A DNA stretch of 64,000 nt from Acidobacteriota bacterium (lineage in GTDB: Bacteria; Acidobacteriota; UBA6911; RPQK01; JAJDTT01), in NCBI GenBank assembly GCA_965209055.1, contig OZ242374.1, positions 3,904,001-3,968,000 of the forward strand, read 5' to 3'. The first letter of the stretch is position 1; the number at the start of each line of letters is the position of its first letter. Below the pieces are notes generated by a model, which worked only from the letters and a program-made list of their open reading frames with translations, did not search any database and was not told the DNA's origin. This document shows, piece by piece, positions 1 through 64,000 of this stretch. Position numbers and translations under genes: made by a program.

Positions 1-105
1 GGGTTGGATTTTGTCGCGCAGGCGCATGAGTATGCCCGGCGGCTTCCGGCGTGGGAAGAGGCGGAGATCAGGGCGGTCCGGGGAGTGGAACCGGTTCACG
101 CCTGA
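1..105 (+). CDS. 3' end of an unidentified host gene (partial)
   Basis: Frame 1 is open from the window edge (GLDFVAQAHEYARRLPAWEEAEIRAVRGVEPVHA*) to TGA at 103-105. It converges on the gene ending at 21241 once the island is removed. Confidence 0.5.
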   Translation, partial: GLDFVAQAHEYARRLPAWEEAEIRAVRGVEPVHA

Positions 106-154
106 TGGGAGGGGGGGCCTACCTCCGCAGCAACGAGGAAGCGGGAAGACGGGG

Positions 155-168
155 GGACTAACAGTCCC
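155..168 (+). repeat. attL core (direct repeat)
   Basis: GGACTAACAGTCCC, identical to 21222-21235. Confidence 0.8.
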
Positions 169-276
169 AACTGTCCCAAAGTCAAAGACTACCGAACATT
201 AACGTTTACAGTGATTTACCGGGTTCTTCGCCGAATCGGTAAGGTGGTTGACTCCCTATGTTTGACATGCTGAACA

Positions 277-293
277 GGCAACAGACAGGCAGC
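277..293 (+). promoter_or_regulatory. Putative integrase arm-type binding site (left end)
   Basis: GGCAACAGACAGGCAGC versus GGCAACAAACAGGCAAC at 21112-21128 (15/17 identical); both lie about 95-110 bp inside the att cores. Confidence 0.55.
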
Positions 294-1196
294 CGAATCG
301 GCTCCTGAAAGCCGGCGCGCCCTTTTTCTCCCTTCCGTATCAACTGCCCCAAGTGCGGCTCCGTGAACGTCAACGCTGCTTCGCGTCGGCAATTGCACTC
401 GATATGTGGTCCACCATCCTCTGCGCAAATTCCAGACCGACAACTGCTTCTTGGTGAATGGTTGGCCCGTTACCCGGAGGCGGTGGTCCGAGTCGTCGGA
501 ACTGAAACCACAACCTCGGTTTGGGAACCAGTCCCCGACCCGGAACGTCCACGAGAACGACTTGGGAAGCTAATCCGTCCCACGCCGCAATTTGTTGAAG
601 GCGTTCGGGCGGAATTGTTTCGCGGGCTGGGTTCATCATTAGGGTTACTCCTTACTCGGTTGCACCACTGAGTTGAGTGGTCGTTACTGAGCACCTTCGA
701 GACACCGTAGCACGTCGAGGGGGTCCACTCCACGCTCACGTAGCTCCCATCCGATGTCGTAGAGCATTCCGAGGGTGACGGCGGATGAACAAGTCCGTAG
801 ACCCCTTCGGACGGGACGGCATTCCCGAGAATCAGCATCCCCGGCAAGTGCCCTATGGCGCAGTGGGGAGGACCCGGCGCTACTTGGCGTTCAAACTGCA
901 GATTGCCGTCGAGGACGGCAGGGCCACCCTCGTCTGTGTCGCTCCGGAGCCGGTGGTCACCAAGGGTCTGCGCTCCTGGATGGCGGCGCACCGGCGGTGG
1001 AGGATCGCTCCGTGTCAGTTGTGATCGAGATGACCACTCTCGACCGCCGCAAAGGTTTTTGGTGACTCGTTTCGGGCGTGCGTCAAGAGGGTCTCGCGCC
1101 CGATCCGGGATGTGAATGGGACAAAGGGGGTGGATTCACAAAAAGCGGTCCCGGTGACTCACAAATGCACTCTCCCCGATCTTTTTTCCTTTCAGT

Positions 1197-1370
1197 CAGT
1201 TACGGCCCCATTCCCGGCCACCGGGTGGCCGCACGGGGAAAATGGAGGTGGACGGGAGCGACCCCCCCTTTTTGCTGCCCGGTGCGGGCGCGGGGGTGTG
1301 GCGCAATTCACATTTGCGCCACACCCCCTGGGGGGTCGCTCCCGTCGCATTATCCCTTGGCGGGAAGGCC
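1197..1370 (+). repeat. ~175-bp structured element, copy 1 (inverted relative to 14463-14636)
   Basis: Highly similar to the reverse complement of 14463-14636. Nested stems GGGAGCGACCCCCC/GGGGGGTCGCTCCC and GGGGGTGTGGCGCAA/TTGCGCCACACCCCC. Confidence 0.85.
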
Positions 1371-1430
1371 TGAAATGTCACCTGTTGCCAGGAATGCCTG
1401 GTAACACTTGGGATAGACTCCATCGGAAAA

Positions 1431-1988
1431 GTGCCCGAGAGTCTGAACGTCCTGCACAACCCGGCTCTCAAGCCGGAAGTCACGGACTGCGCCCTCCTGG
1501 AGGGCAACCTGGAAGAGTGGATCGTCTGCTGTTCGCAGCGATTCTTCCCGTTGGCCCGGAGAATTGCCAGAGACGACAGTCTCGCCGAGGACGCGCTTCA
1601 GACCAGTTGGATCAAGATCCTCCAATCCATCAACCACGCTTATTTCAACGGTCCCAGGGCCTGCCCCTGGGTGACCCGGATTGTCGCCAACACGGCTAAG
1701 GATGTTCGCCGGCGACGGCGTCGCCGGAGAGAGGTTGCCTTCTTTGAAGCCGAAGCTCCGGGTCGGACCCCTGAGGAACTGGTCCAAGAGAAGCAGATGT
1801 TGGTCCTGCTGCGGGAAATGGTGGCGCTCCTCCCGGACACCTACCGCCAAGTGATCGAGTTGCGTGTGTATAAAGGATTCTCCACACGGCAGACAGCAGA
1901 CCTGCTCCATGTCTCCCGCTCGGATGTCTCGACCCGGTTGCATCGTGCCACCAAGCTGCTCCAGCAACGCATCGACGCCCGCCTTTAG
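1431..1988 (+). CDS. ECF-type sigma-70 factor
   Basis: Region 2 (LAEDALQTSWIKI...WVTRIVANTAKD) and region 4 (LPDTYRQVIELR...GFSTRQTADLL...VSTRLHRA). Start uncertain. Confidence 0.85.
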   Translation: MPESLNVLHNPALKPEVTDCALLEGNLEEWIVCCSQRFFPLARRIARDDSLAEDALQTSWIKILQSINHAYFNGPRACPWVTRIVANTAKDVRRRRRRRREVAFFEAEAPGRTPEELVQEKQMLVLLREMVALLPDTYRQVIELRVYKGFSTRQTADLLHVSRSDVSTRLHRATKLLQQRIDARL

Positions 1989-2542
1989 CCTGTCCTACCC
2001 AGAAGCTCCACGACCAACGGATAGCCTCAGTTAAGCGCCCCTTTCCTGTCCCTTCGACGATCCCGACCGGGGACCTTTTCTCCCGATGGGAAAAAAGACT
2101 GTGACCGATTCCGATTTCAGACGTTGTACTGAATAGAGGGGAAAATCCCAAGGCGTCAGGACACCGATGATGCGGGTGAATGACCACGGAGGCGAAAACA
2201 GAAGGGAAATCCCATGCAAGACATAAGTGTTTCTCTTACCGTTGAGGATGATTGTCAGGCGAACAAGCTAGGAGCAATGGCGGGGGCCGTGACTCTGCCC
2301 TATCTCCCTGACTCAGGCCTGTTCCGCACGATGCGGCACCCCCGCCAGACAGGCAAGAGTACCACCGCGTTGACAGCAATACGCCACGCTCCGAGGCTCT
2401 AGGATTGGACGGTGTTCGAAATCTACAATGATCCTGTTCGATATCCAGAACCCAGGTGGAAAAGCCCACGGATTAGGGTGCTGGGCGTCGTTCTTTGGGC
2501 GATCACCGCGGGCATCCAAGCGTTCCTCTACTGGTACTTCGG

Positions 2543-2956
2543 ATGAGCAAGCTGTCCAAGATCCTCTCCCCCGGCGTCGGATTCGTTGTGTGGATGGCCT
2601 TGCTTGTTTGCCTGTTCCTCTGGCACGATGTCGTGATCAACATTCCTGAGTCCTCTGTCTGGCACCAGCCGGTTCACCTTGTATCAAACCTCATCGTCGC
2701 GGCAATGGCGATACTCGTAAGCTTGGAAATCTCCAAGTTCAGGGAAAAGGCCAAGCCCCAGTCGGAGTGGGACACTTGGCATGGAGTGATTGCGATTTCT
2801 CTAGGAATCGCGTCTGCGGTGATCTACTGCGCGGCAGAGGTCGTTTTTGATTTCCGCGCTGGCCATTGGGCAGGAGCCGTGGCCTTTGGAGTGCCTGTGA
2901 TTCTGTACTGTATCTATATCGGTCGCAAGCAGAAGCAGCGATGCAGGCGAGTATGA
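2543..2956 (+). CDS. Hypothetical membrane protein (about 4 TM)
   Basis: Four hydrophobic segments in the ORF; ATG at 2543 chosen as the start. Confidence 0.55.
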   Translation: MSKLSKILSPGVGFVVWMALLVCLFLWHDVVINIPESSVWHQPVHLVSNLIVAAMAILVSLEISKFREKAKPQSEWDTWHGVIAISLGIASAVIYCAAEVVFDFRAGHWAGAVAFGVPVILYCIYIGRKQKQRCRRV

Positions 2957-3395
2957 TGCAATGGCGGTCAGGTTACGATAACAATCTGTGCAACCCGCCG
3001 CTACCCTTCCGGCTTGCCATTGACCCTTCCCTCTTCATATCCCCTATTCCGTAGGGAATCCGACCTGTCCCCGTGGACGTTGGCAGATGCGCGGACAATT
3101 TTTCCGAGGTGTCGACACCGGGTCCGCAATCGTTTCGGTCGTCACCATGGCAGGGAGTATCACACAGGTGATGAGAGGTGGAAACCAAACGTAGACCATA
3201 AGTGACTGATTTTATGGGGATAGATATCTCCTGACCATTTAAGTTGCCCCCACAGATGCCCTCAGTCATTGAAATGTCCCGACTCGCCTCGGTACGTAAA
3301 GCAGCCCACTAGGCCGACTGGGTCTCAGCTTGCTTAAAAACAGTCCGTGTCGCCTCTTCTTGTCGATCCGGCGGAGAACCATGTTCCGGAAGGCT

Positions 3396-4313
3396 CGCTC
3401 AACGAAGGCCGGAGCGCAAACCTCGGCGACACTTCCATCGGCAATCAGATCCCCGAGCGCAATCTGCTGCGCTCAACGAAGGCCAAGGCCCAAACCCCGG
3501 CGACACGCCCGCGGTGGGTGGGGCAATGCTGCTACGGGCAAGTACCCGCTCAACGAAGGCCGGAGCGTAAACTCCGGCGACACGCGTAGAGAACGCCTGG
3601 CCGATGTCGGCCACGATGTCCGCTCAACCAAGGCCGGAGCGTAAACTCCGGCGACACGTCAATCGTGAGCGGCACGCCGCGCAGGGAGCGAAGGCGCTCA
3701 ACCAAGGCCGGAGCGTAAACTCCGGCGACACTCGCGCCGGCGTGAGTTTCAACGACCAGGCGGGGCCACGCTCAACCAAGGCCGGAGCGTAAACTCCGGC
3801 GACACCCGTTCAGTTCGCACCAGGTGCCCCAAATCTGGTCCGCTCAACCAAGGCCGGAGCGTAAACTCCGGCGACACCCGCAACTTCTGGAACTGTTGTC
3901 CTGTGGCTCCAGCGCTCAACCAAGGCCGGAGCGTAAACTCCGGCGACACATGGCGGTCTCACCGTTGCTTCCGGTGGTGCCGTCCGCTCAACCAAGGCCG
4001 GAGCGTAAACTCCGGCGACACCTGCGCGTCGGCTTCGCGTCGCGGACCATCAACGCCGCTCAACCAAGGCCGGAGCGTAAACTCCGGCGACACACGGGGA
4101 CCGATTCGCAGGCCAGACTCGCATTGAGGCGCTCAACCAAGGCCGGAGCGTAAACTCCGGCGACACCTCTCGGACGCTAGCGTTGGACCAGCACGCCTTG
4201 TCCGCTCAACCAAGGCCGGAGCGTAAACTCCGGCGACACCCCGCGCGAAAGGCGCGCCGTTCATAGGCTACTACCGCGCTCAACCAAGGCCGGAGCGTAA
4301 ACTCCGGCGACAC
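3396..4313 (-). CRISPR. CRISPR array, 13 repeats of 37 bp and 12 spacers of 35-40 bp (type I-G)
   Basis: Plus-strand repeat CGCTCAACCAAGGCCGGAGCGTAAACTCCGGCGACAC starts at 3396, 3470, 3547, 3621, 3695, 3769, 3841, 3913, 3985, 4057, 4130, 4203 and 4277. Internal stem GCCGGAG/CTCCGGC. Degenerate repeats at the 3396 end and a leader next to cas2 imply minus-strand transcription. Confidence 0.98.
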
Positions 4314-4517
4314 CCCTAATCTTACAATGGACAGGGCTGGAACCAAGAGAATCGACGAAGAGCGCGCTCAGATCGAAGGAATCGATTGGGATTTTGGCCC
4401 CGTGGGGCGTCTTGGAACTCGCTGGTGGCTAGAACCAAATCACAAACGCCCTCAGGATTAGACTCATTGCACTGCACAACTGTAGTTTTGGCGGATCACC
4501 GGGGGTTCGCAAACCGC
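4314..4517 (-). promoter_or_regulatory. CRISPR leader
   Basis: Non-coding ~200 bp between the cas2 stop and the first conserved repeat. Confidence 0.7.
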
Positions 4518-4808
4518 TCAGAGGACCCAAGGGTCCCCGAGTCGGTGGGGTTGGGTGCGTCCGAAACAGATGCGGGCATCGTCGAACCCGCCATTAAGTC
4601 GGTATATAATCAGGGAATCGACCTTGGGGTCCATGACGTCCTGTATCTCCCCGATCATGCGAGCCAGCCGCGAGGGAGTTTGCCTGCACTCAAACACCGA
4701 GAACTGTACTCGTTCGCCATATTTCTCGCAGATCTGGGCAACACGCTTGAGTCGCAGTGAACCATCGCCCCGAGTGTCGGCGATATCGTATGTGATGAGA
4801 AAGTCCAT
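4518..4808 (-). CDS. cas2: CRISPR-associated endonuclease Cas2
   Basis: MDFLITYDIAD...RLKRVAQICEKYGERVQFSVFEC, 96 aa. Confidence 0.97.
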   Translation of the reverse strand: MDFLITYDIADTRGDGSLRLKRVAQICEKYGERVQFSVFECRQTPSRLARMIGEIQDVMDPKVDSLIIYRLNGGFDDARICFGRTQPHRLGDPWVL

Positions 4809-4811
4809 GAT

Positions 4812-5828
4812 TCACGGCAGCACGAACGGGGGATAGGCTGGTAGATCTCCCCGAAGATGACGCGCCAGAAGGGTCGATTGGATGTGCGGAAGCGCCCATC
4901 GACCCACACCCCGACGGAGCACGGGATGCCGTAGCTCCGTTGCCTTGTGTTTCTCCCACGCGTGAATCAGCAACTTTCGTCCCTCGTCGTTGAGGTAGAC
5001 CGCACCACCCGGCGTCCGCACGAAATGATCTTCCCGTAGCTGCTGACGTCGGACCAGCGACACGACGAAGCGGTCCGTAAGAGGCCGTAGCTCCTCGGCA
5101 AGGTCGAGTGCGAGCGACGGCCGGCCTGATCTCGGTCGGTGAAAGAAGCCCATTTGGTAATCGAGTCCAACGCTCTCAATGGCGCCGATGAGTTCCGTCA
5201 CCAAGAGTCCATAGCAGAAGCCGAGCGCCGAGTTTACGGGATCCCGGGGCGGCCGCCTGCTCCGGGCCAGGAATTCGCAATTTGAGTCCGCCAGGACTTC
5301 GCCCACTCCGCGAAAGTAAACGCGCGCCGCATCGCCCTCAATGCCCCGGACATGGTCCGGTGTCGGGGCGTCGCTGACGCGGGGCACCCGGACCAGAAGC
5401 TGGTCGGCACGCCGGGCAAGGCTGCCAGCCAGAACCGGATCCTTTGCGTCGCGACTCCATCGGCCGAGCACTTTTCTGCTGTTTTGTAGTTTCGCCGCCA
5501 CCACCGCCTTGGAGAGTGCCACCGCTTGAACCTCGTCGCTGACGGCGCGATAAAGAGCGGCCCGCAAGTGAACGTTTCCGCCCGTCTTGTGACCGACGAC
5601 GAATCGTATGGAGCCGCTCTGGCGGAGCGCCGCTACGCGCACACCCCTCTTGGCGCACGCCTCCAAGGCTTGGGACGTGATCTGGCCGCCACCAATTAGT
5701 ACGAGCCCATCGATCCCCTCGAGCGGAACACGCTGCTTCCCGTCCGGCGTGGATACGAGCAAGGATCCGCGGCGATGGCCAACACGCGCCCGGTGATTGC
5801 GCACATACAGCGTGCTCAGGTAGCGCAT
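4812..5828 (-). CDS. cas1: CRISPR-associated endonuclease Cas1
   Basis: RGIEGDAARVYF, RRPPRDPVNSALGFCY, GFFH, SLALDLAEELRP. Start placed at ATG 5828 (MRYLSTLYV), overlapping the end of cas4. Confidence 0.95.
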   Translation of the reverse strand: MRYLSTLYVRNHRARVGHRRGSLLVSTPDGKQRVPLEGIDGLVLIGGGQITSQALEACAKRGVRVAALRQSGSIRFVVGHKTGGNVHLRAALYRAVSDEVQAVALSKAVVAAKLQNSRKVLGRWSRDAKDPVLAGSLARRADQLLVRVPRVSDAPTPDHVRGIEGDAARVYFRGVGEVLADSNCEFLARSRRPPRDPVNSALGFCYGLLVTELIGAIESVGLDYQMGFFHRPRSGRPSLALDLAEELRPLTDRFVVSLVRRQQLREDHFVRTPGGAVYLNDEGRKLLIHAWEKHKATELRHPVLRRGVGRWALPHIQSTLLARHLRGDLPAYPPFVLP

Positions 5829-6433
5829 TTGAAGACTGTCCCAGTCATGTAGCGACTTATGCGGCGGGGTGCACTGGTCACCTCCGGCAAGCAATGAGCC
5901 CGGAGTTGACACTTCTGGCAGCGTTCGTCATTGGGAGCGTCCGGCAATTTTCCGGAAAGCACCTGACTCCGGATCGCCTCAACGATTTCCCGGACCTGCG
6001 CTCGGAGTTCTGGCGTGAAAGGAACCCGTAGGCGGCGCCTGGGTCCCCCGTACCAAATGTAGCCTGCCGGTATCTCCACGCCGAGCATTTCTTCCAGGCA
6101 CATGCCCTGCGCGCACACTTGCAGGTCGGCCGTATCGCCGTGTCGCACGCCTGACTTGTATTCGACCGGGCAAACCCGACCGCCATCGATCTCGACCGCG
6201 TCAGCGCGGCCCGAGAGGCCCAGCTCCTCCGACCACAGCGGTATCCCGCGTAGGACGAGCTTCCCACGTTCATGCCGGGAACGACCGGAGTCCACACGCC
6301 GGTGGGCCCGCGAGCCCCTTACGGTGTGTGCATTATCGCTCCATACGCCGTCGCAGTGAATCAGGGCGCACTGCCTCGCGCAATACGCGAAGTGCTCGAT
6401 CGCCGAAATCAGGACGACCGGATCGTCAGTCAA
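5816..6433 (-). CDS. cas4: CRISPR-associated exonuclease Cas4
   Basis: ISAIEHFAYCARQ, GRADAVE...PVEYKSG, QVCAQGMCLEEM, C-terminal CQKCQLRAHC Fe-S cysteines. Confidence 0.95.
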   Translation of the reverse strand: MTDDPVVLISAIEHFAYCARQCALIHCDGVWSDNAHTVRGSRAHRRVDSGRSRHERGKLVLRGIPLWSEELGLSGRADAVEIDGGRVCPVEYKSGVRHGDTADLQVCAQGMCLEEMLGVEIPAGYIWYGGPRRRLRVPFTPELRAQVREIVEAIRSQVLSGKLPDAPNDERCQKCQLRAHCLPEVTSAPRRISRYMTGTVFKCAT

Positions 6434-7319
6434 GTCTCTCTGCTCCGAAGCCGCGGGTCGTATCCGAGGTTCCCTTTGCCTCGTAGTTCACACTCCGCCA
6501 CGCCGCGTGGATTCCAAAGCGGGCCCAAGAACTCTTCCGATCGATCCGCCATAGATCGAGGAGCGCGTCAATCCCCGCACAGTTGAGAGGAATGCTCCAG
6601 ACGGGCCAAGCAAAACGAGACCGTGCCCGGCGATCATCTTCCCGCACCCACCCCCGTTGGATCGTGGAGGCGCGGACGCCCTTTCCCGTGCGCGCGTCCG
6701 TCCCGGTCCCCCGCACCGGAAAAAGAGCCAATCCAAAGAACGCTAGCGTCTCCACCACCGGATCAACCCACTTCGAAGCCGCGTCCGCTCCGGACCCCAT
6801 CCGCGCTATATCGAAACCGAGGCCGTTGTTTTCGATTCTCTCGCCCGTGCCCTCAAACGTTCGGCGAAGATCCTCCGTCCCCGGTGTGAAGTGCAGCTTT
6901 AGCAGGCGGTCATGCATGACGTACCCGCGTGGCACTGGCGGATCGAACGGAGAGTGTGCGACGTTACCCTTGTCATCGACGTGGAGGTCGGTGATCGTTG
7001 ACGAGAGCGTCCACGACAGGGGATCTGTGCGTACGGCGGAGGCGCGCGACGCGAATGCGTCCACCGGGACGTTTCTCGGCAGGTCTTCAATATTCGGCCA
7101 CGCCCTCCGAATCGGCATGCTTTCGAGCGTGGAGCGGCTCGGCCAGGAACTCGCCAGGACGGCTACTGGGTCCTCCTGCTGGCAGCATAGAACAGCTTGA
7201 GGCGTGCCCTCTTGTGTCCAACGCAGCCGTAACTTGGGACTGACAACCGTGGCTCCGACCGCTGCAAGCCACGCGTTGATCCACGACGCTGGCAACCCGG
7301 GGCATGTCACTTCCTTCAT
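6426..7319 (-). CDS. csb3: Type I-G short large subunit (Cas8u2/Csb3-like)
   Basis: Lies between cas3 and cas4; N-terminal GLPASWINAWLAAVG; NNGLGFD and PVVETLAFFGLALFPV motifs; 297 aa. Confidence 0.7.
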   Translation of the reverse strand: MKEVTCPGLPASWINAWLAAVGATVVSPKLRLRWTQEGTPQAVLCCQQEDPVAVLASSWPSRSTLESMPIRRAWPNIEDLPRNVPVDAFASRASAVRTDPLSWTLSSTITDLHVDDKGNVAHSPFDPPVPRGYVMHDRLLKLHFTPGTEDLRRTFEGTGERIENNGLGFDIARMGSGADAASKWVDPVVETLAFFGLALFPVRGTGTDARTGKGVRASTIQRGWVREDDRRARSRFAWPVWSIPLNCAGIDALLDLWRIDRKSSWARFGIHAAWRSVNYEAKGTSDTTRGFGAERLD

Positions 7320-10147
7320 GGTTTGGCCTCCACCGCGGGTATTGGCACACCGCTGGAGACCGCATGGTCGGCCGTCCGCAAAATAGATTCCATCAACGCC
7401 AGCCCCCAGGGCCCGAAGCTCTCGTTGAGCCGCCTGAATCGAGCTGGCTGTTCCCAGTCGACAACCGAAAGATCGGCGGAGGCTTCCAGCCGGACGCCGT
7501 CGATCTCCGATACCACTATCTCCGCTGCGCCGTCGATCACGGGCGGGATCAGTGGCCGTCCGCCCCCGTGATGGCTGATCACGAGATGGACGAGGAGGTC
7601 GGCTAGTCGAGGGTCAAAATCATTTTCCAATGTATCGATCCAAAGCCGAACCAGCCGTGCGGACAGCGTTTCATGTCGGCCGCCTCGGGGCCAACCGGCC
7701 GCGACTCGCGTTGCGTTCCAACGGTTCTTCGGCATACCCGACTTTGCGAGAAAGGGGGAGGCTCGCCCGTTCGGGGCTGTGGCGTTCGGATTGAGCCAGC
7801 GTTGGAAACGCGGATCAGCCTTGCCGGTGTCATGCCACCGGCCAGCGAGTATGATCACGTTAACGAGTTCCGAGGGAAGTCCAACCTGTTCCGCGATCGA
7901 ACGGGACATGATCCCCACCGCTTCTCCGTGAGTATCGAGGAGAACCGCCGTCGGGGCGAGTGAAGTCTCATCGAGTTCTTCGCTTGATTGTTCCGTCCTG
8001 CCGTCGGCAGGAAGACGAAAGCGCGGAACCTCGTTGGGCGAAAAAACCACCCTCGGTTCAAGGGCTTCCAGGAAGTCTCGCCATTCGGCCTCTTCCCACC
8101 CTGCGGGTGTGGTCTCGGACATAGCTTGGAGGAACTGTTCAGCGGCATCCTGCCGCTCGGCCTCGTCTATTTCCTCCTCGTCCGGGACATGCCCCAAAGC
8201 CTTCCGGAGCAGACTCCGCAAAGGTACGTTGCCAGACGCCGTTTCAAGGGGTTTGGTCAGAGAAACGCCGCCCATTCGTTGAATCGCCTCCTCATCAAGT
8301 GGCAATCCCCGAGCGGCGATCGACACGTCGAAGACAGGAGAAGTCGAATCGGGATTCCAGCCGAATTCGTCAAGCAGACCCCTGTCGGACGGAAGCAGGA
8401 CAACGTCTCCGGGACGGAGTTTCCTGATCGGGATGGACTCGATGGTGATCTGGTCGGTGCGGAGACGCTTGACTTCTTCATCCTCGCCGATGGCCCTTTT
8501 TATTGCGCCGATCGGGACGTTCACGACCTCACGGTCGAAGGGGCGCGGCCAGAGCCGTTGCTCGGCAACCGGGACGTGGCCCCGCCAGATGACCGACACT
8601 GTGTAGTCGATGCCTGAGATGCCGGAGAAATACGGCTCTACCGGGGCCTCTTCCAGAGGTGGCGTTGTAGTCTTAATCCATTCCCACAAGAGACCGTTGA
8701 GGATCTCTGGCGCACGTCCCGGATCGTCGCTCGGCTCTCGGAGTATTTCCGAGACCCTCCTTGGCGAAAGATCAACACTCGCCTTGGCCGGATCCAGGGA
8801 ATTCTTTAATCGTTCCAGCACCGTGTCTGGTTCAGTACCATAGACAGGCCACTCAGCCGGACCCGTCCTCTTGCGCGCTCCCCGTTTCTTGGGAGGCGTA
8901 TGGGCATACACGCCCCGTGCATGATCGAAGTGACCGAGGCGGTTGAGGCGACCCAACCGCTGGGTGAGCGCACGGACGCCGCAGGTTTCGGTGACCAGGT
9001 ACTCCGCGTCAATATCGGCACCCACCTCAAGTGTCTGAGTGGCGATGACAATCAGGTGCCGCGACCGTGCCGTGCCGGGGTTGCGGTCCGCAGCCATGCC
9101 CTCGACTCCGTCCAGGATCCGCGTTCGGATGAATTCCGCCTCCCGCTCCCGGGTTCGGCCTGTCAGGAGGAGCGTGTCGGCAGCCGATGCCGGGAATCGC
9201 TTCCGTAGAAGCGTGAGGACCCCTCGGGCCGTATCCGGCGTGTTGGCGAAGACCAGACATGACGAAGACGGCGACGCCTTCAGAAGATCCTCCACGGCCT
9301 CCGTCAAGTGCCGAACGGGGTCGCCCGATGAGCGGACTCGAATCGTCACCGGCTTGCTGGCGTCGAGCCTTTGCCCCACGGTAGCATTGCCTTCGTCGTC
9401 CGCGTTGAGATCAAATCGATCTCCCTCCGGCGCGTCTCCCGTTGCGGTCAGGGCCACAACTTGCGGCCGCGATCGTGGCGCTCCGAGGATCTCTTTCGCC
9501 CCCTTGGTGCATTCCGAGAGCGCGGAGACAAGGTTCGTGAGATGTCGGGCCAGGTGCGCTTCATCCACCAGGAGCAGACAGTCGCTTCCCGCAAACGCCG
9601 CGTCGACTGGGCGCATCATCCGGCTGGTTCCGTAGCCGCGAAACAGCAGACGAGACCCATACATGGGGATAGTCGACAGGAGTACCGCGGGACTGGACGG
9701 ATCGGTCGGACGCTTCGCTCCGACGCCGCCTCGGAGTCGGATTACTTCAAGGGGAGAAGCCGTTGGAGCGGCCGCCAGGGAACGCAAACGCTCTCCCACG
9801 ACGCGAAGGGGCCTCACGTCGCTGCCACGAAGAGTCTCACTGATCCACAGGGCATGTTCTGCGGTGGAATCGACAAGGAGCCGCCGGTTGACCAGCCACC
9901 AAATCCGGGTCGGGGCCGTGCGCTCGCTGGGTGGCCGTTCAGCTTGCGACGCCAGCCACCAAACGGCGATGTCCAGGCAGGCCGTCTTTCCCAGCCCAGT
10001 GGGAACCCCGATTTCAGTCGGCCAACGGTCTGATTCCGCGACCTTCTCCGCGAGTCGTGCCTGCCACGGGAAGGGCGGGCGCTCGTTGAGTGCCTGGTAG
10101 AACTCCGGGAACGTCGGCATCGGGTCCAGTCGTGGCGCATCAAACAT
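7316..10147 (-). CDS. cas3: Type I-G Cas3 (SF2 helicase with C-terminal HD nuclease)
   Basis: PFPWQ, PTGLGKT, DEAH, TQTLEVGADID, QRLGRLNR; C-terminal HD motifs WHDTGKAD, RHE and SHHG. Confidence 0.95.
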   Translation of the reverse strand: MFDAPRLDPMPTFPEFYQALNERPPFPWQARLAEKVAESDRWPTEIGVPTGLGKTACLDIAVWWLASQAERPPSERTAPTRIWWLVNRRLLVDSTAEHALWISETLRGSDVRPLRVVGERLRSLAAAPTASPLEVIRLRGGVGAKRPTDPSSPAVLLSTIPMYGSRLLFRGYGTSRMMRPVDAAFAGSDCLLLVDEAHLARHLTNLVSALSECTKGAKEILGAPRSRPQVVALTATGDAPEGDRFDLNADDEGNATVGQRLDASKPVTIRVRSSGDPVRHLTEAVEDLLKASPSSSCLVFANTPDTARGVLTLLRKRFPASAADTLLLTGRTREREAEFIRTRILDGVEGMAADRNPGTARSRHLIVIATQTLEVGADIDAEYLVTETCGVRALTQRLGRLNRLGHFDHARGVYAHTPPKKRGARKRTGPAEWPVYGTEPDTVLERLKNSLDPAKASVDLSPRRVSEILREPSDDPGRAPEILNGLLWEWIKTTTPPLEEAPVEPYFSGISGIDYTVSVIWRGHVPVAEQRLWPRPFDREVVNVPIGAIKRAIGEDEEVKRLRTDQITIESIPIRKLRPGDVVLLPSDRGLLDEFGWNPDSTSPVFDVSIAARGLPLDEEAIQRMGGVSLTKPLETASGNVPLRSLLRKALGHVPDEEEIDEAERQDAAEQFLQAMSETTPAGWEEAEWRDFLEALEPRVVFSPNEVPRFRLPADGRTEQSSEELDETSLAPTAVLLDTHGEAVGIMSRSIAEQVGLPSELVNVIILAGRWHDTGKADPRFQRWLNPNATAPNGRASPFLAKSGMPKNRWNATRVAAGWPRGGRHETLSARLVRLWIDTLENDFDPRLADLLVHLVISHHGGGRPLIPPVIDGAAEIVVSEIDGVRLEASADLSVVDWEQPARFRRLNESFGPWGLALMESILRTADHAVSSGVPIPAVEAKP

Positions 10148-11573
10148 CGAGAGCCTTGCCCCAGGAGCAATTGACGCATAGGCCGAGCCCCCGCTGGCGA
10201 GCGGAGCCGACCACGACCGGTCCCTCTACGGGGTTCGCGAACCAGAGTTGGATGTGCGAATAGGGAAGTCCGGGCCTTCCGGGTCGGTTTACCTCGACAG
10301 GTGCGAGATCAACCCCGCCGGCGATGAGCGGTGAACGCGCCGACCGGAAAGCTACCGGCGCGGGAAGTCCCGCGTGTTCGCACCACCTCGACACTTCCGC
10401 GAGGTCGAGGGGCACGCGGCGTTCGTGGACCGCCGGAAACACCGAAACCCAAGAGCGCGCGGTGCGAATCCAACGCGCTGGAGTGGCAGCGACGGGCCGC
10501 CTCTCACCAGTGTATGGGGCGACGGACACGTCTACGCCACCGCCTCGCAACCGACTAACGGCTCCGGCAGCCTGCCGAACTCGATGCTGCAGCACTGCCT
10601 CGCAGCCCGGTGGCAACCAGAGGGCCAAGCCGTGGATTCGGCCGCGGGATCGCGGGAATCCTGCGTCCGGCAGCGCGAGGAAGCGGGCCAGATCATAGCC
10701 CCGCCGCTCGAATCCGTGACCATGCAAGACGGCGGGTGGTTCGCCATAGAGTCGTTGATAGGTGGCGAGTACGGCCTTCTTAAAGAGCGAAGTGACGACA
10801 GACACACGGCGTCCGGAGACCGAAGTCTCCATACGGAGCCATGCGACTACGCTGCCTCGATCAACACTCTCATCCGGTGTTGGAGAGTGGTACTTGGCTT
10901 CGTGTCTGAGCGCGGGGAACTGAGTGCGGGCTACCGTGGCACCACGCACCACCCAGGCATCGTAGACGCTATCCAGCAAGCGCAAATCGCCCTTTCTGGA
11001 AACCCGGATATGCACATTCCCCTCCGCGTGCGGCCGAAATACGTCGTCCGGCACCTGTCGCTCAGGCATTCTCGTTTGAACACGAATTCGAACCGGGGAA
11101 TCGGCTGTTCCGAGGTATCCGATGCGGGCCGCCCGCAGCCGCAGGCCGTTCACGACATCGGCTGGACAGGAGGTTTTCCAGATGTACACGATGCTGCGGT
11201 AGCGCGGTGAAACACGTACACCGGGTCGGACCTGCACGCCTTGGCGGCCGATGTATTCGAGATGAGCAAGGATTTGCTTCCTTGCGGTGGCAAACCTCGG
11301 GTCGGCGCGCGCGACGTAACGGGGGTGTAGCCGTTGGTGGCAAGGCGTCCCATGCGCGTGGATCACCGGTGGCGGAAGCTTCTCGAGCCACTCCAACTCG
11401 GCTCCGGTAGTGACACGGAGCCGGTCTCTCGTCCCGTCCGCAGCCACGAACGCGGCAAACAGGCGTGAGGGGGCTGGCGGCCATTCGCCCCTACCCAGAT
11501 GACCGGTGGTCGAGGAGCCATCGGGGTCCGCGCGGAACGTGCCATGGAGGAGCTCAACGGAGATCGCCAGCAT
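10140..11573 (-). CDS. csb2: Type I-G Csb2 (Cas5/Cas6 fusion)
   Basis: MLAISVELLHG...EWPPAPSRLFAAFVA; C-terminal GPVVVGSARQRGLGLC glycine loop; TAATG coupling with csb1. Confidence 0.92.
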   Translation of the reverse strand: MLAISVELLHGTFRADPDGSSTTGHLGRGEWPPAPSRLFAAFVAADGTRDRLRVTTGAELEWLEKLPPPVIHAHGTPCHQRLHPRYVARADPRFATARKQILAHLEYIGRQGVQVRPGVRVSPRYRSIVYIWKTSCPADVVNGLRLRAARIGYLGTADSPVRIRVQTRMPERQVPDDVFRPHAEGNVHIRVSRKGDLRLLDSVYDAWVVRGATVARTQFPALRHEAKYHSPTPDESVDRGSVVAWLRMETSVSGRRVSVVTSLFKKAVLATYQRLYGEPPAVLHGHGFERRGYDLARFLALPDAGFPRSRGRIHGLALWLPPGCEAVLQHRVRQAAGAVSRLRGGGVDVSVAPYTGERRPVAATPARWIRTARSWVSVFPAVHERRVPLDLAEVSRWCEHAGLPAPVAFRSARSPLIAGGVDLAPVEVNRPGRPGLPYSHIQLWFANPVEGPVVVGSARQRGLGLCVNCSWGKALDV

Positions 11574-12778
11574 TAGTCGTCCAAGTCGGGCCAAGTAGCG
11601 AGAATCGCCTTGCGCAGGTTGTCCTTGGGAGTCAGGGGAAGCGGGGGCGAGTCCCAACCTTCGAGCGGTACTCCCACGGACTTCGCGTACTCCAAGGCGC
11701 CGTGGAGTAACTTGCCGGTTCGCGCGGCGCCGCCGAGGTCGATCTCCACATCTCCGCTCTCTCCGAGCCAAGTCGCAGTGCGTTTCGTGGGTCGCAATTC
11801 CGCCCCGGATCGCAGCGCGAACCCACGTCCGAATGCAAGCATGTGGGCGTGCAGCCCTAGCAAGACCAGCAGGGCTCGAGCCGCTGAGTCGGCCTTTGCG
11901 GAATGATCAGGTCCGAGAGCGACTCGTCGCAGCTGGGCAAGCGAGAGGGTCGCGCGCTGCGTGACCTTCGCGAACGAAACCGCCGCGGCGGCCGCCTCGT
12001 CGCCCATAAAGGGCACCTGGCCGTGGCCGATCTCGGAGAGTTTGTCTTTTCTGCCACCCTCGATTTCCTTCAGCTTCGCGGTTCCAATTTCCCAGTGCAG
12101 GCGATCGTCCGGGTTCGAGGCCAACACCTCGTCGGTGTTGAGGTTCAGCGGGTCCCCCTTGAGGCCGAGGACGCGCGTGTTGTTGGCCGCCGGTTTCCAT
12201 CCGATGATTTCCGAGACCCATGCTCGTGCATGTTTCGTGTTGTGGCGCTTCTTCCCCAGATGCGACTGCCAGAACCCGTAGAGGAGCGCTTGGGGAAACC
12301 ACGCCATGAGTGGCCCGCAGGCTTCCGGGGTGGCGGCCAGGATGGCTTGCCCGAGGTCGGTTCGAACGAAGTCGACGCCGTCAAGCTGCGCGTCGCGGAG
12401 GTAGGCGTCTGCGTTCCGATGCGGGAACTGGAGACTCGATATTTTTGATGGCAGGTGCGCTGGTAGGTTGGTCAACTCGGAGAGGTCGAGGACCAACTCC
12501 GGGACGAGGACGGACGCCCGATGCCGACGGAGCGCATCCTCAAGCCGGTTGGCCTGCGCAGGCACATTGTCGATCACGATGACCGGCGTGGCTTCCTCGT
12601 CGTAAGAGGATGCCCACCTGCGATCTTCCTGGTATCTCCCACCCTCGTAGACCGCAGGCTTCACAGGTCCGCCCGGTCCGGCAAGAGACTCGAGTTCCGT
12701 GTCGATCCGCAGCCCGTCCTCGAACGACGTATCCGCGCACGCTGCCACGAGCGAATCAAGCCTTATCTGTTTCTTCAC
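11573..12778 (-). CDS. csb1: Type I-G Csb1 (Cas7u)
   Basis: VKPAVY, IDNVPAQANRLE, PHRNADAYLRD, PQALLYGFWQS, SEIGHGQVP, LRSGAEL. Confidence 0.93.
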   Translation of the reverse strand: MKKQIRLDSLVAACADTSFEDGLRIDTELESLAGPGGPVKPAVYEGGRYQEDRRWASSYDEEATPVIVIDNVPAQANRLEDALRRHRASVLVPELVLDLSELTNLPAHLPSKISSLQFPHRNADAYLRDAQLDGVDFVRTDLGQAILAATPEACGPLMAWFPQALLYGFWQSHLGKKRHNTKHARAWVSEIIGWKPAANNTRVLGLKGDPLNLNTDEVLASNPDDRLHWEIGTAKLKEIEGGRKDKLSEIGHGQVPFMGDEAAAAAVSFAKVTQRATLSLAQLRRVALGPDHSAKADSAARALLVLLGLHAHMLAFGRGFALRSGAELRPTKRTATWLGESGDVEIDLGGAARTGKLLHGALEYAKSVGVPLEGWDSPPLPLTPKDNLRKAILATWPDLDD

Positions 12779-13307
12779 ATTGTCCTCCGGATGCCGGTGG
12801 CCTTTAAAACGGTTTCAATTTGATCAAAAAAGGGAGATTTCATACGAGATTTCCTGGGGCCGGTGCGAACTCGAACACGCATAGCAACAGCAACTGTTGA
12901 TTTTCGTCCCCTGTGGGGCTGGCACCGACCCAAGCGGGTGATCATCACGGGGGCGGCCGATGAAGGAAACCGTCCCCCGATATCGCTCCGAGAGAGTGAA
13001 GACGGATCGAAAGTGTCTTCCATGTGGGAACGATTACCGTCCAGAATGAATGAAGGGTTCTCTGCGAAAGACCCCTTACCATGAATGACCTTAACAGCAA
13101 TGGATGACTGTAAACAGGAAGGATATCAATAGGAAGTGATCCTAGTCTGACGATGTGGTCCATTTATCTGATTGTTCTATGAATTTTTCCCGAAGTCGCT
13201 ATCATTGCCCCGCAGAGTCCGATGCGTCTCCAACCCGGCTCCGGGATCGTGACGCTGTATGGGACGCTGAACCGGGTTTAGTAGTGGGCTCCGACAAGGA
13301 GGGGCGA

Positions 13308-13443
13308 ATGCAGAGTCCCGGCGAACTGAGGCGAGAGATCGAGGCGCTGTGGGATCTCATCTACAAGCTCAGCGCCGCCCAACTGCGGATCAGCGTGAGC
13401 ATCGACGTCCGCACCGTCCTGCAGGAGGTCATCGAGAGCGCTT
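13308..13443 (+). pseudogene. N-terminal fragment of a GAF/sensor-type regulator
   Basis: RBS AAGGAGGGG, then MQSPGELRREIEALWDLIYKLSAAQLRISVSIDVRTVLQEVIESA, a coiled coil leading into a GAF-like start; the frame then runs into antisense of the truncated protease. Confidence 0.5.
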
Positions 13444-13449
13444 GGAGTC

Positions 13450-13709
13450 CATCCCAAACCGTGAGCCAGGAGAATCGCCAGGACGCTGATCGCATAGGGG
13501 ATTCCGAGAATGAAGTTCGGCCACACGAGGAAACCCGCCGTGTCGGATGCGGATTGACCGTTGCCCATCATGTCGCTGGTATACCAGAGCGACCCGGTCC
13601 ACAGGGTTGTGGCGAGGGTGACGAGGAGCAGCAGAAGGGCCAGCTTGAAACGGGGCTTCTCCGGCACCGGCGCCGGCCAGTTCTTGTCTTGGGGAGGACG
13701 TTCCGTCAC
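13450..13709 (-). pseudogene. Truncated site-2 (M50) membrane protease N-terminus
   Basis: LALLLLLVTLATT...GIPYAISVLAILLAHGLG; the sequence breaks at the expected HExGH zinc motif. Confidence 0.6.
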
Positions 13710-13739
13710 CGACGGAGGACTCGTCCGGAGGCAGGGAGA

Positions 13740-14006
13740 TCAGCCGGAGCGGATTTCTTTCCCGGGTTTGAAGCGAACGGTCTTGCCGGGAGGAATGGGG
13801 ACCACGGCTCCCGTCCTGGGGTTGCGGCCGATGCCACGCTTGCGCGGTTTGACGAGAAAGACTCCAAAGCCCCGCAATTCAATGCGTTCCCCATGCTTCA
13901 GGGCACGCTTCAACACCTCCAGCACGGTGTCGACGGCCTCTTCGGACCTCACTTTGGTCAATCCCACCTTTTCGGAGACGCGTGACACAATCTCTTGTTT
14001 GATCAC
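13740..14006 (-). CDS. HU/IHF family DNA-binding protein
   Basis: GERIELRGFGVF...RKRGIGRNPRTG...IPPGKTVRFKPGK, 88 aa. Confidence 0.95.
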   Translation of the reverse strand: MIKQEIVSRVSEKVGLTKVRSEEAVDTVLEVLKRALKHGERIELRGFGVFLVKPRKRGIGRNPRTGAVVPIPPGKTVRFKPGKEIRSG

Positions 14007-14041
14007 AGCTTGGAAGTGCCCCCTGAGGTGCTAGCGGGTGT

Positions 14042-14071
14042 CTTATAGTGGGCATAGGTTCGGGATGTCAA
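14042..14071 (-). promoter_or_regulatory. Sigma-70-like promoter of the HU/IHF gene
   Basis: Minus strand TTGACA-18 nt-TATAAG, 35 nt upstream of the GTG start. Confidence 0.55.
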
Positions 14072-14462
14072 GGTTCGGTTCAGGCTCCTCAAGTGAGAAG
14101 TTAATCTGGAGTCGGAAATGGACTTTTCCGGGAGGACCGGTCGGAGACGAGGAAGGAGCGGCGGATCACCCGTCGCCCCTCCTCGATCACTACCATGAGT
14201 GATTTCCCGCCGGGAACCAATCCCGACATCCGGCACTGGTTTGCCCGAAGTCCATGAGGGTGGTCGAGACGCAGTCTCGCAGGTTTCACCGCAGCGGGAA
14301 CAGTCTTTCCGGAAGCTCCGATAGCCGCAGTCCGGACAGCGGTAACGCGGCGGGCGCGGAGCCTCTCCACCGCCTGCCTCCTGAGAGTCTCCAGCCGTTC
14401 CTTGTTGTGGATCTCAGGGATGCTCATACATCCCATATTGCCGGTCACGGGTGTCTTTTATT

Positions 14463-14636
14463 GGCCTTCCCGCCAGGGATATTTTGGAAGGGAGCGACCC
14501 CCCAGGGGGTGTGGCAAAGATGTATATTGCGCCACACCCCCGCGCCCGCACCGGGCAGGAAAAAGGGGGGGTCGCTCCCTTCCACCTCCGCTTTCCCCGT
14601 GCGGGCGCGGCGAAGCCGGGAATGTGGCCGTAACTG
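14463..14636 (-). repeat. ~175-bp structured element, copy 2
   Basis: Reverse complement of 1197-1370; substitutions concentrate in loops, with some near the inner-stem apex. Confidence 0.85.
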
Positions 14637-14829
14637 CATTAACGACAAAGAGTTCGGGGAAATCGGAGGTGTAAGTCAAAAGGCTTCCGGGATGGAACTC
14701 GCGTCCATTGTCTCACTTACACTCCCGGATCGGGCGCGGAACCCCACTTTTCAGCGGTCAAGATCGACCTCCCGGAAGCCGGCTCAAACGCCAGATCGCG
14801 AAACCTGCCGGGGGGACGACCACGGCGGA

Positions 14830-16053
14830 TCAACGGAGCCGATCAGATGCCGGTTGCCGACTCTCGCCAGCCAGATAGCCCGCCCAGTCGTCCATCAGAC
14901 GCCTCCGCCGCTCGAACAGGTCCGTGCGCCGGTAGGCGGCCTCGACCGGGTTGCGGACCTTGTGCGCCAAAGCCGCCTCCGCCACCTCGCGCGGATGATC
15001 CGTCTCCTCCGCTGCCCAGTCGCGAAAGCTCGACCGGAACCCGTGCGGCACCGCCGCGATCGTCAACCCCCGGAGCAGTTCCGACATGGCCGTATTACCG
15101 ATGGGCTTTCCACCCACCCTCGGAAAAACGAGTGGGCTGCCGCCACCGAGCGCCTGCGCCTCCTCCAGGATCTCCAATGCTCGTCGGGCCAAGGGGACCC
15201 GGTGCTCCCGATTCCCCTTCGTCCGTGCGGCCGGGATGGTCCACACTCCTTCCTCCCGGTCGATCTCCTTCCACGCGGCCCCACGGACCTCGCCGGAGCG
15301 TGTCGCCGTCAGGACCAGGAACTCGAACATCAGCTTCAACAACGGCCGCTTGTTAGATGCCCGCACCGTCTGGAGTGCGGACGCCACTTCACCGTGAGGC
15401 AACGCCCGCATGTGACGCACGGCGTTCCCCTGCGAGCCGAGCACCGGCCCAATCCGGTCGCACGGGTTGTCGGGCCGAAGATCCATCGCCACGGCCCACT
15501 CCAGGACCGCGCGGATGCGCTGGCGCAGCTTCCGTGCCGTGGGGGCCTTCTCGTGCCAGATCGGAGCGAGGATTCCGATCACGTCGGCGCTCGTCACCTC
15601 CGCAATCGGCATCTTTCCGATATGAGGCAGGACGTGGCGCTCCAGGCTTCCCAGCCAGAGCTGCGCATGCAGGGGGGAGCGCCAGCCCGGACGCAACTGC
15701 TTCCAGACCGTCCGGGCGGCGTCCGCGAAGGTGGGCATCGACTCGGCCCGCCGCCTCTCGGCCCGGGGGTCGCCCCCGTCGCGGGCCAGCTTCCGGTTGG
15801 CGAACGCCTTCTCGCGCGCTTCCTTGAGCGAGACGAGGGGGAATCCGCCGAGGCCGAGCTCGGTTCGGCGGCCCCGGATCGTGATGCGCTGGATCCAGCC
15901 CCGGCTGCCCGTGGGCCGGACGTCGAGATAGAGGCCTTGGCCGTCGCAATAGCGTCCGGCCTGGTTCACGTTGCGGACAAAGGCCGGTGTCAGAGCATTG
16001 AGGGGATGCCGACCGCGCGGCTTGCGTTTCGGAGGTCGTTTTGTAAGTCTCAT
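14830..16053 (-). CDS. P4-type tyrosine integrase with arm-binding domain
   Basis: GRYCDGQGLYL...GRRTELGLGGFPLVSLKEARE; TATRSGEVRGA; K; HGFRSSFRDW; LAH; AY; RRRLMDDW. Start placed at ATG 16053. Confidence 0.93.
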   Translation of the reverse strand: MRLTKRPPKRKPRGRHPLNALTPAFVRNVNQAGRYCDGQGLYLDVRPTGSRGWIQRITIRGRRTELGLGGFPLVSLKEAREKAFANRKLARDGGDPRAERRRAESMPTFADAARTVWKQLRPGWRSPLHAQLWLGSLERHVLPHIGKMPIAEVTSADVIGILAPIWHEKAPTARKLRQRIRAVLEWAVAMDLRPDNPCDRIGPVLGSQGNAVRHMRALPHGEVASALQTVRASNKRPLLKLMFEFLVLTATRSGEVRGAAWKEIDREEGVWTIPAARTKGNREHRVPLARRALEILEEAQALGGGSPLVFPRVGGKPIGNTAMSELLRGLTIAAVPHGFRSSFRDWAAEETDHPREVAEAALAHKVRNPVEAAYRRTDLFERRRRLMDDWAGYLAGESRQPASDRLR

Positions 16054-16056
16054 GCC

Positions 16057-16190
16057 TACCACTATACCTACCACCATATGGTGGATGCAAGGGGATGGAG
16101 TGGATCGGTATGGGACAAGTTCGGATGTCCGAACTAGTGTTAAATCAACTAAATATAGACACTTATGGACAATTCTGGACTTACCTGGAC
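16057..16190. promoter_or_regulatory. att-arm-like region of the P4-type integrase
   Basis: TACCACTATA/TACCACCATA tandem, AT-rich stretch, and three TGGAC at 10-bp phasing (16166-16190). Confidence 0.45.
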
Positions 16191-16866
16191 AATGTATCCG
16201 ATTCAATCAAGGATTCCTTGCGGGAAGGATTCGAGGAGGCTTGACCGACTATCCCGAGTGCCAGGACTGTGTGGCCATTTATTCGGAGTTCACCATGTGG
16301 CGAACCAGCGAAACCGAGATTTTGGACAAAGACAATAGGTTTACGACAAGCGGATCTGTACCGGGAACTCCAGAAACCGGAGATTCAGGCCCTGTTCAAG
16401 GAGAATCCGCACTGCTCCGAGTCGGTCCCCGGACCGGGCCTCGGTTCAGCGTCCCCAGGCTTCGACTCGATCCCCGAGCCGGGTTGGAGACGCATCGGAC
16501 TCTTGCGTCGCCACCGATAGCGTTTTCGGGCAAGATTTCATAATACTGTCAGCAAATTGCGAGCATTGTCATATTAGGGTCACTTCTTCCATATACACCC
16601 GCACCTTCTGTACGATATCCTTTGAATCTCATGTGAAGCGGCGGCGGCGGGTAGATCCTACTGCTATACGCTGTCGGGTCCAGCGGAGGTTGTGTGTCTC
16701 GCGTTAGTGGAGGTCGCGCGGAAGAAGTGCTTGGATCGTTGCTAGCCGAACAGTAATCGCACCCACACGGGGAAGGGTATGACCTCAGCCTTTCGACCCG
16801 GCCCCGGTGCGATGTCCGGGAGGCGGTATCGAACCTCGCCGCCCCCTTGGATTTGAAGGAGAAGAA

Positions 16867-17370
16867 ATGAAGTTACATCTGGAGCGAGCGTTGTTCATGA
16901 TCGGAAGGCAGTACACAGGGAAGAACACGCAATTGCTTAGCCTGAAGGAATTGATCGCAGGAAGGACAACTAGGCGGCGGCGATTTGACCTTGGAAACAA
17001 TCGATGGCTCTACGTCCGTTCTGGTTCGCCACAAGAAGAAGGACAGGACTTGGACGATTTTCTTCTAGCATGCGCCCGTCATATGCAACCCAGAAGCTAC
17101 CAGTGGAATTATGCCTGCGCCATGCAATCGAATCCTGGTACGAATATCGGCGGTGCGGTCAGTACGATCAAGGCTTTCAAAAACGAGTTTTCTCCAGGCC
17201 GTGTCTGTGCGGTGATCTTGTGTCCCGACTGGCGAGGCAACCGATTTCCCGAAGAGAGAAAATCGTTGATTACGCGCCTATCGGACATAGGTGTATCCGA
17301 AATCCTAACAGTGGATGCCAGAAAGCGACATTCGAACGGACCACAATACGCCGGGTTCTTCGGCATTTGA
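16867..17370 (+). CDS. Hypothetical protein with P-loop-like motif
   Basis: RBS GAAGGAG; hydrophobic strand followed by GRQYTGKN near the N-terminus. Confidence 0.55.
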   Translation: MKLHLERALFMIGRQYTGKNTQLLSLKELIAGRTTRRRRFDLGNNRWLYVRSGSPQEEGQDLDDFLLACARHMQPRSYQWNYACAMQSNPGTNIGGAVSTIKAFKNEFSPGRVCAVILCPDWRGNRFPEERKSLITRLSDIGVSEILTVDARKRHSNGPQYAGFFGI

Positions 17371-17548
17371 ATGTCTGTTGACGATTAGTGAGAATCTCCT
17401 TGATGAACACTTTCCTGATCTCCCTAGCGGTTCCAAATCAGGAGGTTTCCTCCCGGATCAAATCCAAATTCCCAAAGTCCTTCGAGTACACGTCGTGGAC
17501 ACTGGCACCCGCTGAGAGGGAGCACCGACAAGGCAAGTTGGGCGCGGG

Positions 17549-17899
17549 ATGAGATCTGAATTCGTTGTCCTCGCCATTTTCGTTTGGTCTACACTCGCTG
17601 GCTGCGGTACCTCGACGCCTGGCTGCGGCGATGAAGAGACTCTCAATCTCGTTAAGGAAATTGCCTCACGGGAACTCAGCGCCCCTGGCAGGTTGATGCG
17701 TGGCAGGAAGATTGAAGTTTCCGCCTCTGAGATTGAGCTTAGCTACGTCAGCATAGTTGCTCATGACAAGGAATTGGACATCTACTCCTGTTCCGCCAGT
17801 TTGGACTGGAAGGAGCTATCGTTGCCAATTCAGTTTGATGTTCGACCATCGGCGACTGACCCGACCCAATTCGTTGTCCAAGTCTATGGGCTGCGGTGA
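17549..17899 (+). CDS. Hypothetical lipoprotein
   Basis: Signal peptide with lipobox LAGC. Confidence 0.6.
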   Translation: MRSEFVVLAIFVWSTLAGCGTSTPGCGDEETLNLVKEIASRELSAPGRLMRGRKIEVSASEIELSYVSIVAHDKELDIYSCSASLDWKELSLPIQFDVRPSATDPTQFVVQVYGLR

Positions 17900-18351
17900 T
17901 TTCCCGGCGGCATTCGAGAATTAGGAACTAGCTTAGGAGAGACCATGGCGAATTGCTGGGTCGTAGGAGCATTTGTGGATGGCGACCCTGAGCCGGTTCC
18001 AGAGAGTTGCCTGCTTCCTCCCGCCGCCGATCCGACGGCGTAACTGGGAGTCTGAAGGACTGGTCCCTCAGTCCTTGCGGGAAAAAGAGGGAGCCCGAGG
18101 GGGAAAACCCATGACTGACCTGATTGACGTTGCATTTGTTGTGGGCATTCTGATTTTTTAGTCGGACCCGCATGGATAGCCGTACGAGCCTTTGAGTTTT
18201 CCGCTCGCTCGCTCATACGTTCCGATCATGCCAATGATGATGACTCGCCCCGGACATGGCTCCAGCGCCTCGGGACGGCTATTGGTGTCGTCCTTGCCGT
18301 GATTTTGGTCATTGCCAGTTCGGTCATCGGTGCTCATAAGCGGGGCGAGAG

Positions 18352-18594
18352 TTGATGACGCAATCCCGTGATTGGCGCACCGAATATGAGGCGCAAGCTT
18401 CGGCAATCCGCGGCGCCATGGGAAACGGCGAATGGGCGAAGGCGTACGATCTGTGCGACTCATTCGTGCACTGGCATAAGCTACGGGCCAGTGAGACTAA
18501 TGAACACCCGCTAACCTTGCGCGGTCGTTTGATCTGGGTTTACCGACTTCGCAATCAGATTCGGAAAAAGATGTCTCCTGCCCAGAGACAATAG
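18352..18594 (+). CDS. Small hypothetical protein
   Basis: 80-aa helical-looking ORF; no family recognised. Confidence 0.35.
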   Translation: MMTQSRDWRTEYEAQASAIRGAMGNGEWAKAYDLCDSFVHWHKLRASETNEHPLTLRGRLIWVYRLRNQIRKKMSPAQRQ

Positions 18595-18725
18595 CGAGCC
18601 AGGGGCCCATCACTGCGAACGTTGCGAGGACCTCACCGAGACCGTCTGGCGCTGGATGGAGACGTGCCCCTGCCGGAGGCGCACTGTCGGGAACAGGCCG
18701 AGAAAAGGGACGGATAAATCAGACT

Positions 18726-18938
18726 ATGGTGAGCGACAGACAACGTCCTCCCCAGCGTGGTAGGAATGTCAGTATTGGTGGGGTTATCGGTACAGCTATT
18801 GGTGGGGTCATCGGCGGGGTCATCGGCTGGGCAATGGGCTACTCGCTCGGCAGAGTCGTCGGTACCGCGTTAGGTTTCGGGTTGGGGGCTGGGCTGGCGG
18901 CGCTGGTGCATCTTTGGGTTCGGGGTCGTTGCAACTGA
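18726..18938 (+). CDS. Small glycine-zipper membrane protein
   Basis: Repeated GxxxG pattern (IGGVIGTAIGGVIGGVIG). Confidence 0.55.
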   Translation: MVSDRQRPPQRGRNVSIGGVIGTAIGGVIGGVIGWAMGYSLGRVVGTALGFGLGAGLAALVHLWVRGRCN

Positions 18939-19026
18939 GGATTCTCCCCCGGTCTCCGGCGGCTTGATCCACTCTCCCGGACAGATACACATATTTTCAG
19001 TTGTCGTGCTCAAGGACGGTCCCGAT

Positions 19027-19494
19027 ATGAATTTTCTCGAGCAGATCACGGCAGAATATTTTGGGCTAAGGGGCTTCTGGGTTAGGGTTCGTGAACCGTG
19101 GCCGGATGGTCGGCGCGGCGACCTGGACGTGCTGGCCTATGATGCCAAAACGGATCGACTATTCCATATCGAGTGCGGAGGCAATGGCGACGCCGAAAAC
19201 CTGAAAAAGCTCAAGGACTCGAAGTTCGAGTGTGGCGCATTTTACCGGCGGCATTTCCAGTGCGAGCGAGTAGTGCGCCTTGCGGTTTCCGGGTGGGGCC
19301 GTGAGAAATCTGAAGCCCGCGCCAAGGAATATCAACAGCACGAAATTTGTCTTATGAGCGTCGGTGAGCTCATGACTGAAATTCGCTCCTACATTGAGTC
19401 CGATTGGTGGCCGCCCCGCGACCGGGCGATCCGGCAGTATCCGATTCTGCGCGGGATCCAGGAGACGTTGCGATACACGGGGAACCGACGGTGA
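19027..19494 (+). CDS. PD-(D/E)XK superfamily nuclease-like protein
   Basis: MNFLEQITAEYF...GDLDVLAYD...LFHIEC, resembling restriction-endonuclease/YraN-like folds. Confidence 0.6.
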   Translation: MNFLEQITAEYFGLRGFWVRVREPWPDGRRGDLDVLAYDAKTDRLFHIECGGNGDAENLKKLKDSKFECGAFYRRHFQCERVVRLAVSGWGREKSEARAKEYQQHEICLMSVGELMTEIRSYIESDWWPPRDRAIRQYPILRGIQETLRYTGNRR

Positions 19495-19765
19495 TCTGCT
19501 TTATCGTTCCCTCATCCGATCCCAGAGGGCCGGCCGCTTTCTCCCGCCGCCGATCCGCCGCCTCCGGACTCGCGAACCGCGCATGTAGGCAACCTGACCC
19601 AACTGGGCTTTGTCCCCTGGAGGCAGCGCCGGTAGAAGTCCTCGACCCTAACTAGCTGTTATTTCCCCTCTTCATGCTCCCACAAGTCTATGGAGACTAC
19701 CCCACTACCGTCTAGTTCGCCTTGGTGAGAGATAAGCCGCTGCTGCCCTGCAAGGACCGCGCTGC

Positions 19766-19954
19766 CTATTGGGGGAGGAAGGGAACCGAAGGCACAGATG
19801 GCTCGACAATGAGGACGCCCCGCGCCAGCCCGTAGTTGAGACGCGGCCACGCCTCCTCGATCTTCTTCAACTCGCTCAGCGACTTCTTGCGAAAGTCATA
19901 GACGGCCGCTTTGTCACCCGCCGTGGAGGGGTTCATCCCAAACTGGCGGTAGAT
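19766..19954 (-). pseudogene. C-terminal remnant of a plasmid RepA replication initiator
   Basis: IYRQFG...DFRKKSLSELKKIEEAWPRLNYGLARGVLIVEPS resembles the C-terminus of plasmid-encoded RepA proteins; no N-terminus. Confidence 0.55.
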
Positions 19955-19959
19955 TCCTC

Positions 19960-20079
19960 CGCCCGGTCTTCGCCCTGGAGGACTTGAACGCCTACGCCGA
20001 TTCTCTGGAGCCGTGGTACGATTCGCACCACGGCGAAGAACCCGGATCCAGAAAGGAGGAGATGCATGGGCATCTATAA
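19960..20079 (+). pseudogene. C-terminal remnant of an HTH excisionase-like protein
   Basis: RPVFALEDLNAYADSL...; the stop overlaps the integrase start, as in typical xis-int pairs. Confidence 0.4.
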
Positions 20080-21172
20080 GGTGAAGGATCGCCGGGGGAG
20101 ACGACGTTTCGTCGTCAGCAAGTACTGGCCGCATGGATCCGGTCGGCTCCGAATGTACGCCCCCAATTACCGGAGCGCGCAGGCGCTTCAAACACGAATC
20201 GAGTCCAGCATCCTGGACGGCACATGGAAGCAGCTCAAGCGGGAACTGGCCGGTGGGAACCGCACCGTCTGGACGGTCCGGAGCTTCTACGAGCGTTTCT
20301 TCGAGGAGTACTGCAAACCTCGCATGCGCTCCCGGCGTCGCTATGCGCTCTCGTTCAAGAGCCTCAACGCCGTGCTGGGGCACATTCCCCTGAAGGAGTT
20401 CCAACGCAAAGACCTGTACCGCTACGTCGCCAAGAGGAAGAAGCAAGTGCAGCCGGCCACGGTGAACCGGGACATTGCCGCCATCAGCAAACTGTTTTCC
20501 TTTGCGCTGGAGTGCGGAGAGGTGGACACGCACCCGCTGGTGAGATTCCCCAAACTCAAAGAACCCAAGAAGGTCTTCCGGCCATTGACGGTTCAACAGT
20601 TCCGCGACCTGGTCGAGGCGATGGACAACCCTTACCTGCAAGCCATGGTTTCGGTGATCGGCGAGACGGGGATACGGAAAGGCGAAGCGTTGTCGCTCAC
20701 CTGGAAACGGGTGGACCTATCCCGGAGGCTGCTATGGGTGGAATTCACCAAGAACGACGAGCCGAGGGAGATCCCGCTGTCGAAGTACGCCGCAGGATAC
20801 CTGACCGGGCTGGTTCGCTACCTGAGCACCCCATACGTCTTCGTCAACACCCGGACGGGGACGAAATGGGTGAATCCGGACAAGCCCTTGCGCCGGGCCG
20901 CCGATCGGTTGGGGTTGAAGGTCGGCTTTCACGACCTGAGACGATTCCGGTGCAGCCACTGGCTGATGCAGGGGGTGGACGTGAGGACGGTGCAGAAGCT
21001 GATGGGCCACTCCTCGATCAGCACGACGATGCGCTACGCAGGTTACGTCAGTTCTCATGCGCTTGCCAGCATACGGGAGGCACAGGCTACCGAAGACTCA
21101 CAAATGCTATCGGCAACAAACAGGCAACGGGCAGGAAATGGGAGGAACGATTTGAGAGGAGCATCGGGATAA
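20066..21172 (+). CDS. Tyrosine recombinase/integrase of the island
   Basis: PATVNRD, TGIRKGE (R), TKN (K), HDLRR (HxxR), LMGH, TMRY (Y); RBS AGGAGG. Confidence 0.95.
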   Translation: MGIYKVKDRRGRRRFVVSKYWPHGSGRLRMYAPNYRSAQALQTRIESSILDGTWKQLKRELAGGNRTVWTVRSFYERFFEEYCKPRMRSRRRYALSFKSLNAVLGHIPLKEFQRKDLYRYVAKRKKQVQPATVNRDIAAISKLFSFALECGEVDTHPLVRFPKLKEPKKVFRPLTVQQFRDLVEAMDNPYLQAMVSVIGETGIRKGEALSLTWKRVDLSRRLLWVEFTKNDEPREIPLSKYAAGYLTGLVRYLSTPYVFVNTRTGTKWVNPDKPLRRAADRLGLKVGFHDLRRFRCSHWLMQGVDVRTVQKLMGHSSISTTMRYAGYVSSHALASIREAQATEDSQMLSATNRQRAGNGRNDLRGASG

Positions 21173-21192
21173 CCTGTTGAAAGGAAAGGATC

Positions 21193-21224
21193 AGTCCCGT
21201 AGCTTAGCAGGACAGAGCGGCGGA
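21193..21224 (+). pseudogene. 5' half of a tRNA gene (Arg-like) within attR
   Basis: AGTCCCG-TA-GCTT-AGCAGGACA-GAGC-G-GCGGA matches the acceptor 5' strand, D arm and anticodon-stem 5' strand; there is no T arm. Confidence 0.6.
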
Positions 21225-21235
21225 CTAACAGTCCC
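21222..21235 (+). repeat. attR core (direct repeat)
   Basis: GGACTAACAGTCCC, identical to 155-168. Confidence 0.8.
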
Positions 21236-21240
21236 CCCTC

Positions 21241-22452
21241 CTATGGACCCAGGTTCCGCCACCAGCGCAGCTCCAGACCCCTCTCGTTCACCGCGACGAC
21301 GTCGGACCACCCGTTGCCGTCCATGTCGGCCACGATCACGGTGGCGCCCAGGATCCAGTGCTCCTTCAGCGGGTGCTTTTTCCAGGGATCTTTGGGATCT
21401 CCGGAATTCTCGAACCAGGCAATCTGCCCCTTCTGGCCGAAGCTGGTGGCCACCACGTCCAGATCGCCGTCCTTGTCCAGATCGTGGGGGACACCCTCGA
21501 AGCCGGACCAGAAACCTTCCTGGATGTTGTGCATGCGCCAGCGGTGACCCCGGCCCGGTTTGCCGGTGTTCTCGTACCAGACCAGGTAGTGGCGCTCCGG
21601 AGCATCTCTCCCCAGCAGCCCGCCCGCCATGATCAGATCCAGGTCGCCGTCCCGGTCGAGGTCGACAGGCGTGCCATGCATGGGCAGATGGCGGAGGCTG
21701 ATGACGTGCCGCCGCCAGGGACCGGCGGCCGGATGACCGCTGTTCTCGTACCAGAGGACCATGCCGGCCACGCGGGCCGAACCCACCAGGTCGATCAGGC
21801 CGTCTCCGTTGAAGTCGCCCGCGCGGATCATCCGGGTCTCGAACCGCCCTTCGTCCACGACGTGGGCGGGCCACTCTTCGTGCTGCCACGGACCGGGATT
21901 CCGATACCAGGTAAACTTGTTCCCGAGCCGCCAACTGGAAGCCGCTACGTCCGGGCGGCCGTCCCCGTCCAGATCGGCCACGTCCACGTCGTAGGCCCCC
22001 ATGAGGCCGCCGCTGGTGATGGAGTGTCTTTTCCACGATTCGGTCTGTGCCGGGTTGCCCGGATTCTCGAACCAGAAGACGTCGCCGTAAAAATTGTCGA
22101 TCCCGACCAGATCGATATGCCCGTCCTGGTTGATGTCCGCCAGCCGGTGCCGTTCGTAACGGCCTTGCCAGTCCTCGTTGGCGATGTAATGGCGCCGGAA
22201 CTTGCCGGACCCGTCGTTCTCGTACCAATAGAAGGCGTTGTGGATGCGGGATCCCTTGGTCCCGCAATCGGAGCTGGAAAGATCCAGGTCGCCGTCGCCG
22301 TCCAGGTCGGCCGCGGCCACGGCATAGGCGTAGGTGTAGTCGTTGGAGATGAGGTGTTCCTCGAACTTCAGGTCCTTCGCCTGGAGGGCCAGGCTCGCGG
22401 TGGCGAGTCCGAGAAAAATTCCATAGGAACTCCGATATCCGGTCCAGTTCAT
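21241..22452 (-). CDS. Secreted FG-GAP/VCBS repeat protein
   Basis: Seven DxDGDGxxD-type repeats with WYEN motifs; signal peptide; start ATG 22452 after GGGAGG. Confidence 0.9.
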   Translation of the reverse strand: MNWTGYRSSYGIFLGLATASLALQAKDLKFEEHLISNDYTYAYAVAAADLDGDGDLDLSSSDCGTKGSRIHNAFYWYENDGSGKFRRHYIANEDWQGRYERHRLADINQDGHIDLVGIDNFYGDVFWFENPGNPAQTESWKRHSITSGGLMGAYDVDVADLDGDGRPDVAASSWRLGNKFTWYRNPGPWQHEEWPAHVVDEGRFETRMIRAGDFNGDGLIDLVGSARVAGMVLWYENSGHPAAGPWRRHVISLRHLPMHGTPVDLDRDGDLDLIMAGGLLGRDAPERHYLVWYENTGKPGRGHRWRMHNIQEGFWSGFEGVPHDLDKDGDLDVVATSFGQKGQIAWFENSGDPKDPWKKHPLKEHWILGATVIVADMDGNGWSDVVAVNERGLELRWWRNLGP

Positions 22453-22627
22453 GGCGCCTCCCGTTGTCTTGCAGCTAACCCGGATTATCGTCCGGATCGC
22501 TGAGCACATGATGCAAGAGATCATCTCAAGTCTGAAGTTTGAATCAAGTATTTCGACGAACGAATGCAACTTTCGCCGGCCTTCGGGGTTTCCTATATGA
22601 CGATGATTCCGCAGACGCCGGAGCAAT

Positions 22628-23170
22628 ATGGTCGACAACAGCGCGTTTGAGACGTTCGTCTACGAGCACCAGGATCGGGTCTTCGGCATCGCCGTGCGGT
22701 TGCTGGGGAACGAGACCGAAGCCGAAGACGTGTCCCAGACGGTGTTTCTGAGGGCGTTCGAACACTTCGACCGGCTGGGCGACAACCCCGCTGCGGGAGG
22801 TTGGCTGCGAACCGTGACCACGAACCTGTGCCTGAACCATCTCTCCCGGTATCGGGCTCGCTGGCGATTGTTCAGTCAGCGTTCGACCGCCGGAGCGGCG
22901 GCCGGACGGAGTTACGAAGAGAGGATGGTGGCGCCGGGATCGCAGGCCGAAGACTTGGAACGTGCCGGCGAGCAGGCGCGGTTGGAGCAGGGAATTCGTG
23001 GGTTGCCGCCTCACCAGCGGGTGCCTCTGGTGCTGTTTCATTTCGAGGATCGAAGCTATAAGGAAATCGCCGGAATCCTGGACGTTACCCTGGCCAAGGT
23101 CAAGACCGACATTCACCGGGGCCGCCAGGCTCTCCGCCGCTTGATGGAGACGGATGATGAAGCACGATGA
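22628..23170 (+). CDS. ECF sigma-70 factor
   Basis: AEDVSQTVFLRA, WLRTVTTNLCLN, LPPHQR...SYKEIA...VKTDIHRGR. Confidence 0.92.
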   Translation: MVDNSAFETFVYEHQDRVFGIAVRLLGNETEAEDVSQTVFLRAFEHFDRLGDNPAAGGWLRTVTTNLCLNHLSRYRARWRLFSQRSTAGAAAGRSYEERMVAPGSQAEDLERAGEQARLEQGIRGLPPHQRVPLVLFHFEDRSYKEIAGILDVTLAKVKTDIHRGRQALRRLMETDDEAR

Positions 23171-23609
23171 TTTGGAGTCCCTGACCCATCGAAGGCTGGC
23201 CGAACTCCAGCCGCCGCGGGCGCCGCGAACGCTCGCTCCGCGGGTGATGGCTCAGATTCGGAGACGGCAGCAGAGCCCTTGGTATGGCCAACCCTGGATC
23301 GCATGGCCGTGGGTGTGCCAAGTGGTGTCGGTTACCTTTCTCTTGGGACTCTCCGGTTTGGCTTGGTACTTGCTGAATTGGAGGGCTGGCGTTTCCGATG
23401 TTTTGGGGGCCGGAGGAGTGGAGACCAGCATAGTGGCCGTCACCGATGCGGTTGTCACGCTGGCGGAGAGTGCGCGCGTCCTGCAGCGTGTGATTCTGGA
23501 ACCGGTTGCCGGACATCTCATGTTCGTGATGGCATTTTTGGGTATGGCGAGCGCGTTGCTCTGTGCGGCGCTGGCTCGTTTGCTCCAGGAAAGGGAGGCT
23601 GGACGATGA
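23154..23609 (+). CDS. Putative membrane anti-sigma factor
   Basis: Overlaps the sigma gene; APRTLAPRVM motif followed by two TM helices. Confidence 0.65.
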   Translation: MMKHDDLESLTHRRLAELQPPRAPRTLAPRVMAQIRRRQQSPWYGQPWIAWPWVCQVVSVTFLLGLSGLAWYLLNWRAGVSDVLGAGGVETSIVAVTDAVVTLAESARVLQRVILEPVAGHLMFVMAFLGMASALLCAALARLLQEREAGR

Positions 23610-25084
23610 AGATCGCTTGGGGAGTTTCGGGACTTATGGTGGTGGCGCTGGTGGGTTTTTCTGCTGGCTGTGGCGACGATTCCGGCGGCCCTGATTCGCC
23701 GCCGATTCCAGGGGTGCTCGAGATCGGCGGTGATGACGGTGAGGTCGTCAAGATCGGAGGGAACTACGTTCTCCGAAGCGACCAGGAGGTCGGAGAGCTC
23801 GTCGTGATCTCAGGTATGGCGCGGATCGAAGGGACGGTCAGAGATGAAATGGTGGTCATTGCCGGCGGAGCGACGCTCGCCGGCAGCGCCCGCGTCCAAG
23901 GCGACGCCGTGGTCTTGGGAGGAACGGTCAGGGTGGAGGAAGGAGCCACCGTAGAAGGAGATTTGGTGGTTCTCGGCGGCGGTGTGGATGTGCCCCCGAA
24001 CTTCGAACCGGGTGGGGAGCAGGTCTCTGTCGGGACGATCCCAGCGGGCGGGATATTGGCAGAATTGATTCCCTGGTTCACCCACGGACTGTTGATTGGC
24101 CGCCCGATCGTGCCGAGTCTTCTCTGGATCTGGGTTGTGGTCGGGGTTCTGGCAGTCTTGTACCTGCTGATCAATTTTATTTTCCCGGGTCCGGTCCACG
24201 CCTGCGCACAGGCTCTGGAGGACAAACCGCTGAGTGTGGGTCTGGTGGGAATGTTGGTGGTGCTGCTGATCGCGCCGGTCTCGCTGATGCTGACAGTGAC
24301 CGTCATCGGGCTGGTGCTGATCCCATTCCTTTGGGTCTTGCTTCTGGTCGCCGGCCTCGTCGGTAGCGTAGCCGTTGCCCGCTGGATCGGAGCCCGAATT
24401 CTGGCCGAGGAATCTCCGGAGAACCGGGTCGAGGCGGCGCGGTCGCTGCTTATCGGATTTGCCTTGATCACTCTGGTCTACATGGTTCCGGTTCTCGGCT
24501 TCGTGGCATGGTCCGTGTTGGGCGTGTTGGCGTTGGGCGCTGCGGCAACCGAATCCTTTGCAGGGTTGCGGAAAGAGCATCCGGCTGCTCCGTCTCCGCC
24601 CGCGCCGCCCCCGGCTCCTACCGACATTGAACCGGCGGGTGCCGGAGCCTTGGAATCCCCGGAAATTACGCCACTCCCAGACGAACCCGCGCCGGCGGTA
24701 GACCTCTCGGCGTTTCCCCGTGCGAGATTTCTTGCCCGGGTCGGAGCGCTCCTGATCGATCTCGCCATGGTGGCCTTCGTCACGTACCTACTGGAGATAC
24801 ATGGTGGGAAGACGATTCTGCTTTTGCTGATCTACCGCATCGCTCACTGGAGTTTGAGGGGAACGACTGTCGGCGGCATCATCTGCCGGTTGCGCGTCGT
24901 GCGCACCGATGGAGCACCGATCCGCTTCGCCGAGGCGGCGGTGCGCGGACTCGCCACCATTCTTTCGACGTTGGTCGTGGGACTGGGTTGGCTCTGGATT
25001 CTCTGGGATGCGGAGCGTCAGGCATGGCACGACAAAATTGCGGGAACCGTCGTGGTCCGGGTCCCGTCCGATTGGCCCAGTTAG
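23606..25084 (+). CDS. Bactofilin-like repeat and RDD domain membrane protein
   Basis: Lipobox-like start; VxGDxVVxGG repeats; TM bundle; C-terminal RDD (RVGALLID...QAWHDKIAGTVVV); ATGA coupling. Confidence 0.8.
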   Translation: MKIAWGVSGLMVVALVGFSAGCGDDSGGPDSPPIPGVLEIGGDDGEVVKIGGNYVLRSDQEVGELVVISGMARIEGTVRDEMVVIAGGATLAGSARVQGDAVVLGGTVRVEEGATVEGDLVVLGGGVDVPPNFEPGGEQVSVGTIPAGGILAELIPWFTHGLLIGRPIVPSLLWIWVVVGVLAVLYLLINFIFPGPVHACAQALEDKPLSVGLVGMLVVLLIAPVSLMLTVTVIGLVLIPFLWVLLLVAGLVGSVAVARWIGARILAEESPENRVEAARSLLIGFALITLVYMVPVLGFVAWSVLGVLALGAAATESFAGLRKEHPAAPSPPAPPPAPTDIEPAGAGALESPEITPLPDEPAPAVDLSAFPRARFLARVGALLIDLAMVAFVTYLLEIHGGKTILLLLIYRIAHWSLRGTTVGGIICRLRVVRTDGAPIRFAEAAVRGLATILSTLVVGLGWLWILWDAERQAWHDKIAGTVVVRVPSDWPS

Positions 25085-25109
25085 AAACTGAAGTGATACC
25101 AACCAACTC

Positions 25110-25140
25110 TCCGGAATCGGACAACCTGTCCGATTCCGGA
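25110..25140. terminator. Perfect 14-bp stem hairpin after the RDD operon
   Basis: TCCGGAATCGGACA-ACC-TGTCCGATTCCGGA; no U-tract. Confidence 0.45.
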
Positions 25141-25262
25141 CACCTGAGACCGACTGAATATTGGGTCAGGCATTCCGGCGCTCATCGTCTTCTTGTTCCC
25201 GAACAGCTGACGTGAATTCATGAACGGTATGTCATGGTAGAGTTAATGGTAGAATATATGCC

Positions 25263-25535
25263 ATGAATTCAACCATAGATAAAGCTGGTCGCATCGTGAT
25301 TCCCAAGGCGATTCGAGACGCGGCCCGGCTGAAGCCGGGTACGAGGGTCGGCTTTCGGGTCATTTCCGGACGTGTGGAGATTGAGCCGGTTCCGCTTGAA
25401 GTTACGCTTGAGCAACGCGGCCCACTAGTTGTCGCCGTTCCAAGTCAGCAGCAGCCAGTCTTGAAGGCGTCCACGGTCGAGCGCACGATAGATGTGGTCC
25501 GTGATCGCGGAACCGCGAAGGGGGCTCCTGATTGA
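25263..25535 (+). CDS. vapB: AbrB/MazE-type antitoxin (VapB)
   Basis: TIDKAGRIVIPKAIRD...LKPG. Confidence 0.88.
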   Translation: MNSTIDKAGRIVIPKAIRDAARLKPGTRVGFRVISGRVEIEPVPLEVTLEQRGPLVVAVPSQQQPVLKASTVERTIDVVRDRGTAKGAPD

Positions 25536-25963
25536 GCCGGTATCTATGCGACACCAGTTGTCTCGTCGCAGCGGTCTGCACCTGGCACGAACACCATGCC
25601 CGCACCCGTGCCGAGATACAGAGCCGCAGCCGCGATCATGAAGACATGGTTCTTGCATCCCATTCTCTCGCGGAAACTTATGCTGTCCTCACCCGGCTCC
25701 CTCCTCCCTATCGATTAAGAGCCGACGACGCACTTTCCTTGATTGAGATGAATTGGGGTGGCGCACCCGTCGTGCACCTGACGGCCTCTGACACATGGCG
25801 GGCGTTGCGAGAAGCGCCGCGACTCGGAATCTTTGGCGGACAGACGTACGACGCGCTCATTGCGGCTGCTGCGATCAAGGCCGAGGCGTCGGTGTTACTT
25901 ACCTGGAACCTGCGTAACTTCTCCCAGTTTTCGGGGAGAATCAGCATCCGTGCGCCCGTTTGA
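25532..25963 (+). CDS. vapC: PIN-domain toxin (VapC)
   Basis: DTSCL, LAETYAVLTR, YDALIA, TWNLRNF; overlaps the antitoxin. Confidence 0.88.
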   Translation: MSRYLCDTSCLVAAVCTWHEHHARTRAEIQSRSRDHEDMVLASHSLAETYAVLTRLPPPYRLRADDALSLIEMNWGGAPVVHLTASDTWRALREAPRLGIFGGQTYDALIAAAAIKAEASVLLTWNLRNFSQFSGRISIRAPV

Positions 25964-26047
25964 AATGTCTCCCCATAGCCCAACCGAACTACTTGCCTGA
26001 AACTGCCGATTGGCGGCTGCTTGAGCGGCGGGTCGGCCGGCTCGTTC

Positions 26048-27418
26048 TCACGACTGCGAAGTCCCGGGTGATTCCGGAGGTCCGGAACCTGTCCTGTACC
26101 AGTCCACGCGCCGGGTGGCATACATGATGGCCGCCAGGATGCCGAAGAGGCCGAGGGAACCGATAAGCAGGGCGAAGTCCTCGTTCGTGAGGAGGACGTA
26201 CAGGTAGACGTAAAGGGAGGCGACGCCGGCGGCGAGAAGCAATGCGAGCCGCAAGCGGCGCAGCAACGCCGCCGAGTACGCGGCTACCAACGCGATGATC
26301 GAAATGCTGGCCAGGGAGTAGGCAAGTGGGAAGCCGATGTGCTCGGACAGCGAGAGCTCCAGAAGGTAGAAGAGGCAGAGAGCTCCTCCCAGCATGAGGT
26401 ATTGGATCGGATGGACGCGAACGCCTACCAGGACTTCGATCAGCCAGACGAAGGCGAAAGGGAGGAGGGCAAAGAGGAAGGCGTACTTTAGGCTGCGTTC
26501 CGCCATACGGTAGTGATCGACCGGATGGACCAGCTCCACACCGAAACGTGAGCCGTCGACGGATTCATTCATCCTGTCCTCAGCCCTCCACGCCTGCGGA
26601 TAGTTTCGGCCCAGAGACGGGATCGACCACTTGGCCTGAAAGTCCGAGGCCGACACGGAGCGCTCGGCTGGGAGCCAATTTCCCTGAAAGCTGGGATGGC
26701 CGTAATCCGACCGGAGTTCGACGACAGTCTGCTGTCCGAAGGGAGTGAGGTAGAGACCGAGGCTGCCATTCAGGGAGAGCGGAAAAGAGAATCTGAACCG
26801 CTCAGTTGCGTCCGCTGCTCCGACCACCGCGTGGATCCCCGCGACCCCGCCCAGGAAGGCTCCGGTTCCCGGAAGGAAAGACGCGGGCCGGCCATTCCAC
26901 GATACGGAGGTCTCTTCCTGGATTGCGCGCGCGTCCGATATTCCGACGGCCAGATAGGCTCGATCCCAGTGGACCGCCTCGGGCTCGACATCGAACTCGG
27001 CGAAGCCGGGACGTGCAAACTCGCCCTCGACCGTCAGGCTGACGCGGTAGACCGGGATTGAGAAGATCCCCCGAAAGCGGGTCTCGGTGTCGATGGAGCC
27101 GCGAGAGTGGAGGCGCTCGGGGAGGAATACGGCGTGTCGGACCTCGGCTCGGGTGACTTCCTGGCCGCCGGTTGCGACCTCGGTCCAACGATGAGTGTAG
27201 GGCACGACCAGCGCCGGACCGGTGATGATCTGGTCGTTTCCCCACTTTGACGAAACCTCGGCCACCGCCTCCCGGCGCCTCTCCTGGCGCTCCGAGACCA
27301 GCTCCGCGATCATCTCGATGGGAATCTGAAGCAGTAAGGCCAGGAACCCGACCAGGAGGAGGCGCAGCATCTGCGAGCTTCGAAGCGAAGATGTCAACCG
27401 CTCGAGAGAATCTTGCAT
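26048..27418 (-). CDS. creD: Inner membrane protein CreD
   Basis: ER..R..EV..KWG.QIITGP, PSFQG.WLP, ERSLKY, VHPIQY, LSLSEHIGF, EDFALLIGS, TRRVDWY. Confidence 0.92.
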   Translation of the reverse strand: MQDSLERLTSSLRSSQMLRLLLVGFLALLLQIPIEMIAELVSERQERRREAVAEVSSKWGNDQIITGPALVVPYTHRWTEVATGGQEVTRAEVRHAVFLPERLHSRGSIDTETRFRGIFSIPVYRVSLTVEGEFARPGFAEFDVEPEAVHWDRAYLAVGISDARAIQEETSVSWNGRPASFLPGTGAFLGGVAGIHAVVGAADATERFRFSFPLSLNGSLGLYLTPFGQQTVVELRSDYGHPSFQGNWLPAERSVSASDFQAKWSIPSLGRNYPQAWRAEDRMNESVDGSRFGVELVHPVDHYRMAERSLKYAFLFALLPFAFVWLIEVLVGVRVHPIQYLMLGGALCLFYLLELSLSEHIGFPLAYSLASISIIALVAAYSAALLRRLRLALLLAAGVASLYVYLYVLLTNEDFALLIGSLGLFGILAAIMYATRRVDWYRTGSGPPESPGTSQS

Positions 27419-27536
27419 CGAGTGCGCTCCATCGATTGGGAGATTCCCGAAACATAGCAGGAACACGGGTTCCTTGTAACCGATCCGGTTTTCATCGGAC
27501 AATCTGTTCGAAATCGAAAACTGGAGATGGATCCCC

Positions 27537-29159
27537 ATGAGACGATTCACGATTCTGCTGGTTCCGGCGTCCCTTGCGGTTCTCTTCGGCACCGCCGATG
27601 ACACCTGTGCGGAGGGAGGCGAGAACTCCCTCAAGCCGTCTCCGGACGCCGCCCTCTACGCCTACGGCTACCATCAGCGCCCCTACCCGCTGGAACCGGG
27701 ACCCCATCTCTTCGTGGATTGGCGCTACGTCAATCCGGGCCATGTGACCTACAGGTACCGGGGGCAGCGGATCCAGCGGGATCGGCCCGAAGAATACGGC
27801 CCGGAGATCAACTCCAAGGTCGAGGGCCTTCCCCGGGATGTTCCCACCGGAATCCGGATCGAGGTGCAGACGGCGGGCAAGCTGGGACCCGTGATCAGCA
27901 ACGACCGGCCCTGGGAGTACTTCACGCCCTACGTCAACCTGATCCACCATGACGGGAAGTACATTCTCTTTTACAACACCACCACCTACCGGCTCGGCCG
28001 GAGCTCGGAAGGCTACATGGTCTGCTATGCCGAGTCCGAAGACGGCCTGAACTACCGCAAGCCGCCGCTGGGGCAGGTGGAGTTCCAGGGAAGCCGCCAG
28101 AACAACATCGTCCTGGGGCCGGGGGTCTGCAGGTACGGGATTCACGGTCCGGCCATCTTCGTGGATCCCACCGCCGAGCCCGACGAGCGATTCAAGGCCG
28201 TCTACCAGGCCGCCGTCGACCAGGCGACCGTCGAGCGGATGCAGGCCGCCCATCCCGAATCGGTGACTCCCGCCTCGAAAGACGGGACGGCTCTCATGGG
28301 GGCGGTCTCTCCGGACGGCATCCGGTGGCGGGAACTGGAGGAGCCGTTGATGGGCCACGTCAGCGACACCGGAACCACGGCCTACTGGGACGAACGTCTG
28401 GGCCGCTACGTGGGTTACTTCCGGATGGGGGTCTGGGGACGGCGCATGATCGGCCGCGCCGAAACCGCCGATTTCCGGCGCTGGCCCCGCCCGGAGATGG
28501 TTCTGGCCCCCGACCCTTCAGAGTCGGCGTGGGTCGACTACTACACCAACGGCAGGGCGTTCTACCCGGGCACGAGCACCATGCACCTCATGTTTCCCAT
28601 GATCTACCATCGCAACCTGGACACCAGTACGGTGCGGGTCGCCGCCAGCCTGGCTGGACGGATCTGGAACTTCCTGCCGGGAGGACCGGTCCTGAAGCCC
28701 GGGCCGGAGGGAGCGTTCGACGCCGGATGCCTCTTCCCCGGCGCCGGTCTGGCCGAAATCTCCGGAAACCGGGTCATCCTGCCCTACGTCGGATTCGCCG
28801 TCCCTCACAAGTTTCCCCGGCTGAGCCCCCTGGGAGAGATTGCTTTCGCCGTCTGGCCCAAGCAGCGGCTCAGCGCCCTGGTGGCGGACGAGGAGGGGAG
28901 GTTCGTCACGAACCCCCTCTCCAGCCGTGGAAAGTCCCTCTGGCTTAATTTCGACACGGGCCGGAACGGATCCGTGCAAGTGGAGGTGGTTGGCGTGGAG
29001 GGCAGAAGCCTGGCCGAGTGCGATATCCTGTCTGGTGACCGGCTCTCGAAGCAGGTGACCTGGAAGGGGCGTCCGGATCTGGGAGTCGATCCGGGTCAAG
29101 CCTTTCGCCTGCGGTTCCAACTGCGAGGCGCCAAGCTCTTCGCCTTCGAGATGCGTTGA
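27537..29159 (+). CDS. Secreted beta-propeller protein, glycoside hydrolase-like (GH32/43-like)
   Basis: Asp-box motifs (YAESEDGLNY, SPDGIRW); KPPLGQVEFQGSRQNN; paralogous to 32756-34507. Confidence 0.6.
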   Translation: MRRFTILLVPASLAVLFGTADDTCAEGGENSLKPSPDAALYAYGYHQRPYPLEPGPHLFVDWRYVNPGHVTYRYRGQRIQRDRPEEYGPEINSKVEGLPRDVPTGIRIEVQTAGKLGPVISNDRPWEYFTPYVNLIHHDGKYILFYNTTTYRLGRSSEGYMVCYAESEDGLNYRKPPLGQVEFQGSRQNNIVLGPGVCRYGIHGPAIFVDPTAEPDERFKAVYQAAVDQATVERMQAAHPESVTPASKDGTALMGAVSPDGIRWRELEEPLMGHVSDTGTTAYWDERLGRYVGYFRMGVWGRRMIGRAETADFRRWPRPEMVLAPDPSESAWVDYYTNGRAFYPGTSTMHLMFPMIYHRNLDTSTVRVAASLAGRIWNFLPGGPVLKPGPEGAFDAGCLFPGAGLAEISGNRVILPYVGFAVPHKFPRLSPLGEIAFAVWPKQRLSALVADEEGRFVTNPLSSRGKSLWLNFDTGRNGSVQVEVVGVEGRSLAECDILSGDRLSKQVTWKGRPDLGVDPGQAFRLRFQLRGAKLFAFEMR

Positions 29160-29197
29160 GCCCGGCGGTTGTTCGGAAACCCTGGAGGTTGAATTCC

Positions 29198-31960
29198 ATG
29201 AAGACACTGGCCCTCATGATCTCTCTGGCCCTGGTCTGGCCCGGCGTCGCCTTCCCTGCGAAGAGCGCCGACGGCTCCATGGCGTCTCAGATCGACATCC
29301 CTTTCGAGAAGTTCGTCCTGCCCAACGGCCTCACCCTCATCGTCCACGAGGACCACAAGGCGCCCATCGTGGGCGTGAACGTCTGGTACCACGTGGGGTC
29401 CAAGAACGAGAAGCCGGGACGGACGGGCTTTGCCCACCTCTTCGAGCACCTCATGTTCAACGGGACGGAACACTGGCCCGGCGAGTTCTTCGAGCCCTTG
29501 GAGGAGGTGGGCGCCACCGGCATGAACGGCACCACCAACGCCGATCGCACCAACTATTTCGAAAACGTTCCCAAGAACGCGCTGGACCTGGCCCTGTGGC
29601 TGGAGTCGGACCGCATGGGCCATATGCTGGGCGCCATCTCCCAGGAGAAGCTGGACGAGCAGCGCGGCGTGGTCCAGAACGAAAAACGCCAAGGGGAGAA
29701 TCAACCGTACGGCCGGGCCTGGACCCTCCTGACCGAAAATACGTATCCGGCGGGCCATCCCTATTCCTGGACCACCATCGGTTCCATGGAGGATCTGGAC
29801 GCCGCCGAGCTGGACGACGTCAAGGAATGGTTCAAGACCTATTACGGCGCCGCCAACGCGGTGCTGTCCATTGCCGGCGACGTCGACGCTCAGGAGGTGA
29901 AGAAGAAGGTCGAGCACTACTTCGGAGACATCCCCTCCGGTCCTCCGGTGGACAAACAGGAAGCCTGGATCGCCAAGATGACGGGGACCCACCGGCAGCA
30001 GATGCAGGACCGCGTCCCCCAGGCCCGGATCTACCGGGCCTGGAACGTTCCCCAGTGGGGCACCCGGGAAGCGGCACTCCTGGACCTGGTGGCCGATATT
30101 CTGGGCGGAGGCAAGACCTCACGGTTCTACAAACGGCTGGTCTACCAGGACCAGATCGCCACGGACGCGTCCAGTTTCCTCTACGCCCGGGAATTGAGCG
30201 GCCGATTCCAGGTGATGTCCACGGCTCACCCGTCGAAGACACTGGGTGAAGTGGAGCGGGCCCTGGCCGAAGAGTTGGAGAAACTCATTCAGGAGGGGCC
30301 CACCCAAGCCGAATTGGATCTGGCCAGAACGCAGACGTTTGCCAGTTTCGTAAGGGGCCTGGAACGGGTCGGCGGGTTCGGCGGCAAGTCCGACATCCTG
30401 GCGTCCAACGAGGTCTACGGCGGTTCTCCCGATACCTACAAGAAATATTTCCGGTACCTGGAGGAAGCGACTCCGGAGGCCCTCCGCGACGTGGCTCGCG
30501 ACTGGCTGTCCGACGGCGACTTCATCCTGGAAGTTCACCCGTTCCCCAAATACTCGACGGCTGATTCGGGAGCCGATCGGGACCGGTTGCCCGACGTGGG
30601 CGAGCCGCCGCCCGCCGAGTTTCCCCGCCTCCGGAAGGCGACCCTCTCCAACGGTCTGAAGGTAATTCTGGCCGAGCGTCACGCGGTGCCCGTCATCAAC
30701 TTCAGGTTGCTCATGGATGCCGGCTATGCCGCCGATCTGGGCGGACTGGCGGGGACAGCCAACCTGGCGGCGGACATGATGGACGAAGGGACTTCGACCC
30801 GGAGCGCGCTTGAGATCAGCGAGGAAGCGGCCCGTCTTGGGGCCAACATCGGCAGCACCGCTTCCCTCGACGACTCGACGGTCTCACTGTCGGCGCTCAA
30901 ATCGAATCTCGCCGAGTCGCTGGATCTCTATGCCGACGTGGTCTTGAATCCCTCCTTCCCGGAGAAAGAGCTGGAGCGGCTCCGGAGCCAGCTCCTGGCC
31001 CGAATCCAACGGGAGAAGGTCAGTCCCGTTCCCATGGCTCTGCGGGTGATGCCCAAGCTGATTTACGGACCCGATCACGCCTACGGGAACCCGCTGACCG
31101 GATCCGGAACCGAAGAGTCGGCGAAGGCCATCACCCGGGACCAGCTCAAGGATTTCCACGCCACCTGGTACCGGCCCAACAACGCCACCCTGATCGTGGT
31201 GGGGGACACGACCTTGGCCGAGATCCAGCCTCATTTGGAGCGGGTCTTCAAGGCTTGGAAAAGCGGACCGGTTCCGGAAAAGAAGGTCGGGCGAGTGGAC
31301 CACCACACCCGGTCCCAGGTCTACCTCATGGACCGGCCCGGATCTCAACAGTCGCTGATCTTCGCCGGGCACGTGGCGCCGCCCACCAACAATCCCGACG
31401 AGATCTCCCACATCACCATGAACCGCATCATCGGCGGCAGCTTCACCTCCCGCATCAACATGAACCTGCGGGAAGAAAAGCACTGGTCGTACGGGGCACG
31501 GACTCTCCTTTACGGCGCCCGGGGCCAGCGGCCCTTCATCGTCTACGCGCCGGTTCAGACGGACAAGACCAAGGAATCCGCAGCGGAGATTGATCGGGAG
31601 CTACGGGAGTACCGGGGAGAGCGGCCCGCCACGGCGGAGGAGCTGGACCGGGCCAAGAAGGCCCAGACGCTCAGCCTTCCCGGACGGTGGGAGACCTCGG
31701 GTGCGGTGGGAAGGACCATCGCCGAGATCGTCCGCTACGGGCTGGCCGACGACTACTACCGGACCTACTCCGGCAAGGTCCGGGCGCTTGACATCCCGGC
31801 CATCCAGGCGTCCGCCAACCAGGTGATTCGGCCGGGCCAGTTGGTGTGGGTCATCGTCGGCGACCTTTCGAAGATCGAGGAGGGGGTCCGGGAGCTCAAT
31901 CTCGGGGAAGTGAAACGGCTCGACCAGGACGGTAATTTGATCGACCCTGCCGGGTCGTAG
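29198..31960 (+). CDS. M16 family zinc protease (two-domain)
   Basis: GFAHLFEHLMF (HxxEH), NGTT.DRTNY, second domain with LREEKHWSYG; signal peptide. Confidence 0.93.
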   Translation: MKTLALMISLALVWPGVAFPAKSADGSMASQIDIPFEKFVLPNGLTLIVHEDHKAPIVGVNVWYHVGSKNEKPGRTGFAHLFEHLMFNGTEHWPGEFFEPLEEVGATGMNGTTNADRTNYFENVPKNALDLALWLESDRMGHMLGAISQEKLDEQRGVVQNEKRQGENQPYGRAWTLLTENTYPAGHPYSWTTIGSMEDLDAAELDDVKEWFKTYYGAANAVLSIAGDVDAQEVKKKVEHYFGDIPSGPPVDKQEAWIAKMTGTHRQQMQDRVPQARIYRAWNVPQWGTREAALLDLVADILGGGKTSRFYKRLVYQDQIATDASSFLYARELSGRFQVMSTAHPSKTLGEVERALAEELEKLIQEGPTQAELDLARTQTFASFVRGLERVGGFGGKSDILASNEVYGGSPDTYKKYFRYLEEATPEALRDVARDWLSDGDFILEVHPFPKYSTADSGADRDRLPDVGEPPPAEFPRLRKATLSNGLKVILAERHAVPVINFRLLMDAGYAADLGGLAGTANLAADMMDEGTSTRSALEISEEAARLGANIGSTASLDDSTVSLSALKSNLAESLDLYADVVLNPSFPEKELERLRSQLLARIQREKVSPVPMALRVMPKLIYGPDHAYGNPLTGSGTEESAKAITRDQLKDFHATWYRPNNATLIVVGDTTLAEIQPHLERVFKAWKSGPVPEKKVGRVDHHTRSQVYLMDRPGSQQSLIFAGHVAPPTNNPDEISHITMNRIIGGSFTSRINMNLREEKHWSYGARTLLYGARGQRPFIVYAPVQTDKTKESAAEIDRELREYRGERPATAEELDRAKKAQTLSLPGRWETSGAVGRTIAEIVRYGLADDYYRTYSGKVRALDIPAIQASANQVIRPGQLVWVIVGDLSKIEEGVRELNLGEVKRLDQDGNLIDPAGS

Positions 31961-31981
31961 CCACGGTTTTCGGGAGGGAGT

Positions 31982-32683
31982 ATGAAATTCGGATGTCCGG
32001 CGGCTTTACTGCTCATCTCCATCGGGTGCGGGGGGATGGAATCGATGCCGACGACCACGGAGCGGATCAACACTTTCGACGCCGGCCGGGAGAGCTGGCA
32101 GATCTACGACTACAACGGCGGAAGCGGCAACGAGAACGTCTTTTTCCTGACCAGTTGGGAAGAGACCGGTGGGGTGGGGAATTCCGGCTATGTCTGGGGG
32201 GACGACTCCCGGTGGCGGATCGATACCCCGGAGGACCCCCATTCGATCCTGCCTCTGATCCTCTATCACCGGTGGATTGCCGAGGACCTGGAGGAAGGTC
32301 CGAGTACGACTCCCCGGCCCACGGGATTTCGCCAGGAGGAAGCCCTCGACCTGCGGGGCGCCCGCGTGTCGGTTCACCTTCGAGGCGACGACCTGGATCT
32401 GAAGGGCGCCCGGTGCTTTTTCTGGGTCCACTCCGGCGGCACGCGGTGGCACTACACAGGCCGGCCTCTCAAGATCCAGCAGGGGGAATGGGGCCCGCCC
32501 GAGCACTTCGTCCTGGTCAACGACGAATCGCTCTGGCACCGGAGTTGGGCCCCGTCCATGACCTCCCTGAACGATCTGCTCAAGAACAGCGCCAGCTACG
32601 GGTTTTCTTTCGTAGGGTTCTCGGAAGAGGTGACGGGTAAGCTCTCCATGGACCAGTTCGAACTCCATCTGGCGGGTCGGTAG
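31982..32683 (+). CDS. Hypothetical lipoprotein
   Basis: RBS GGAGGGAG; lipobox-like SIGC; Trp-rich. Confidence 0.65.
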   Translation: MKFGCPAALLLISIGCGGMESMPTTTERINTFDAGRESWQIYDYNGGSGNENVFFLTSWEETGGVGNSGYVWGDDSRWRIDTPEDPHSILPLILYHRWIAEDLEEGPSTTPRPTGFRQEEALDLRGARVSVHLRGDDLDLKGARCFFWVHSGGTRWHYTGRPLKIQQGEWGPPEHFVLVNDESLWHRSWAPSMTSLNDLLKNSASYGFSFVGFSEEVTGKLSMDQFELHLAGR

Positions 32684-32755
32684 CCCGCTCTTCTTTGGTG
32701 AATCGTTACTCCGGAGTTCGGCGGTTGGAAACCGCCGCTTCGCATCGCCGCTACT

Positions 32756-34507
32756 TTATTTCTTGTTGCGAATCGATTCCTGCATCCGCTTCCCGAAGTC
32801 CTCCCGGCCTCCGGCGGGGTTGGACTGGTGGCGCGGATGTGGGGGAACCCCCATCGCCGGCTCGTTGGAGTCGCGGCCCCAGTGACCGGACCGGTGAGTG
32901 ATCACGTCCAGCCAGCGGGCGTTGGCCTGGCGCCGGGCCAGATCGCCGTCGGGATCGGGCAGCGTGTAGGTGTAGGAGTAGAGCTTCGCCCGCTTGAGAT
33001 ACAGCTTGAGGCAGACTCCGCCGTACTGTTCCACGCTCAGATCGTAGGGAGACCGTCCGCTTTTCCAGGTCAGCTTCTGGGCGATTCCGTCTGACGTCAA
33101 TGGAACCGAATCGGCCCGGGTGAAGTCCTGGATCGGTTCCCCGTAGGGCGTGACCAGCTCCGCCTCGATGGAGCCGCCCTCGGCGTCGGCGTTTACCAGG
33201 ATCTCGTAGGCCGGACCCCACGGCTTGGTCATCAACCAGCCCTCTTCTTCTCCGGCGTCCAGGGAGATCCAGTGGTCCTCGGGCATGCGGGCCACCATCA
33301 GCACGCACAGGTCACGGGTCCCTTGGGACAGGTCGTAGGAGAGCCAGTCCCACCAGGTGTGGTTCAGGCGGCTGGCCGTGTAGTAGATCCAGGTCTCGCC
33401 GTCGCGCACCAGGGGGTTCTCGGCCGGGTAGAGCATGCCGCCGTCCTGGTCGCCCGGCTTACCCACAGGCACCACCGGCGAGCGGTCGTCGGGACGATGC
33501 CACGTTCTGCCGTCGCGGCTGTAGGCCAGGGAGATTTCCAACTGGCCCACCTTGCCCCGGGGGTAGTCGGGCGGCTTGTGGTAGGCGCCGTAGGTGGGGG
33601 CGAAGGGATGAACGTAGTAGGGATTGATGATGCCCAGGAAGAAGTTCTCGTAGCGGAAGACCGGCATGTCGTAGATGTTGTAGAGCTCCGGCGGGTCCAG
33701 ATCGTCGCCGGCCACCAGGACGCGGCCCGTGTCCTCCCAGTTCACCAGGTCGTAGCTCTCGTACTGCGAGATGTCCCGCGGAGCGTTGGGTACCCGCCTG
33801 GTCATTAGAACGTATTTCCGGCGGTCCGGGTCGTAGAAGAGGGTGCAGTTGTCGTCGCTGATGCCACGTATTACCGGGTTGACGTGGCGGGGACGCTGCC
33901 AGTGCAGTCCGTCGTGGGAATAGGCCAGGTTCAGCGCCGAGTGGTGCCGGGCCCAGAGCGACTCTTCACCGAAGGTGTTGAAGATCATCTTGTAGCGGCG
34001 GGCGGCGATGTCGCTGGGGTCTTTGATGATGGAGTAGACGAATGTCCGCTTGAAGTCGATGACCATGTTGTGCTCGCGCGAACCGTTCACCTCCACCAGG
34101 CCCAGTTTCGGTTTCTCCCAGTTGAGTCCATCCCGGCTGACGGCGTAGGCCACGCCCCGGGGACCGTCGGACGTCTCCCCCTTCCAGCGCATGAGCGTGT
34201 ACCACATCTTGAAGATCTGCTCTTCCTCGTCGTACATCACCGAGACGTAGTTGAGCATGTCCCGTTCCGTCTCCCAGGGGGCGTCGAGACGCAGCACCGG
34301 ATCCTTGTGCTTGGCCGCCTGATTCACCTTGCGTCGCAAGTTGTGGTGCTCCACCAGGGGGTCGTCGTCGATGAGGAGAAACTTGTAGCGGGCGAACTGC
34401 CGGTCCGGACTCGCAGCCGTTTCAGCAGTAGCCGTGTTTCCGCCAAGGAACGCCGCCGAGACCAGAATCGAGAGCACACTGCGACGGATGCGGGAGAGTG
34501 GGAGCAT
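32756..34507 (-). CDS. Secreted beta-propeller protein, glycoside hydrolase-like
   Basis: YAVSRDGLNWEKPKLGLVEVNGSREHN, SHDGLHW, SRDGRTW; downstream of the TonB receptor. Confidence 0.6.
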   Translation of the reverse strand: MLPLSRIRRSVLSILVSAAFLGGNTATAETAASPDRQFARYKFLLIDDDPLVEHHNLRRKVNQAAKHKDPVLRLDAPWETERDMLNYVSVMYDEEEQIFKMWYTLMRWKGETSDGPRGVAYAVSRDGLNWEKPKLGLVEVNGSREHNMVIDFKRTFVYSIIKDPSDIAARRYKMIFNTFGEESLWARHHSALNLAYSHDGLHWQRPRHVNPVIRGISDDNCTLFYDPDRRKYVLMTRRVPNAPRDISQYESYDLVNWEDTGRVLVAGDDLDPPELYNIYDMPVFRYENFFLGIINPYYVHPFAPTYGAYHKPPDYPRGKVGQLEISLAYSRDGRTWHRPDDRSPVVPVGKPGDQDGGMLYPAENPLVRDGETWIYYTASRLNHTWWDWLSYDLSQGTRDLCVLMVARMPEDHWISLDAGEEEGWLMTKPWGPAYEILVNADAEGGSIEAELVTPYGEPIQDFTRADSVPLTSDGIAQKLTWKSGRSPYDLSVEQYGGVCLKLYLKRAKLYSYTYTLPDPDGDLARRQANARWLDVITHRSGHWGRDSNEPAMGVPPHPRHQSNPAGGREDFGKRMQESIRNKK

Positions 34508-34549
34508 GGAGTGGTCCTCCTTCGTTCTGTTTGAAAATGATGACTCGAG

Positions 34550-37500
34550 TCAGAAGTAAAACTTCAGGGCCAACTGGATCTGCCGGGCGGCCAGCGTTTG
34601 GGCCAGGACGCCAAAGCCGGCGGTTCCGTAGAGGAGAGTCTGCTGCCTCGCGTTGACCACAAAGTTGGGCCGGTTGGTGGCGTTGAAGGCTTCCACCCGG
34701 GCCTCCAGCCGTTGAGTCTCGGCCAGACGGAAGGTCCGGCGCAGGGAGATGTCCAGGTTGAAGAGGCCGGGGGCCTCGACGACGCCGCGGCCGGAGTTTC
34801 CATATTCAAACGCTGCCGGCAGAGCGAACGCGCTGGTGTCGAACCAGCGGGCGGGAGTCCGCTCGTGGCCGGGCAGATTCGCGTCCCGGATGCGGTCCGG
34901 CCACTGGGACGCTTCCGACCCGGCGTCCAAGGGGTCGCCGGGCAGAGAGACCGTGCGCCAGCCGCCCTCCTGGAAATTGGCGATGGCCCGGATCGACCAT
35001 CCCCTCAACAACTGTGAGGCCAAGCCGCTCTGGAGCAGAGTCCGGTTGGGGCCAAAAGGCAGATCGAATCCGCCCGAAAGCATCAAACGCACCGGAATAT
35101 GGAAGTCCGCCACTCCCCGGGTCGCCTCCAGAGGCAGATTGCGGGACCGGTAAATTCGCCGGGAAGTGTATCCGGTCGTTCCCCCTCCGGTCTGAATCAG
35201 GCGCGACCAGCTCAATGAGGCCAGCAGGTACAGGCCGTCGGCGCCCGCGGCCTTTTCCACCTGGAAGTGCATGCCCTGGTACCAGGAATCGCCGGCTGCA
35301 AACGGGAAATAAACCGCTTGAAGATGAGGCCAAGGCCGCCGAAGCTGCCGGTCTCCGGTCCCCGGAACCGCGTCGTTCCAGGAGACCGTCTCCAGGAGAT
35401 CGGTCGATCGGGAGCCATGGTAGCCGGTGTCCAGCAGCCAGCGGGAAGTGAATTCGTGCTGGAGGCTGAGGCCCCAGGAATGGGTCCGGGACAAGGGCAG
35501 GGGAGTCTGGAATCCGTAGTGGTCGGGAACGGCCGCGTCCCGGTTCTCGTCGGGAAACGGGTCCGACAAGCGCAGGGAAGGGATCTCCAGAGGGCTGTTG
35601 AAAATGAGCCGTTCGGCTCCGGGCCGGGGATTCCGGCTCAGGCGGAGAATCATGTTCAGGTCCGGCTCGTTGCCATGAAGACCGTATCCGGTGCGCAGAA
35701 CGGTCTTGTCCGCCAGGCGAAGCGACAGGCCCAGGCGCGGCAATATTCCGTCCAGAGGGTTCCATCGGACCAGTGGATAGTTGGGTTGGAAGCGGCCCGT
35801 TTCCCAAGGTTTCAGATCCAGCTCGAGCAAGGCGGGGACCGTCTGTCCGGTCAGGGGATCCAGGTTCGACATGAAGCCCCGCCTTTCCCTCCATGGCAGC
35901 CGCAGCTCGTAGCGCAGGCCCAGGTTCAGCGTCAGCCGGGGGCCGGCCTTCCAGGTGTCCTGCAGGTAGAGGTAGTAGCTGTCCTGATGGAATCGCCCCC
36001 GGGAGCCCTCCCCTCCCAAACGGCTTTGAGACACGTAGCCCAGCAGAAAATCGGCGAAACCGTTGCCCGTATACCGGTCGAAGAAGTTGAACCGGCTGCG
36101 ACGGGACGTCACGTAAAGGTTGTAGTGCCGGCGGAAGTGGATGCCGGTTTTCAGGGAATGGTCTCCTTCCACCACCGTCAGGTCTTGATTCGCCTGCCAG
36201 TTGCCCAGGCTGCTGGGGCCGAGGAAGGAATAGTCGCCGATTCTGGTGTAACCCTGGATCTCGACGATGGGCACCCCGATTCGATCCACGTCGCTCTGCA
36301 GGAGTTCCCGAATTCCCAGATCCAACTCCCTGGCGTGGGAGGATATCCGGGACTTGTAGGGACGGCGGAACCAATGGAGGCTGGTCACGGCCTGGACTCT
36401 CGGGCTCAGGCTGCGAGTGTGGGAAAGGGACTGTCCCAATGTGGCCAAGGGGTGGCGGGTGGAGAAGATGCTGATGGGCTGGGTCGAGGTCCAGTGGTTG
36501 GTGTCCAGGACGAAACGTCCGGCCCAACGGCTCACGTCGGATTGTTTCACGTCGATGCGGGCGATGACCTGCGAATTGTCCAAGGGACTGTGGGAGTCGG
36601 GACTGGTGAAGTTCAGGGCTCCGGGTGTGTTGGGTTCGGGCCAGTAACGGAGGAGTTTCAAGGCGACGGGGTCCAGCCGATTTGCCGGGATCCGGTTTTC
36701 CGGGAAAGAGCCTCCCGTCAACGGGTCCCGGATGGGAACGGCGAACCGGCCCTGTTTTTCGCCGGCAGTCGGGACCACTCCGGTGAGAGGCTTGGTCTCC
36801 CGGATCGCACGCAACTGGTAGGAGACGAAGAACCAGGCCCGGTCCCGCCCGTTCAGCAGGCCGGGAAAAAGAAGGGGTCCTCCGAGAGTGGCCCCCAACT
36901 GGTTGCGCTTGAACTCCGCCTTTCGCTGCTCGAAGAAATTGCGGGCGTCCAGGTTGTCGTTCCGGTGAAACCAGAACCAGCCGCCGTGGAATTCGTTTGT
37001 GCCGCTCTTGGTCACCGCCACGATCTGGCCTCCGGGCCGGATGCCGAATTCCGCGGAATAGAGCCCGGTCTTGACATCGAATTCCCTGAGGGCGTCGGTG
37101 CTGGCGTTGAAGGAGGGGGTTCCGTCGCCGTGAGTGAAGAGGGTGCCGTCGATGAAGATCAGGTTGTCCTTGCGCCTCATGCCCAACACTTTGACGCTGC
37201 GGCTGCGGCTTTCGTGGCTGGTCGCGGCCCCGGCCGCCAAGGTGACCAACTGGCCCACGTCACGGGTATTGACCGGCATGCTCTCCAGCTTTTCCTGGTC
37301 GATCAGTTGCCCCCGGTCCTCCCGGCCGGTCCCCGCCAGCACCGTACCGCTGCGGATCGACTGCCGGATCCCGGGATCTCCGGGGACCAGGAGAAAATCT
37401 TCCTCACGAATCTGTTCCACGAGAAGCCGAATGTGGGTTCGGACCTGGGTTTCGTAGCCTGGGAGCGACGCCGTAATCTCGTAGTGGCCGGGAGGCAGAC

Positions 37501-37777
37501 CGCTTCGCCGGTAGTTTCCGTTGGCGTTGGTCAGCAGCAGGAAGGCCTCGTTGGTGTCGACGCGGTGGATTGCCACCTCAACTCCGGCCGCGGCCTCGCC
37601 GTTTTTCTTGCCCACGTGCCCCACCAGGGTTCCGGTGCCCATCTGGGCCAGAGCCTCACCGGGACTCGAGAAGAGAAAGGCGGGCAGTAGAGCCAGGAGC
37701 CGGAGCTGCTGCGCGCGCCGGCGGACGAACGCCGCTGCACGACCGGAGCGCTGCGTAAACCGCATCTGGGGAATCAT
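34550..37777 (-). CDS. TonB-dependent receptor (Oar/carboxypeptidase-regulatory-like N-terminus)
   Basis: VTKSGTNEFHG, LDARNFF, YLQDTWK...LTLNLGLRYE, C-terminal RQIQLALKFYF. Confidence 0.92.
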   Translation of the reverse strand: MIPQMRFTQRSGRAAAFVRRRAQQLRLLALLPAFLFSSPGEALAQMGTGTLVGHVGKKNGEAAAGVEVAIHRVDTNEAFLLLTNANGNYRRSGLPPGHYEITASLPGYETQVRTHIRLLVEQIREEDFLLVPGDPGIRQSIRSGTVLAGTGREDRGQLIDQEKLESMPVNTRDVGQLVTLAAGAATSHESRSRSVKVLGMRRKDNLIFIDGTLFTHGDGTPSFNASTDALREFDVKTGLYSAEFGIRPGGQIVAVTKSGTNEFHGGWFWFHRNDNLDARNFFEQRKAEFKRNQLGATLGGPLLFPGLLNGRDRAWFFVSYQLRAIRETKPLTGVVPTAGEKQGRFAVPIRDPLTGGSFPENRIPANRLDPVALKLLRYWPEPNTPGALNFTSPDSHSPLDNSQVIARIDVKQSDVSRWAGRFVLDTNHWTSTQPISIFSTRHPLATLGQSLSHTRSLSPRVQAVTSLHWFRRPYKSRISSHARELDLGIRELLQSDVDRIGVPIVEIQGYTRIGDYSFLGPSSLGNWQANQDLTVVEGDHSLKTGIHFRRHYNLYVTSRRSRFNFFDRYTGNGFADFLLGYVSQSRLGGEGSRGRFHQDSYYLYLQDTWKAGPRLTLNLGLRYELRLPWRERRGFMSNLDPLTGQTVPALLELDLKPWETGRFQPNYPLVRWNPLDGILPRLGLSLRLADKTVLRTGYGLHGNEPDLNMILRLSRNPRPGAERLIFNSPLEIPSLRLSDPFPDENRDAAVPDHYGFQTPLPLSRTHSWGLSLQHEFTSRWLLDTGYHGSRSTDLLETVSWNDAVPGTGDRQLRRPWPHLQAVYFPFAAGDSWYQGMHFQVEKAAGADGLYLLASLSWSRLIQTGGGTTGYTSRRIYRSRNLPLEATRGVADFHIPVRLMLSGGFDLPFGPNRTLLQSGLASQLLRGWSIRAIANFQEGGWRTVSLPGDPLDAGSEASQWPDRIRDANLPGHERTPARWFDTSAFALPAAFEYGNSGRGVVEAPGLFNLDISLRRTFRLAETQRLEARVEAFNATNRPNFVVNARQQTLLYGTAGFGVLAQTLAARQIQLALKFYF

Positions 37778-37897
37778 TTGTCGACCGTGGCATCTCCGCG
37801 GCGCCGTTTCGCACTGTGTGACGGCGAGCGAAAACCGCGCGTCAGTCTACCACGCAGGGGGTGCGGTTCCGGTGCGGACAGCTCCCGGCCGGCCGCT

Positions 37898-39271
37898 TCA
37901 GTCAAAGAGATGGGCCAGGATGAGATCTCGGACTCCGGACGCCGGGACGCCGCCGTCGGGGACAAGTCCGGGTTCCGTGCTCAGGAAAACCGGTCCCTGA
38001 TTCGGATCTTCCGTGGGCCTGCCGTGGGAACCCTGGACCAGGTTTGCGTCCAGCGGGATGAGGTCCATGAGGTAGCGGAAGCCCAGCGCCTTCTGCAACA
38101 GTCTCAGTCCGACCTTGAGGAAGGGAAGCCGGATCCCCGGGTCCACGAAAAGTTCCGCGGGATCGTAGCCCGGCTTGCGGTGGATGTCCACGGTGCGGGC
38201 GAAATCGGGCGCCGACTTATCGTCGAGCCAGTAGTAGTAGGAGAACCACTTGTCGGCGTGGCTGATGGCCACCAGGTCTCCCGACCGCCGGTGATCGAGC
38301 CCCAATTCCCGCTGGTCCTCCCGGTCCAGGATCCGCTCGATGCCCGGAACCTGCTCCAGCAGTTTTCGGACCTGGGACCGGTGGGCCGGGTCCCGAACGT
38401 AGACGTGGGCGATCTGGTGATCTGCCACGGCGAAGGCGGGGCTGGCGCCCGGGTCCAGGATCTCCAGCCCCAGCTCCGGCCGGACGCGAATCCATCCGGC
38501 CTCGCGAAGGACCCGGTTGATGTGGATGGCGCCGGCTACAGGGGTGATCCCATACTCGGAGAGCACGATGACCCGCGTGTCCCGTTCCCGGAAGTAGTCC
38601 AGCAATCGGCCGCAGACGGCGTCGATTTCCCGGACGTCCTGGTGGACGCCGGGATGACCCGGTCCCAACCGCTGGAGGTTATAGTCCAGATGCGGCAGGT
38701 AGATGAGGGTCAGGGCGGGCCGGTGCCACTCCCAGACCCGCCGGCCCGCCCGGGCGATCCATTGGCTGGAGGCGATGCCGGCGCGGGGACCCCAGAAATC
38801 GAAGAACGGAAAGGGTCCGATGTCCGACTCCAGGCGCTGGGCCAGGTCGGCCGGGTGGGAGTAGATGGCCGGGATCTTCCTGCCGTCGGCCGGGTACATG
38901 GGACGCGGGGTCACGCTCCATTCGGCGCTGCTGTACATGTTGTACCACCAGAAGAGCTTGGCGCAGGTGACGCGGGGGTCGCGCCGACGGGCGGTTTCCC
39001 AGACCTTCTCTCCCGAAACCAGACGGTTGGATTGCCGCCAGAACCAGACCTCGGACAGATCGCGAAAATACCATCCGTTTCCCACGATGCCGTGGCCGGA
39101 GGGGGGGAGGCCGGTCAGGAAGGTGCTCTGGACGGTGGAGGTGACGGCCGGAGTCACCGTGCGCAGGGACCGGATGGCGCCGTTTTGCGCCAAGGCGCTC
39201 AGGTGGGGCGTGTCCGGTCCCAGGAGGGCCCGGGTGAGTCCGACGACGTTGATAACCGCGGTGCGGTGCAC
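37898..39271 (-). CDS. eboF: EboF-like alkaline phosphatase/nucleotide pyrophosphatase family protein
   Basis: VINVVGLT, PAVTSTVQSTFLTG, HGIVGNGWYFRD, YLPHLDYNLQR, LSEYGI, DHQIAHVY, VDIHRKPGYDP, GSHG. Confidence 0.85.
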   Translation of the reverse strand: MHRTAVINVVGLTRALLGPDTPHLSALAQNGAIRSLRTVTPAVTSTVQSTFLTGLPPSGHGIVGNGWYFRDLSEVWFWRQSNRLVSGEKVWETARRRDPRVTCAKLFWWYNMYSSAEWSVTPRPMYPADGRKIPAIYSHPADLAQRLESDIGPFPFFDFWGPRAGIASSQWIARAGRRVWEWHRPALTLIYLPHLDYNLQRLGPGHPGVHQDVREIDAVCGRLLDYFRERDTRVIVLSEYGITPVAGAIHINRVLREAGWIRVRPELGLEILDPGASPAFAVADHQIAHVYVRDPAHRSQVRKLLEQVPGIERILDREDQRELGLDHRRSGDLVAISHADKWFSYYYWLDDKSAPDFARTVDIHRKPGYDPAELFVDPGIRLPFLKVGLRLLQKALGFRYLMDLIPLDANLVQGSHGRPTEDPNQGPVFLSTEPGLVPDGGVPASGVRDLILAHLFD

Positions 39272-39333
39272 GAGGAGCTATTCCGGATCTATCACGACAT
39301 GATGGTGGAGACGGGGCGCCGGATGGGGCTGCC

Positions 39334-39939
39334 TCACGTGGCGTCCGTTCGCTTGAGACTGCCGAGCAATCGCTGCAGACCCGCGACGACCTCGCGGTGA
39401 GCCTTTCCGGGGTCCCCGGCCGAGGCGATCATCAGAGCTCCCTCGCTGATCGCGCCGAGAAGCAGGTGGGCCATCGCTCGTACCGGCAGAGGCTTCATCC
39501 TTTCCGCTTTCATGATCGCCTCGAGGCCCCGACTCAGTAATCCCAGTCCGTATTCGGCTTCGACCGTCCGCCAGCGTTCGACACCGAGTACGGCAGGCGC
39601 ATCCAGGAGCAGAATCTGCCGGATTCCCGGCTCGGTGCAAGCATCGAGAACGGCCAGATACCCAGCCTCGAGACGCGCCCAAGGCTCCGCTTCGGCGTCC
39701 ACCGCCGCCTGGATGTGCCCGGCCATCTCGCGCTCCGACGCCTCCACGACGGCGACGAAAAGCGCCTTCTTGTCCCGAAACTGATGATAGAGGGCGCCGC
39801 GGGTGACGCCGGCTCGACGGACGATCTCCTCCGTACCCGTCCCCGCATAGCCCTTCGCTTCAAAAAGTTTCCGCGCTACGCGGACGATCTCTCCGCGCGT
39901 CTTCTCGGACTGAAGGGCTTTTTTGGTCTTTACATGCAT
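39334..39939 (-). CDS. TetR/AcrR family transcriptional regulator
   Basis: ARKLFEAKGYAGTGTEEIVRRAGVTRGALYHQFRDK; start ATG 39939 lies inside an operator palindrome. Confidence 0.93.
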   Translation of the reverse strand: MHVKTKKALQSEKTRGEIVRVARKLFEAKGYAGTGTEEIVRRAGVTRGALYHQFRDKKALFVAVVEASEREMAGHIQAAVDAEAEPWARLEAGYLAVLDACTEPGIRQILLLDAPAVLGVERWRTVEAEYGLGLLSRGLEAIMKAERMKPLPVRAMAHLLLGAISEGALMIASAGDPGKAHREVVAGLQRLLGSLKRTDAT

Positions 39940-39974
39940 ACAGTCTGTATGTATAATGCGTACAGGCTGTATGC
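39929..39974 (+). promoter_or_regulatory. Sigma-70 promoter of the KS-AfsA operon with two TetR-type operators
   Basis: TTTACA(39929-34)-17 nt-TATAAT(39952-57); palindromes CATACAGTCTGTATG (39937-51) and GCGTACAGGCTGTATGC (39958-74). Confidence 0.75.
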
Positions 39975-40010
39975 TATCGCAAGCGGAGTCAGGAATCAAC
40001 GGAGTTATCG

Positions 40011-41876
40011 ATGATGAATGGATCTGTGTCCGGTGTGGTCATTGCCGCCATCAGCGAGGTCGTGCCCGATCTCGAGGTGAGCAATGAGTTCTTGCTTCAA
40101 GAGGGACGGCTGGTTCGGCCGCGCGCCCAGCGCGCCCTGGAGAAAATGGGCGTGGAAGGCCGAAGGCAATTCTCGGCCGAGCATTCGGATCCGATGGAAC
40201 TGCTTGAGGTCTGCGCCCGGCGATGCCTCGACCCTTACGGACCGGACGAAATCGGTCTGATCGCCACTTCCACCTGCAGCATCAAACGGCCCTCAGCCCG
40301 TCTCGTTCCCAATCCGGCATCCGATCTTCGCGTGCGCCTGGGATTGCCCAATGCGGGCACGTTGAGCTCGTATGGCGGCTGCACCTCTTTTCTCGGTCTC
40401 CTCGGCGCGGCTGCGGACTTTGTTCGGCTGAATCAACTCGCTGCGTTCGTCGGCGTCGTCGAATTGGATAACCGGAATGTTCCCACTGGGGTTCCCCGCT
40501 ATCTATTTGGCGATGGATGCGTAGGAGTGCTGCTGAGACCATCCGAGGAGCCGGATTCGGGATTCGTCGCGTACGACCGGCGCACGGGAACCGATGGCAG
40601 CGCAGAGTCCGATCGCATTGAGCGCGATATGAATGAGGGGCTCGTTTTCCAAAGCTGGGGGCGCTATGCCAACGCGCTATACATGAATGGAGCGGCAGTA
40701 AACAATTTCATCCAAAAAAAGGTCGCCCCGGCGCTGATAGGTTTTCTCGAGCGGTGCAACGCTTCTCCGGACAGTGTCGACGTCTTCGTCCCGCATCAGG
40801 CCAACCTGAGGGCCATTCGGTTTTTGCATCGCCGGTGCCTTCCCAACTCTCTGCTGGTGGAAACGGTCCGGCGCCGAGGAAACAACGCGGGAGCCAGCCT
40901 CGGCATCGCGATGGCCAAGGCCTTCACCGGTCTGATCCAGCGGGGCCAGCGGATCCTGCTGAGTGCCTTTGGATCCGGACCCAACATCGTCAATATGCTG
41001 TACCACGCAACCGGGCAGGAGGTTGTTGTCCGCGAGACGCTTACGCCAAGTGATGCCGGCGCCGGTAACCGGCCGACCGAATGGTTGGTGTCCCCGGGGA
41101 ATGCGGCTCCCCGTTATGCGCTGCTCACCCCGCCGGTTTTCGACCGCTACGAAGGAACCGGGATCCGGGTCCTGGTGGAGGATCCATGGCAGATCGACTT
41201 TTTTACCCGAGTCCTGCCCGGCCCCTGTTTGCTCATCGGCGCCAGCGCTCCCGCATCCGAGACCGAGTTCCGGCTGCAGCGGTGGGCAAACGGTCGCAAG
41301 CGAGAGCGGACAATTCGAACGGAGCCCGAGGTTGCGGGCGACTACGACGATAAGATTCAGGGTTTGCTCCTTCGCGTTTCCCCATTCGATGCGCCCTCCC
41401 TTCTGGACGATCTGCGCCAGAAGGGACGGATCGATCGTTGGATGGTCCACAAGCGACACGAGGCCAACGTCATGTTGTCCGGTGCTGTGCAGGTAGGAGG
41501 GCTCATTCATTTCCTGGCCTCGCCCCTGACAGAGGAGTTCCGGTTTGATCACGAGTCGGGGCATCTACAGGGGATGGCCCTGATGGAGATTGTTCGCCAG
41601 GCAATGATCGCTTCTTCGCATGTCATCGGAGTGCCCCGGGGGTGGGGGATGGTGATGACGAGTTTCCACGCGGATTACCACAAATTTGTCGACGGCGCAG
41701 CGCCCATCATTGTGAGGACGCTTCCCGGTCTCGGTAAGAGTTGGGCGCGACGAATGGAGGACTGGCAAAACAAACGTCCACATCGCGCCTGGGGTGTCGC
41801 CCAGGTCTTCCAGAACGGCCAATGTTGCGTTAGCGCCCACGTGACCGGAATGCTGCGGCCGTCGCCTGCCAAATGA
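40011..41876 (+). CDS. FabH-like ketosynthase III fused to an AfsA/ScbA-like hotdog domain
   Basis: KSIII triad GGCTSF / VPHQAN / GNNAGAS plus LFGDG and FGSG; C-terminal VHKRHEANVMLS...DHESGHLQGMALMEIVRQA. Confidence 0.8.
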   Translation: MMNGSVSGVVIAAISEVVPDLEVSNEFLLQEGRLVRPRAQRALEKMGVEGRRQFSAEHSDPMELLEVCARRCLDPYGPDEIGLIATSTCSIKRPSARLVPNPASDLRVRLGLPNAGTLSSYGGCTSFLGLLGAAADFVRLNQLAAFVGVVELDNRNVPTGVPRYLFGDGCVGVLLRPSEEPDSGFVAYDRRTGTDGSAESDRIERDMNEGLVFQSWGRYANALYMNGAAVNNFIQKKVAPALIGFLERCNASPDSVDVFVPHQANLRAIRFLHRRCLPNSLLVETVRRRGNNAGASLGIAMAKAFTGLIQRGQRILLSAFGSGPNIVNMLYHATGQEVVVRETLTPSDAGAGNRPTEWLVSPGNAAPRYALLTPPVFDRYEGTGIRVLVEDPWQIDFFTRVLPGPCLLIGASAPASETEFRLQRWANGRKRERTIRTEPEVAGDYDDKIQGLLLRVSPFDAPSLLDDLRQKGRIDRWMVHKRHEANVMLSGAVQVGGLIHFLASPLTEEFRFDHESGHLQGMALMEIVRQAMIASSHVIGVPRGWGMVMTSFHADYHKFVDGAAPIIVRTLPGLGKSWARRMEDWQNKRPHRAWGVAQVFQNGQCCVSAHVTGMLRPSPAK

Positions 41877-42529
41877 GCTGCATCAAGCGACAGGCGCCGG
41901 TGCTCTTCCTGATTGGGGGTATTCCCTGCCTGTTGGGAATCACAGTCCACCGCCTGCTCACACAGCCGTGGCCTCCTCACTGGGTGACGCTGGTTGTGGC
42001 AGGGATTTATCTGGGTTGGCTGCTTGCCGAAGCGGGCATCACGATGCGGGAACCGAGGAAGGAAGAGGCAACCGACGATCGGAGCAGTCTCGGACTATAC
42101 GCAACGGCGCGATGTGCGACTGTTCTCGGGACCGTTCTTTCGCCGCCCATGGAGGGAACGGTATCGGTGCGGTGGGTCCTGGTAGTCGCCGGAGTCACGA
42201 TCATGATCCTGGGCGTGGGCTTACGTCTGGCCGCGATCCGGAAACTGGCCGCCACCTACAGTCACAGCGTTCGGATCCCCTCTGACGGCATCGTCCGAAG
42301 CGGCGTCTATCGCTATCTTCGGCATCCCGCCTATACGGGGATGGTACTGGGTAATCTCGGATTCGTTGTCGCCCTGGCCAGCCCATGGGGAATGGCGGCA
42401 TTGCTCGGGCTGCTCCTACCCGCCGTGACTTATCGGATCCTGGTCGAAGAGTCGCTATTGCTTTCTACGCTGCCCGAGTATCGGGAGTTCGCAAAGGCGA
42501 GAAAGCGCCTCATCCCATTCCTATGGTAA
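41873..42529 (+). CDS. Isoprenylcysteine carboxyl methyltransferase (ICMT/PEMT) family membrane protein
   Basis: GVYRYLRHPAYTG, RILVEESLL, KRLIPFLW. Confidence 0.85.
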   Translation: MSCIKRQAPVLFLIGGIPCLLGITVHRLLTQPWPPHWVTLVVAGIYLGWLLAEAGITMREPRKEEATDDRSSLGLYATARCATVLGTVLSPPMEGTVSVRWVLVVAGVTIMILGVGLRLAAIRKLAATYSHSVRIPSDGIVRSGVYRYLRHPAYTGMVLGNLGFVVALASPWGMAALLGLLLPAVTYRILVEESLLLSTLPEYREFAKARKRLIPFLW

Positions 42530-43503
42530 TGAACGGTTGCGACTTGGTCCTGATCGGCGCAACGGGGTACGTCGGCACCGCCGTCCGGCGCAAACTGATC
42601 GAGGCTTGTCCCCGGAGCAGGGTGCGCGTCCTGGCCCGAAAGCGGCCGCCTCAGGGCACGCCGGCTATCCGGTGGATCCGATGTTCTCTCCCCGAAGTGC
42701 CGGATGGTGCGTTTCCACGCCGGCCCTACTTGCTCGTACATCTCGCCACCAGGCAGATCGATCCGGATGGCACAGGGTTTGTGGCCACAAACGTCACCGG
42801 TACGCTGAACCTGCTCCGCAAGTCAGATGCCAACCTTCGCGGCGTCGTGTACGGCAGCTCGGCGTCCGTGTACGGGCAGGGGCCCTTGCGGCCGGCGTTG
42901 GAGGTGGATCGTCCGAACCCGGTTACACCCCTGGCCAGCAGTCGAAGGGGGGCCGAGAAGGTGATTCTCAAAATGGCGGCAGAACGAGACTTCGGTGCGT
43001 ACCTTTGTCGGCCTCGCTTCATTATTGGCGGTGGGGATCGTTTTCTGGTTCCGCTGCTGGTTCGACTCGCCAGGATGCGACTGGCTGGTAGCCAAGCCGT
43101 GTCCTATTCCTTCATTCACGTTGACGACTACGCCAAAGTCATTCTCTTCATGCTGCAGAGGCTGGCAACCATACACGGGAATGGATCCAATCCGGAACGG
43201 CTGGCCGTCAACGTCGCCTACAGATCCGCACTCCCGCAGGAACAGATCCTGTCCACCGTACGTGGTATGGCGGGGCTTCCGGGTCCCCTGGTGAAATTGC
43301 GCTGCCCGCGTTCCCTTCTTGCCGGTCTCAGAGCGATGCCGGGTCGACGGCCGGACCGGCTGGCTACCCGCCTCGAGTTGCTGATGCAAGATCAGATTCT
43401 CTCCTGCCGCCGTCTCTCCGAGATGGGTTGTGACATTCCATCGCGTTCTCCCCAAGGACGGCTTGAGGTCGCCATTCGCCAATACCAAGAGGTCGGAAAA
43501 TGA
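42529..43503 (+). CDS. NAD(P)-dependent epimerase/dehydratase (extended SDR, atypical active site)
   Basis: GATGYVG, NVTGT, YGSSASVYG; YxxxK is replaced by LASSR; TAATG coupling. Confidence 0.8.
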   Translation: MNGCDLVLIGATGYVGTAVRRKLIEACPRSRVRVLARKRPPQGTPAIRWIRCSLPEVPDGAFPRRPYLLVHLATRQIDPDGTGFVATNVTGTLNLLRKSDANLRGVVYGSSASVYGQGPLRPALEVDRPNPVTPLASSRRGAEKVILKMAAERDFGAYLCRPRFIIGGGDRFLVPLLVRLARMRLAGSQAVSYSFIHVDDYAKVILFMLQRLATIHGNGSNPERLAVNVAYRSALPQEQILSTVRGMAGLPGPLVKLRCPRSLLAGLRAMPGRRPDRLATRLELLMQDQILSCRRLSEMGCDIPSRSPQGRLEVAIRQYQEVGK

Positions 43504-46163
43504 CCAGGACCGCCACTCCCTTGTTCGTTGTCGACTATCGGTCGAAGCTGCTGCAGGCTGCGGTGGGGCCAAAACTTGCGAATCTTGCTGCATTACACGC
43601 CGCCGGGTTTGCGGTTCCCCCCTTCTTCTGCCTGACGACGCACGCCTATGAGGCGGTGCTGTCTGCCCTCCGGCCCCAGGTCGAGGGTCTGTTCCGGGGT
43701 TGCGGCTCGTTTGACGCCGTGGCGGTACAGTCCTTGTCACGGAGAATCCAGCGGATGTTCCTCGACGTCCGCCTGCCCAACGGATTGGAAGAAGCGATCA
43801 AGGCTTCGTTTGAGGATCTCTTCGAGTACGGGGAGTTCGTGGCAGTTCGCGCGTCCGTGGCAGGGCACCGCGCCGAGGAGAGTGAAGACAGCGCGCACCA
43901 TCCCATGGCCGGCATGAGTGATTCGTTCCTGTTTGTTGGCGCCACGCAACTGGTTGCCAAAATCCGTCGCTGTTGGGCCTCGGGGTACGCCCCTGAAGCG
44001 ATCACCTATAGACGGCGGCTCGGGATCGCCCCTCACGGGTTCTCCGTTGCAGTGGGGGTACAGCGCATGGTCGCGTCGGCGCGATCCGTAGTGGCCTTCT
44101 CCTGCGACCCGCGGACAACTCTGAGGCAGACCGTCATCGCGGCAGGCTACGGAGTGGGGGAAGGCGTCGTCCAAGAGAGAGTGGGTGTGGATCACTTTTT
44201 CGTCAATCGAAAGTCCAGGGCCATCACCATTGAGATTGGTCCCAAGACGACAAAGCTGGTAAGGAACCCCGACGGCGACGGGTCCCCGCTCGTTGCCGAA
44301 CCCGTCCCCGTCAAGGCGGTGCGGGAACCCTGTTTGACCACGCGCGAGATTCTGAAACTCGACGCTATCGCACAAAAGGTGGAATGCCTGCTGGGATCGC
44401 CCCAGGACATCGAAGGCGCGTACGATTCGAAAGGCCGCCTCTATCTGCTGCAGAGCCGCCCGGTGCACCTGGACCATCGCACCATCCGAGTGTGGAGTAG
44501 CGCCAACGTCTCCGAGAGCTTTCCAAACGTTACGACCCCGCTGACGTACAGCATGGCGCGGCTCTTTTACCGCACCGTATTCTACGACTTCATCCGGCGC
44601 AGCGGGTGCCCGCCCGGCGTCCTTTACGAACAACTCCCCGACTTCGAACGCATGCTCGGCTTCATCAACGGTCGTGTCTACCATTCCTTGACCTACCTGC
44701 TCAGAGTGAACGGCATGGTGCCCATCGCCAAATGGTTCATAAGCGATCTGGAGGATGTGCTCGAGATGCCGGCTTCGATCGCTCAGGAGGACAGCGGTGG
44801 TGGAGGACTGTGGGCGACCTGCCGCGCGTCAATGATTGCCGGGCGCTGCGCGATGCGCTTGGGAAGGGAGTTTCGCGGGTTTGAAAGGTGGTGGCGGGAA
44901 TACCTCGGAGACCTCCGTCAGATCGAACTCGACGGCGCCGATCCGATGGTGGCGATGGCCACGTTTCGTGAAGTATGGAAGCAAGTCGGCCGCTGGTGGG
45001 GACTGACGCTGATCAACCACTGGTTGATCAACACCTACTTTGCCGCCGCCCGGAAACTGATCGGGAAATGGAATCTTGAGATCAACCTGAGCGATCTACT
45101 GTGCCGGGAGGATAACGCCGGCTCCCGTGCGATCACTTCCGCCATAAGGATCGCGGAACTCATTCGGGCCGATCCTCGTTCGGTAGAACTGTTCGAATCC
45201 ATGGACGATCAGGCGGTGTGGTCGGCCATCTTGACCCAGCCCGATTTTCGAGAGCTTCGAGGGTTAATCCAGCACCATCTCCGCAAGTACGGTGATCGTG
45301 GGGTAGCCGAACTCAACATGGAGGCCCCCGGCTTTCGACGCGAGCCCAAGCTGTTCGTCCGGACTTTGCGATCCTGCGTCTCCAAGGGACTGGTTGCGGA
45401 TGAGCTGGCGCACTCGGAGAAACAGATACGCGACCGCGCCAAAGAGCAGGTCTGGGCCGCACTGGGACGCCGCTCGATCCGCAGCTTCCTGTTTCTGGGG
45501 CTGATACACAGGCTCCGGATCACCGTCAACCAGCGGGAGGACAGCCGTTTCTGGCGCGGTGAGCTCTTCGGGTACTGCAAAGACATTTTTGACGTTCTCG
45601 CCAGCGCGCTGGTGAAGCAAGGTGCTCTGGACCGTCGTGCCGATGCCGTGTTTCTGACCCATGGGGAGATCTTCGGGTTCTTCGACGGCACGGGGGTGAC
45701 CGGCGACTTGCAAGCCTTGGTGGGAATTCGCCGGAGGGAGAAAGAGCGCCATGAACTCGATGCCGGCCCTCCTCGGGACTTTACGACCTGCGGACCCGTG
45801 CAGCCGGCAATCCCGAAAAACAGATCCGCGCTTGGGACCGACCGGGTCCTGCGCGGCATCGGATCGAGCGCCGGCGTCGTGGAGGGGCGCGCCAGGATCG
45901 TCCTCGACCCCACCAATGTCTGCATCGAGGCCAACGACATACTGGTGGCGCGCGAAACGGATCCCGGTTGGTTATTCCTCATGCTGGCGGGCCGGGGGAT
46001 TGTCGTTGAACGTGGCAGCATGTTGTCGCATACGGCGATCAGTGGACGGAAATTTGGCATTCCGACCGTTGTCGGGGTTCCGGACGCGACGCGTGTCATT
46101 CCCGAAGGGGCACGCGTCAGGCTGGATGGTGCGGGCGGTACGGTCACCATCGTGGAGGGCTGA
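43500..46163 (+). CDS. PEP-utilising enzyme, rifampin-phosphotransferase-like architecture
   Basis: N-terminal PPDK ATP-grasp (GPKLANL, VAVRAS, GVGEGVV, PQDIEGA, LLQSRPV); C-terminal His swivel (ETDPGW, GSMLSHTAI...FGIP). Confidence 0.88.
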   Translation: MTRTATPLFVVDYRSKLLQAAVGPKLANLAALHAAGFAVPPFFCLTTHAYEAVLSALRPQVEGLFRGCGSFDAVAVQSLSRRIQRMFLDVRLPNGLEEAIKASFEDLFEYGEFVAVRASVAGHRAEESEDSAHHPMAGMSDSFLFVGATQLVAKIRRCWASGYAPEAITYRRRLGIAPHGFSVAVGVQRMVASARSVVAFSCDPRTTLRQTVIAAGYGVGEGVVQERVGVDHFFVNRKSRAITIEIGPKTTKLVRNPDGDGSPLVAEPVPVKAVREPCLTTREILKLDAIAQKVECLLGSPQDIEGAYDSKGRLYLLQSRPVHLDHRTIRVWSSANVSESFPNVTTPLTYSMARLFYRTVFYDFIRRSGCPPGVLYEQLPDFERMLGFINGRVYHSLTYLLRVNGMVPIAKWFISDLEDVLEMPASIAQEDSGGGGLWATCRASMIAGRCAMRLGREFRGFERWWREYLGDLRQIELDGADPMVAMATFREVWKQVGRWWGLTLINHWLINTYFAAARKLIGKWNLEINLSDLLCREDNAGSRAITSAIRIAELIRADPRSVELFESMDDQAVWSAILTQPDFRELRGLIQHHLRKYGDRGVAELNMEAPGFRREPKLFVRTLRSCVSKGLVADELAHSEKQIRDRAKEQVWAALGRRSIRSFLFLGLIHRLRITVNQREDSRFWRGELFGYCKDIFDVLASALVKQGALDRRADAVFLTHGEIFGFFDGTGVTGDLQALVGIRRREKERHELDAGPPRDFTTCGPVQPAIPKNRSALGTDRVLRGIGSSAGVVEGRARIVLDPTNVCIEANDILVARETDPGWLFLMLAGRGIVVERGSMLSHTAISGRKFGIPTVVGVPDATRVIPEGARVRLDGAGGTVTIVEG

Positions 46164-47059
46164 TGCCGGCGGCACCTGTCCGTAGTCTGATTCGCTTCGT
46201 CTGGCGTCGGTATCCCCCCCTTCCGTATGTGGCCTGGGTATCCCTTTGGACCTGTGCGCTCGAGGGTCTCCTCGAACGACCCGAGCGCCTCGTCGACAGG
46301 CTGGATGTTCCCTTTGTCTTGACCGGGCTCAGCCTGTTCCTCGTCTCCTTCTTCATGCGGGTCGTCGATGAGATCCGCGACTACGAATACGATCGGGTGC
46401 ACCATCCTGAACGGGAGTTGGCCGCCGGCGTCGTGTCGTTCAGCGACCTGTACCTGCTGCTGGCGGTCACCGCCGTGATCCTTCTGGCTCTAAATGCGGG
46501 GAGGCCCGTCGGGGCCGGGCTGCTCGGCGCGATCATGGCGTATTCTCTCTTCTTGTGGTGGCTGGAAGTGCGTTGGCGCTTCTATCGCGAGCGGATGTTC
46601 TTCGCCATCGGCGTGGCCATTCAACTGCATGTGTTGCAGGCGATCTACGTTTGGGTTGTTCGTCCGGACTCAACGGCAGCCGCGCCGGCCATGAGCGTGG
46701 TCTTCGCAATCGCCTCCTTCGTTCTCGCCTACCTGCACTGGGAGGTGGCCCGGAAGACCCGCTGGCCCACGGCGGGCACTCCAGCGGCGAAGCTCTATTC
46801 AACGGAAGTAGGCGCCGTAGCCAGCAGTGCGATCTCCTTGGGGCTGATGACCGCTGCCGTAACGTTTCTCTCGTTCATTCTGCAGCCGTGGCAGCAGTGC
46901 GGCGCCGGCGTCGGTTGGCTCGTTCTGGCTCCTTGGGTTTGTTCGCTGCTCAATACGCTTGGATTCCTGTTGAGGACTCCCGGCGAGCATCGGCTGGGAC
47001 CGGGCGCGGCGATCGCCTATTTTTCATTTCTGGGAATTGTTGTCTTGGGTACTCTTTAG
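46163..47059 (+). CDS. UbiA prenyltransferase-like membrane protein
   Basis: RVVDEIRDYEYDRVHHPERELAAG (DxxxDxxxD...RP-like motif); about 8 TM; TGATG coupling. Confidence 0.75.
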   Translation: MPAAPVRSLIRFVWRRYPPLPYVAWVSLWTCALEGLLERPERLVDRLDVPFVLTGLSLFLVSFFMRVVDEIRDYEYDRVHHPERELAAGVVSFSDLYLLLAVTAVILLALNAGRPVGAGLLGAIMAYSLFLWWLEVRWRFYRERMFFAIGVAIQLHVLQAIYVWVVRPDSTAAAPAMSVVFAIASFVLAYLHWEVARKTRWPTAGTPAAKLYSTEVGAVASSAISLGLMTAAVTFLSFILQPWQQCGAGVGWLVLAPWVCSLLNTLGFLLRTPGEHRLGPGAAIAYFSFLGIVVLGTL

Positions 47060-47272
47060 ATTCTATCGCGCTGGCGCGCATCGTGGATGGAATACGTATC
47101 GGGTCAGGCGCTAGGAGTCTGCGCCGTAGAAATGATCGTAGCGAGAAAGTGGAGAATCGAGGACAGATTTTCACGATTTTGAGGTGCATAGTTGTTCTAT
47201 TCGCCGAGAAATCGGGGAAATATGGACCGATTCGCCGCTTTCGCAGTAGATTGATTTCTGCGGAGCAGGCTC

Positions 47273-48160
47273 CTAGGTCTCGACGACCGGGGTCTGGCCG
47301 CCTCGCAGGACCGTACTTCCTCCGTAGAACTCCGTCTGGTCGATGCTGGGCCGGGTGTCGATGCCGGCCAGGTCCAGCCGCTGGCTCTGGGAAAAGAAGT
47401 GGGCGGGATTGTCCCAGACGATGGTTCGGATGGTCCGGAGCGTGATGCCGCTCTCCAACATCAGGTCGGTGGTCTTGGGGACCTTCAGGGGATCGCTGAT
47501 GCCCCAATCCGCGGCGCTGTTGATGAGGATCCGCTCGCTGCCGTACTCCTTCACCAGCTTCACCATCCGGACCTCGTCCATCTTGGTGTGGGGATAGATG
47601 GTGTGGCCGGCCCAGCAGCCGGTGTCCAGCACCAGGGGCAGCGTCTCTTCCGTGTTGTGGTCGATGAGGGCCCTCTCCTCGGGGAAGCCGACGTTGCGGA
47701 TGAGGTCCAAGGAACGGATGGTGCCCCGCTTCTTGTCCCGGTGGGGCGTATGCACCAGGACCGGCAGATCCATTTCCATGGCCAGTTCCAACTGGCGGGC
47801 GAAGATGCGCTCCTCCGCATCGGTCTGATCGTCGTACCCGATCTCCCCCACGGCGACCACGCCATCTTTCTGCAGGTAGCGGGGAAGCAGCGAGAGCACT
47901 TCCTCAGCCAGCCTGGGGTTGTTGGCCTCCTTGGGGTTCAGTCCGATGGTGCAGAAATGACGGATGCCGAATTGCGACGCCCGGAACCGCTCCCAGCCCA
48001 CGAGGCTGTTGAAGTAGTCGATGAAGGAGCCGACGTTGGTTCTGGGCTGCCCCAACCAGAAGGAGGGCTCGACGATGACGAGGATCCCGTTTTGGGCCAT
48101 GGCCGAGTAGTCGTCCGTGGTCCGGGAGGTCATGTGAATGTGAGGATCGAAGATCTTCAT
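47273..48160 (-). CDS. eboB: EboB-like TatD family metallohydrolase
   Basis: DPHIHMTSRTTDDY, EPSFWLGQPRT, GWERFRASQFGIRH, GEIGYDD, HTPHRDKK, DHN, NSAADWGISDPL. Confidence 0.88.
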   Translation of the reverse strand: MKIFDPHIHMTSRTTDDYSAMAQNGILVIVEPSFWLGQPRTNVGSFIDYFNSLVGWERFRASQFGIRHFCTIGLNPKEANNPRLAEEVLSLLPRYLQKDGVVAVGEIGYDDQTDAEERIFARQLELAMEMDLPVLVHTPHRDKKRGTIRSLDLIRNVGFPEERALIDHNTEETLPLVLDTGCWAGHTIYPHTKMDEVRMVKLVKEYGSERILINSAADWGISDPLKVPKTTDLMLESGITLRTIRTIVWDNPAHFFSQSQRLDLAGIDTRPSIDQTEFYGGSTVLRGGQTPVVET

Positions 48161-48169
48161 GGTGGAAAT

Positions 48170-49030
48170 TCATTGGACCATCTTGGCCAACGAGGCGTCA
48201 ATAGCGGCCAGAACGCGGTCGTCGGATTCAACCGTTCTCCGCTGCTCGAGCTGCGCGCGGCTTCGTTGGTCCCGGGCGTATCCCAGAGCCCGCGCAGCCC
48301 AATAGCGGTGACGGGAATTGCCCTGCTGCAGATAGGGGTAGATGCGCCCGATCCTCTCGGGAGCGATGCGCGGCGCCACGGCCCACCAGATGTCGGGAGG
48401 AACGTCGCGTCCGGCCGCCTCCCGTTCGCTGGCGTAGTCGTCGGCCATCCGGGAGAGCTCCGGATTGAAGCGGGCTTCCAGCCCCATGATGCGATCCATG
48501 CGGATCGCGTTGAACAGGCTCTTGAGCACCATCTGGTTGAAGTTCAGTTCCGGGAAGTGCGCCGCAGGGTAGGGATTTTCGCAGGCGATGGCTTCCAGCA
48601 GGGGAACGATGTTGGTCCGGCAGGCGTCGACGGCCGCGTCCAGGAACCGACTGCGTTGGGGAAGCAGATTGATTCCCCGGAGCCAGCTCTGCTGCTCGCG
48701 GCTGTCACCCTGCCGATAGCATTCCAGCACCGTTTCGGAATATTCGTCCGGAGGCAGATGGGCAATTCTCAGCAGGAGGATGGCCCGTCCCAGTTCGTCC
48801 AGGCCCCAGTGATCGAGGGGAAGATCGGGCCGCAAGGTGCTCCAGCGGAGAGCTTCTTCCGGGTCCTGGGCAAGAGCTTTCTTTCCTAACCAGAAGGAGG
48901 CTCCCGCGTAGTTGCCCAGCAGCCGGTTCAGATCGACAGGAGCCGCCGTGCTTCGGCAGGCCTTTTGAAACCAGCTCCAGCCGCGGGAGGAGGCGCGGGC
49001 CCTTAGAATCCGGGTCAGAAAATCGATCAC
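48170..49030 (-). CDS. eboA: EboA-like protein with HEAT-like C-terminus
   Basis: WGLDELGRAILL, GDSREQ, DACRTN, NPYPAAHFPELNFNQMVLKSLF, DYASEREAAGRDVP. Confidence 0.82.
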   Translation of the reverse strand: MIDFLTRILRARASSRGWSWFQKACRSTAAPVDLNRLLGNYAGASFWLGKKALAQDPEEALRWSTLRPDLPLDHWGLDELGRAILLLRIAHLPPDEYSETVLECYRQGDSREQQSWLRGINLLPQRSRFLDAAVDACRTNIVPLLEAIACENPYPAAHFPELNFNQMVLKSLFNAIRMDRIMGLEARFNPELSRMADDYASEREAAGRDVPPDIWWAVAPRIAPERIGRIYPYLQQGNSRHRYWAARALGYARDQRSRAQLEQRRTVESDDRVLAAIDASLAKMVQ

Positions 49031-49035
49031 GGTTC

Positions 49036-51006
49036 GTGGATCCAGCGAACGAATTATGGCGAAAACGGGATGTTATGGTCCCCAAGACGGAAATTCTTGT
49101 CAAACGCGGTCCAACCCCGTTTCTTGCCATGTGTACCCGCCTGTTGCATCATGCTCAGGCTGTGCCGGCGCGTCGAAGCTGCTTCAGGCTTGGATTATTC
49201 CTGGGGGGACTTCTCCTGCTCTTCTCCGCCGAGGGACGGAGTGAGGAGTTCCGCCGCCTCGACCAGGAGCAGACACCCCCTGAGTTCGCCACGCTTCAAG
49301 ATTGGATGGCGCGGGCGCACGAACTCCGAACCCGGATCATGGTCAGCGCGGGACTGGAACCGTTGCCTGCCAGGACGCCCCTGAATCCCCGGCTTTCGCC
49401 GCTTGTGACGCGGGACGGTTATACGGTTCAGAATGTCACCCTGGAGACCCTGCCCGGTTTCTACCTGACCGGGAATCTCTACCGTCCGCTGGGGATGGAT
49501 CCTCCCTATCCGGCCGTCCTCGGTCCTCACGGCCATTGGAAGAACGGAAGGCTGGAAAACAGCGAGCTTTCCTCGGTTCCGGGGCGCGCCATCAACCTGG
49601 CGCGGCGCGGCGCCGTGGTCTTCACCTATTCCATGATCGGATACGAGGAGACCAAGGGGCTTATCCCCCATCGTTTCGACGAATCCCGCTATCAGCTCTG
49701 GGGCTTCGGACCGGCGGGCCTTCAACTCTGGAACAGCGTCCGGGCCTTGGACTTCCTCACCTCCAGGACCGACGTGGACGCCGGCAGGATCGGAATGACC
49801 GGGGCGTCCGGCGGCGGCACCCAGACGTTCCTGCTGATGGCGGTGGAACCCAGGATCTCGGTGGCGGCGCCGGTGAACATGATCTCGGCCCACTTCCAGG
49901 GGGGATGCATCTGCGAGAACGCTCCACTCTTGCGTCTGGATTCCATCAACACGGAGATCGGGGCGATGATGGCGCCCCGGCCGTTGATGCTGGTCTCCAC
50001 CAGCGGCGACTGGACTTCCAAGACACCGGACGTTGAGTTTCCGGCCATCCGCTCCGTCTACCGCCTCTTCGGCGCGGAAGACCGGGTTGCGAATGCCCAT
50101 TTCGACTACCCGCACAACTACAACCGCGATAGCCGGGAGGCGGTCTATGGATGGTTCGGGAGATGGCTGTGGGACGAGGAGCGGCCCGGTGAAGTGCCGT
50201 TCCAAGTGGAGCCGGCCGATGCCCTGACGGCAGAGCTTCCGGCTCGGCCTCTGCCTCTGGAGGAACTTTTCTCCAACTTCGCCGCTCGGGCACGCGGACA
50301 GATCGAGATCCACAAGCCCGGGGATTGGAAGGAGATCTTTCGCTACCGGGAGGTCTATGGCCCCGTCCTGCGGCACTCCCTTTCGGTGCCTCCGTCGCCG
50401 GATCTCGTCGAGATGGAGGTTCAGCTGCCCGATCCCCATCACCGCGCCGGCCGAGCCGTTCTCGTGGTGCATCCGCGGGAAGAGGAGGAACGTGCCCGGG
50501 CTTTGGCGCACCGATACCGCGGCGACGGGCGCTTGGCGTTCCGGATCAGCCCTTATCCCCAGGTCGAGGCGCTGATGCCTCCTGAGGACGTGAATCACTG
50601 GACGACCTACAACCCGACGCCGGCGTCGCGGCGGATTGACCTGGTGCGGCGGGCCTGCCGCGTCATCCTGGACCGGGGGGACGTGACAGGGCTGGACTTG
50701 GTGGGGTTGCGGGAAGCGGGGGCGTGGGTCCTTCTGGGCGCCGCCACCGGACCCCGTGTCGGCCGCGTCTCGGCCGAGCTGGAGATGTTCTCCGGCGACA
50801 CGGATCAGGTCTTTCTGGATCGGCTCTTCGTGCCTCTGCTGCGGCGGTCCGGAGACCTGAAAACAGCGGCAGTTCTTTTGGCCCCCGGGCAACTCACGCT
50901 CCACGGGCTGGATGAAGGGCCGTTGAAGCTTTGGTTCCAGGAGGTCTACGGGGCGGCCGGCGCATCCGGAATGCTGGAATTCCGGAACGGACCCATCGGA
51001 AACTAG
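49036..51006 (+). CDS. Alpha/beta hydrolase (acetylxylan esterase-like)
   Basis: PHGHW, RALDFL, GMTGASGGGTQT nucleophile elbow, GGCICEN, HNYN. The true start is probably downstream of 49036. Confidence 0.8.
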   Translation: MDPANELWRKRDVMVPKTEILVKRGPTPFLAMCTRLLHHAQAVPARRSCFRLGLFLGGLLLLFSAEGRSEEFRRLDQEQTPPEFATLQDWMARAHELRTRIMVSAGLEPLPARTPLNPRLSPLVTRDGYTVQNVTLETLPGFYLTGNLYRPLGMDPPYPAVLGPHGHWKNGRLENSELSSVPGRAINLARRGAVVFTYSMIGYEETKGLIPHRFDESRYQLWGFGPAGLQLWNSVRALDFLTSRTDVDAGRIGMTGASGGGTQTFLLMAVEPRISVAAPVNMISAHFQGGCICENAPLLRLDSINTEIGAMMAPRPLMLVSTSGDWTSKTPDVEFPAIRSVYRLFGAEDRVANAHFDYPHNYNRDSREAVYGWFGRWLWDEERPGEVPFQVEPADALTAELPARPLPLEELFSNFAARARGQIEIHKPGDWKEIFRYREVYGPVLRHSLSVPPSPDLVEMEVQLPDPHHRAGRAVLVVHPREEEERARALAHRYRGDGRLAFRISPYPQVEALMPPEDVNHWTTYNPTPASRRIDLVRRACRVILDRGDVTGLDLVGLREAGAWVLLGAATGPRVGRVSAELEMFSGDTDQVFLDRLFVPLLRRSGDLKTAAVLLAPGQLTLHGLDEGPLKLWFQEVYGAAGASGMLEFRNGPIGN

Positions 51007-51041
51007 CCTGATTCGGCGGTATAAATTAATCGAGGAGAGCC

Positions 51042-52391
51042 ATGACCGACCCATCTCATGCGGAACAGACACAGACAGCGCCCCGGGGATTCTGGCCCGT
51101 CCTGCGCAAACTGGGTCCGGGGCTCATCATCTCCGGATCCATCGTTGGTTCGGGAGAACTCATCGCCACCACGACCCTCGGCGCCGAGGTCGGCTTCGTC
51201 GCTCTCTGGCTCATCATCGTCAGTTGCGGCATCAAGGTGGTTGTCCAGGAGGAACTGGGCCGGTACGTGGTCTCCTCCGGGGAGACCACCCTGCAGGGAT
51301 TGAACCGGGTCCCGGGACCCCGATGGCGCGTGTCATGGGTGGTCTGGTGCTGGTGGATCATGACCATGGGAGTCATCATCCAGGGAGGAGGCATCGTCGG
51401 CGGGGTCGGTCAGACTTTCCATCTCTTCGTGCCCCAGATCAGCGGGACCGCCTGGGCCATGGTCGCGGCGGTCACGGTGATGGCGCTTCTGTTCCGGGGG
51501 CACTACGGAAGGGTGGAGAAGATCTGTATCGGCATGGTGGTCAGTTTCACCTTTGTGACCATCGCCTGTGCCGTCCTGCTGGGTTGGACCCCCTTCGCCC
51601 CCACCACGGAAGACTTTCTCTCCGGCCTGCGGCTGGGACTTCCGGAGGGAGGAATCGCCGTCGCTTTCGCCGCCTTCGGAATCACCGGCGTTGGAGCGAC
51701 GGAGTTGATCATGTACCCCTACTGGTGTCTGGAGAAGGGCTACGCGCGATTCGTGGGGCCTCGGGAAGACGGCGCCGCCTGGGAAGGACGGGCGCGAGGC
51801 TGGATACGGGTCATGCAGGCGGACGTGCTCATGGCCATGGTGGTCTACACCACGGCGACGGTGGCCTTCTACATCTTGGGTGCGGCGGTCCTTCACGGCA
51901 TGGGGACGGTCCCGGCCGGTTACGAAATGGTCTCCACCCTGTCGAACATGTACACCTCCACCCTGGGACAGGGAGCCTTCTACCTCTTTCTGGTGGGCGC
52001 CTTCTTCGTGCTCTACTCGACTCTCTTTGCCGGCGTCGCCAGCAGCTCCCGGGTCATCACCGATTTCCTGCGATTGGTGGGAGTGGCCCGGATCGAAAAT
52101 GAGAGCCAGCTCCTGTTCTGGAGGCGGGTGGTGATCGTGGTGGTCCCCACACTGTACGTCGTGCTTTACGGATTCGTGGCTCAGCCGGTCTTCATGGTGA
52201 TCATCGGCGGGATTTTCCAGGCCTGCATGCTCCCCATCATCAGCTTCTCGGCCATCTACCTCCGTTATCGCCACACCGACCGGGCGATCCGCCCGAGCCT
52301 CACGGTCGACGTGCTGCTCTGGGCCTGCTCCTCCGTCATGCTGCTCTTTGCCGTCTACTATGTGGCAAAGAGGCTCGGGTTGGGCGCCTGA
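51042..52391 (+). CDS. Nramp-family (MntH-like) transporter
   Basis: LGPGLIISGSIVGSGELIATT, FGITGVGATELIMYPYWCLEKGY; about 11 TM. Confidence 0.8.
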   Translation: MTDPSHAEQTQTAPRGFWPVLRKLGPGLIISGSIVGSGELIATTTLGAEVGFVALWLIIVSCGIKVVVQEELGRYVVSSGETTLQGLNRVPGPRWRVSWVVWCWWIMTMGVIIQGGGIVGGVGQTFHLFVPQISGTAWAMVAAVTVMALLFRGHYGRVEKICIGMVVSFTFVTIACAVLLGWTPFAPTTEDFLSGLRLGLPEGGIAVAFAAFGITGVGATELIMYPYWCLEKGYARFVGPREDGAAWEGRARGWIRVMQADVLMAMVVYTTATVAFYILGAAVLHGMGTVPAGYEMVSTLSNMYTSTLGQGAFYLFLVGAFFVLYSTLFAGVASSSRVITDFLRLVGVARIENESQLLFWRRVVIVVVPTLYVVLYGFVAQPVFMVIIGGIFQACMLPIISFSAIYLRYRHTDRAIRPSLTVDVLLWACSSVMLLFAVYYVAKRLGLGA

Positions 52392-52409
52392 TCGCCGGTT
52401 TCGGGAAGC

Positions 52410-53132
52410 CTATCGGGCTGGCCTTTTGAAGATGACGATGTGCTGCCGGGGCAGGAGATCCAGCGTCTCGACCCAGACCAGGGGATGCACGGAGATCTCG
52501 CGCCGGACCTGATCCTGGCTCATCTTGTGGAGCCGGAGAATGGGAACCGTGGGGTCCTCCGCCCGGTACTCCACCAGGACCAGCCGCCCGCCCGGCTTCA
52601 GTGCGCGATGTATTCCCTGAATCATCTCCCAGGGATGGGAGAACTCGTGGTAGACGTCCACCAACAGCGCGAGGTCCACGCTTTCCGGAGAGAGTCCCGG
52701 ATCCTGGATGGTCCCTCGAATGGGCTCCACATTTTCGATTTTTCTCTGGGCGGCCCGGCGGCGGATGATCTGAAGCATCTCGTCCTGAATATCGACGGCC
52801 AGGACGCGTCCCCCGGCTCCCACCCTCCCGGCCAGGCGAAAGGAGAAGTATCCCGATCCGGCCCCGATGTCGGCGACCGTCATTCCCCTGAGGTTTCCCA
52901 GGGCATCCAGCAGAGCTTCGGGATTCTCTTCGGACTCCCGCTCGTGGCGATCCAGCCAGGGAGCGCCCCGGTGACCCATGACCTGCGAGATCTCCCGGCC
53001 CATGTAGAACTTGCCGGTCCCATGGGGATCCGTGCTCGTCCGATGCTCGTAACGGGGCGGTTCGGCGCCGGATATGCCTTGAAGCAGGAACGGAAGCAGG
53101 CAGGCAAGAAGATGAAATGGAGTCGGCGTCAT
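52410..53132 (-). CDS. Class I SAM-dependent methyltransferase (exported)
   Basis: YMGREISQVMGH, VADIGAGSGYF, VDVYHE, LKPGGRLVLVEYR. Confidence 0.88.
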   Translation of the reverse strand: MTPTPFHLLACLLPFLLQGISGAEPPRYEHRTSTDPHGTGKFYMGREISQVMGHRGAPWLDRHERESEENPEALLDALGNLRGMTVADIGAGSGYFSFRLAGRVGAGGRVLAVDIQDEMLQIIRRRAAQRKIENVEPIRGTIQDPGLSPESVDLALLVDVYHEFSHPWEMIQGIHRALKPGGRLVLVEYRAEDPTVPILRLHKMSQDQVRREISVHPLVWVETLDLLPRQHIVIFKRPAR

Positions 53133-53328
53133 GGCCAACCAGTTTATCAGCAGTCGGGAGTCCAGGAGTTTGAACAGAGCAGCGTCTCGGTTGCAAACGG
53201 ACCGTTCGACAGTCCTGTGCCCCGGTTGATTTGGCCAGGGGGCTACGGTATAAATTTTTCAAGACCGCCGCGAAAACGGCAGCCTCGAGGCGGGATCCGC
53301 AGGCGGTTTTCGAATCGGGAGGAATTCC

Positions 53329-54705
53329 ATGCTGAGACTCGACGCCGACAAGCCCGTATCGTTCTGCGACGGTTTCAACCGGCGCGACTTCTTCCACATC
53401 GGGGCGCTTTCCGGGTTGGGACTCAGTCTGGTCGATCTCTACAGCCTGAAGGCGCTCGGGTCCGTCGATGCCGGGAAGGACCCCATGAACTGCATCTTCC
53501 TCTTCCTGGTCGGCGGCCCCAGCCAGTTGGACACGTGGGACATGAAGCCGGATGCGCCGGCCGAGATCCGGGGTCCGTTCAAGCCCATTCCCACCAATGT
53601 GGACGGGATCCGGATCAGCGAGATCTTCCCGCGGATGGCGCGCCACGCCGACAAGTTCTCCCTGGTGCGGAGCCTTTACCACGACGCGGCCGCGGTGCAT
53701 GACACCGGGCACCAGATGATGCAGACGGGCCGCCTCTTTCAGGCCGGCATGGAGCATCCGCACGCCGGCTGCGTCATCAACAAACTCCGGGGACCTCGCG
53801 GGGCCCTGCCGGCCCACGTCCTGATCCCCCGTCCCATCGGCAAGACCGGAGGCAACATGCCCCACGGCCAGGACGCCGGATATCTGGGCCGGGCGCTGGA
53901 CCCCTTCGTCCTGAACAGCGATCCCTCGCTGCCCGATTTCAAGGTGCGGGACCTCCTGCCGCCCGACTATATCTCCGCCAATCGGCTGAACCGGCGCCGT
54001 AACCTGAGAGAGATCGTGGACGGGGTCGTCGGCAACTTCGAAAACAGTGAGGACGCCCGGCTGCTGGATTCCAGTTTCCATCAGGCCTACACGCTGATTT
54101 CGTCCGACCGCGCCCGGGAGGCGTTCGACATCACCATGGAAGACGATGCGGCTCGTGACCGTTACGGGCGCAACAAGTTCGGACAGAGCTGCCTGCTGGC
54201 CCGGCGGCTGGTGGAGCGGGGTGTCCGGTTCGTCACCGTCAACATGTTCGAGACCGTCTTCAACGAGATCACCTGGGACATCCACGGGTCGGCTCCTTTC
54301 AGCCCCATCAGTTGCTACTCCGATCTGGTGGGACCCATGTTCGACAACGGTTTTTCCTCCCTGGTGGAGGACCTGAAGGATCGGGGCATGTTGGAGAACA
54401 CGCTGATCGTGGCCATGGGCGAGTTCGGCCGCACGCCCAAGATCAATCCGGCCGGGGGCCGCGATCACTGGCCCGGGTGCTGGACCACGGTCTTCGCCGG
54501 GGGCGGCATCCAGGGCGGACGGGTCGTGGGCGAGTCGGACGAGATCGGAGCCCTGCCCAAGGATCGTCCGGTGACGCCGGCGGAGGTGGTGGCCACCGTT
54601 TACCACTTGCTCGGCGTGGACCTGGAGACGGAACTGGACGGACCCGGAGGACGGCCCGTTCCTATCGTGGACTACAACGTCGAGCCCATCCACGAGTTGA
54701 TCTGA
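53329..54705 (+). CDS. DUF1501 family protein (Tat-like RRDF motif)
   Basis: GGPSQLDTWDMKP, LLARRLVERGVRFV, WDIH, GEFGRTPKIN, GRDHW. Confidence 0.9.
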   Translation: MLRLDADKPVSFCDGFNRRDFFHIGALSGLGLSLVDLYSLKALGSVDAGKDPMNCIFLFLVGGPSQLDTWDMKPDAPAEIRGPFKPIPTNVDGIRISEIFPRMARHADKFSLVRSLYHDAAAVHDTGHQMMQTGRLFQAGMEHPHAGCVINKLRGPRGALPAHVLIPRPIGKTGGNMPHGQDAGYLGRALDPFVLNSDPSLPDFKVRDLLPPDYISANRLNRRRNLREIVDGVVGNFENSEDARLLDSSFHQAYTLISSDRAREAFDITMEDDAARDRYGRNKFGQSCLLARRLVERGVRFVTVNMFETVFNEITWDIHGSAPFSPISCYSDLVGPMFDNGFSSLVEDLKDRGMLENTLIVAMGEFGRTPKINPAGGRDHWPGCWTTVFAGGGIQGGRVVGESDEIGALPKDRPVTPAEVVATVYHLLGVDLETELDGPGGRPVPIVDYNVEPIHELI

Positions 54706-54709
54706 GGTC

Positions 54710-56866
54710 GTGGCCAAGCGGTCGCCCGTCCTCCTGCTTTTCGTTCTGGCAATTGCCGTCGTCGAGGCGGCTCCGGATTCCCCCAGCTTCCGGAACGACG
54801 TCCTGCCTGTCCTGAGCAAGGCGGGTTGCAATTCGGGCCCCTGTCACGGCGCGCTGGCGGGCAAGAACGGGTTCCGGCTCTCGCTTCGCGGGTACGATCC
54901 GGTCACCGATTATTTTTCCCTCACCCGGGAGGCGCTGGGCCGCAGGCTGGTCAAGATGGCGCCCGCCCGGAGCCTGATCCTCCTGAAGCCGACCCTGACC
55001 CTTCCCCACGGAGGAGGGAAGCGGTTCGACGTCGACTCTCCCGAATACCGGGTGATCGCGGACTGGATCGCGGCGGGGGCGCCGGCCCCGAAGCCCGGCG
55101 ACCCTGTGATCGAGAACATTGAAGTCGATCCCGACAAGATCGTGCTCCACACGCCCGGTGACACGGTTCGGATCTCGGTGCGGGCCCGATTTTCGGACGG
55201 GAGTGTCCGGGATGTGACCCGCCAGACCAAGTTCAGCTCCACCAACGAAGGGGTCGTGGAGGTCGGGGACCGTGGTCTGGTTAGGGCAAAGGGCCATGGT
55301 GAGGGAGCGGTTTCTGTCTGGTACTCCAGCAAGGTGGCCTTCTCCCGGGTGACGGTGCCTCACGAACGCCAACTGGGCCCGGAGGTATTCGGCCAGGCTC
55401 CCCGCAACAATTGGGTGGACGACCTGGTCCTGGCCAAGCTCAACGAGCTGCGGATCCCTCCCTCCCCGCTGTGCGACGACAATACCTTCATTCGAAGGGT
55501 CTACCTGGACACGCTCGGAGTGCTGCCGAGCCGGCAGGATCTGAGCCGATTTCTCGGGGACACGCGCGGTGACCGGCGGGCACGGCTGATCGATTCGGTC
55601 TTGGACCGGCCCGAATACGTGGACTACTGGGCCTACAAGTGGTCCGACCTGCTGCTGGTCTCCAGCCGCAAGCTGGAAAAGGCCGCCATGTGGTCCTACT
55701 ACGACTGGATCCGGAACGGGGTGGCCGAGAACCGTCCCTGGGACCGGTTCATCGAAGAACTGGTCACCGCCACCGGAAGCAATCTGGAGAACGGGGCCGT
55801 CAACTACTGGCTGATCCACCAGCAACCTCAGGAGATCACGGAAAACCTGAGCCAGGCGTTCCTGGGGATCTCTCTGACCTGCGCCCGCTGCCATAACCAT
55901 CCCCTGGAGAAATGGACCCAGGATCAGTACTACGGGATGGCTAATCTGGTCTCTCGCGTTCGTCTCAAGAACGGACAGGCGGCAGGCGAGGTTACCCTGG
56001 TGCCGCGGCCGGTGGGAGAGGTCAGCCATCCCCGGCTGGGACGGCCCATGCCGCCGCAGCCTCTGGACGCCGAGGCCCTGTCGCTGGACGACCCGGCCGA
56101 TCGGCGGCGCCACCTGGCGCGGTGGCTGGTGGGGAGCGAGCATTTCGCACGAAGCCTGGTCAATCGAGTCTGGGCCCATTTCTTCGGGCGGGGCGTCGTG
56201 GACCCGGAGGACGATCTCAGGGCGACCAATCCGGCGTCGAACGAAGCTCTCCTGTCGGCTCTGACCCGGGATTTCATGGACAACGGGCACGATGTCAAGC
56301 GTCTGATCCGAACCATACTGAACTCGGCCACCTATCAACTCTCCTCCACGGGCGTTCCGGCGAATCGAAACGACGAAGAATACTTTTCCCACCATCGAAG
56401 CCGTCGGCTGCCGGCCGAAGTGGTTCTGGACGCCATGTCCCAGGTCACGGAAGTCCCAGAGGAATTCACGGGCTATCCCCTCGGGACCCGGGCTCTCCAA
56501 CTGCCCGAAACTCAGGTTGAGTCGTATTTCCTCGATTCTTTCGGGCGTCCTCCTCGACTCACCTCCGGAGCCGATGAGCGCAAGGGCGATGCCAACGTGG
56601 CTCAGGTCCTCCATCTGATCAACGGGGGGACGCTGAACCGGAAGCTGAGGGCGGAAGGGGGCGCCGTCGACCGGTTGCTGGAATTGGAGCTCCCGGCTCC
56701 CGAACTGGTGGAGCGTGTCTATGAGTCGGCCCTTTCGAGGCGGCCGTCCCGGCCTGAAGTCGCCCGTCTGGTCTCGGCCCTGGATCTGGAGCAGGCCAAC
56801 CGGGAGGGCGTCGAGGATCTTTTCTGGGCCGTCCTGACCAGCAAGGAATTCCTGTTCACTCACTGA
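54710..56866 (+). CDS. DUF1549/DUF1553 planctomycete-type protein with Ig-like domain
   Basis: SFRNDVLPVLSKAGCNSGPCHG, FIRRVYLD, CARCHNHP, NRVWAHFFGRG, EDLFWAVLTSKEF. Confidence 0.9.
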   Translation: MAKRSPVLLLFVLAIAVVEAAPDSPSFRNDVLPVLSKAGCNSGPCHGALAGKNGFRLSLRGYDPVTDYFSLTREALGRRLVKMAPARSLILLKPTLTLPHGGGKRFDVDSPEYRVIADWIAAGAPAPKPGDPVIENIEVDPDKIVLHTPGDTVRISVRARFSDGSVRDVTRQTKFSSTNEGVVEVGDRGLVRAKGHGEGAVSVWYSSKVAFSRVTVPHERQLGPEVFGQAPRNNWVDDLVLAKLNELRIPPSPLCDDNTFIRRVYLDTLGVLPSRQDLSRFLGDTRGDRRARLIDSVLDRPEYVDYWAYKWSDLLLVSSRKLEKAAMWSYYDWIRNGVAENRPWDRFIEELVTATGSNLENGAVNYWLIHQQPQEITENLSQAFLGISLTCARCHNHPLEKWTQDQYYGMANLVSRVRLKNGQAAGEVTLVPRPVGEVSHPRLGRPMPPQPLDAEALSLDDPADRRRHLARWLVGSEHFARSLVNRVWAHFFGRGVVDPEDDLRATNPASNEALLSALTRDFMDNGHDVKRLIRTILNSATYQLSSTGVPANRNDEEYFSHHRSRRLPAEVVLDAMSQVTEVPEEFTGYPLGTRALQLPETQVESYFLDSFGRPPRLTSGADERKGDANVAQVLHLINGGTLNRKLRAEGGAVDRLLELELPAPELVERVYESALSRRPSRPEVARLVSALDLEQANREGVEDLFWAVLTSKEFLFTH

Positions 56867-56890
56867 TCCACCGCGAGGTGGAAATCGAAC

Positions 56891-58186
56891 ATGGGCGTGC
56901 GTATTTACGGTTCGGTTTCTCTGGCGGGGAGCCTCCTCCTGGCCGCCATGGTTTCGGGGAGCGCCGGAGGCCGGAGCCGACCGGAGGCGGCCGCCGCCGG
57001 CAAGATCCTGGCCCGCGAATGTTACTCCTGCCACAACCAGGTCAAGCGGGAGGGGGCCCTGAGCCTGCACACCTTCCAGACCCTCATGAAGGGGGGAAAC
57101 AACGGTCCCCCGCTGGTCCCGGGCAACAGCGACGAGAGCCGGATGATCCAGATGGTGGAGGGCCTGCTGGAGCCCATCATGCCCGAGGACGGCTTCCTGG
57201 AAGACCAGGACATCGAGGCCCTTCGCGCCTGGGTGGATGCCGGTGCTCCACCGTGGCAGGGCGATCTGGGAAGAATGCGCCTGGAGCGTCTGCCCGACAT
57301 CCGTCCCACCGAAACCGTCCGGCCGGAGGTGGCGAGCCTGGCTTTCCATCCCCAGGGGACGATGGTCGCAGCGGGCAGCTACGAAGAGATCCGGCTTCTC
57401 CGGCCCGGGGGAGGAGTCGATGCCCGTCTGACCGGATTGGCCGAGACGGTGCGGTCCGTCGCCTTCAGCCCGGACGGTTCGCGGCTGGCCTCCGGGGCCG
57501 GAATGCCGTCCCGCTTCGGAGAAATCAAGATCTGGGATCCGGCCACGCGCCAGTTGGTCCGTAGCTGGGAGGGCCACACCGACTGCATCTACTCGGTGGC
57601 CTTCAGTCCCGACGGCTCGGTCCTGGCCACGGCCAGCTACGATCGGCTGGTCAAATTGTGGGAGGTGACAACGGGCCGGGAGATCCGAACCATCTCCGGG
57701 CACGTGGACGCGGTCTATTCGTTGGCCTTCAATGCGTCGGGCGACCGCCTGGCCTCGGCCTCGGCCGACCGCACGGTCAAGGTCTGGGACGTCGCCAGCG
57801 GGCGGCAGTTGGGGACGCCGCTCTCGGGCGCAACGGCCGAGCTCTTCGCCATGGCGTTCTACCCGGGCGGCCGCAGGATCGCGGCCGCCGGCATGGACAA
57901 GATGATTCGGATCTGGGACTTGGACGAGGAGGGTGGCATCCTGGCGGTTTCTGTCTTTTCCCACGACGGACCGGTCGTCGACCTCTCCCTGACTCCGGAC
58001 GGGAACACCCTGATTTCGGCCGGAGCCGACGGACGGGTCAAATTTTGGGACGCGGACTCCCTGGAGGAGAGGAAGGCCCTGCAAGCCCAGCCCGACACGG
58101 TCCTGGCGCTGGCCGTCAGCCCCTCCGGAGAGACTTTGGCCGTGGGCCGCTATGATGGGATGGTGATCTTCGAACCGATACCATAG
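56891..58186 (+). CDS. Planctomycete cytochrome c domain and WD40 repeat protein
   Basis: CYSCH heme motif, WVDAGA, multiple GH...VAFSPDG...WD repeats. Confidence 0.9.
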   Translation: MGVRIYGSVSLAGSLLLAAMVSGSAGGRSRPEAAAAGKILARECYSCHNQVKREGALSLHTFQTLMKGGNNGPPLVPGNSDESRMIQMVEGLLEPIMPEDGFLEDQDIEALRAWVDAGAPPWQGDLGRMRLERLPDIRPTETVRPEVASLAFHPQGTMVAAGSYEEIRLLRPGGGVDARLTGLAETVRSVAFSPDGSRLASGAGMPSRFGEIKIWDPATRQLVRSWEGHTDCIYSVAFSPDGSVLATASYDRLVKLWEVTTGREIRTISGHVDAVYSLAFNASGDRLASASADRTVKVWDVASGRQLGTPLSGATAELFAMAFYPGGRRIAAAGMDKMIRIWDLDEEGGILAVSVFSHDGPVVDLSLTPDGNTLISAGADGRVKFWDADSLEERKALQAQPDTVLALAVSPSGETLAVGRYDGMVIFEPIP

Positions 58187-58198
58187 CCGAGCAAGCCG

Positions 58199-60619
58199 AT
58201 GATGAAACAAAATTCGATATTGCGGGGGGTTCTCATGGTGTCGCTGGCGGCGCCGTTGTTCGGCCAACACGCGCCGCCGACCCTGACCTCAACGGTTCCG
58301 CTGGGTGGTCAGCGGGGAACCAGCGTCACGCTCCTCCTGGATGGGACCAATCTGGGAGAGGTCCGGCGGATCCTCTTCGATCACGAGGGTCTGGAGGCCG
58401 TCATCGAGAAGCAGCAGGAATTGCCCAACCCGCGAAAGATGGAGGACGGGCAGACCCGGGCCCTGATCCTGGACGGCGCGACGCGGAACCGCCTCTGGGT
58501 GCGGGTTGAGGTCGACGAGTCGGTGCCGGCCGATCTGTATCACTTCCGGGTCTGGACGCCGCTGGGGGTGAGCAATCCGCTTCCCTTTGCCGTGGGAGCC
58601 TTTCCTGAAGCGGAGGAGACCCAATTCAACGACACACCCCGCAAGGCGCAGCCGGTGACGCTGCCGGTGACCGTCCGGGGCGACATTTCCAGCACCGGTG
58701 ACGTGGATCACTTTCGATTTCGAGCGCGGGAAGGGCAGCATCTGGCGTTTCGGGTCATCTCGTCGCCCTTGGGGTCGATCCTGAATGCCGAACTCCAACT
58801 CTTGGAGGGATCGGGGAAAAGGGTGGACGGGTGTGTGTCGCGTTCCGGACAGGCGGCCTTTCTCAGTTGCGAGATCCCGGAGCGCGGGATCTATGTCGTT
58901 CGGATCGCCGACAGGAACCGGGTCGGCGCCATGAGCGGTTACCAGTACCGGCTAGAAGCGGGTGAGTTCCCGCTGTTGGAAGGCGTGTTCCCACTGGGAA
59001 TCCAGGCGGGCCGGGAAACCCGTCTCAAGGTTTGGGGCGCCAACCTGGGGAACGCCGGTACGGTCCCCTTCACGGCTCTCGAAGAACAGGCGGGACGGGT
59101 CGTCCCTCTGGCCGTACCTCCGGCCTCCAACCGGATCCCTCTGGCCGTCGGGGCTCATCCTGAAACACTGGAGGTGGAGCCCAACGATACTCGGGAGACG
59201 GCCCAGCGGGTGAGCTGGCCCGTTACCCTGAACGGACACGTCAACTCCTTGGCCGACGGCTCTGCAGCGTCGAGCCCGGATCAGGACCTGTTTCGATTCG
59301 AGGCTCGAAAGGGACAGGTCCTGGTGCTGGAGGTGGAAGCCTCCAGGCTGGGCTCCTCCCTGGACTCCCTGGTGGAGATCCGGGATGCGGAGGGCCGGGC
59401 GGTCCGCCGCGCGGAAGTCCGCTGCCTCGCGCAGACCGAAGTCGTTCTCAGCAATCGCGGCTCGATCCGAGGGTCGATGCGCCTGGGCTCGACGGAGGAT
59501 CTGGCGTTGGACGACTATCTCATGGTCGGCTCGGAGATCGTACAGATCAAGGCGATGCCGAGGGGGCCGGACGACGATACCCGGTTCAAATCGATTCGGG
59601 GCGTCCGGCAAGCTCTGTTCGGGACGACGGCCGAGGGCCACGCCGTGGGGGACCCGGTTTACAAAGTTCGCTTGTTTCCCCCGGGAACCCGCTTCAGCGC
59701 CAACGGGATGCCCGTATTTCATCTCAACTACCGCAACGATGACGGGGGTCCCGGATACGGACGCGACTCCAATCTGGAGTTCACGGTGCCTGAGGACGGA
59801 GCCTACATTGTGGCGCTGCGGGATTCTCGCAGCCAGGAAGGGGCGGACCATCCCTACCGGCTGACGATCCGCGAGCCGAGTCCCGATTTTCGGATCGAGC
59901 TTCCCTCGCGCCGCGCGGGCCGCATTTTGAGCGGTACCGGCGATGCGACCCACTTCAATCTGCCGGTCGGGGGACGTCTCACCGTGGATGTCGCGGTGTA
60001 CCGTTTGGACGGATTCGACGGAGAAATCCGGGTGCAAATGGAGAATCTTCCCCCGGGTGTCAGCGCCGCAAACACGGTGATTCCGGCGCGTGCAGACACC
60101 ACCGTGATCCTCCTCGAGGCGTCCCGCAAGGCCTCGTTCGCGCCGACGCGGGTGAGGATCGCAGGCCGGGCCGAGGTGAACGGCCGGGAGTTGATCCGCA
60201 CCCCGGAGAACGATCCCGGAATCCTCCTTGCTCTCAACACGATCTCCGATCTCACCGTGGCCGTCGACCGTCAGGAGGTTCGTCTGGAGCCGGGGAAGGA
60301 GGCGCGCATCCGCGTTGACATCGACCGTCTCGGCGAGTTTCAGGGCCGGGTCCCGGTGAACGTACGCAATCTCCCTTACGGCGTCCGGGTGATGAACGTG
60401 GGACTCAACGGCATTTTGGTGACGAAGGAGGAGAGCAGCCGTGTGTTCACTCTCTACGCCGAACCCTGGGTGAAACCCCTGGTTCAGCCCATCTATGTCG
60501 TGGCTCGAGTCGAGACGAACTCATCCAATCCCCTGGAGCACGCGGCGGCAGCGGTCCATCTCCAGATCGCTGGTGATCCGGCGGCGGACCGATCATCGGC
60601 AAGCGGAGAAAAGCATTGA
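58199..60619 (+). CDS. Secreted PPC (pre-peptidase C-terminal) domain protein
   Basis: GGQRGT, E.EPND repeats, DVDHFRF, NDDGG, YRLTIR. Confidence 0.75.
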   Translation: MMKQNSILRGVLMVSLAAPLFGQHAPPTLTSTVPLGGQRGTSVTLLLDGTNLGEVRRILFDHEGLEAVIEKQQELPNPRKMEDGQTRALILDGATRNRLWVRVEVDESVPADLYHFRVWTPLGVSNPLPFAVGAFPEAEETQFNDTPRKAQPVTLPVTVRGDISSTGDVDHFRFRAREGQHLAFRVISSPLGSILNAELQLLEGSGKRVDGCVSRSGQAAFLSCEIPERGIYVVRIADRNRVGAMSGYQYRLEAGEFPLLEGVFPLGIQAGRETRLKVWGANLGNAGTVPFTALEEQAGRVVPLAVPPASNRIPLAVGAHPETLEVEPNDTRETAQRVSWPVTLNGHVNSLADGSAASSPDQDLFRFEARKGQVLVLEVEASRLGSSLDSLVEIRDAEGRAVRRAEVRCLAQTEVVLSNRGSIRGSMRLGSTEDLALDDYLMVGSEIVQIKAMPRGPDDDTRFKSIRGVRQALFGTTAEGHAVGDPVYKVRLFPPGTRFSANGMPVFHLNYRNDDGGPGYGRDSNLEFTVPEDGAYIVALRDSRSQEGADHPYRLTIREPSPDFRIELPSRRAGRILSGTGDATHFNLPVGGRLTVDVAVYRLDGFDGEIRVQMENLPPGVSAANTVIPARADTTVILLEASRKASFAPTRVRIAGRAEVNGRELIRTPENDPGILLALNTISDLTVAVDRQEVRLEPGKEARIRVDIDRLGEFQGRVPVNVRNLPYGVRVMNVGLNGILVTKEESSRVFTLYAEPWVKPLVQPIYVVARVETNSSNPLEHAAAAVHLQIAGDPAADRSSASGEKH

Positions 60620-61917
60620 AACCTTATCGATTCCGTCGATCCCAAGAGCTGTACCAGGAGGCATGCAAGGTTCTGGCCGGGGGCGTCAGCAGCCATTTTC
60701 GTACCCTGGGACGTCCCCATCCCATGTTCTTCTCCGAAGGGCGGGGAGCCCGGGTCCGGGACGTGGACGGCAACGAGTACATCGACTTCACCCTGAGCCA
60801 GGGACCCATGCTGCTGGGACATTCCCACCCGGAAGTCCTGGAGCGGGTCCGGGTCGAGCAGTCCAGGGGACAGCTTTTTGCGGCCCAGAGCGAGCTGGAG
60901 ATCGAGCTGGCGCGGCTTATGACCCGGGTTCTGCCCGGCGCCGATCTGGTGCGGTTCTCCAACAGCGGGTCCGACGCGGCTCATGCGGCCTTTCGCATGG
61001 CCCGGGCCCTGACCGGAAAGCGAAAGATCCTCAAGTTCGAGGGCCACTACCACGGATGGTTCGACGACATCTTCCTGGACGTCAAGCCGGCGGGGGACGG
61101 TTCAGGATACCGGACCTCTCTTCTCACCGGAGGGCAACCCGCCTCGGTTCTCGACCAGGTCGTCGTCCTTCCCTGGAACGATCTGCAGGTGGTCCGGGAG
61201 ACCCTGGAGCGGGATCCCGAGATCGCCGCTGTCGTCACCGAACCCATCATGTGCAACAACAGTTGCATCCTCCCGGAGCCCGGTTATTTGGAGGGACTTC
61301 GGGAACTCTGCACCCGGCACGGTGTGGTGCTCATCTTCGACGAGGTCATCACCGGTTTCCGTGTTGCCCTGGGAGGGGCACAGGAACTGCTGGGAGTCCA
61401 GTCCGATTTGTCGATCTACGGCAAGGCCATGGCCAGCGGCTTTCCCCTCAGCCTGGTCGCCGGAAGACGATCCTTCATGGAGTGCCTGGCGGACGGCCGG
61501 GTGATCCACGCCGGGACCATGAACGCGAATATCCCCGTTCTGGCGGCTTCTCTGGCTTCGGTCGAGATTCTGACCCGTGAGCGAAGCGAGTTGTACCCGA
61601 GAATCACCCGGCTCGGACGGCGTCTGATGGAGGGCCTTCAGGCCCGGGCCCGCGCTCAAGGCCTTCCCTTGCTGGTCCAAGGACTCGGGCCCGTGTTTCA
61701 CACCGGGTTTTCGACCCGGGAATCGATCCGAAACTACCGCCAGTGCGCCGGCTACGACGCCGGACTGATGGATGAGTTTGCTTACGGCCTGCTCCGAAGA
61801 GGGGTTCGGATCATCGGAAGGGGGCTCTGGTTCGTCTCGGCTGCCCTCACCGGGGACGACGTGGAAACGGTGTTGGAGACGGCGGAAGAGGTCTTCGAGG
61901 AGATGACGAGGAGGTGA
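60616..61917 (+). CDS. Class III PLP aminotransferase (glutamate-1-semialdehyde aminomutase-like)
   Basis: GGVSS, DVDGNEYID, KFEGHYHG, LIFDEVITGFR, GKAMASG, HAGT. Confidence 0.88.
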   Translation: MKPYRFRRSQELYQEACKVLAGGVSSHFRTLGRPHPMFFSEGRGARVRDVDGNEYIDFTLSQGPMLLGHSHPEVLERVRVEQSRGQLFAAQSELEIELARLMTRVLPGADLVRFSNSGSDAAHAAFRMARALTGKRKILKFEGHYHGWFDDIFLDVKPAGDGSGYRTSLLTGGQPASVLDQVVVLPWNDLQVVRETLERDPEIAAVVTEPIMCNNSCILPEPGYLEGLRELCTRHGVVLIFDEVITGFRVALGGAQELLGVQSDLSIYGKAMASGFPLSLVAGRRSFMECLADGRVIHAGTMNANIPVLAASLASVEILTRERSELYPRITRLGRRLMEGLQARARAQGLPLLVQGLGPVFHTGFSTRESIRNYRQCAGYDAGLMDEFAYGLLRRGVRIIGRGLWFVSAALTGDDVETVLETAEEVFEEMTRR

Positions 61918-62021
61918 AACGCCGGAGCGGGTCGTCACCCGGCTCCGAATTCAGGCCGATTCTGGTCTTTCCGTATGGACTGTGCTAAAAATGACACATA
62001 TTTCCCACCAGGAGGGACACG

Positions 62022-62687
62022 ATGCGCGGTTTTAAGATCATCTTGATGTCTTTGGTCATTCTCTCGATTCCGGCTTGCTCCGGGCCGGCCGGAGGAGATG
62101 TCGCCAAGGCCCCGGAAGAAAAGCCCGAGCCGCCACCTCCGGCAGGGGATCCGGTGGTGACGATCCAGACCATCAAGGGGGACATCGTCATCCGATTGCG
62201 TCCCGATCTTGCGCCCAATACCGCGGAACGGTTCAAGATCATGGCGATGGCGGGATTCTACAACCGCTCCACCTTTCACTACGTGAGCCGGGGCTTCATC
62301 CAGGGAGGAGATCCGTTCTCCAAGGACAACGATCCCTACAACGATGGCAAGGGCAACGCCGCCGAGTGGATCAACGCGGAGTTCCAAGAGGATTACGACG
62401 TGGGGCGCGGGGCCGTGGGCATGATGCGCAAGGACACTCAACCCGACTCGTCGAGCTGTCAGTTCTTCATCGTCCTTCGCCGCAAGAGTGAGTGGGACGG
62501 CAAGTACAACATCTTCGGCGAAGTGATCGAAGGGATGGAGGTGGCCGACGCCATCGGAGACTCTCCCATCGTCAAGAACGACCGGAAGTTGAACAACTAT
62601 CCGACCGCCAAGATGACCATCAAGCGGATGAGAGTCGACTACCGGGAGTTCCCGGAAGAGACGGCCACCGAAGCCAGCGCGGGATAG
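62022..62687 (+). CDS. Cyclophilin-type peptidyl-prolyl isomerase (lipoprotein)
   Basis: APNTAERF, GFIQGGDP, RGAVGM, CQFFI, FGEVIEGMEV. Confidence 0.9.
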   Translation: MRGFKIILMSLVILSIPACSGPAGGDVAKAPEEKPEPPPPAGDPVVTIQTIKGDIVIRLRPDLAPNTAERFKIMAMAGFYNRSTFHYVSRGFIQGGDPFSKDNDPYNDGKGNAAEWINAEFQEDYDVGRGAVGMMRKDTQPDSSSCQFFIVLRRKSEWDGKYNIFGEVIEGMEVADAIGDSPIVKNDRKLNNYPTAKMTIKRMRVDYREFPEETATEASAG

Positions 62688-63010
62688 CCGGGCGTCCTGA
62701 TCGAAACGGGTCAATTGGTCCCGCCGAAGCTGCAGACCGGCCGGCTCGGGAACGGACTGGCCGGAAGGTCTTTTCCTGCACGGCTGGATTGATTTCCGCC
62801 TGAGTCCCGGATCCAGATACAAATCCCAACTCTTCGGAATTTCTTCCGGCTGCCTCTCTCCGCGAGGTTGCCGCAGTCGGATCTCCGTCCGCTTCGATTT
62901 GACATTGTTTCGGGGGGTTTCGTACCTTGACACGCTATTGAACGGGTTCCGTGCCGGTGAGAATGCGGAAACCGGATCCGGGGCGGGAGCGGGAAACAAG
63001 AGGAGCACGA

Positions 63011-63769
63011 ATGAGCTTGTCAGGGAAAGTCGCCCTGGTCACGGGCGCCAATCGGGGGATCGGACGAGGTTGCGCTCTGGAGATGGCCCGCCGGGGGGCG
63101 GACATTGCCGTCAACTACCGGAGCCACGGAGACGAGGCGGAAGAGGTCGCGGCCGAGGTGCGATCCCTGGGCCGGCGGGCCATCGTGCTGCAGGCGGACG
63201 TGTCGGACCGCCAACAGGATCGGGAACTGGTCTCCGCCACGGTGGAGCAACTGGGACGGCTCGACATCCTGGTGGCCAACGCCGCGGTCAGCAGGCGCAA
63301 ACCATTCGTGGATCTGAGCGTCGCGGACATGCAGTTGACTCTGGATGTCTGCCTTTGGGGCGTGATCCATTGCTGTCAGTTTGCAGCCCGCCAGATGTTG
63401 TCCCAGGGCCAGGGCGGAAACATCGTCATCATCAGTTCGGTCCACGCTTATCTCCCCATCGTGAATTCCATTCCCTACAACATCGCCAAGGCCGGAATCA
63501 ATCATATGGGCCGGACCCTGGCCATGGAGCTGGTGAAGGACGGGATCAGGGTCAATGTCGTGGAACCGGGGTGGATCGACACGCCCGGAGAACGCAAGTA
63601 CGCCACCGAAGAACAGATCAGGGAAGCGGGGATGAAGCTGCCCATGGGCCGCCTCGGGACCATCGAAGAAATCGGCAAGGGGGTCGCCTACCTGGTCAGT
63701 GATGACGCCAGCTACGTGACCGGTTCGATCCTCCGGATCGACGGAGGCTTCGTGCTGCCCCGTCCCTGA
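63011..63769 (+). CDS. Short-chain dehydrogenase/reductase
   Basis: TGANRGIG, YNIAK, PGWIDT, DGG; RBS AGGAG. Confidence 0.93.
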   Translation: MSLSGKVALVTGANRGIGRGCALEMARRGADIAVNYRSHGDEAEEVAAEVRSLGRRAIVLQADVSDRQQDRELVSATVEQLGRLDILVANAAVSRRKPFVDLSVADMQLTLDVCLWGVIHCCQFAARQMLSQGQGGNIVIISSVHAYLPIVNSIPYNIAKAGINHMGRTLAMELVKDGIRVNVVEPGWIDTPGERKYATEEQIREAGMKLPMGRLGTIEEIGKGVAYLVSDDASYVTGSILRIDGGFVLPRP

Positions 63770-63848
63770 TCGGAATTCGGCCGCGCTATCACGACGGCGG
63801 CGGTCCAACGCCATCATTCAGACAGTCAAAGAACACTCTTCCCTCGCC

Positions 63849-64000
63849 TCAGACCCGGACGACGGGATTTTCCAGGATTCCGATGTCTTCGATTTCGATT
63901 CTGACCCGGTCTCCCGGCTGAAGGGAGAACTCCTGATGCGGAACGATTCCGGTTCCCGTCAGGACCACGGTTCCGTCCGGGACCGTATTGTGCCGGGTGA
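63849..64000 (-). CDS. Fumarylacetoacetate hydrolase family protein, 3' end (partial)
   Basis: Minus strand ...PDGTVVLTGTGIVPHQEFSLQPGDRVRIEIEDIGILENPVVRV*. Confidence 0.8.
   Translation of the reverse strand, partial: TRHNTVPDGTVVLTGTGIVPHQEFSLQPGDRVRIEIEDIGILENPVVRV

Follow-up and report, generated by a model that had tools for sequence, protein, structure and literature searches.

An integrase island in a sponge-associated Acidobacteriota genome probably belongs to a multicopy element family that left a tRNA-Arg gene for palindromic repeats

The 21-kb island at 155-21235 of the window (the whole stretch of 64,000 nucleotides analyzed here) is in all likelihood a member of an integrative-element family run by a single Xer-like tyrosine integrase. 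The family has about 25 copies, which very probably descend from an island that targeted tRNA-Arg and which now land in a multicopy palindromic repeat (REP). As an explanation of the data as a whole, integrase elements of tRNA descent landing in REPs is the one that we hold with high confidence. The family would preserve intermediate states of a site-specific island integrase leaving a single-copy tRNA gene for a multicopy palindrome that is similar to an anticodon arm, a change by which a one-site island became a carrier that multiplies like a transposon (25-26 copies, 4% of the genome). The host is represented by a 6.08 Mb MAG from an Acidobacteriota lineage known from sponge metagenomes. 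It harbors 26 full-length copies of the element integrase with 84.8-100% amino acid identity, and all of them are followed by a tRNA-like half and a core. We delimited 25 elements of 2.7-25 kb each, totaling 248,842 bp (4.09% of the genome), with at least four attP/REP classes that each have their own 7-bp overlap. Recent activity is indicated by B_4495k and B_6054k, which are identical at 2781 of 2781 bases and have different flanks, and by D_2810k and D_3698k, which are identical except for a 1.9-kb insert. No excisionase-like ORF was seen in the 2.7-kb minimal elements. The host contig terminates within an element copy, and the MAG is rich in near-identical repeats. The first-pass annotation, made from the letters of the window, had set the scale too low, at one island instead of about 25 elements with several target classes.

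The only gene common to all 25 elements is the tyrosine integrase, which in the island occupies 20066..21172 on the plus strand (368 aa). It matches Pfam PF00589 (tyrosine recombinase/phage integrase) with 97.8 bits (E 8e-28; cut-off 27.1), and its PDB matches are XerC-like, XerA and HP1 Int. The NCBIfam equivalog cut-offs were missed for XerA (104 vs 220), XerC (95 vs 335) and XerD (87 vs 330). The motifs GIRKGE (position 202), HDLRR (289) and MRYA (322), found in 25/25 copies, probably supply the catalytic Arg, His-x-x-Arg and Tyr, an assignment that is our own reading and not that of an aligned structure. The reading frame is open in every element and the median dN/dS is 0.135 (295 pairs); by this measure the integrases are under purifying selection. 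Insertion sequences that target REPs have transposases of the IS110 and IS3 families, and these were rejected as candidates because the gene common to all elements encodes a tyrosine integrase, not a DEDD/DDE transposase.

The island is bounded by a 14-bp direct repeat, GGACTAACAGTCCC, at 155-168 and 21222-21235, where the first-pass annotation had placed it. This repeat alone is not beyond chance (simple arithmetic gives about one 14-bp repeat per 22 kb, and at least 60 direct-repeat families are listed there). Its meaning comes from context, because the 44 genomic copies of the 14-mer are always an intact REP (12, all unoccupied) or an element junction (32). The attL core (155..168, plus strand, direct-repeat family D18) holds the overlap CTAACAG at 158-164, and the attR core (21222..21235, plus strand) holds it at 21225-21231. 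In all 24 elements that have both ends, attL and attR of the element have their 7-bp overlap in common, and in class D the block of identity between attL and attR is exactly 7 bp, TTTCCTA.

Next to the attR core, on the element side, lies a vestigial 5' half of tRNA-Arg(UCU), positions 1-31, at 21193..21224 on the plus strand, which forms the P-side core arm of attP. Over its 32 nt it is identical to the host tRNA-Arg(TCT) gene, its nearest tRNA, at 25 positions in an ungapped alignment. Among 2,000,000 random 32-mers of the genome, a sample in which tRNA genes and the elements may themselves be represented, seven reached 25 or more matches. The identification is based on alignment and homology, and ARAGORN and Rfam gave no tRNA call for the half, nor is there a tRNA gene in the window. 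Directly 3' of its ...GGA, CTAACAG falls on anticodon-loop positions 32-38; here, as with the tRNA half itself, the first-pass annotation had read the sequence correctly. Genomic islands with an attP centered on the anticodon of tRNA genes were reportedly described by Williams in 2002. The half decays in a graded manner across the family, positions 1-3 being kept at 0-20% and those beside the crossover at 90-100%. The acceptor end decays because the tRNA is no longer rebuilt, and the conserved 15-20 bp beside the crossover may be the core-binding site of the integrase. The remnant is a molecular fossil that gives the direction of change, and its gradient marks the part that the integrase presumably still needs.

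The insertion sites of integrase homologs, which the first-pass annotation had singled out for inspection, support this direction. Complete tRNA-Arg genes are found directly downstream of integrases of 70-82% identity in G003, G035 and G010. In G003, a congener, a 47-kb element with a homologous distal end occupies a genuine tRNA-Arg(UCU) gene, whose 5' half is duplicated and which is regenerated at the boundary; in the island the 3' side of the half is non-tRNA sequence and no regenerated tRNA gene forms the boundary. The tRNA-targeting state has persisted in a congener and also in relatives further away. An integrase tree with a midpoint root, from which the partial integrase L051 beside a tRNA gene was omitted, groups the 36 REP-type rows into one clade (98/91), below which the tRNA-type rows branch. 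With 90.6% to class D and 86.7% to the tRNA-type copy of G003, L051 is equally near to both, which leaves room for more than one tRNA-to-REP switch. The half-tRNA match, these relatives, the tree and the multicopy REP are independent lines of support for the earlier proposal of a switch from tRNA(Arg) to a REP hairpin as the target.

When the host sequence on the left is joined to that on the right, a 9-3-9 palindrome appears, as predicted, and an identical palindrome is intact elsewhere in the genome. The host side of attL (121..154, plus strand) consists of the conserved left flank and the REP G-run (...GAAGACGGGG), and a flank of this 34-nt type is also seen at positions 172932 and 789047 of the genome. 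The host side of attR (21236..21243, plus strand) consists of the REP C-run plus CCTCCTA and overlaps the stop codon of an FG-GAP gene. The REP families have 7-52 exact copies and 54-198 copies within 2 mismatches, while reversed-pattern controls gave 0 (3 in one case), as expected of multicopy extragenic palindromes. The idea that the island has many possible landing sites was borne out by the 12 unoccupied exact-core copies and by dozens to hundreds of copies in related families. The GTAG-family doublet that had been suggested for the left end is not supported: no constant 5' GTAG stands beside the REPs (the flanking tetranucleotides are TAGG, TGGG, CAGG, CTGG and TTGG), and what was read as an inverted partner at 106-127 amounts at most to a half-site in decay. 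Membership in REPIN/RAYT systems, with a 5' GTAG and an associated RAYT, was also rejected, since the flanking tetranucleotide varies. Only two weak Y1_Tnp (RAYT) matches, of 30.8 and 23.6 bits, were detected in the genome, one of which adjoins a class C element.

One REP serves both class A and class B, which insert into it in opposite orientation, and their attP cores differ only in the central AAC/GTT. CTCC is on the same side of the overlap in 12/12 empty REPs, 7/7 class A and 8/9 class B elements. This pair of classes, with flipped central triplet and opposite insertion, is a ready-made specificity experiment. The arms beside the overlap vary by class (GGA/TCC, CGA/TCG and GGT/CCC), and congeners add the overlaps TTTCTAG, CTTCCAG, CTTTCCT, CTTTTAG and CTTTCAG, while TTTCTAA, the overlap of one G000 class, is 1 nt from the tRNA loop CTTCTAA. 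At least ten overlaps across four species make this series a natural experiment on tyrosine-integrase specificity, which could guide engineering.

From these data a mechanism may be proposed. The P arm of attP comprises the 3' end of int with CAGGCAAC, an A-rich stretch and the vestigial tRNA half, and the remainder is the 7-bp overlap at the anticodon-loop position, a short inverted arm (TCC...) and a conserved P' arm of about 170 bp. This distal arm (169..340, plus strand) is kept in 25/25 elements and in the tRNA-type element of G003. The candidate arm-type site CAGGCAAC occurs on the plus strand at 21121..21128, within the int 3' end (P arm of 25/25 elements), and at 275-282 (distal arm of 24/25 elements), and has 214 copies genome-wide, both strands counted. 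The ancestor would have recombined with the anticodon arm of tRNA-Arg(UCU), supplying a replacement 5' half. In this genus, the attP overlap and inner arms seem to have mutated to match REP-like palindromes, in which two short inverted repeats around a 7-bp spacer resemble an anticodon arm. Integration would be ordinary conservative strand exchange at both edges of the 7-bp overlap, whose polarity would determine the orientation of the insert. With a multicopy intergenic target, the element can therefore proliferate within one genome in a transposon-like manner without breaking genes.

A more radical version, which we consider unlikely, would have target choice set almost entirely by the 7-bp overlap and generic short inverted arms. 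A few mutations in attP would then be enough to reprogram the integrase in nature, and the REP may be recognized by its structure, as a hairpin or cruciform. REP families and elements would co-evolve, and some REP families, whose loops differ from that of tRNA-Arg(UCU) by one or two changes, may go back to att sites similar to an anticodon arm. It is improbable that the integrase acts by structure on extruded or single-stranded REP hairpins, as integron integrases do on attC, and not on duplex core sites. The perfect or near-perfect palindromy of the targets would fit such recognition, as would the wide variation of the overlap-adjacent arms among classes with 85-95% identical integrases, and there are weak matches to integron-integrase models. 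These matches, however, remain below the NCBIfam cut-off (58 bits against 265), the attP itself lacks extended palindromy, the ancestor targeted duplex DNA in a tRNA gene by classic anticodon-arm recombination, and the full overlap in both attL and attR is what two-strand exchange predicts.

The first-pass annotation placed the island between two convergent host genes, of which the right one, the FG-GAP gene (21241-22638, minus strand), is real, while window 1-105, taken for the left one, is only a duplicated 147-bp fragment from the 3' end of a gene. The left border as a whole is pieced together from duplicated fragments and an IS-like insert. In 5/5 congeners the two flanks are not neighbors, so these five genomes offer no true empty site for the island as now placed. 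An intact REP is present in G001 at the right-flank site of the island, and another at the orthologous place of element A_2828k. Element C_5216k is missing in 3/3 congeners, where its flanks are 88-130 bp apart and the intergenic region contains no REP, which suggests that REPs turn over faster than species diverge. An inversion of about 570 kb ends at att cores, and the island flanks were originally not neighbors. The present flanks are most simply explained by one later recombination between the attR of an A-type island and the attL of the B-type element at 4.495 Mb, which would have inverted this segment; a mis-join in a repeat-rich MAG may lie behind the apparent inversion. The att cores of the elements coincide with large rearrangement breakpoints.

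The same flanks could mean that the 21-kb region is a fossil mosaic, with ends from different events, immobile as one piece, in which the repeat marks two REP halves; the nested integrase and the inverted module remnant inside the island (see below) point in this direction too. We regard this as quite improbable, since attL and attR agree in their overlap and have it in direct orientation, the distal arm shows 90% identity to its counterpart in the minimal elements, the int frame is open with its catalytic motifs present, and one attR x attL exchange with the 4.495 Mb element accounts for both odd junctions and leaves an excisable unit. Least of all do we expect the palindromes to be the element's own parts or footprints (terminal repeats, solo att scars), so that elements create their "targets": elements occupy over half of the AB-type palindromes with the exact core (32/44 core copies are junctions), several REP-family loops (TTTCCAA, TTTCTAA) resemble the tRNA-Arg loop, and some half-flanks are common to an intact REP and junctions at sites 172932, 789047 and 484587. 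Site-specific recombination of the conservative kind, however, adds no sequence of its own, REP families C and G, with 48-52 exact and 144-198 near copies, outnumber the five class C elements, G001 has intact REPs at orthologous spots without a full-length family integrase (best E 3e-14), and other congeners bear other REP families at the same spot.

Elements of tRNA descent that land in REPs share features with several known systems. Elements that exploit Xer at dif (IMEX) and integrons at attC also combine an Xer-like catalytic domain with a palindromic site that has a short central region; the present family differs in encoding its own recombinase and in targeting a REP family, not dif or attC. 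REPIN/RAYT systems, said to have been described by Bertels and Rainey in 2011, resemble it in having G+C-rich extragenic palindromes in many copies, frequently as clusters or doublets, but here the constant 5' GTAG is absent and the element inserts into the REPs and does not generate them. In the Islander description (Hudson et al. 2015, PMC4383910), class "A" islands have a tyrosine integrase beside attP, crossover in the anticodon loop with a symmetric stem, and a partial tRNA copy. The crossover of our island is centered in the same way, and the G003, G035 and G010 relatives are ordinary members of this class. The REP-borne family differs in its intergenic target, with no tRNA gene split or regenerated, and belongs to a rare type, the one with a 5' fragment (159 of 3919 islands; the other 3760 have a 3' fragment), at tens of copies per genome, whereas in that source island-bearing genomes average about 3 islands, all kinds counted. 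Tycheposons of Prochlorococcus (Hackl et al., bioRxiv 10.1101/2020.12.28.424599) are tyrosine-recombinase cargo elements with tRNA-derived att sites, including tRNA-Arg(tct), defense or adaptive cargo, tandem insertion and inversions, and use 7 tRNA/tmRNA genes at 1-2 elements per genome. Our elements resemble them in architecture and cargo but are not tRNA-adjacent in the host genome and lie in multicopy REPs at 25-26 copies. REPs are specific targets of ISPpu9, ISPpu10, ISPa11, ISPsy8 and ISRm19/22, according to Tobes and Pareja (2006, PMC1525189); these insertion sequences share with our family multicopy intergenic landing sites and the link to genome plasticity, but have transposases and no cargo, whereas our elements have a tyrosine integrase, a tRNA-remnant attP and cargo of up to 25 kb.

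Inside the island, a noncoding module (805..1382, plus strand), possibly regulatory, is common to 25/25 elements and contains a long hairpin and TTGCGCAA-N7-TTGCGCAA. It has 67 copies or fragments genome-wide, whose variation by eye lacks codon periodicity. An inverted partial second copy (14304..14744, minus strand; query 590-1033 against element coordinates 14590-14150; inverted-repeat family I1) is a remnant of another element inside the island. Nested in the island is a second, unrelated P4-type integrase (14830..16206, minus strand; Pfam Arm-DNA-bind_3, Phage_int_M and Phage_integrase). The cargo includes an ECF-type sigma factor (1431..1988, plus strand; Pfam Sigma70_r4_2, 4.7e-13, and Sigma70_r2) and a CRISPR array (3395..4333, plus strand; 13 repeats at 72-77 nt spacing, direct-repeat family D1). 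Genes for type I-G (I-U) cas2, cas1, cas4, Cas3-extension, cas3, GSU0054 and GSU0053 are present at 4518..13023 on the minus strand (Pfam; NCBIfam for cas2 and Cas3-extension). The type I-G assignment is based on GSU0053/GSU0054, which are presumably the signature of type I-G/I-U, on a Cas3 with an HD domain (Pfam) and on the Cas3-extension protein, whose NCBIfam match is borderline (64.7 bits, cut-off 65). Most of the family cargo is related to defense: type I-G CRISPR-Cas, restriction-modification of types I, IIG/IIL, III and ISP, NotI, AbiTii and GmrSD. The host of this repertoire is a sponge-associated Acidobacteriota lineage, and landing in REPs lets the family spread defense genes around the genome. 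Other cargo encodes eukaryote-like LRR and fn3 proteins.

The island (window 155-21235) is bounded by a 14-bp direct repeat, GGACTAACAGTCCC, which is present at both places reported by the first-pass annotation (155-168 and 21222-21235) and forms the att cores. Joining the end of the host sequence left of attL (GAAGACGGGG), the core and the start of the host sequence right of attR (CCCCTCCTA) does restore the palindrome that had been claimed, in a 9-3-9 arrangement. Taken alone, such a repeat is unremarkable: by our own arithmetic about one is expected by chance in 22 kb, and at least 60 repeat families are listed in the same 22 kb. The context rules out a chance origin. Of the 44 copies of the 14-mer in the genome (one contig of 6,077,182 bp, 62.8% G+C), 12 are intact palindromes that share their outer flanks, and all the others are element junctions, in which the 14-mer adjoins one of two conserved sequences, the distal end (CAACTGTCCCA.AGTCAAAGACTACCGAAC...) or the tRNA-like stretch after the integrase gene.

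The 368-aa integrase of the island (20066-21172) matches PF00589 (E 8e-28). By sequence it is Xer-like, but it scores below every NCBIfam cut-off; the solved proteins closest to it include XerC-like, XerA and XerD proteins and the HP1 integrase. A tblastn search of the genome with this protein returned 26 full-length copies (84.8-100% identity) plus fragments. All 26 are followed, about 20-80 nt after the stop codon, by a tRNA-like half and then the core, one half being shortened by the contig end. The single contig ends within the tRNA-like half of this element copy (genome 6074466-6077182), so this terminal element repeat is probably where the assembly broke or was made linear. We delimited 25 elements of 2,698 to 25,101 bp, totalling 248,842 bp or 4.09% of the genome; the distal end belonging to the integrase at 2198720 was not located. 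These elements fall into four classes. Class A (seven elements, including the island) has the overlap CTAACAG and lies in AB-type REPs, while the nine class B elements use CTGTTAG and the same REPs in the opposite orientation; the central triplet is the only difference between the attP cores of the two classes. Class C (five elements) has TTTCCAA, in one case TTTCTAA, in targets of the GGGCGA-N7-TCGCCC type, and class D (four elements) has TTTCCTA, in one case TTTCCAA, in targets of the GGGGG(T)-N7-CCCCC type. The overlap is identical in attL and attR of all 24 elements with both ends, the 25th being truncated where the contig stops. For class D, the block common to attL and attR is the 7 bp alone, which argues that both strand exchanges take place at the edges of this overlap.

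The element targets are host REPs. Palindromes of the class C type have 48 exact copies in the genome and 144 within two mismatches, a related family (GGCGGTTGGAAACCGCC) has 52 and 198, and the 19-mer AB-type REP has 7 and 54, the wider AB count taking in junctions; reversed-pattern controls gave 0 and in one case 3. The REP is an oriented unit: its CTCC keeps to one side of AAC at every empty AB site (12 of 12), at all 7 class A sites and at 8 of the 9 class B sites. The orientation of the insert is thus set by the polarity of the overlap, as expected of a tyrosine recombinase. The first-pass annotation had likened the REP to a GTAG-family doublet; membership of the GTAG/RAYT family was rejected, as no constant GTAG was found beside the REPs. 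The genome has two weak Y1-transposase matches (30.8 and 23.6 bits). The stronger, a RAYT-like match at genome 1142970-1143203 in a 307-aa open frame, lies among class C-type REPs about 600 bp from a class C element. At orthologous intergenic spots in the five congeners G001-G005 (loci L013-L017 and L112-L116), different REP families occupy the same position, which means rapid REP turnover; the families at these spots have in common a frame of G-run, loop, C-run and CTCC. Identical 34-nt half-flanks were seen on an intact REP, a solo B-type distal end and an A-type attL (genome 172932, 484587 and 789047), which hints at exchange between att sites or segmental duplication.

The assignment of window 21193-21224 as the 5' half of a tRNA gene is borne out by comparison with the 69 ARAGORN calls in the genome, some of them spurious. 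The nearest host gene is tRNA-Arg(TCT) (genome 307704-307778), whose first 32 nt match without gaps at 25 of 32 positions, a score reached or exceeded by only 7 of 2,000,000 random 32-mers from the genome; the corresponding halves of sister elements score 26-28 of 32. The 7 nt after ...GGA occupy loop positions 32-38, so that the centre of the repeat falls at the anticodon loop, again as first proposed. ARAGORN found no tRNA in the window, and Rfam gave no match in the window at gathering score or in 21100-21320 at E up to 10. This silence is no argument against the match, since half a tRNA gives such models too little to work on. In 30 distinct P arms (the integrase side of attP), tRNA identity rises from 0-20% at positions 1-3 through 40-90% in the D arm to 90-100% in the bases immediately preceding the overlap, a gradient which suggests that selection for a working tRNA was lost and selection for integrase binding kept. 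The 8-mer CAGGCAAC, with 214 copies on both strands of the whole genome, is found on the distal arm of 24 of 25 elements, about 107 nt beyond the core, and on the P arm of all 25, about 100 nt before it, and its copies on the two arms are candidate arm-type sites.

Relatives of the integrase point to descent from tRNA-Arg integrators. Among 41 genomes of the order, homologues with at least 82% identity occur in the same genus only; G004 has at least eight full-length copies and G001 none (best E 3e-14). None of the conclusions here depends on the unpublished genome G016. The copy in the congener G003 (82%) and those in the more distant relatives G035 (71%) and G010 (70%) are each followed directly by a complete tRNA-Arg(TCT or TCG) gene, and two homologues at 52-53% have the usual orientation, 3' of tRNA-Arg(TCT). 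The tRNA-Arg(TCT) gene of the source genome is itself unoccupied. A search for the far end of the G003 element within 37 kb, using the distal motif of the source genome and tRNA halves, did not find it; a pattern search did, and the element measures 47 kb. Its near end carries the element's own tRNA 5' half, regenerating the gene, and its far end consists of the displaced 5' half of the host gene plus loop, followed by a distal arm plainly homologous to that of the source-genome elements. In a midpoint-rooted integrase tree of 41 rows (partial rows L048, L050 and L051 left out), the 36 REP-type rows form one clade (98/91), below which branch G003 and then G035 with G010, the 3'-type homologues lying across the root. 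Classes A and B are interleaved, needing five changes each, and one A/B pair are sisters (100/96), so the central triplet flips often. The tRNA-adjacent fragment L051 (165 aa) shares 90.6% identity with class D and 86.7% with G003. Given this closeness to both, there may have been more than one tRNA-to-REP switch. Further overlaps in congeners are TTTCTAG, CTTCCAG, CTTTCCT, CTTTTAG and CTTTCAG. A single change separates the overlap TTTCTAA from the tRNA loop CTTCTAA, making it a plausible first step from tRNA loop to REP overlap.

Anticodon-centred attP sites are common in the Islander set (2083 of 3919 islands), where 5' tRNA fragments are rare (159 vs 3760; PMC4383910). Tycheposons, as described in 10.1101/2020.12.28.424599, resemble the present family in tRNA-derived att sites, cargo and inversions, but stay at tRNA genes and number 1-2 per genome. 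REP-specific insertion is already known for IS elements (PMC1525189). Searches of the full-text literature, subscription-only papers aside, turned up no tyrosine-integrase element that combines a tRNA-derived attP with REP targets.

Several pairs of elements are nearly or wholly identical (names give class and genome position in kb). B_4495k and B_6054k agree at 2781 of 2781 bases in different flanks, B_3004k and B_6074k differ once in 2717 bases, and D_2810k and D_3698k are identical except for a 1.9-kb insert. The integrase frame is open over 354 codons in all 25 elements, with a median dN/dS of 0.135 (range 0.05-0.23, 295 pairs). The empty site expected in relatives was recovered for the sister element A_2828k: at the orthologous place G001 has the same gene end and then an intact REP, its core one base different, while the REP of G002, G003 and G004 at this spot belongs to another family and G005 has none. 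C_5216k is absent from G001, G004 and G005 (3 of 3 congeners), where its flanks lie 88-130 bp apart with no REP present. For A_835k (835566-839108), the flanks in G001 are 315 kb apart on opposite strands, which is another rearrangement. The left flank of B_2974k is a repeat. The runs holding the sequence are sponge metagenomes kept as contigs, and comparing these with a 17.4-kb stretch bearing two sister elements gave hundreds of spurious joints from FG-GAP repeats.

The island had been placed between two convergent host genes. This stands for the right flank, FG-GAP gene Y, which is conserved in 5 of 5 congeners and followed in each by a REP (of the same family, with AAA for AAC, in G001 and of a different family in the others). 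It fails on the left, where window 1-105 belongs to a duplicate, 147 bp long, of the gene L 3' end; the flanks are apart in 5 of 5 congeners. In all five, gene X neighbours gene Y across the REP. Gene L neighbours a further gene, P', in the congeners, with a 6.2-kb insert between them in G004. In the source genome, X (4498041) and P' (4495119) instead lie beside the B-type element 4495133-4497913. These adjacencies suggest an inversion of about 570 kb (genome 3925219-4498041) relative to 5 of 5 congeners, a mis-join in the MAG being the other possible account. Three of the four sides of the inversion have their edge at an att core of the island or this B-type element, or no more than about 130 bp away, and the A and B overlaps are the same sequence in inverted orientation. 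The simplest account of the inversion would be one exchange between attR of A and attL of B, before which the island would have lain between L and P' and the B element between Y and X. The left border (genome 3902277-3904154 plus window 1-105) is a mosaic consisting, in order, of the true L 3' end, an IS-like insert of 1363 bp (multicopy in G003 and G005), an intact REP accompanied by 58 bp copied from the P' gene end, and the 147-bp copy; the true L end, the insert and the REP all precede the window by a short distance. G002 has three tandem copies of the L gene end.

Common to all elements is a noncoding module whose length is about 335-435 bp and whose conservation exceeds that of int, with a long hairpin (17-19-bp stem) and a TTGCGCAA-N7-TTGCGCAA motif. 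It has 67 copies or fragments in the genome, including window 805-1382 and 14304-14744, and two copies elsewhere were miscalled tRNA-Val by ARAGORN. In the 2.7-kb minimal elements, no conserved second ORF was found in the 1.4 kb upstream of int. The cargo of the island includes an ECF sigma factor and a type I-G (I-U) CRISPR-Cas locus (3395-13023) that looks complete, with a 13-repeat array, cas2, cas1, cas4, Cas3-extension, cas3, GSU0054 and GSU0053. A P4-type integrase (14830-16206, minus strand) is flanked by 50-nt inverted repeats (13214-13263 and 16454-16503, 86% complementary), and window 13214-16503 may be a second mobile element nested in the island. In the sister element at genome 3374134-3394737, two further integrase genes stand next to one for a P4-type integrase of 454 aa that has the same three Pfam domains. 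For the other cargo, 94 ORFs of at least 175 aa from 13 sister elements were hand-picked from 122, leaving out flank and integrase ORFs, and 47 of the 94 had Pfam matches at E up to 1e-5. Among their products are three type I restriction-modification systems, a type III-like pair, a type ISP enzyme, MmeI-like and Eco57I-like enzymes, NotI with a D12 methylase, AbiTii, GmrSD (with Schlafen/AlbA), FRG proteins, several IS transposases, further integrases, and large LRR and fn3 proteins. The LRR proteins (1114-1182 aa) are on class C elements at genome 1118770-1127420 and 5216580-5224160 and a 949-aa fn3 protein is on another element; these are eukaryote-like proteins carried as mobile cargo.

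Follow-up and report, generated by a model that had tools for sequence, protein, structure and literature searches.

A ketosynthase III-AfsA fusion in a TetR-associated operon of an Acidobacteriota genome: a candidate distant relative of phosphate-retaining butenolide pathways

Introduction

Among the closest described systems are the salinipostin genes spt1-9 of Salinispora and the 91 actinomycete clusters termed spt-like (Kudo 2020, Creamer 2021), which, in the accessible text of these reports, bring together an AfsA-family protein, a PPDK_N plus PEP-utiliser enzyme and a UbiA-family protein. In the Pfam definitions given there, Spt1 carries PF00391 and PF01326, Spt7 PF01040 and Spt9 PF03756 (10.1101/2020.10.11.335315, PMC8209734). 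Spt9 is described as yielding a butenolide phosphate whose phosphate is retained (10.1101/2020.10.11.335315), and the nucleoside-diphosphate kinase (NDK) Spt6 as indispensable for salinipostin and encoded in each of the 91 published clusters (10.1101/2020.10.11.335315, PMC8209734). The accessible part of Creamer 2021 lists as fusions spt6-spt9 and trans-AT PKS only. For the styrolides of Pseudomonas, a separate ketosynthase III, StoI, has been proposed to feed the AfsA-like StoB by making a 3-oxo thioester, which StoB would join to a C3 sugar phosphate as an ester (Klapper 2020, PMC7154651).

Here we analyse a locus of an Acidobacteriota genome in which a ketosynthase III and an AfsA-family domain form one protein. 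The source genome is a single-contig metagenome-assembled genome (MAG) whose marker genes indicate 7.4% contamination, and the window is the whole 64-kb stretch of its DNA that was analysed.

Results

Five co-oriented genes were called on the + strand (40011-41876, 41873-42529, 42529-43503, 43500-46163 and 46163-47059), encoding, 5' to 3', the fusion, an ICMT-like, an SDR-like, a PEP-utilising and a UbiA-like protein. Read directly from the sequence, the four junctions are stop/start overlaps (ATGA, TAATG, ATGA and TGATG), and a TetR gene diverges from the operon, exactly as an earlier note on this DNA had reported. That note had also suspected an Acidobacteriota host and the lack of an ACP gene, both correctly: the 6.08-Mb genome has seven PP-binding (PF00550) matches, all outside the window. 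The features are as follows.

39334-39939, - strand: TetR-family repressor gene (Pfam TetR_N E 6.9e-18, TetR_C_41 E 6.2e-29)
39929-39973, no strand assigned: predicted divergent promoter and operator (promoter scan, repeats, conservation)
40011-41000, + strand: ketosynthase III (FabH-like) domain, residues 1-330, with Cys124, His262 and Asn291 (PDB sequence search, Pfam, alignment)
41073-41420, + strand: middle alpha/beta domain, residues ~355-470 (AlphaFold model, conservation)
41436-41864, + strand: single AfsA-family hotdog, residues 476-618 (Pfam PF03756, fold comparison)
41873-42529, + strand: ICMT/PEMT-family membrane methyltransferase, 218 aa (Pfam ICMT E 1.9e-14, PEMT E 3.1e-12)
42529-43503, + strand: extended-SDR-fold protein with an atypical active site, 324 aa (Pfam Epimerase E 6.6e-18)
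43500-46163, + strand: PPDK_N and PEP-utiliser swivel-domain enzyme, 887 aa (Pfam PPDK_N E 1.6e-62, PEP-utilizers E 1.5e-21)
46163-47059, + strand: UbiA-fold integral membrane protein, Spt7-like (TM298), 298 aa (structure model, NCBIfam)

By locus comparison, the six-gene unit was found again in five other Acidobacteriota genomes. The TetR gene adjoins the fusion in all five related loci, the boundaries of the unit fall at about 39.23-47.10 kb in four, and flanking DNA is retained in only one; the unit thus behaves as one accessory island. The UbiA-like gene is absent from one of the five (L002). Of the 401 Acidobacteriota genomes sampled, 5 carry the fusion at full length, as do half (3/6) of the genomes of the host's own genus.

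A near-consensus promoter for the operon (11/12 matches in the promoter scan) has a -35 element TTTACA at 39929-39934 and, after 17 nt, a -10 element TATAAT at 39952-39957. A search for direct and inverted repeats found two 15-bp palindromes of the type CATACAGnCTGTATG overlapping it, one within the spacer (39937-39951) and one directly past the -10 element (39959-39973); their arms are identical in all six loci, with a variable centre base. The longest TetR ORF, 39334-39999, begins with TTG at 39999. Translation likely starts from the ATG codon 39937-39939, inside the putative operator, which gives a protein of 201 aa with the N-terminal reading MHVKTKK.

The first gene product is a 621-aa fusion of a FabH-like ketosynthase III and an AfsA-family hotdog. 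The intact Cys-His-Asn ketosynthase claimed for it is present, with Cys124, His262 and Asn291 aligning with the catalytic triad of solved FabH structures, and a Pfam search of 40011-41876 returned both expected families above cut-off. Residues 246-326 match ACP_syn_III_C at 54.4 bits (cut-off 26.6). The best PDB sequence match to the ketosynthase domain is the FabH 4dfe (E 1.7e-18), and the 45 distinct PDB sequences matching at E <= 1 are all of the ketosynthase III type by their listed names. The NCBIfam FabH subfamily model scores 108.9 bits, under its cut-off of 249.

Residues 478-613 match Pfam AfsA PF03756 (E 4e-17, 62.9 bits, cut-off 24). The hotdog motif quoted previously, VHK...DH..GH.QGM.LME..RQA, is present, and its core is invariant in 40 aligned sequences, where H480, K481, N486, E509, D513, H514, H518, G521, E526, R529, Q530, A534, H537 and Q601 (fragment numbering plus 330) are retained throughout. 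An AlphaFold model of residues 331-621 (m0e350579272c, mean pLDDT 86.5, pTM 0.85) places before the hotdog a middle domain of alternating strands and helices that is not a hotdog. This middle region is conserved in P0123, P0126 and P0127, and stand-alone AfsA-related proteins of ~330 aa have a comparable N-terminal part; searches for it gave no PDB sequence match, no usable ESM Atlas match and no family. Foldseek matches of the modelled hotdog are FabZ or thioesterases, and FabZ 1u1z superposes with Z 12.0 and rmsd 2.7 over 133 residues. The AfsA part is thus a single hotdog with a small alpha/beta domain ahead of it, and differs from the canonical enzyme, which has two repeats.

Canonical acidobacterial AfsA ORFs (354-393 aa) have two Pfam matches each. 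A profile of the fusion's own hotdog subgroup scores its members at 145-187 bits, and the canonical proteins at about 40 bits in the C-terminal repeat and 5-13 bits in the N-terminal repeat; by name, none of the homologues returned is a characterised member of this subgroup. The ScbA/BarX model gives the AfsA part 30.5 bits against a cut-off of 200. Of the AfsA chemistry foreseen in the earlier note, then, the family similarity is genuine, whereas activity on DHAP is, with a single hotdog and that score, an extrapolation.

Full-length relatives of the fusion form nine protein clusters from several sources at 79-94% identity, all with the triad and hotdog motifs. A homologue at 38% identity in the isolate genome of Pendulispora brunnea, a myxobacterium of another phylum, also keeps the ketosynthase triad motifs and those of the hotdog. 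Such retention points to a fusion kept under selection. In line with the earlier note, which recognised no characterised pathway in this fusion, we found no description of a ketosynthase III joined to AfsA among the papers and titles consulted.

The ICMT-like translation contains C-terminal RHPxYxG and EE..L, which we take to be motifs of this family. The longest ORF of the SDR-like gene starts at 42385, and the ATG at 42529 suits both the coupling and the Rossmann motif, GATGYVG, which is retained. In an alignment to solved SDRs, LxxxR (PLASSRRGAEK) occupies the position of the catalytic YxxxK, as it does in all six orthologues. The reduction step proposed for this protein is accordingly not borne out, since loss of the catalytic Tyr and Lys makes simple reduction doubtful. 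Matches to the HpnA and OleD models are weak and all far under cut-offs, and the Spt5 family PF07993 is sub-threshold on the locus (15.5 bits, cut-off 20.1).

The PEP-utilising enzyme has the architecture of Spt1, found also in RPH, PigC and RedH: an ATP-grasp PPDK_N part, a middle part and a swivel domain, here with its His in the motif SMLSHTAISGRKFGIP. Solved chains of the rifampin phosphotransferase type, 5hv1 and 5fbs, match it at E ~1e-58. All NCBIfam models stay under cut-off, with 476.6 bits for one named PEP synthase, and 288 for rifamycin phosphotransferase, 238 for PigC and 256 for RedH against 999, 1300 and 1350, respectively. Unlike in those enzymes, the substrate-binding middle part has no family assignment.

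For the UbiA-like protein, Pfam gave no match at E <= 0.01, and NCBIfam prenyltransferase PRK13592 matched at E 5.6e-9, under its cut-off; some homologues carry PF01040. Its model (mce6b097235ae, pLDDT 80.1) superposes with the DGGGP synthases 6m31 and 7bpu (TM 0.64-0.69), and also matches the membrane PRTase 8j8j and the UbiA homologues 4od4 and 4tq3. Across 23 sequences, a first Asp-rich motif, R66 D69 E70 D73 Y76 D77 ... P82 R84 G89, does not vary. Outside the Acidobacteriota, the PEP-utiliser (45-47%) and the UbiA-like protein (42-47%) have their nearest homologues in the same Corallococcus and Stigmatella species; for C. praedator and for C. llansteffanensis, the longest contig listed is equally long in both clusters (40,766 and 15,709 bases, respectively). 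None of the 24 matches listed for the UbiA-like protein is from Pendulispora, so the fusion may work in another context there.

Comparison with known systems

Three of the five operon proteins match Spt definitions: the PEP-utilising and AfsA ones do so in their Pfam families, the UbiA-like one in its fold. The gene set is thus less isolated than the earlier note held: its PEP-utilising, UbiA-like and AfsA genes belong to the Spt1, Spt7 and Spt9 families, and a related cassette, ICMT gene included, exists in S. clavuligerus. Relative to salinipostin, the locus lacks the NDK (Spt6), AMP-ligase (Spt2), ACP (Spt4) and a clear Spt5 reductase, has one AfsA repeat, adds the ketosynthase fusion and the ICMT methyltransferase, and lies in a different phylum; the genome's only NDK gene is ~2.1 Mb away.

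The uncharacterised S. clavuligerus cassette, on megaplasmid NZ_CP065235.1 (454064-460742), has overlapping genes in the same order: an AfsA-related single hotdog (25% identity to that of the fusion), an ICMT-family protein (43% over 190 aa, at the same position), a PPDK_N/PEP-utiliser (37% over 927 columns) and a UbiA-like protein (35%). Unlike in the window, a ketosynthase is neither fused nor nearby, an MDR-type NADP oxidoreductase stands in place of the atypical SDR, NUDIX and MFS genes follow, and no TetR gene is adjacent; as in the window, no dedicated NDK was found on the plasmid. An AfsA-like gene, SCLAV_p0812, is described on pSCL4 in the accessible text of Medema 2010 (PMC2997539); we do not equate it with the cassette's hotdog gene. 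The apparent kinship with salinipostin rests on shared Pfam families, one fold and this cassette, the Spt proteins being compared by family.

With the styrolide and acaterin clusters, as far as their description extends, the locus shares the pairing of a ketosynthase III with an AfsA-like protein in a Gram-negative host. The idea that one feeds the other had thus already been put forward for separate proteins; here the two are fused. Those clusters have ACP-like proteins, an AMP-ligase and other tailoring enzymes and lose the phosphate, and no PEP-utiliser, UbiA or ICMT gene is described in the accessible text of PMC7154651. In gladiofungin and gladiostatin, as described, trans-AT PKS off-loading likewise fuses an AfsA-type domain to a chain-building ketosynthase system and releases the chain as a butenolide, but from large PKS modules with ACP domains, in contrast to a stand-alone type III ketosynthase with no ACP. 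The classical AfsA/ScbA/BarX enzymes and their ArpA/ScbR partners share the Pfam AfsA family, the HK...DH...ExxRQ motif and a neighbouring TetR-family regulator; they carry two AfsA repeats, and the window proteins fall far under both the ScbA/BarX and the ScbR cut-offs.

Proposed pathway and alternatives

The reading we favour, at about even probability, has the TetR protein repress an operon whose product is a small, lipid-like lactone with its phosphate retained; the pathway would be distantly related, outside the actinobacteria, to those of salinipostin, cyclipostin and cyclophostin. The ketosynthase would form a beta-ketoacyl thioester by condensing an acyl-CoA starter and a malonyl thioester; since the locus encodes no ACP, the latter is probably the malonyl-ACP that serves fatty-acid synthesis. 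By analogy with the AfsA family, the fused hotdog would use this acyl group to esterify a C3 sugar phosphate at its hydroxyl (DHAP, or GAP, as suggested for styrolides), and ring closure of the ester would yield a butenolide phosphate.

Because ketosynthase III enzymes form dimers, the hotdog, though single in each chain, would pair as well. Judged from rifampin phosphotransferase, PigC and Spt1, the PEP-utilising enzyme may use ATP and its swivel His to act on one of the intermediate's oxygens, by phosphorylation or activation. For the UbiA-fold protein and the methyltransferase, the target could then be the phosphate or an oxygen next to it, and alkyl or prenyl transfer, cyclisation or O-methylation would lead to a phosphodiester or phosphotriester; the product is possibly a methyl phosphotriester like cyclophostin. 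The SDR-fold protein, with the usual catalytic pair replaced, may bind a nucleotide or use another mechanism. The TetR protein would bind the two palindromes and probably be released by the product or an intermediate. Several observations count against this pathway: the hotdog fold also occurs in dehydratases and thioesterases, the locus has no Spt6-type NDK, a sub-threshold Spt5 family, one AfsA repeat and an SDR lacking Tyr and Lys, and L002 lacks the UbiA-like gene.

Alternatively, the fusion may make an ordinary butenolide or gamma-butyrolactone signal that the other enzymes tailor, with the TetR protein as receptor, as in AfsA/ArpA and ScbA/ScbR. The divergent regulator and the conserved palindromes over the operon promoter suit such a diffusible autoregulator, and among NCBIfam models the TetR protein matches the ScbR autoregulator-binding family best (E 1.1e-15); however, that match reaches 58.3 bits where the cut-off is 150, and is limited to the N-terminal DNA-binding part, and the AfsA part fails the ScbA/BarX model. 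The locus also encodes no phosphatase and no BprA-type reductase, and its two integral-membrane enzymes and ATP-dependent phosphotransferase are foreign to classical gamma-butyrolactone loci as far as these are described in 10.1101/2020.10.11.335315 and PMC8209734. We consider this unlikely as a full account; it overlaps the phosphate-retaining pathway, because one and the same phospho-lactone product could also serve as the TetR ligand.

A non-lactone product, on which the hotdog would act as a thioesterase or dehydratase after the ketosynthase and the membrane enzymes would assemble a modified membrane lipid or some other compound derived from fatty acids (for instance a methyl ester, or a prenyl or alkyl phosphate lipid), likewise seems improbable to us. 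Its appeal lies in the presence of just one hotdog, closest in fold to solved FabZ and thioesterase structures, a UbiA-like model closest to the archaeal lipid enzyme DGGGP synthase, the lipid substrates of ICMT/PEMT enzymes, and the weak HpnA and OleD similarities of the SDR-like protein. Yet the hotdog scores above the AfsA Pfam cut-off with the family-invariant HK...DH...ExxRQ residues in place, the cassette accompanies AfsA-related genes in Streptomyces too, and the patchy accessory distribution and dedicated repressor speak for a specialised metabolite more than for a membrane lipid.

That an assembly error or frameshift joined two genes into the fusion, as the earlier note allowed, is practically out of the question and was rejected: apart from the MAG origin of the host genome nothing bears on its side, the same uninterrupted ORF is intact in six Acidobacteriota genomes (the host and five others), full-length proteins recur in the nine clusters and in the isolate of another phylum, no insertion or deletion is listed in any of the four sequencing runs compared, and a contig from an independent run covers 39900-42600 with 29 substitutions and 0 gaps.

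Operon layout and control region

The ketosynthase III-AfsA fusion is encoded by the first of five plus-strand genes that face a TetR gene.

Genes of the operon and the divergent TetR gene, with Pfam assignments
39334-39999, minus: TetR gene (TetR_N + TetR_C_41)
40011-41876, plus: fusion gene (ACP_syn_III_C + AfsA)
41873-42529, plus: ICMT/PEMT gene
42529-43503, plus: Epimerase-type SDR-fold gene
43500-46163, plus: PEP-utiliser gene (PPDK_N + PEP-utilizers)
46163-47059, plus: UbiA-like gene, without a Pfam family

On reading the sequence, the junctions of the five plus-strand genes are ATGA, TAATG, ATGA and TGATG, so that the start codon of each downstream gene shares bases with the stop codon of the gene before it, in agreement with the coupling by overlapping stop and start codons that an earlier note on this DNA had described. 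Its further remark that the operon has no acyl carrier protein (ACP) gene also stands, and a carrier-protein domain is absent from the window.

The 71-base intergenic region contains a near-consensus promoter, TTTACA-17-TATAAT (11 of 12 matches), and two 15-bp palindromes, one lying in the promoter spacer and the other directly past the -10 element. Across the six loci compared, the palindromes differ at the central base but not in their arms, and the likely TetR start codon (39937-39939) falls inside the first palindrome. Such an arrangement, as predicted from sequence, is that of a promoter under repressor control. The TetR protein scored 58.3 bits against the NCBIfam model of ScbR/ArpA-type gamma-butyrolactone receptors (NF041196; cut-off 150), the match being confined to the N-terminal 80 positions. 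Among the runs listed with the DNA of 39334-47059, none was of RNA.

The fusion is a single protein with an intact ketosynthase domain

Both domains expected in the earlier note, ACP_syn_III (as ACP_syn_III_C) and AfsA, were matched by Pfam in the 621-residue product of 40011-41876. We found nine full-length fusion proteins from several sources (620-637 residues, 79-94% identity), the next matches being plain FabH proteins at 27%. The open reading frame is present in five further Acidobacteriota genomes, and over 39900-42600 a 10-kb contig from another study's run differs by 29 substitutions and is free of gaps; in the four runs compared, the region showed no insertions or deletions. With homologues in other genomes and a gap-free independent contig, the fusion is one intact gene, as had been claimed, and not an assembly frameshift.

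A profile-free search of 1.84 billion representatives returned two full-length fusion forms among the best 150 matches, one from the clade to which the window belongs and the other P0123. The latter, from the myxobacterium Pendulispora brunnea, is a hypothetical protein and is 38% identical to the fusion (residues 8-614 on 6-616). In the same search, the fragment homologue P0126 bridges the junction between the two domains. Single-protein scans with P0123 and P0125 for the genomic context of distant relatives found no relative.

The ketosynthase domain (residues 1-330) scored 54.4 bits against ACP_syn_III_C (cut-off 26.6) and matched 45 distinct PDB sequences at E <= 1, the best being 4dfe (E 1.7e-18). 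In alignments with solved FabH structures, Cys124 (GGC), His262 (PHQAN) and Asn291 (GNNAGAS) fall on the triad motifs, and the Cys-His-Asn triad is retained in the 38%-identical Pendulispora protein. The domain is not a housekeeping FabH, since it falls far below the cut-offs of curated FabH models (NCBIfam fabH, 108.9 bits against 249; PRK09352, 88.8 against 292) and the genome contains a further FabH-like gene (2339371-2340306).

The AfsA half has a single hotdog

We modelled residues 331-621 with a 40-sequence alignment (mean pLDDT 86.5, pTM 0.85). The predicted model comprises a small alpha/beta domain at about residues 355-470, followed by one hotdog at 476-618, whose best solved matches are FabZ (Z 12.0, rmsd 2.7 over 133 residues) and thioesterases. 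In a wide structure search with the C-terminal half, the match list was filled by the hotdog, and the middle alpha/beta domain gave no usable match in the ESM Atlas. Searches with the C-terminal half against PDB sequences and, by tblastn, against plasmids returned no match.

Pfam AfsA (PF03756) matched residues 478-613 with 62.9 bits (cut-off 24), and this was the single AfsA match in the fusion's 639-codon open frame. The two tandem AfsA repeats that characterise canonical AfsA, ScbA and BarX were found neither by Pfam nor in the model, and the ScbA/BarX equivalog NF041195 was not passed (30.5 bits against 200). Canonical acidobacterial AfsA open reading frames of 354-393 residues have two Pfam AfsA matches each. 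The closest relatives of the C-terminal half are 'AfsA-related hotdog' proteins of about 330 residues from Chlorobium, Prosthecochloris, Corallococcus and others, which share its two-part layout. A profile of this one-repeat subgroup gave 145-187 bits for its members, 51 bits for a hotdog protein of Streptomyces clavuligerus, about 40 bits for the C-terminal repeat of canonical AfsA and 5-13 bits for the N-terminal repeat. The HK...DH...ExxRQ residues of the AfsA family are invariant across the 40 aligned sequences; the Glu and Arg of this motif are essential in ScbA. On the Pfam match, the family motif, the subgroup profile scores and the model, the fusion hotdog thus belongs to the AfsA family but is of the one-repeat kind. 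By extrapolation, it may act on a DHAP-type substrate, and we infer that it would pair in a dimer. AfsA-type chemistry outside actinomycetes would then use an unstudied, one-repeat form of the enzyme.

Canonical two-repeat genes occur in a few other Acidobacteriota, at loci L020/L031 (G230:C6), L027/L032 (G230:C3), L021/L028 (G250:C13) and L022/L029 (G131:C90); genome G230 carries two canonical AfsA genes plus the fusion.

The other four operon proteins

The 887-residue PEP-utiliser has the architecture of rifampin phosphotransferase, PigC and RedH and retains the swivel-histidine motif, yet lies below every curated cut-off for these three enzymes.

For the 298-residue membrane protein, the top Foldseek matches all belong to the UbiA superfamily (TM 0.62-0.69 for 6m31, 7bpu and 4od4), with the predicted fold closest to DGGGP synthase (TM 0.64-0.69), a membrane phosphoribosyltransferase and UbiA homologues. 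PF01040 gave no match at E <= 0.01, an NCBIfam prenyltransferase model matched at E 5.6e-9, and homologues of the protein carry PF01040. Its first Asp-rich motif, D69-x3-D73-x3-D77, is invariant. UbiA-superfamily proteins typically have a second such motif; here none was seen, and E194..R197 K198 occur at that place.

The ICMT-like protein is intact by Pfam and motif reading. A relative in the ICMT family, LmtA, methylates a phosphate group of lipid A, according to a review; the LmtA model gave the protein a negligible 16.5 bits. The SDR-fold protein retains its Rossmann motif, with Leu-x3-Arg replacing the catalytic Tyr-x3-Lys in all six orthologues, so that the reduction step assigned to it in the earlier note is doubtful. 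An OleA/OleD-type head-to-head condensation was dropped (OleD, 30.7 bits against a cut-off of 580; catalytic Tyr absent).

Relation to salinipostin clusters and to a cassette of Streptomyces clavuligerus

Salinipostin (spt) proteins as defined by Pfam in the salinipostin papers (10.1101/2020.10.11.335315; PMC8209734), and their counterparts in the operon
Spt1, PF00391 + PF01326: the 887-residue enzyme
Spt2, PF00501 (AMP-ligase): not among the Pfam assignments of the six operon and TetR genes
Spt4, PF00550 (ACP): none in the window
Spt5, PF07993: sub-threshold match of the SDR-fold protein (NAD_binding_4, 15.5 bits; cut-off 20.1)
Spt6, PF00334 (NDK): none in the operon; sole genome match at 1804219-1804620, some 2.1 Mb away
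Spt7, PF01040 (UbiA): the 298-residue protein, similar by fold only
Spt9, PF03756 (AfsA): the AfsA domain of the fusion

All 91 of the 91 published spt-like clusters, every one from an actinomycete, are described as containing spt1, 5, 6, 7 and 9 (PMC8209734). The predicted gene content relates the operon to the spt type but places it outside that type as defined in print. The earlier interpretation was therefore partly right: the fusion, the missing ACP and the gene coupling stand, the reduction step is doubtful, and the idea of a pathway without relatives does not hold, as members of the salinipostin-type family resemble the operon. In the salinipostin account, Spt9 makes the butenolide phosphate and the NDK-type Spt6 then gives a pyrophosphate, by which ring closure at the phosphate is believed to occur; for Spt1 and Spt7 the functions given are proposals, as are the late biosynthetic steps, including phosphotriester formation (10.1101/2020.10.11.335315). 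Judged on sequence, the system is a probable variant of the salinipostin-type phospho-butenolide family, in which the fusion is new and the AfsA enzyme has one repeat.

A search of plasmid proteins with the UbiA-like protein matched only S. clavuligerus (16 records). The cassette on its megaplasmid comprises co-directional, overlapping genes for an AfsA-related hotdog protein, an ICMT-family methyltransferase, a PEP/pyruvate-binding protein and a UbiA-like homologue, and continues with an NADP-dependent oxidoreductase, a NUDIX protein and an MFS transporter. The ICMT of the cassette is 43% identical to that of the window, the PEP-utiliser 37%, the UbiA-like protein 35% and the hotdog 25%; neither an NDK nor a ketosynthase III scored above cut-off on the plasmid. 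Because this cassette also has an ICMT-family gene, the methyltransferase is integral to a second cassette type common to two phyla, and the ketosynthase fusion is an addition to it, seen in Acidobacteriota and Pendulispora. For both the PEP-utiliser and the UbiA-like protein, the nearest homologues outside the Acidobacteriota belong to Corallococcus and Stigmatella, where the two genes may be co-located, going by shared species names and longest contigs of equal size only.

For the styrolides, a separate ketosynthase III has been proposed to feed an AfsA-like enzyme (PMC7154651). Two proteins are involved in that proposal, of which the window's fusion represents a Rosetta-stone form; this suggests a direct hand-over from ketosynthase III to the AfsA-type enzyme, hitherto only proposed for the styrolides. 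A literature search, covering mostly titles and abstract openings, found no description of a ketosynthase III-AfsA fusion or of the present cassette.

Proposed pathway

From the observed parts list and its conservation, we infer the chemistry of each step as follows. The ketosynthase domain would form a beta-ketoacyl thioester, from which the fused hotdog would transfer the beta-ketoacyl group to a C3 sugar phosphate, yielding a butenolide phosphate. Three further proteins may then act on the phosphate or its neighbours, namely the swivel-His enzyme, which is ATP-dependent, the methyltransferase and the UbiA-fold protein, and TetR would hold the operon off until a ligand appears. Together with its S. 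clavuligerus counterpart, the operon would represent a compact second cluster type, in which a methyltransferase replaces the fatty-alcohol genes and, in the window's operon, beta-keto acyl supply is joined onto the AfsA-type enzyme.

A more specific but rather improbable reading is that the four-gene cassette shared by the window and S. clavuligerus is a route to cyclophostin-type O-methyl bicyclic enol-phosphotriesters. Relative to spt clusters, the cassette is without NDK and fatty-alcohol genes. The ICMT-like enzyme would methylate the phosphate, much as the related LmtA modifies lipid A, and the fused ketosynthase III would provide a short beta-ketoacyl unit, with acetoacetyl giving the 5-methyl of cyclophostin. 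Cyclophostin is described in a review as having a methoxy on phosphorus and a 5-methyl group, the outcome expected from a phosphate O-methyltransferase and an acetoacetyl unit. Our literature search found no gene cluster for cyclophostin. If true, this reading would place cyclophostin-type chemistry in Acidobacteriota, with the DNA also in sponge-metagenome runs, and in myxobacteria, and would offer a first handle on closure of the phosphotriester.

The salinipostins, cyclipostins and cyclophostin, which are phosphate-retaining butyrolactones, are potent, selective serine-hydrolase inhibitors, and cyclophostin-type enol-phosphotriesters are natural organophosphate inhibitors of these enzymes. 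The five-gene unit is small enough for expression, and its sister cassette resides in a culturable, genetically tractable S. clavuligerus strain.

Conservation, distribution and flanking genes

All five related loci have the TetR, fusion, ICMT-like and SDR-like genes side by side. The PEP-utiliser gene was detected in four of the five by length-filtered tblastn and in the fifth (L004) by colinearity. The UbiA-like gene is present in four and absent from L002, where an unrelated 408-residue minus-strand open reading frame follows the PEP-utiliser gene (L002 9700-11600). Except in the closest genome, similarity to the window ends at about 39.23 and 47.10 kb, marking the operon and the TetR gene as a discrete unit.

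Of the 401 Acidobacteriota genomes sampled, five, counting the window's own, carry the full-length fusion: three of six in its genus, one of two in the sister genus and one of seven in a genus of another family. The remaining 9 of 14 matches at E <= 1e-20 in the 401 genomes cover the ketosynthase part only, and AfsA domains of any kind were found in eight of the 401. DNA nearly identical to 39334-47059 is present in runs from several studies labelled sponge metagenome (shares 0.72, 0.38 and 0.32), the share of words being 0.72 for runs X5 and X6.

The flanking minus-strand genes (34550-39271 and 47273-49030) encode a TonB-dependent-receptor-like barrel (587 bits), a type I phosphodiesterase/nucleotide pyrophosphatase, a TatD-family hydrolase and a HEAT-repeat protein. 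They are kept beside the operon in only one of the five related loci and are thus not part of it. The nearness of TatD and phosphodiesterase genes to a UbiA-like gene is reminiscent of the 'ebo' gene set; an 'ebo'-type cluster was dropped, as these flanks are conserved in just that one locus.

Elsewhere in the window, several long open reading frames at 51-58 kb lack a Pfam family. Type I CRISPR-Cas genes occupy 7316-12778 (minus), among them those for a Cas3 HD/helicase protein (PF18019, PF22590; 7316-10147, minus) and a GSU0054-family Cas protein (PF09609; 10140-11771, minus). Lastly, a CreD-family inner membrane protein (491 bits) is encoded at 26048-27634 (minus) and a two-domain M16 peptidase at 29156-31960 (plus).
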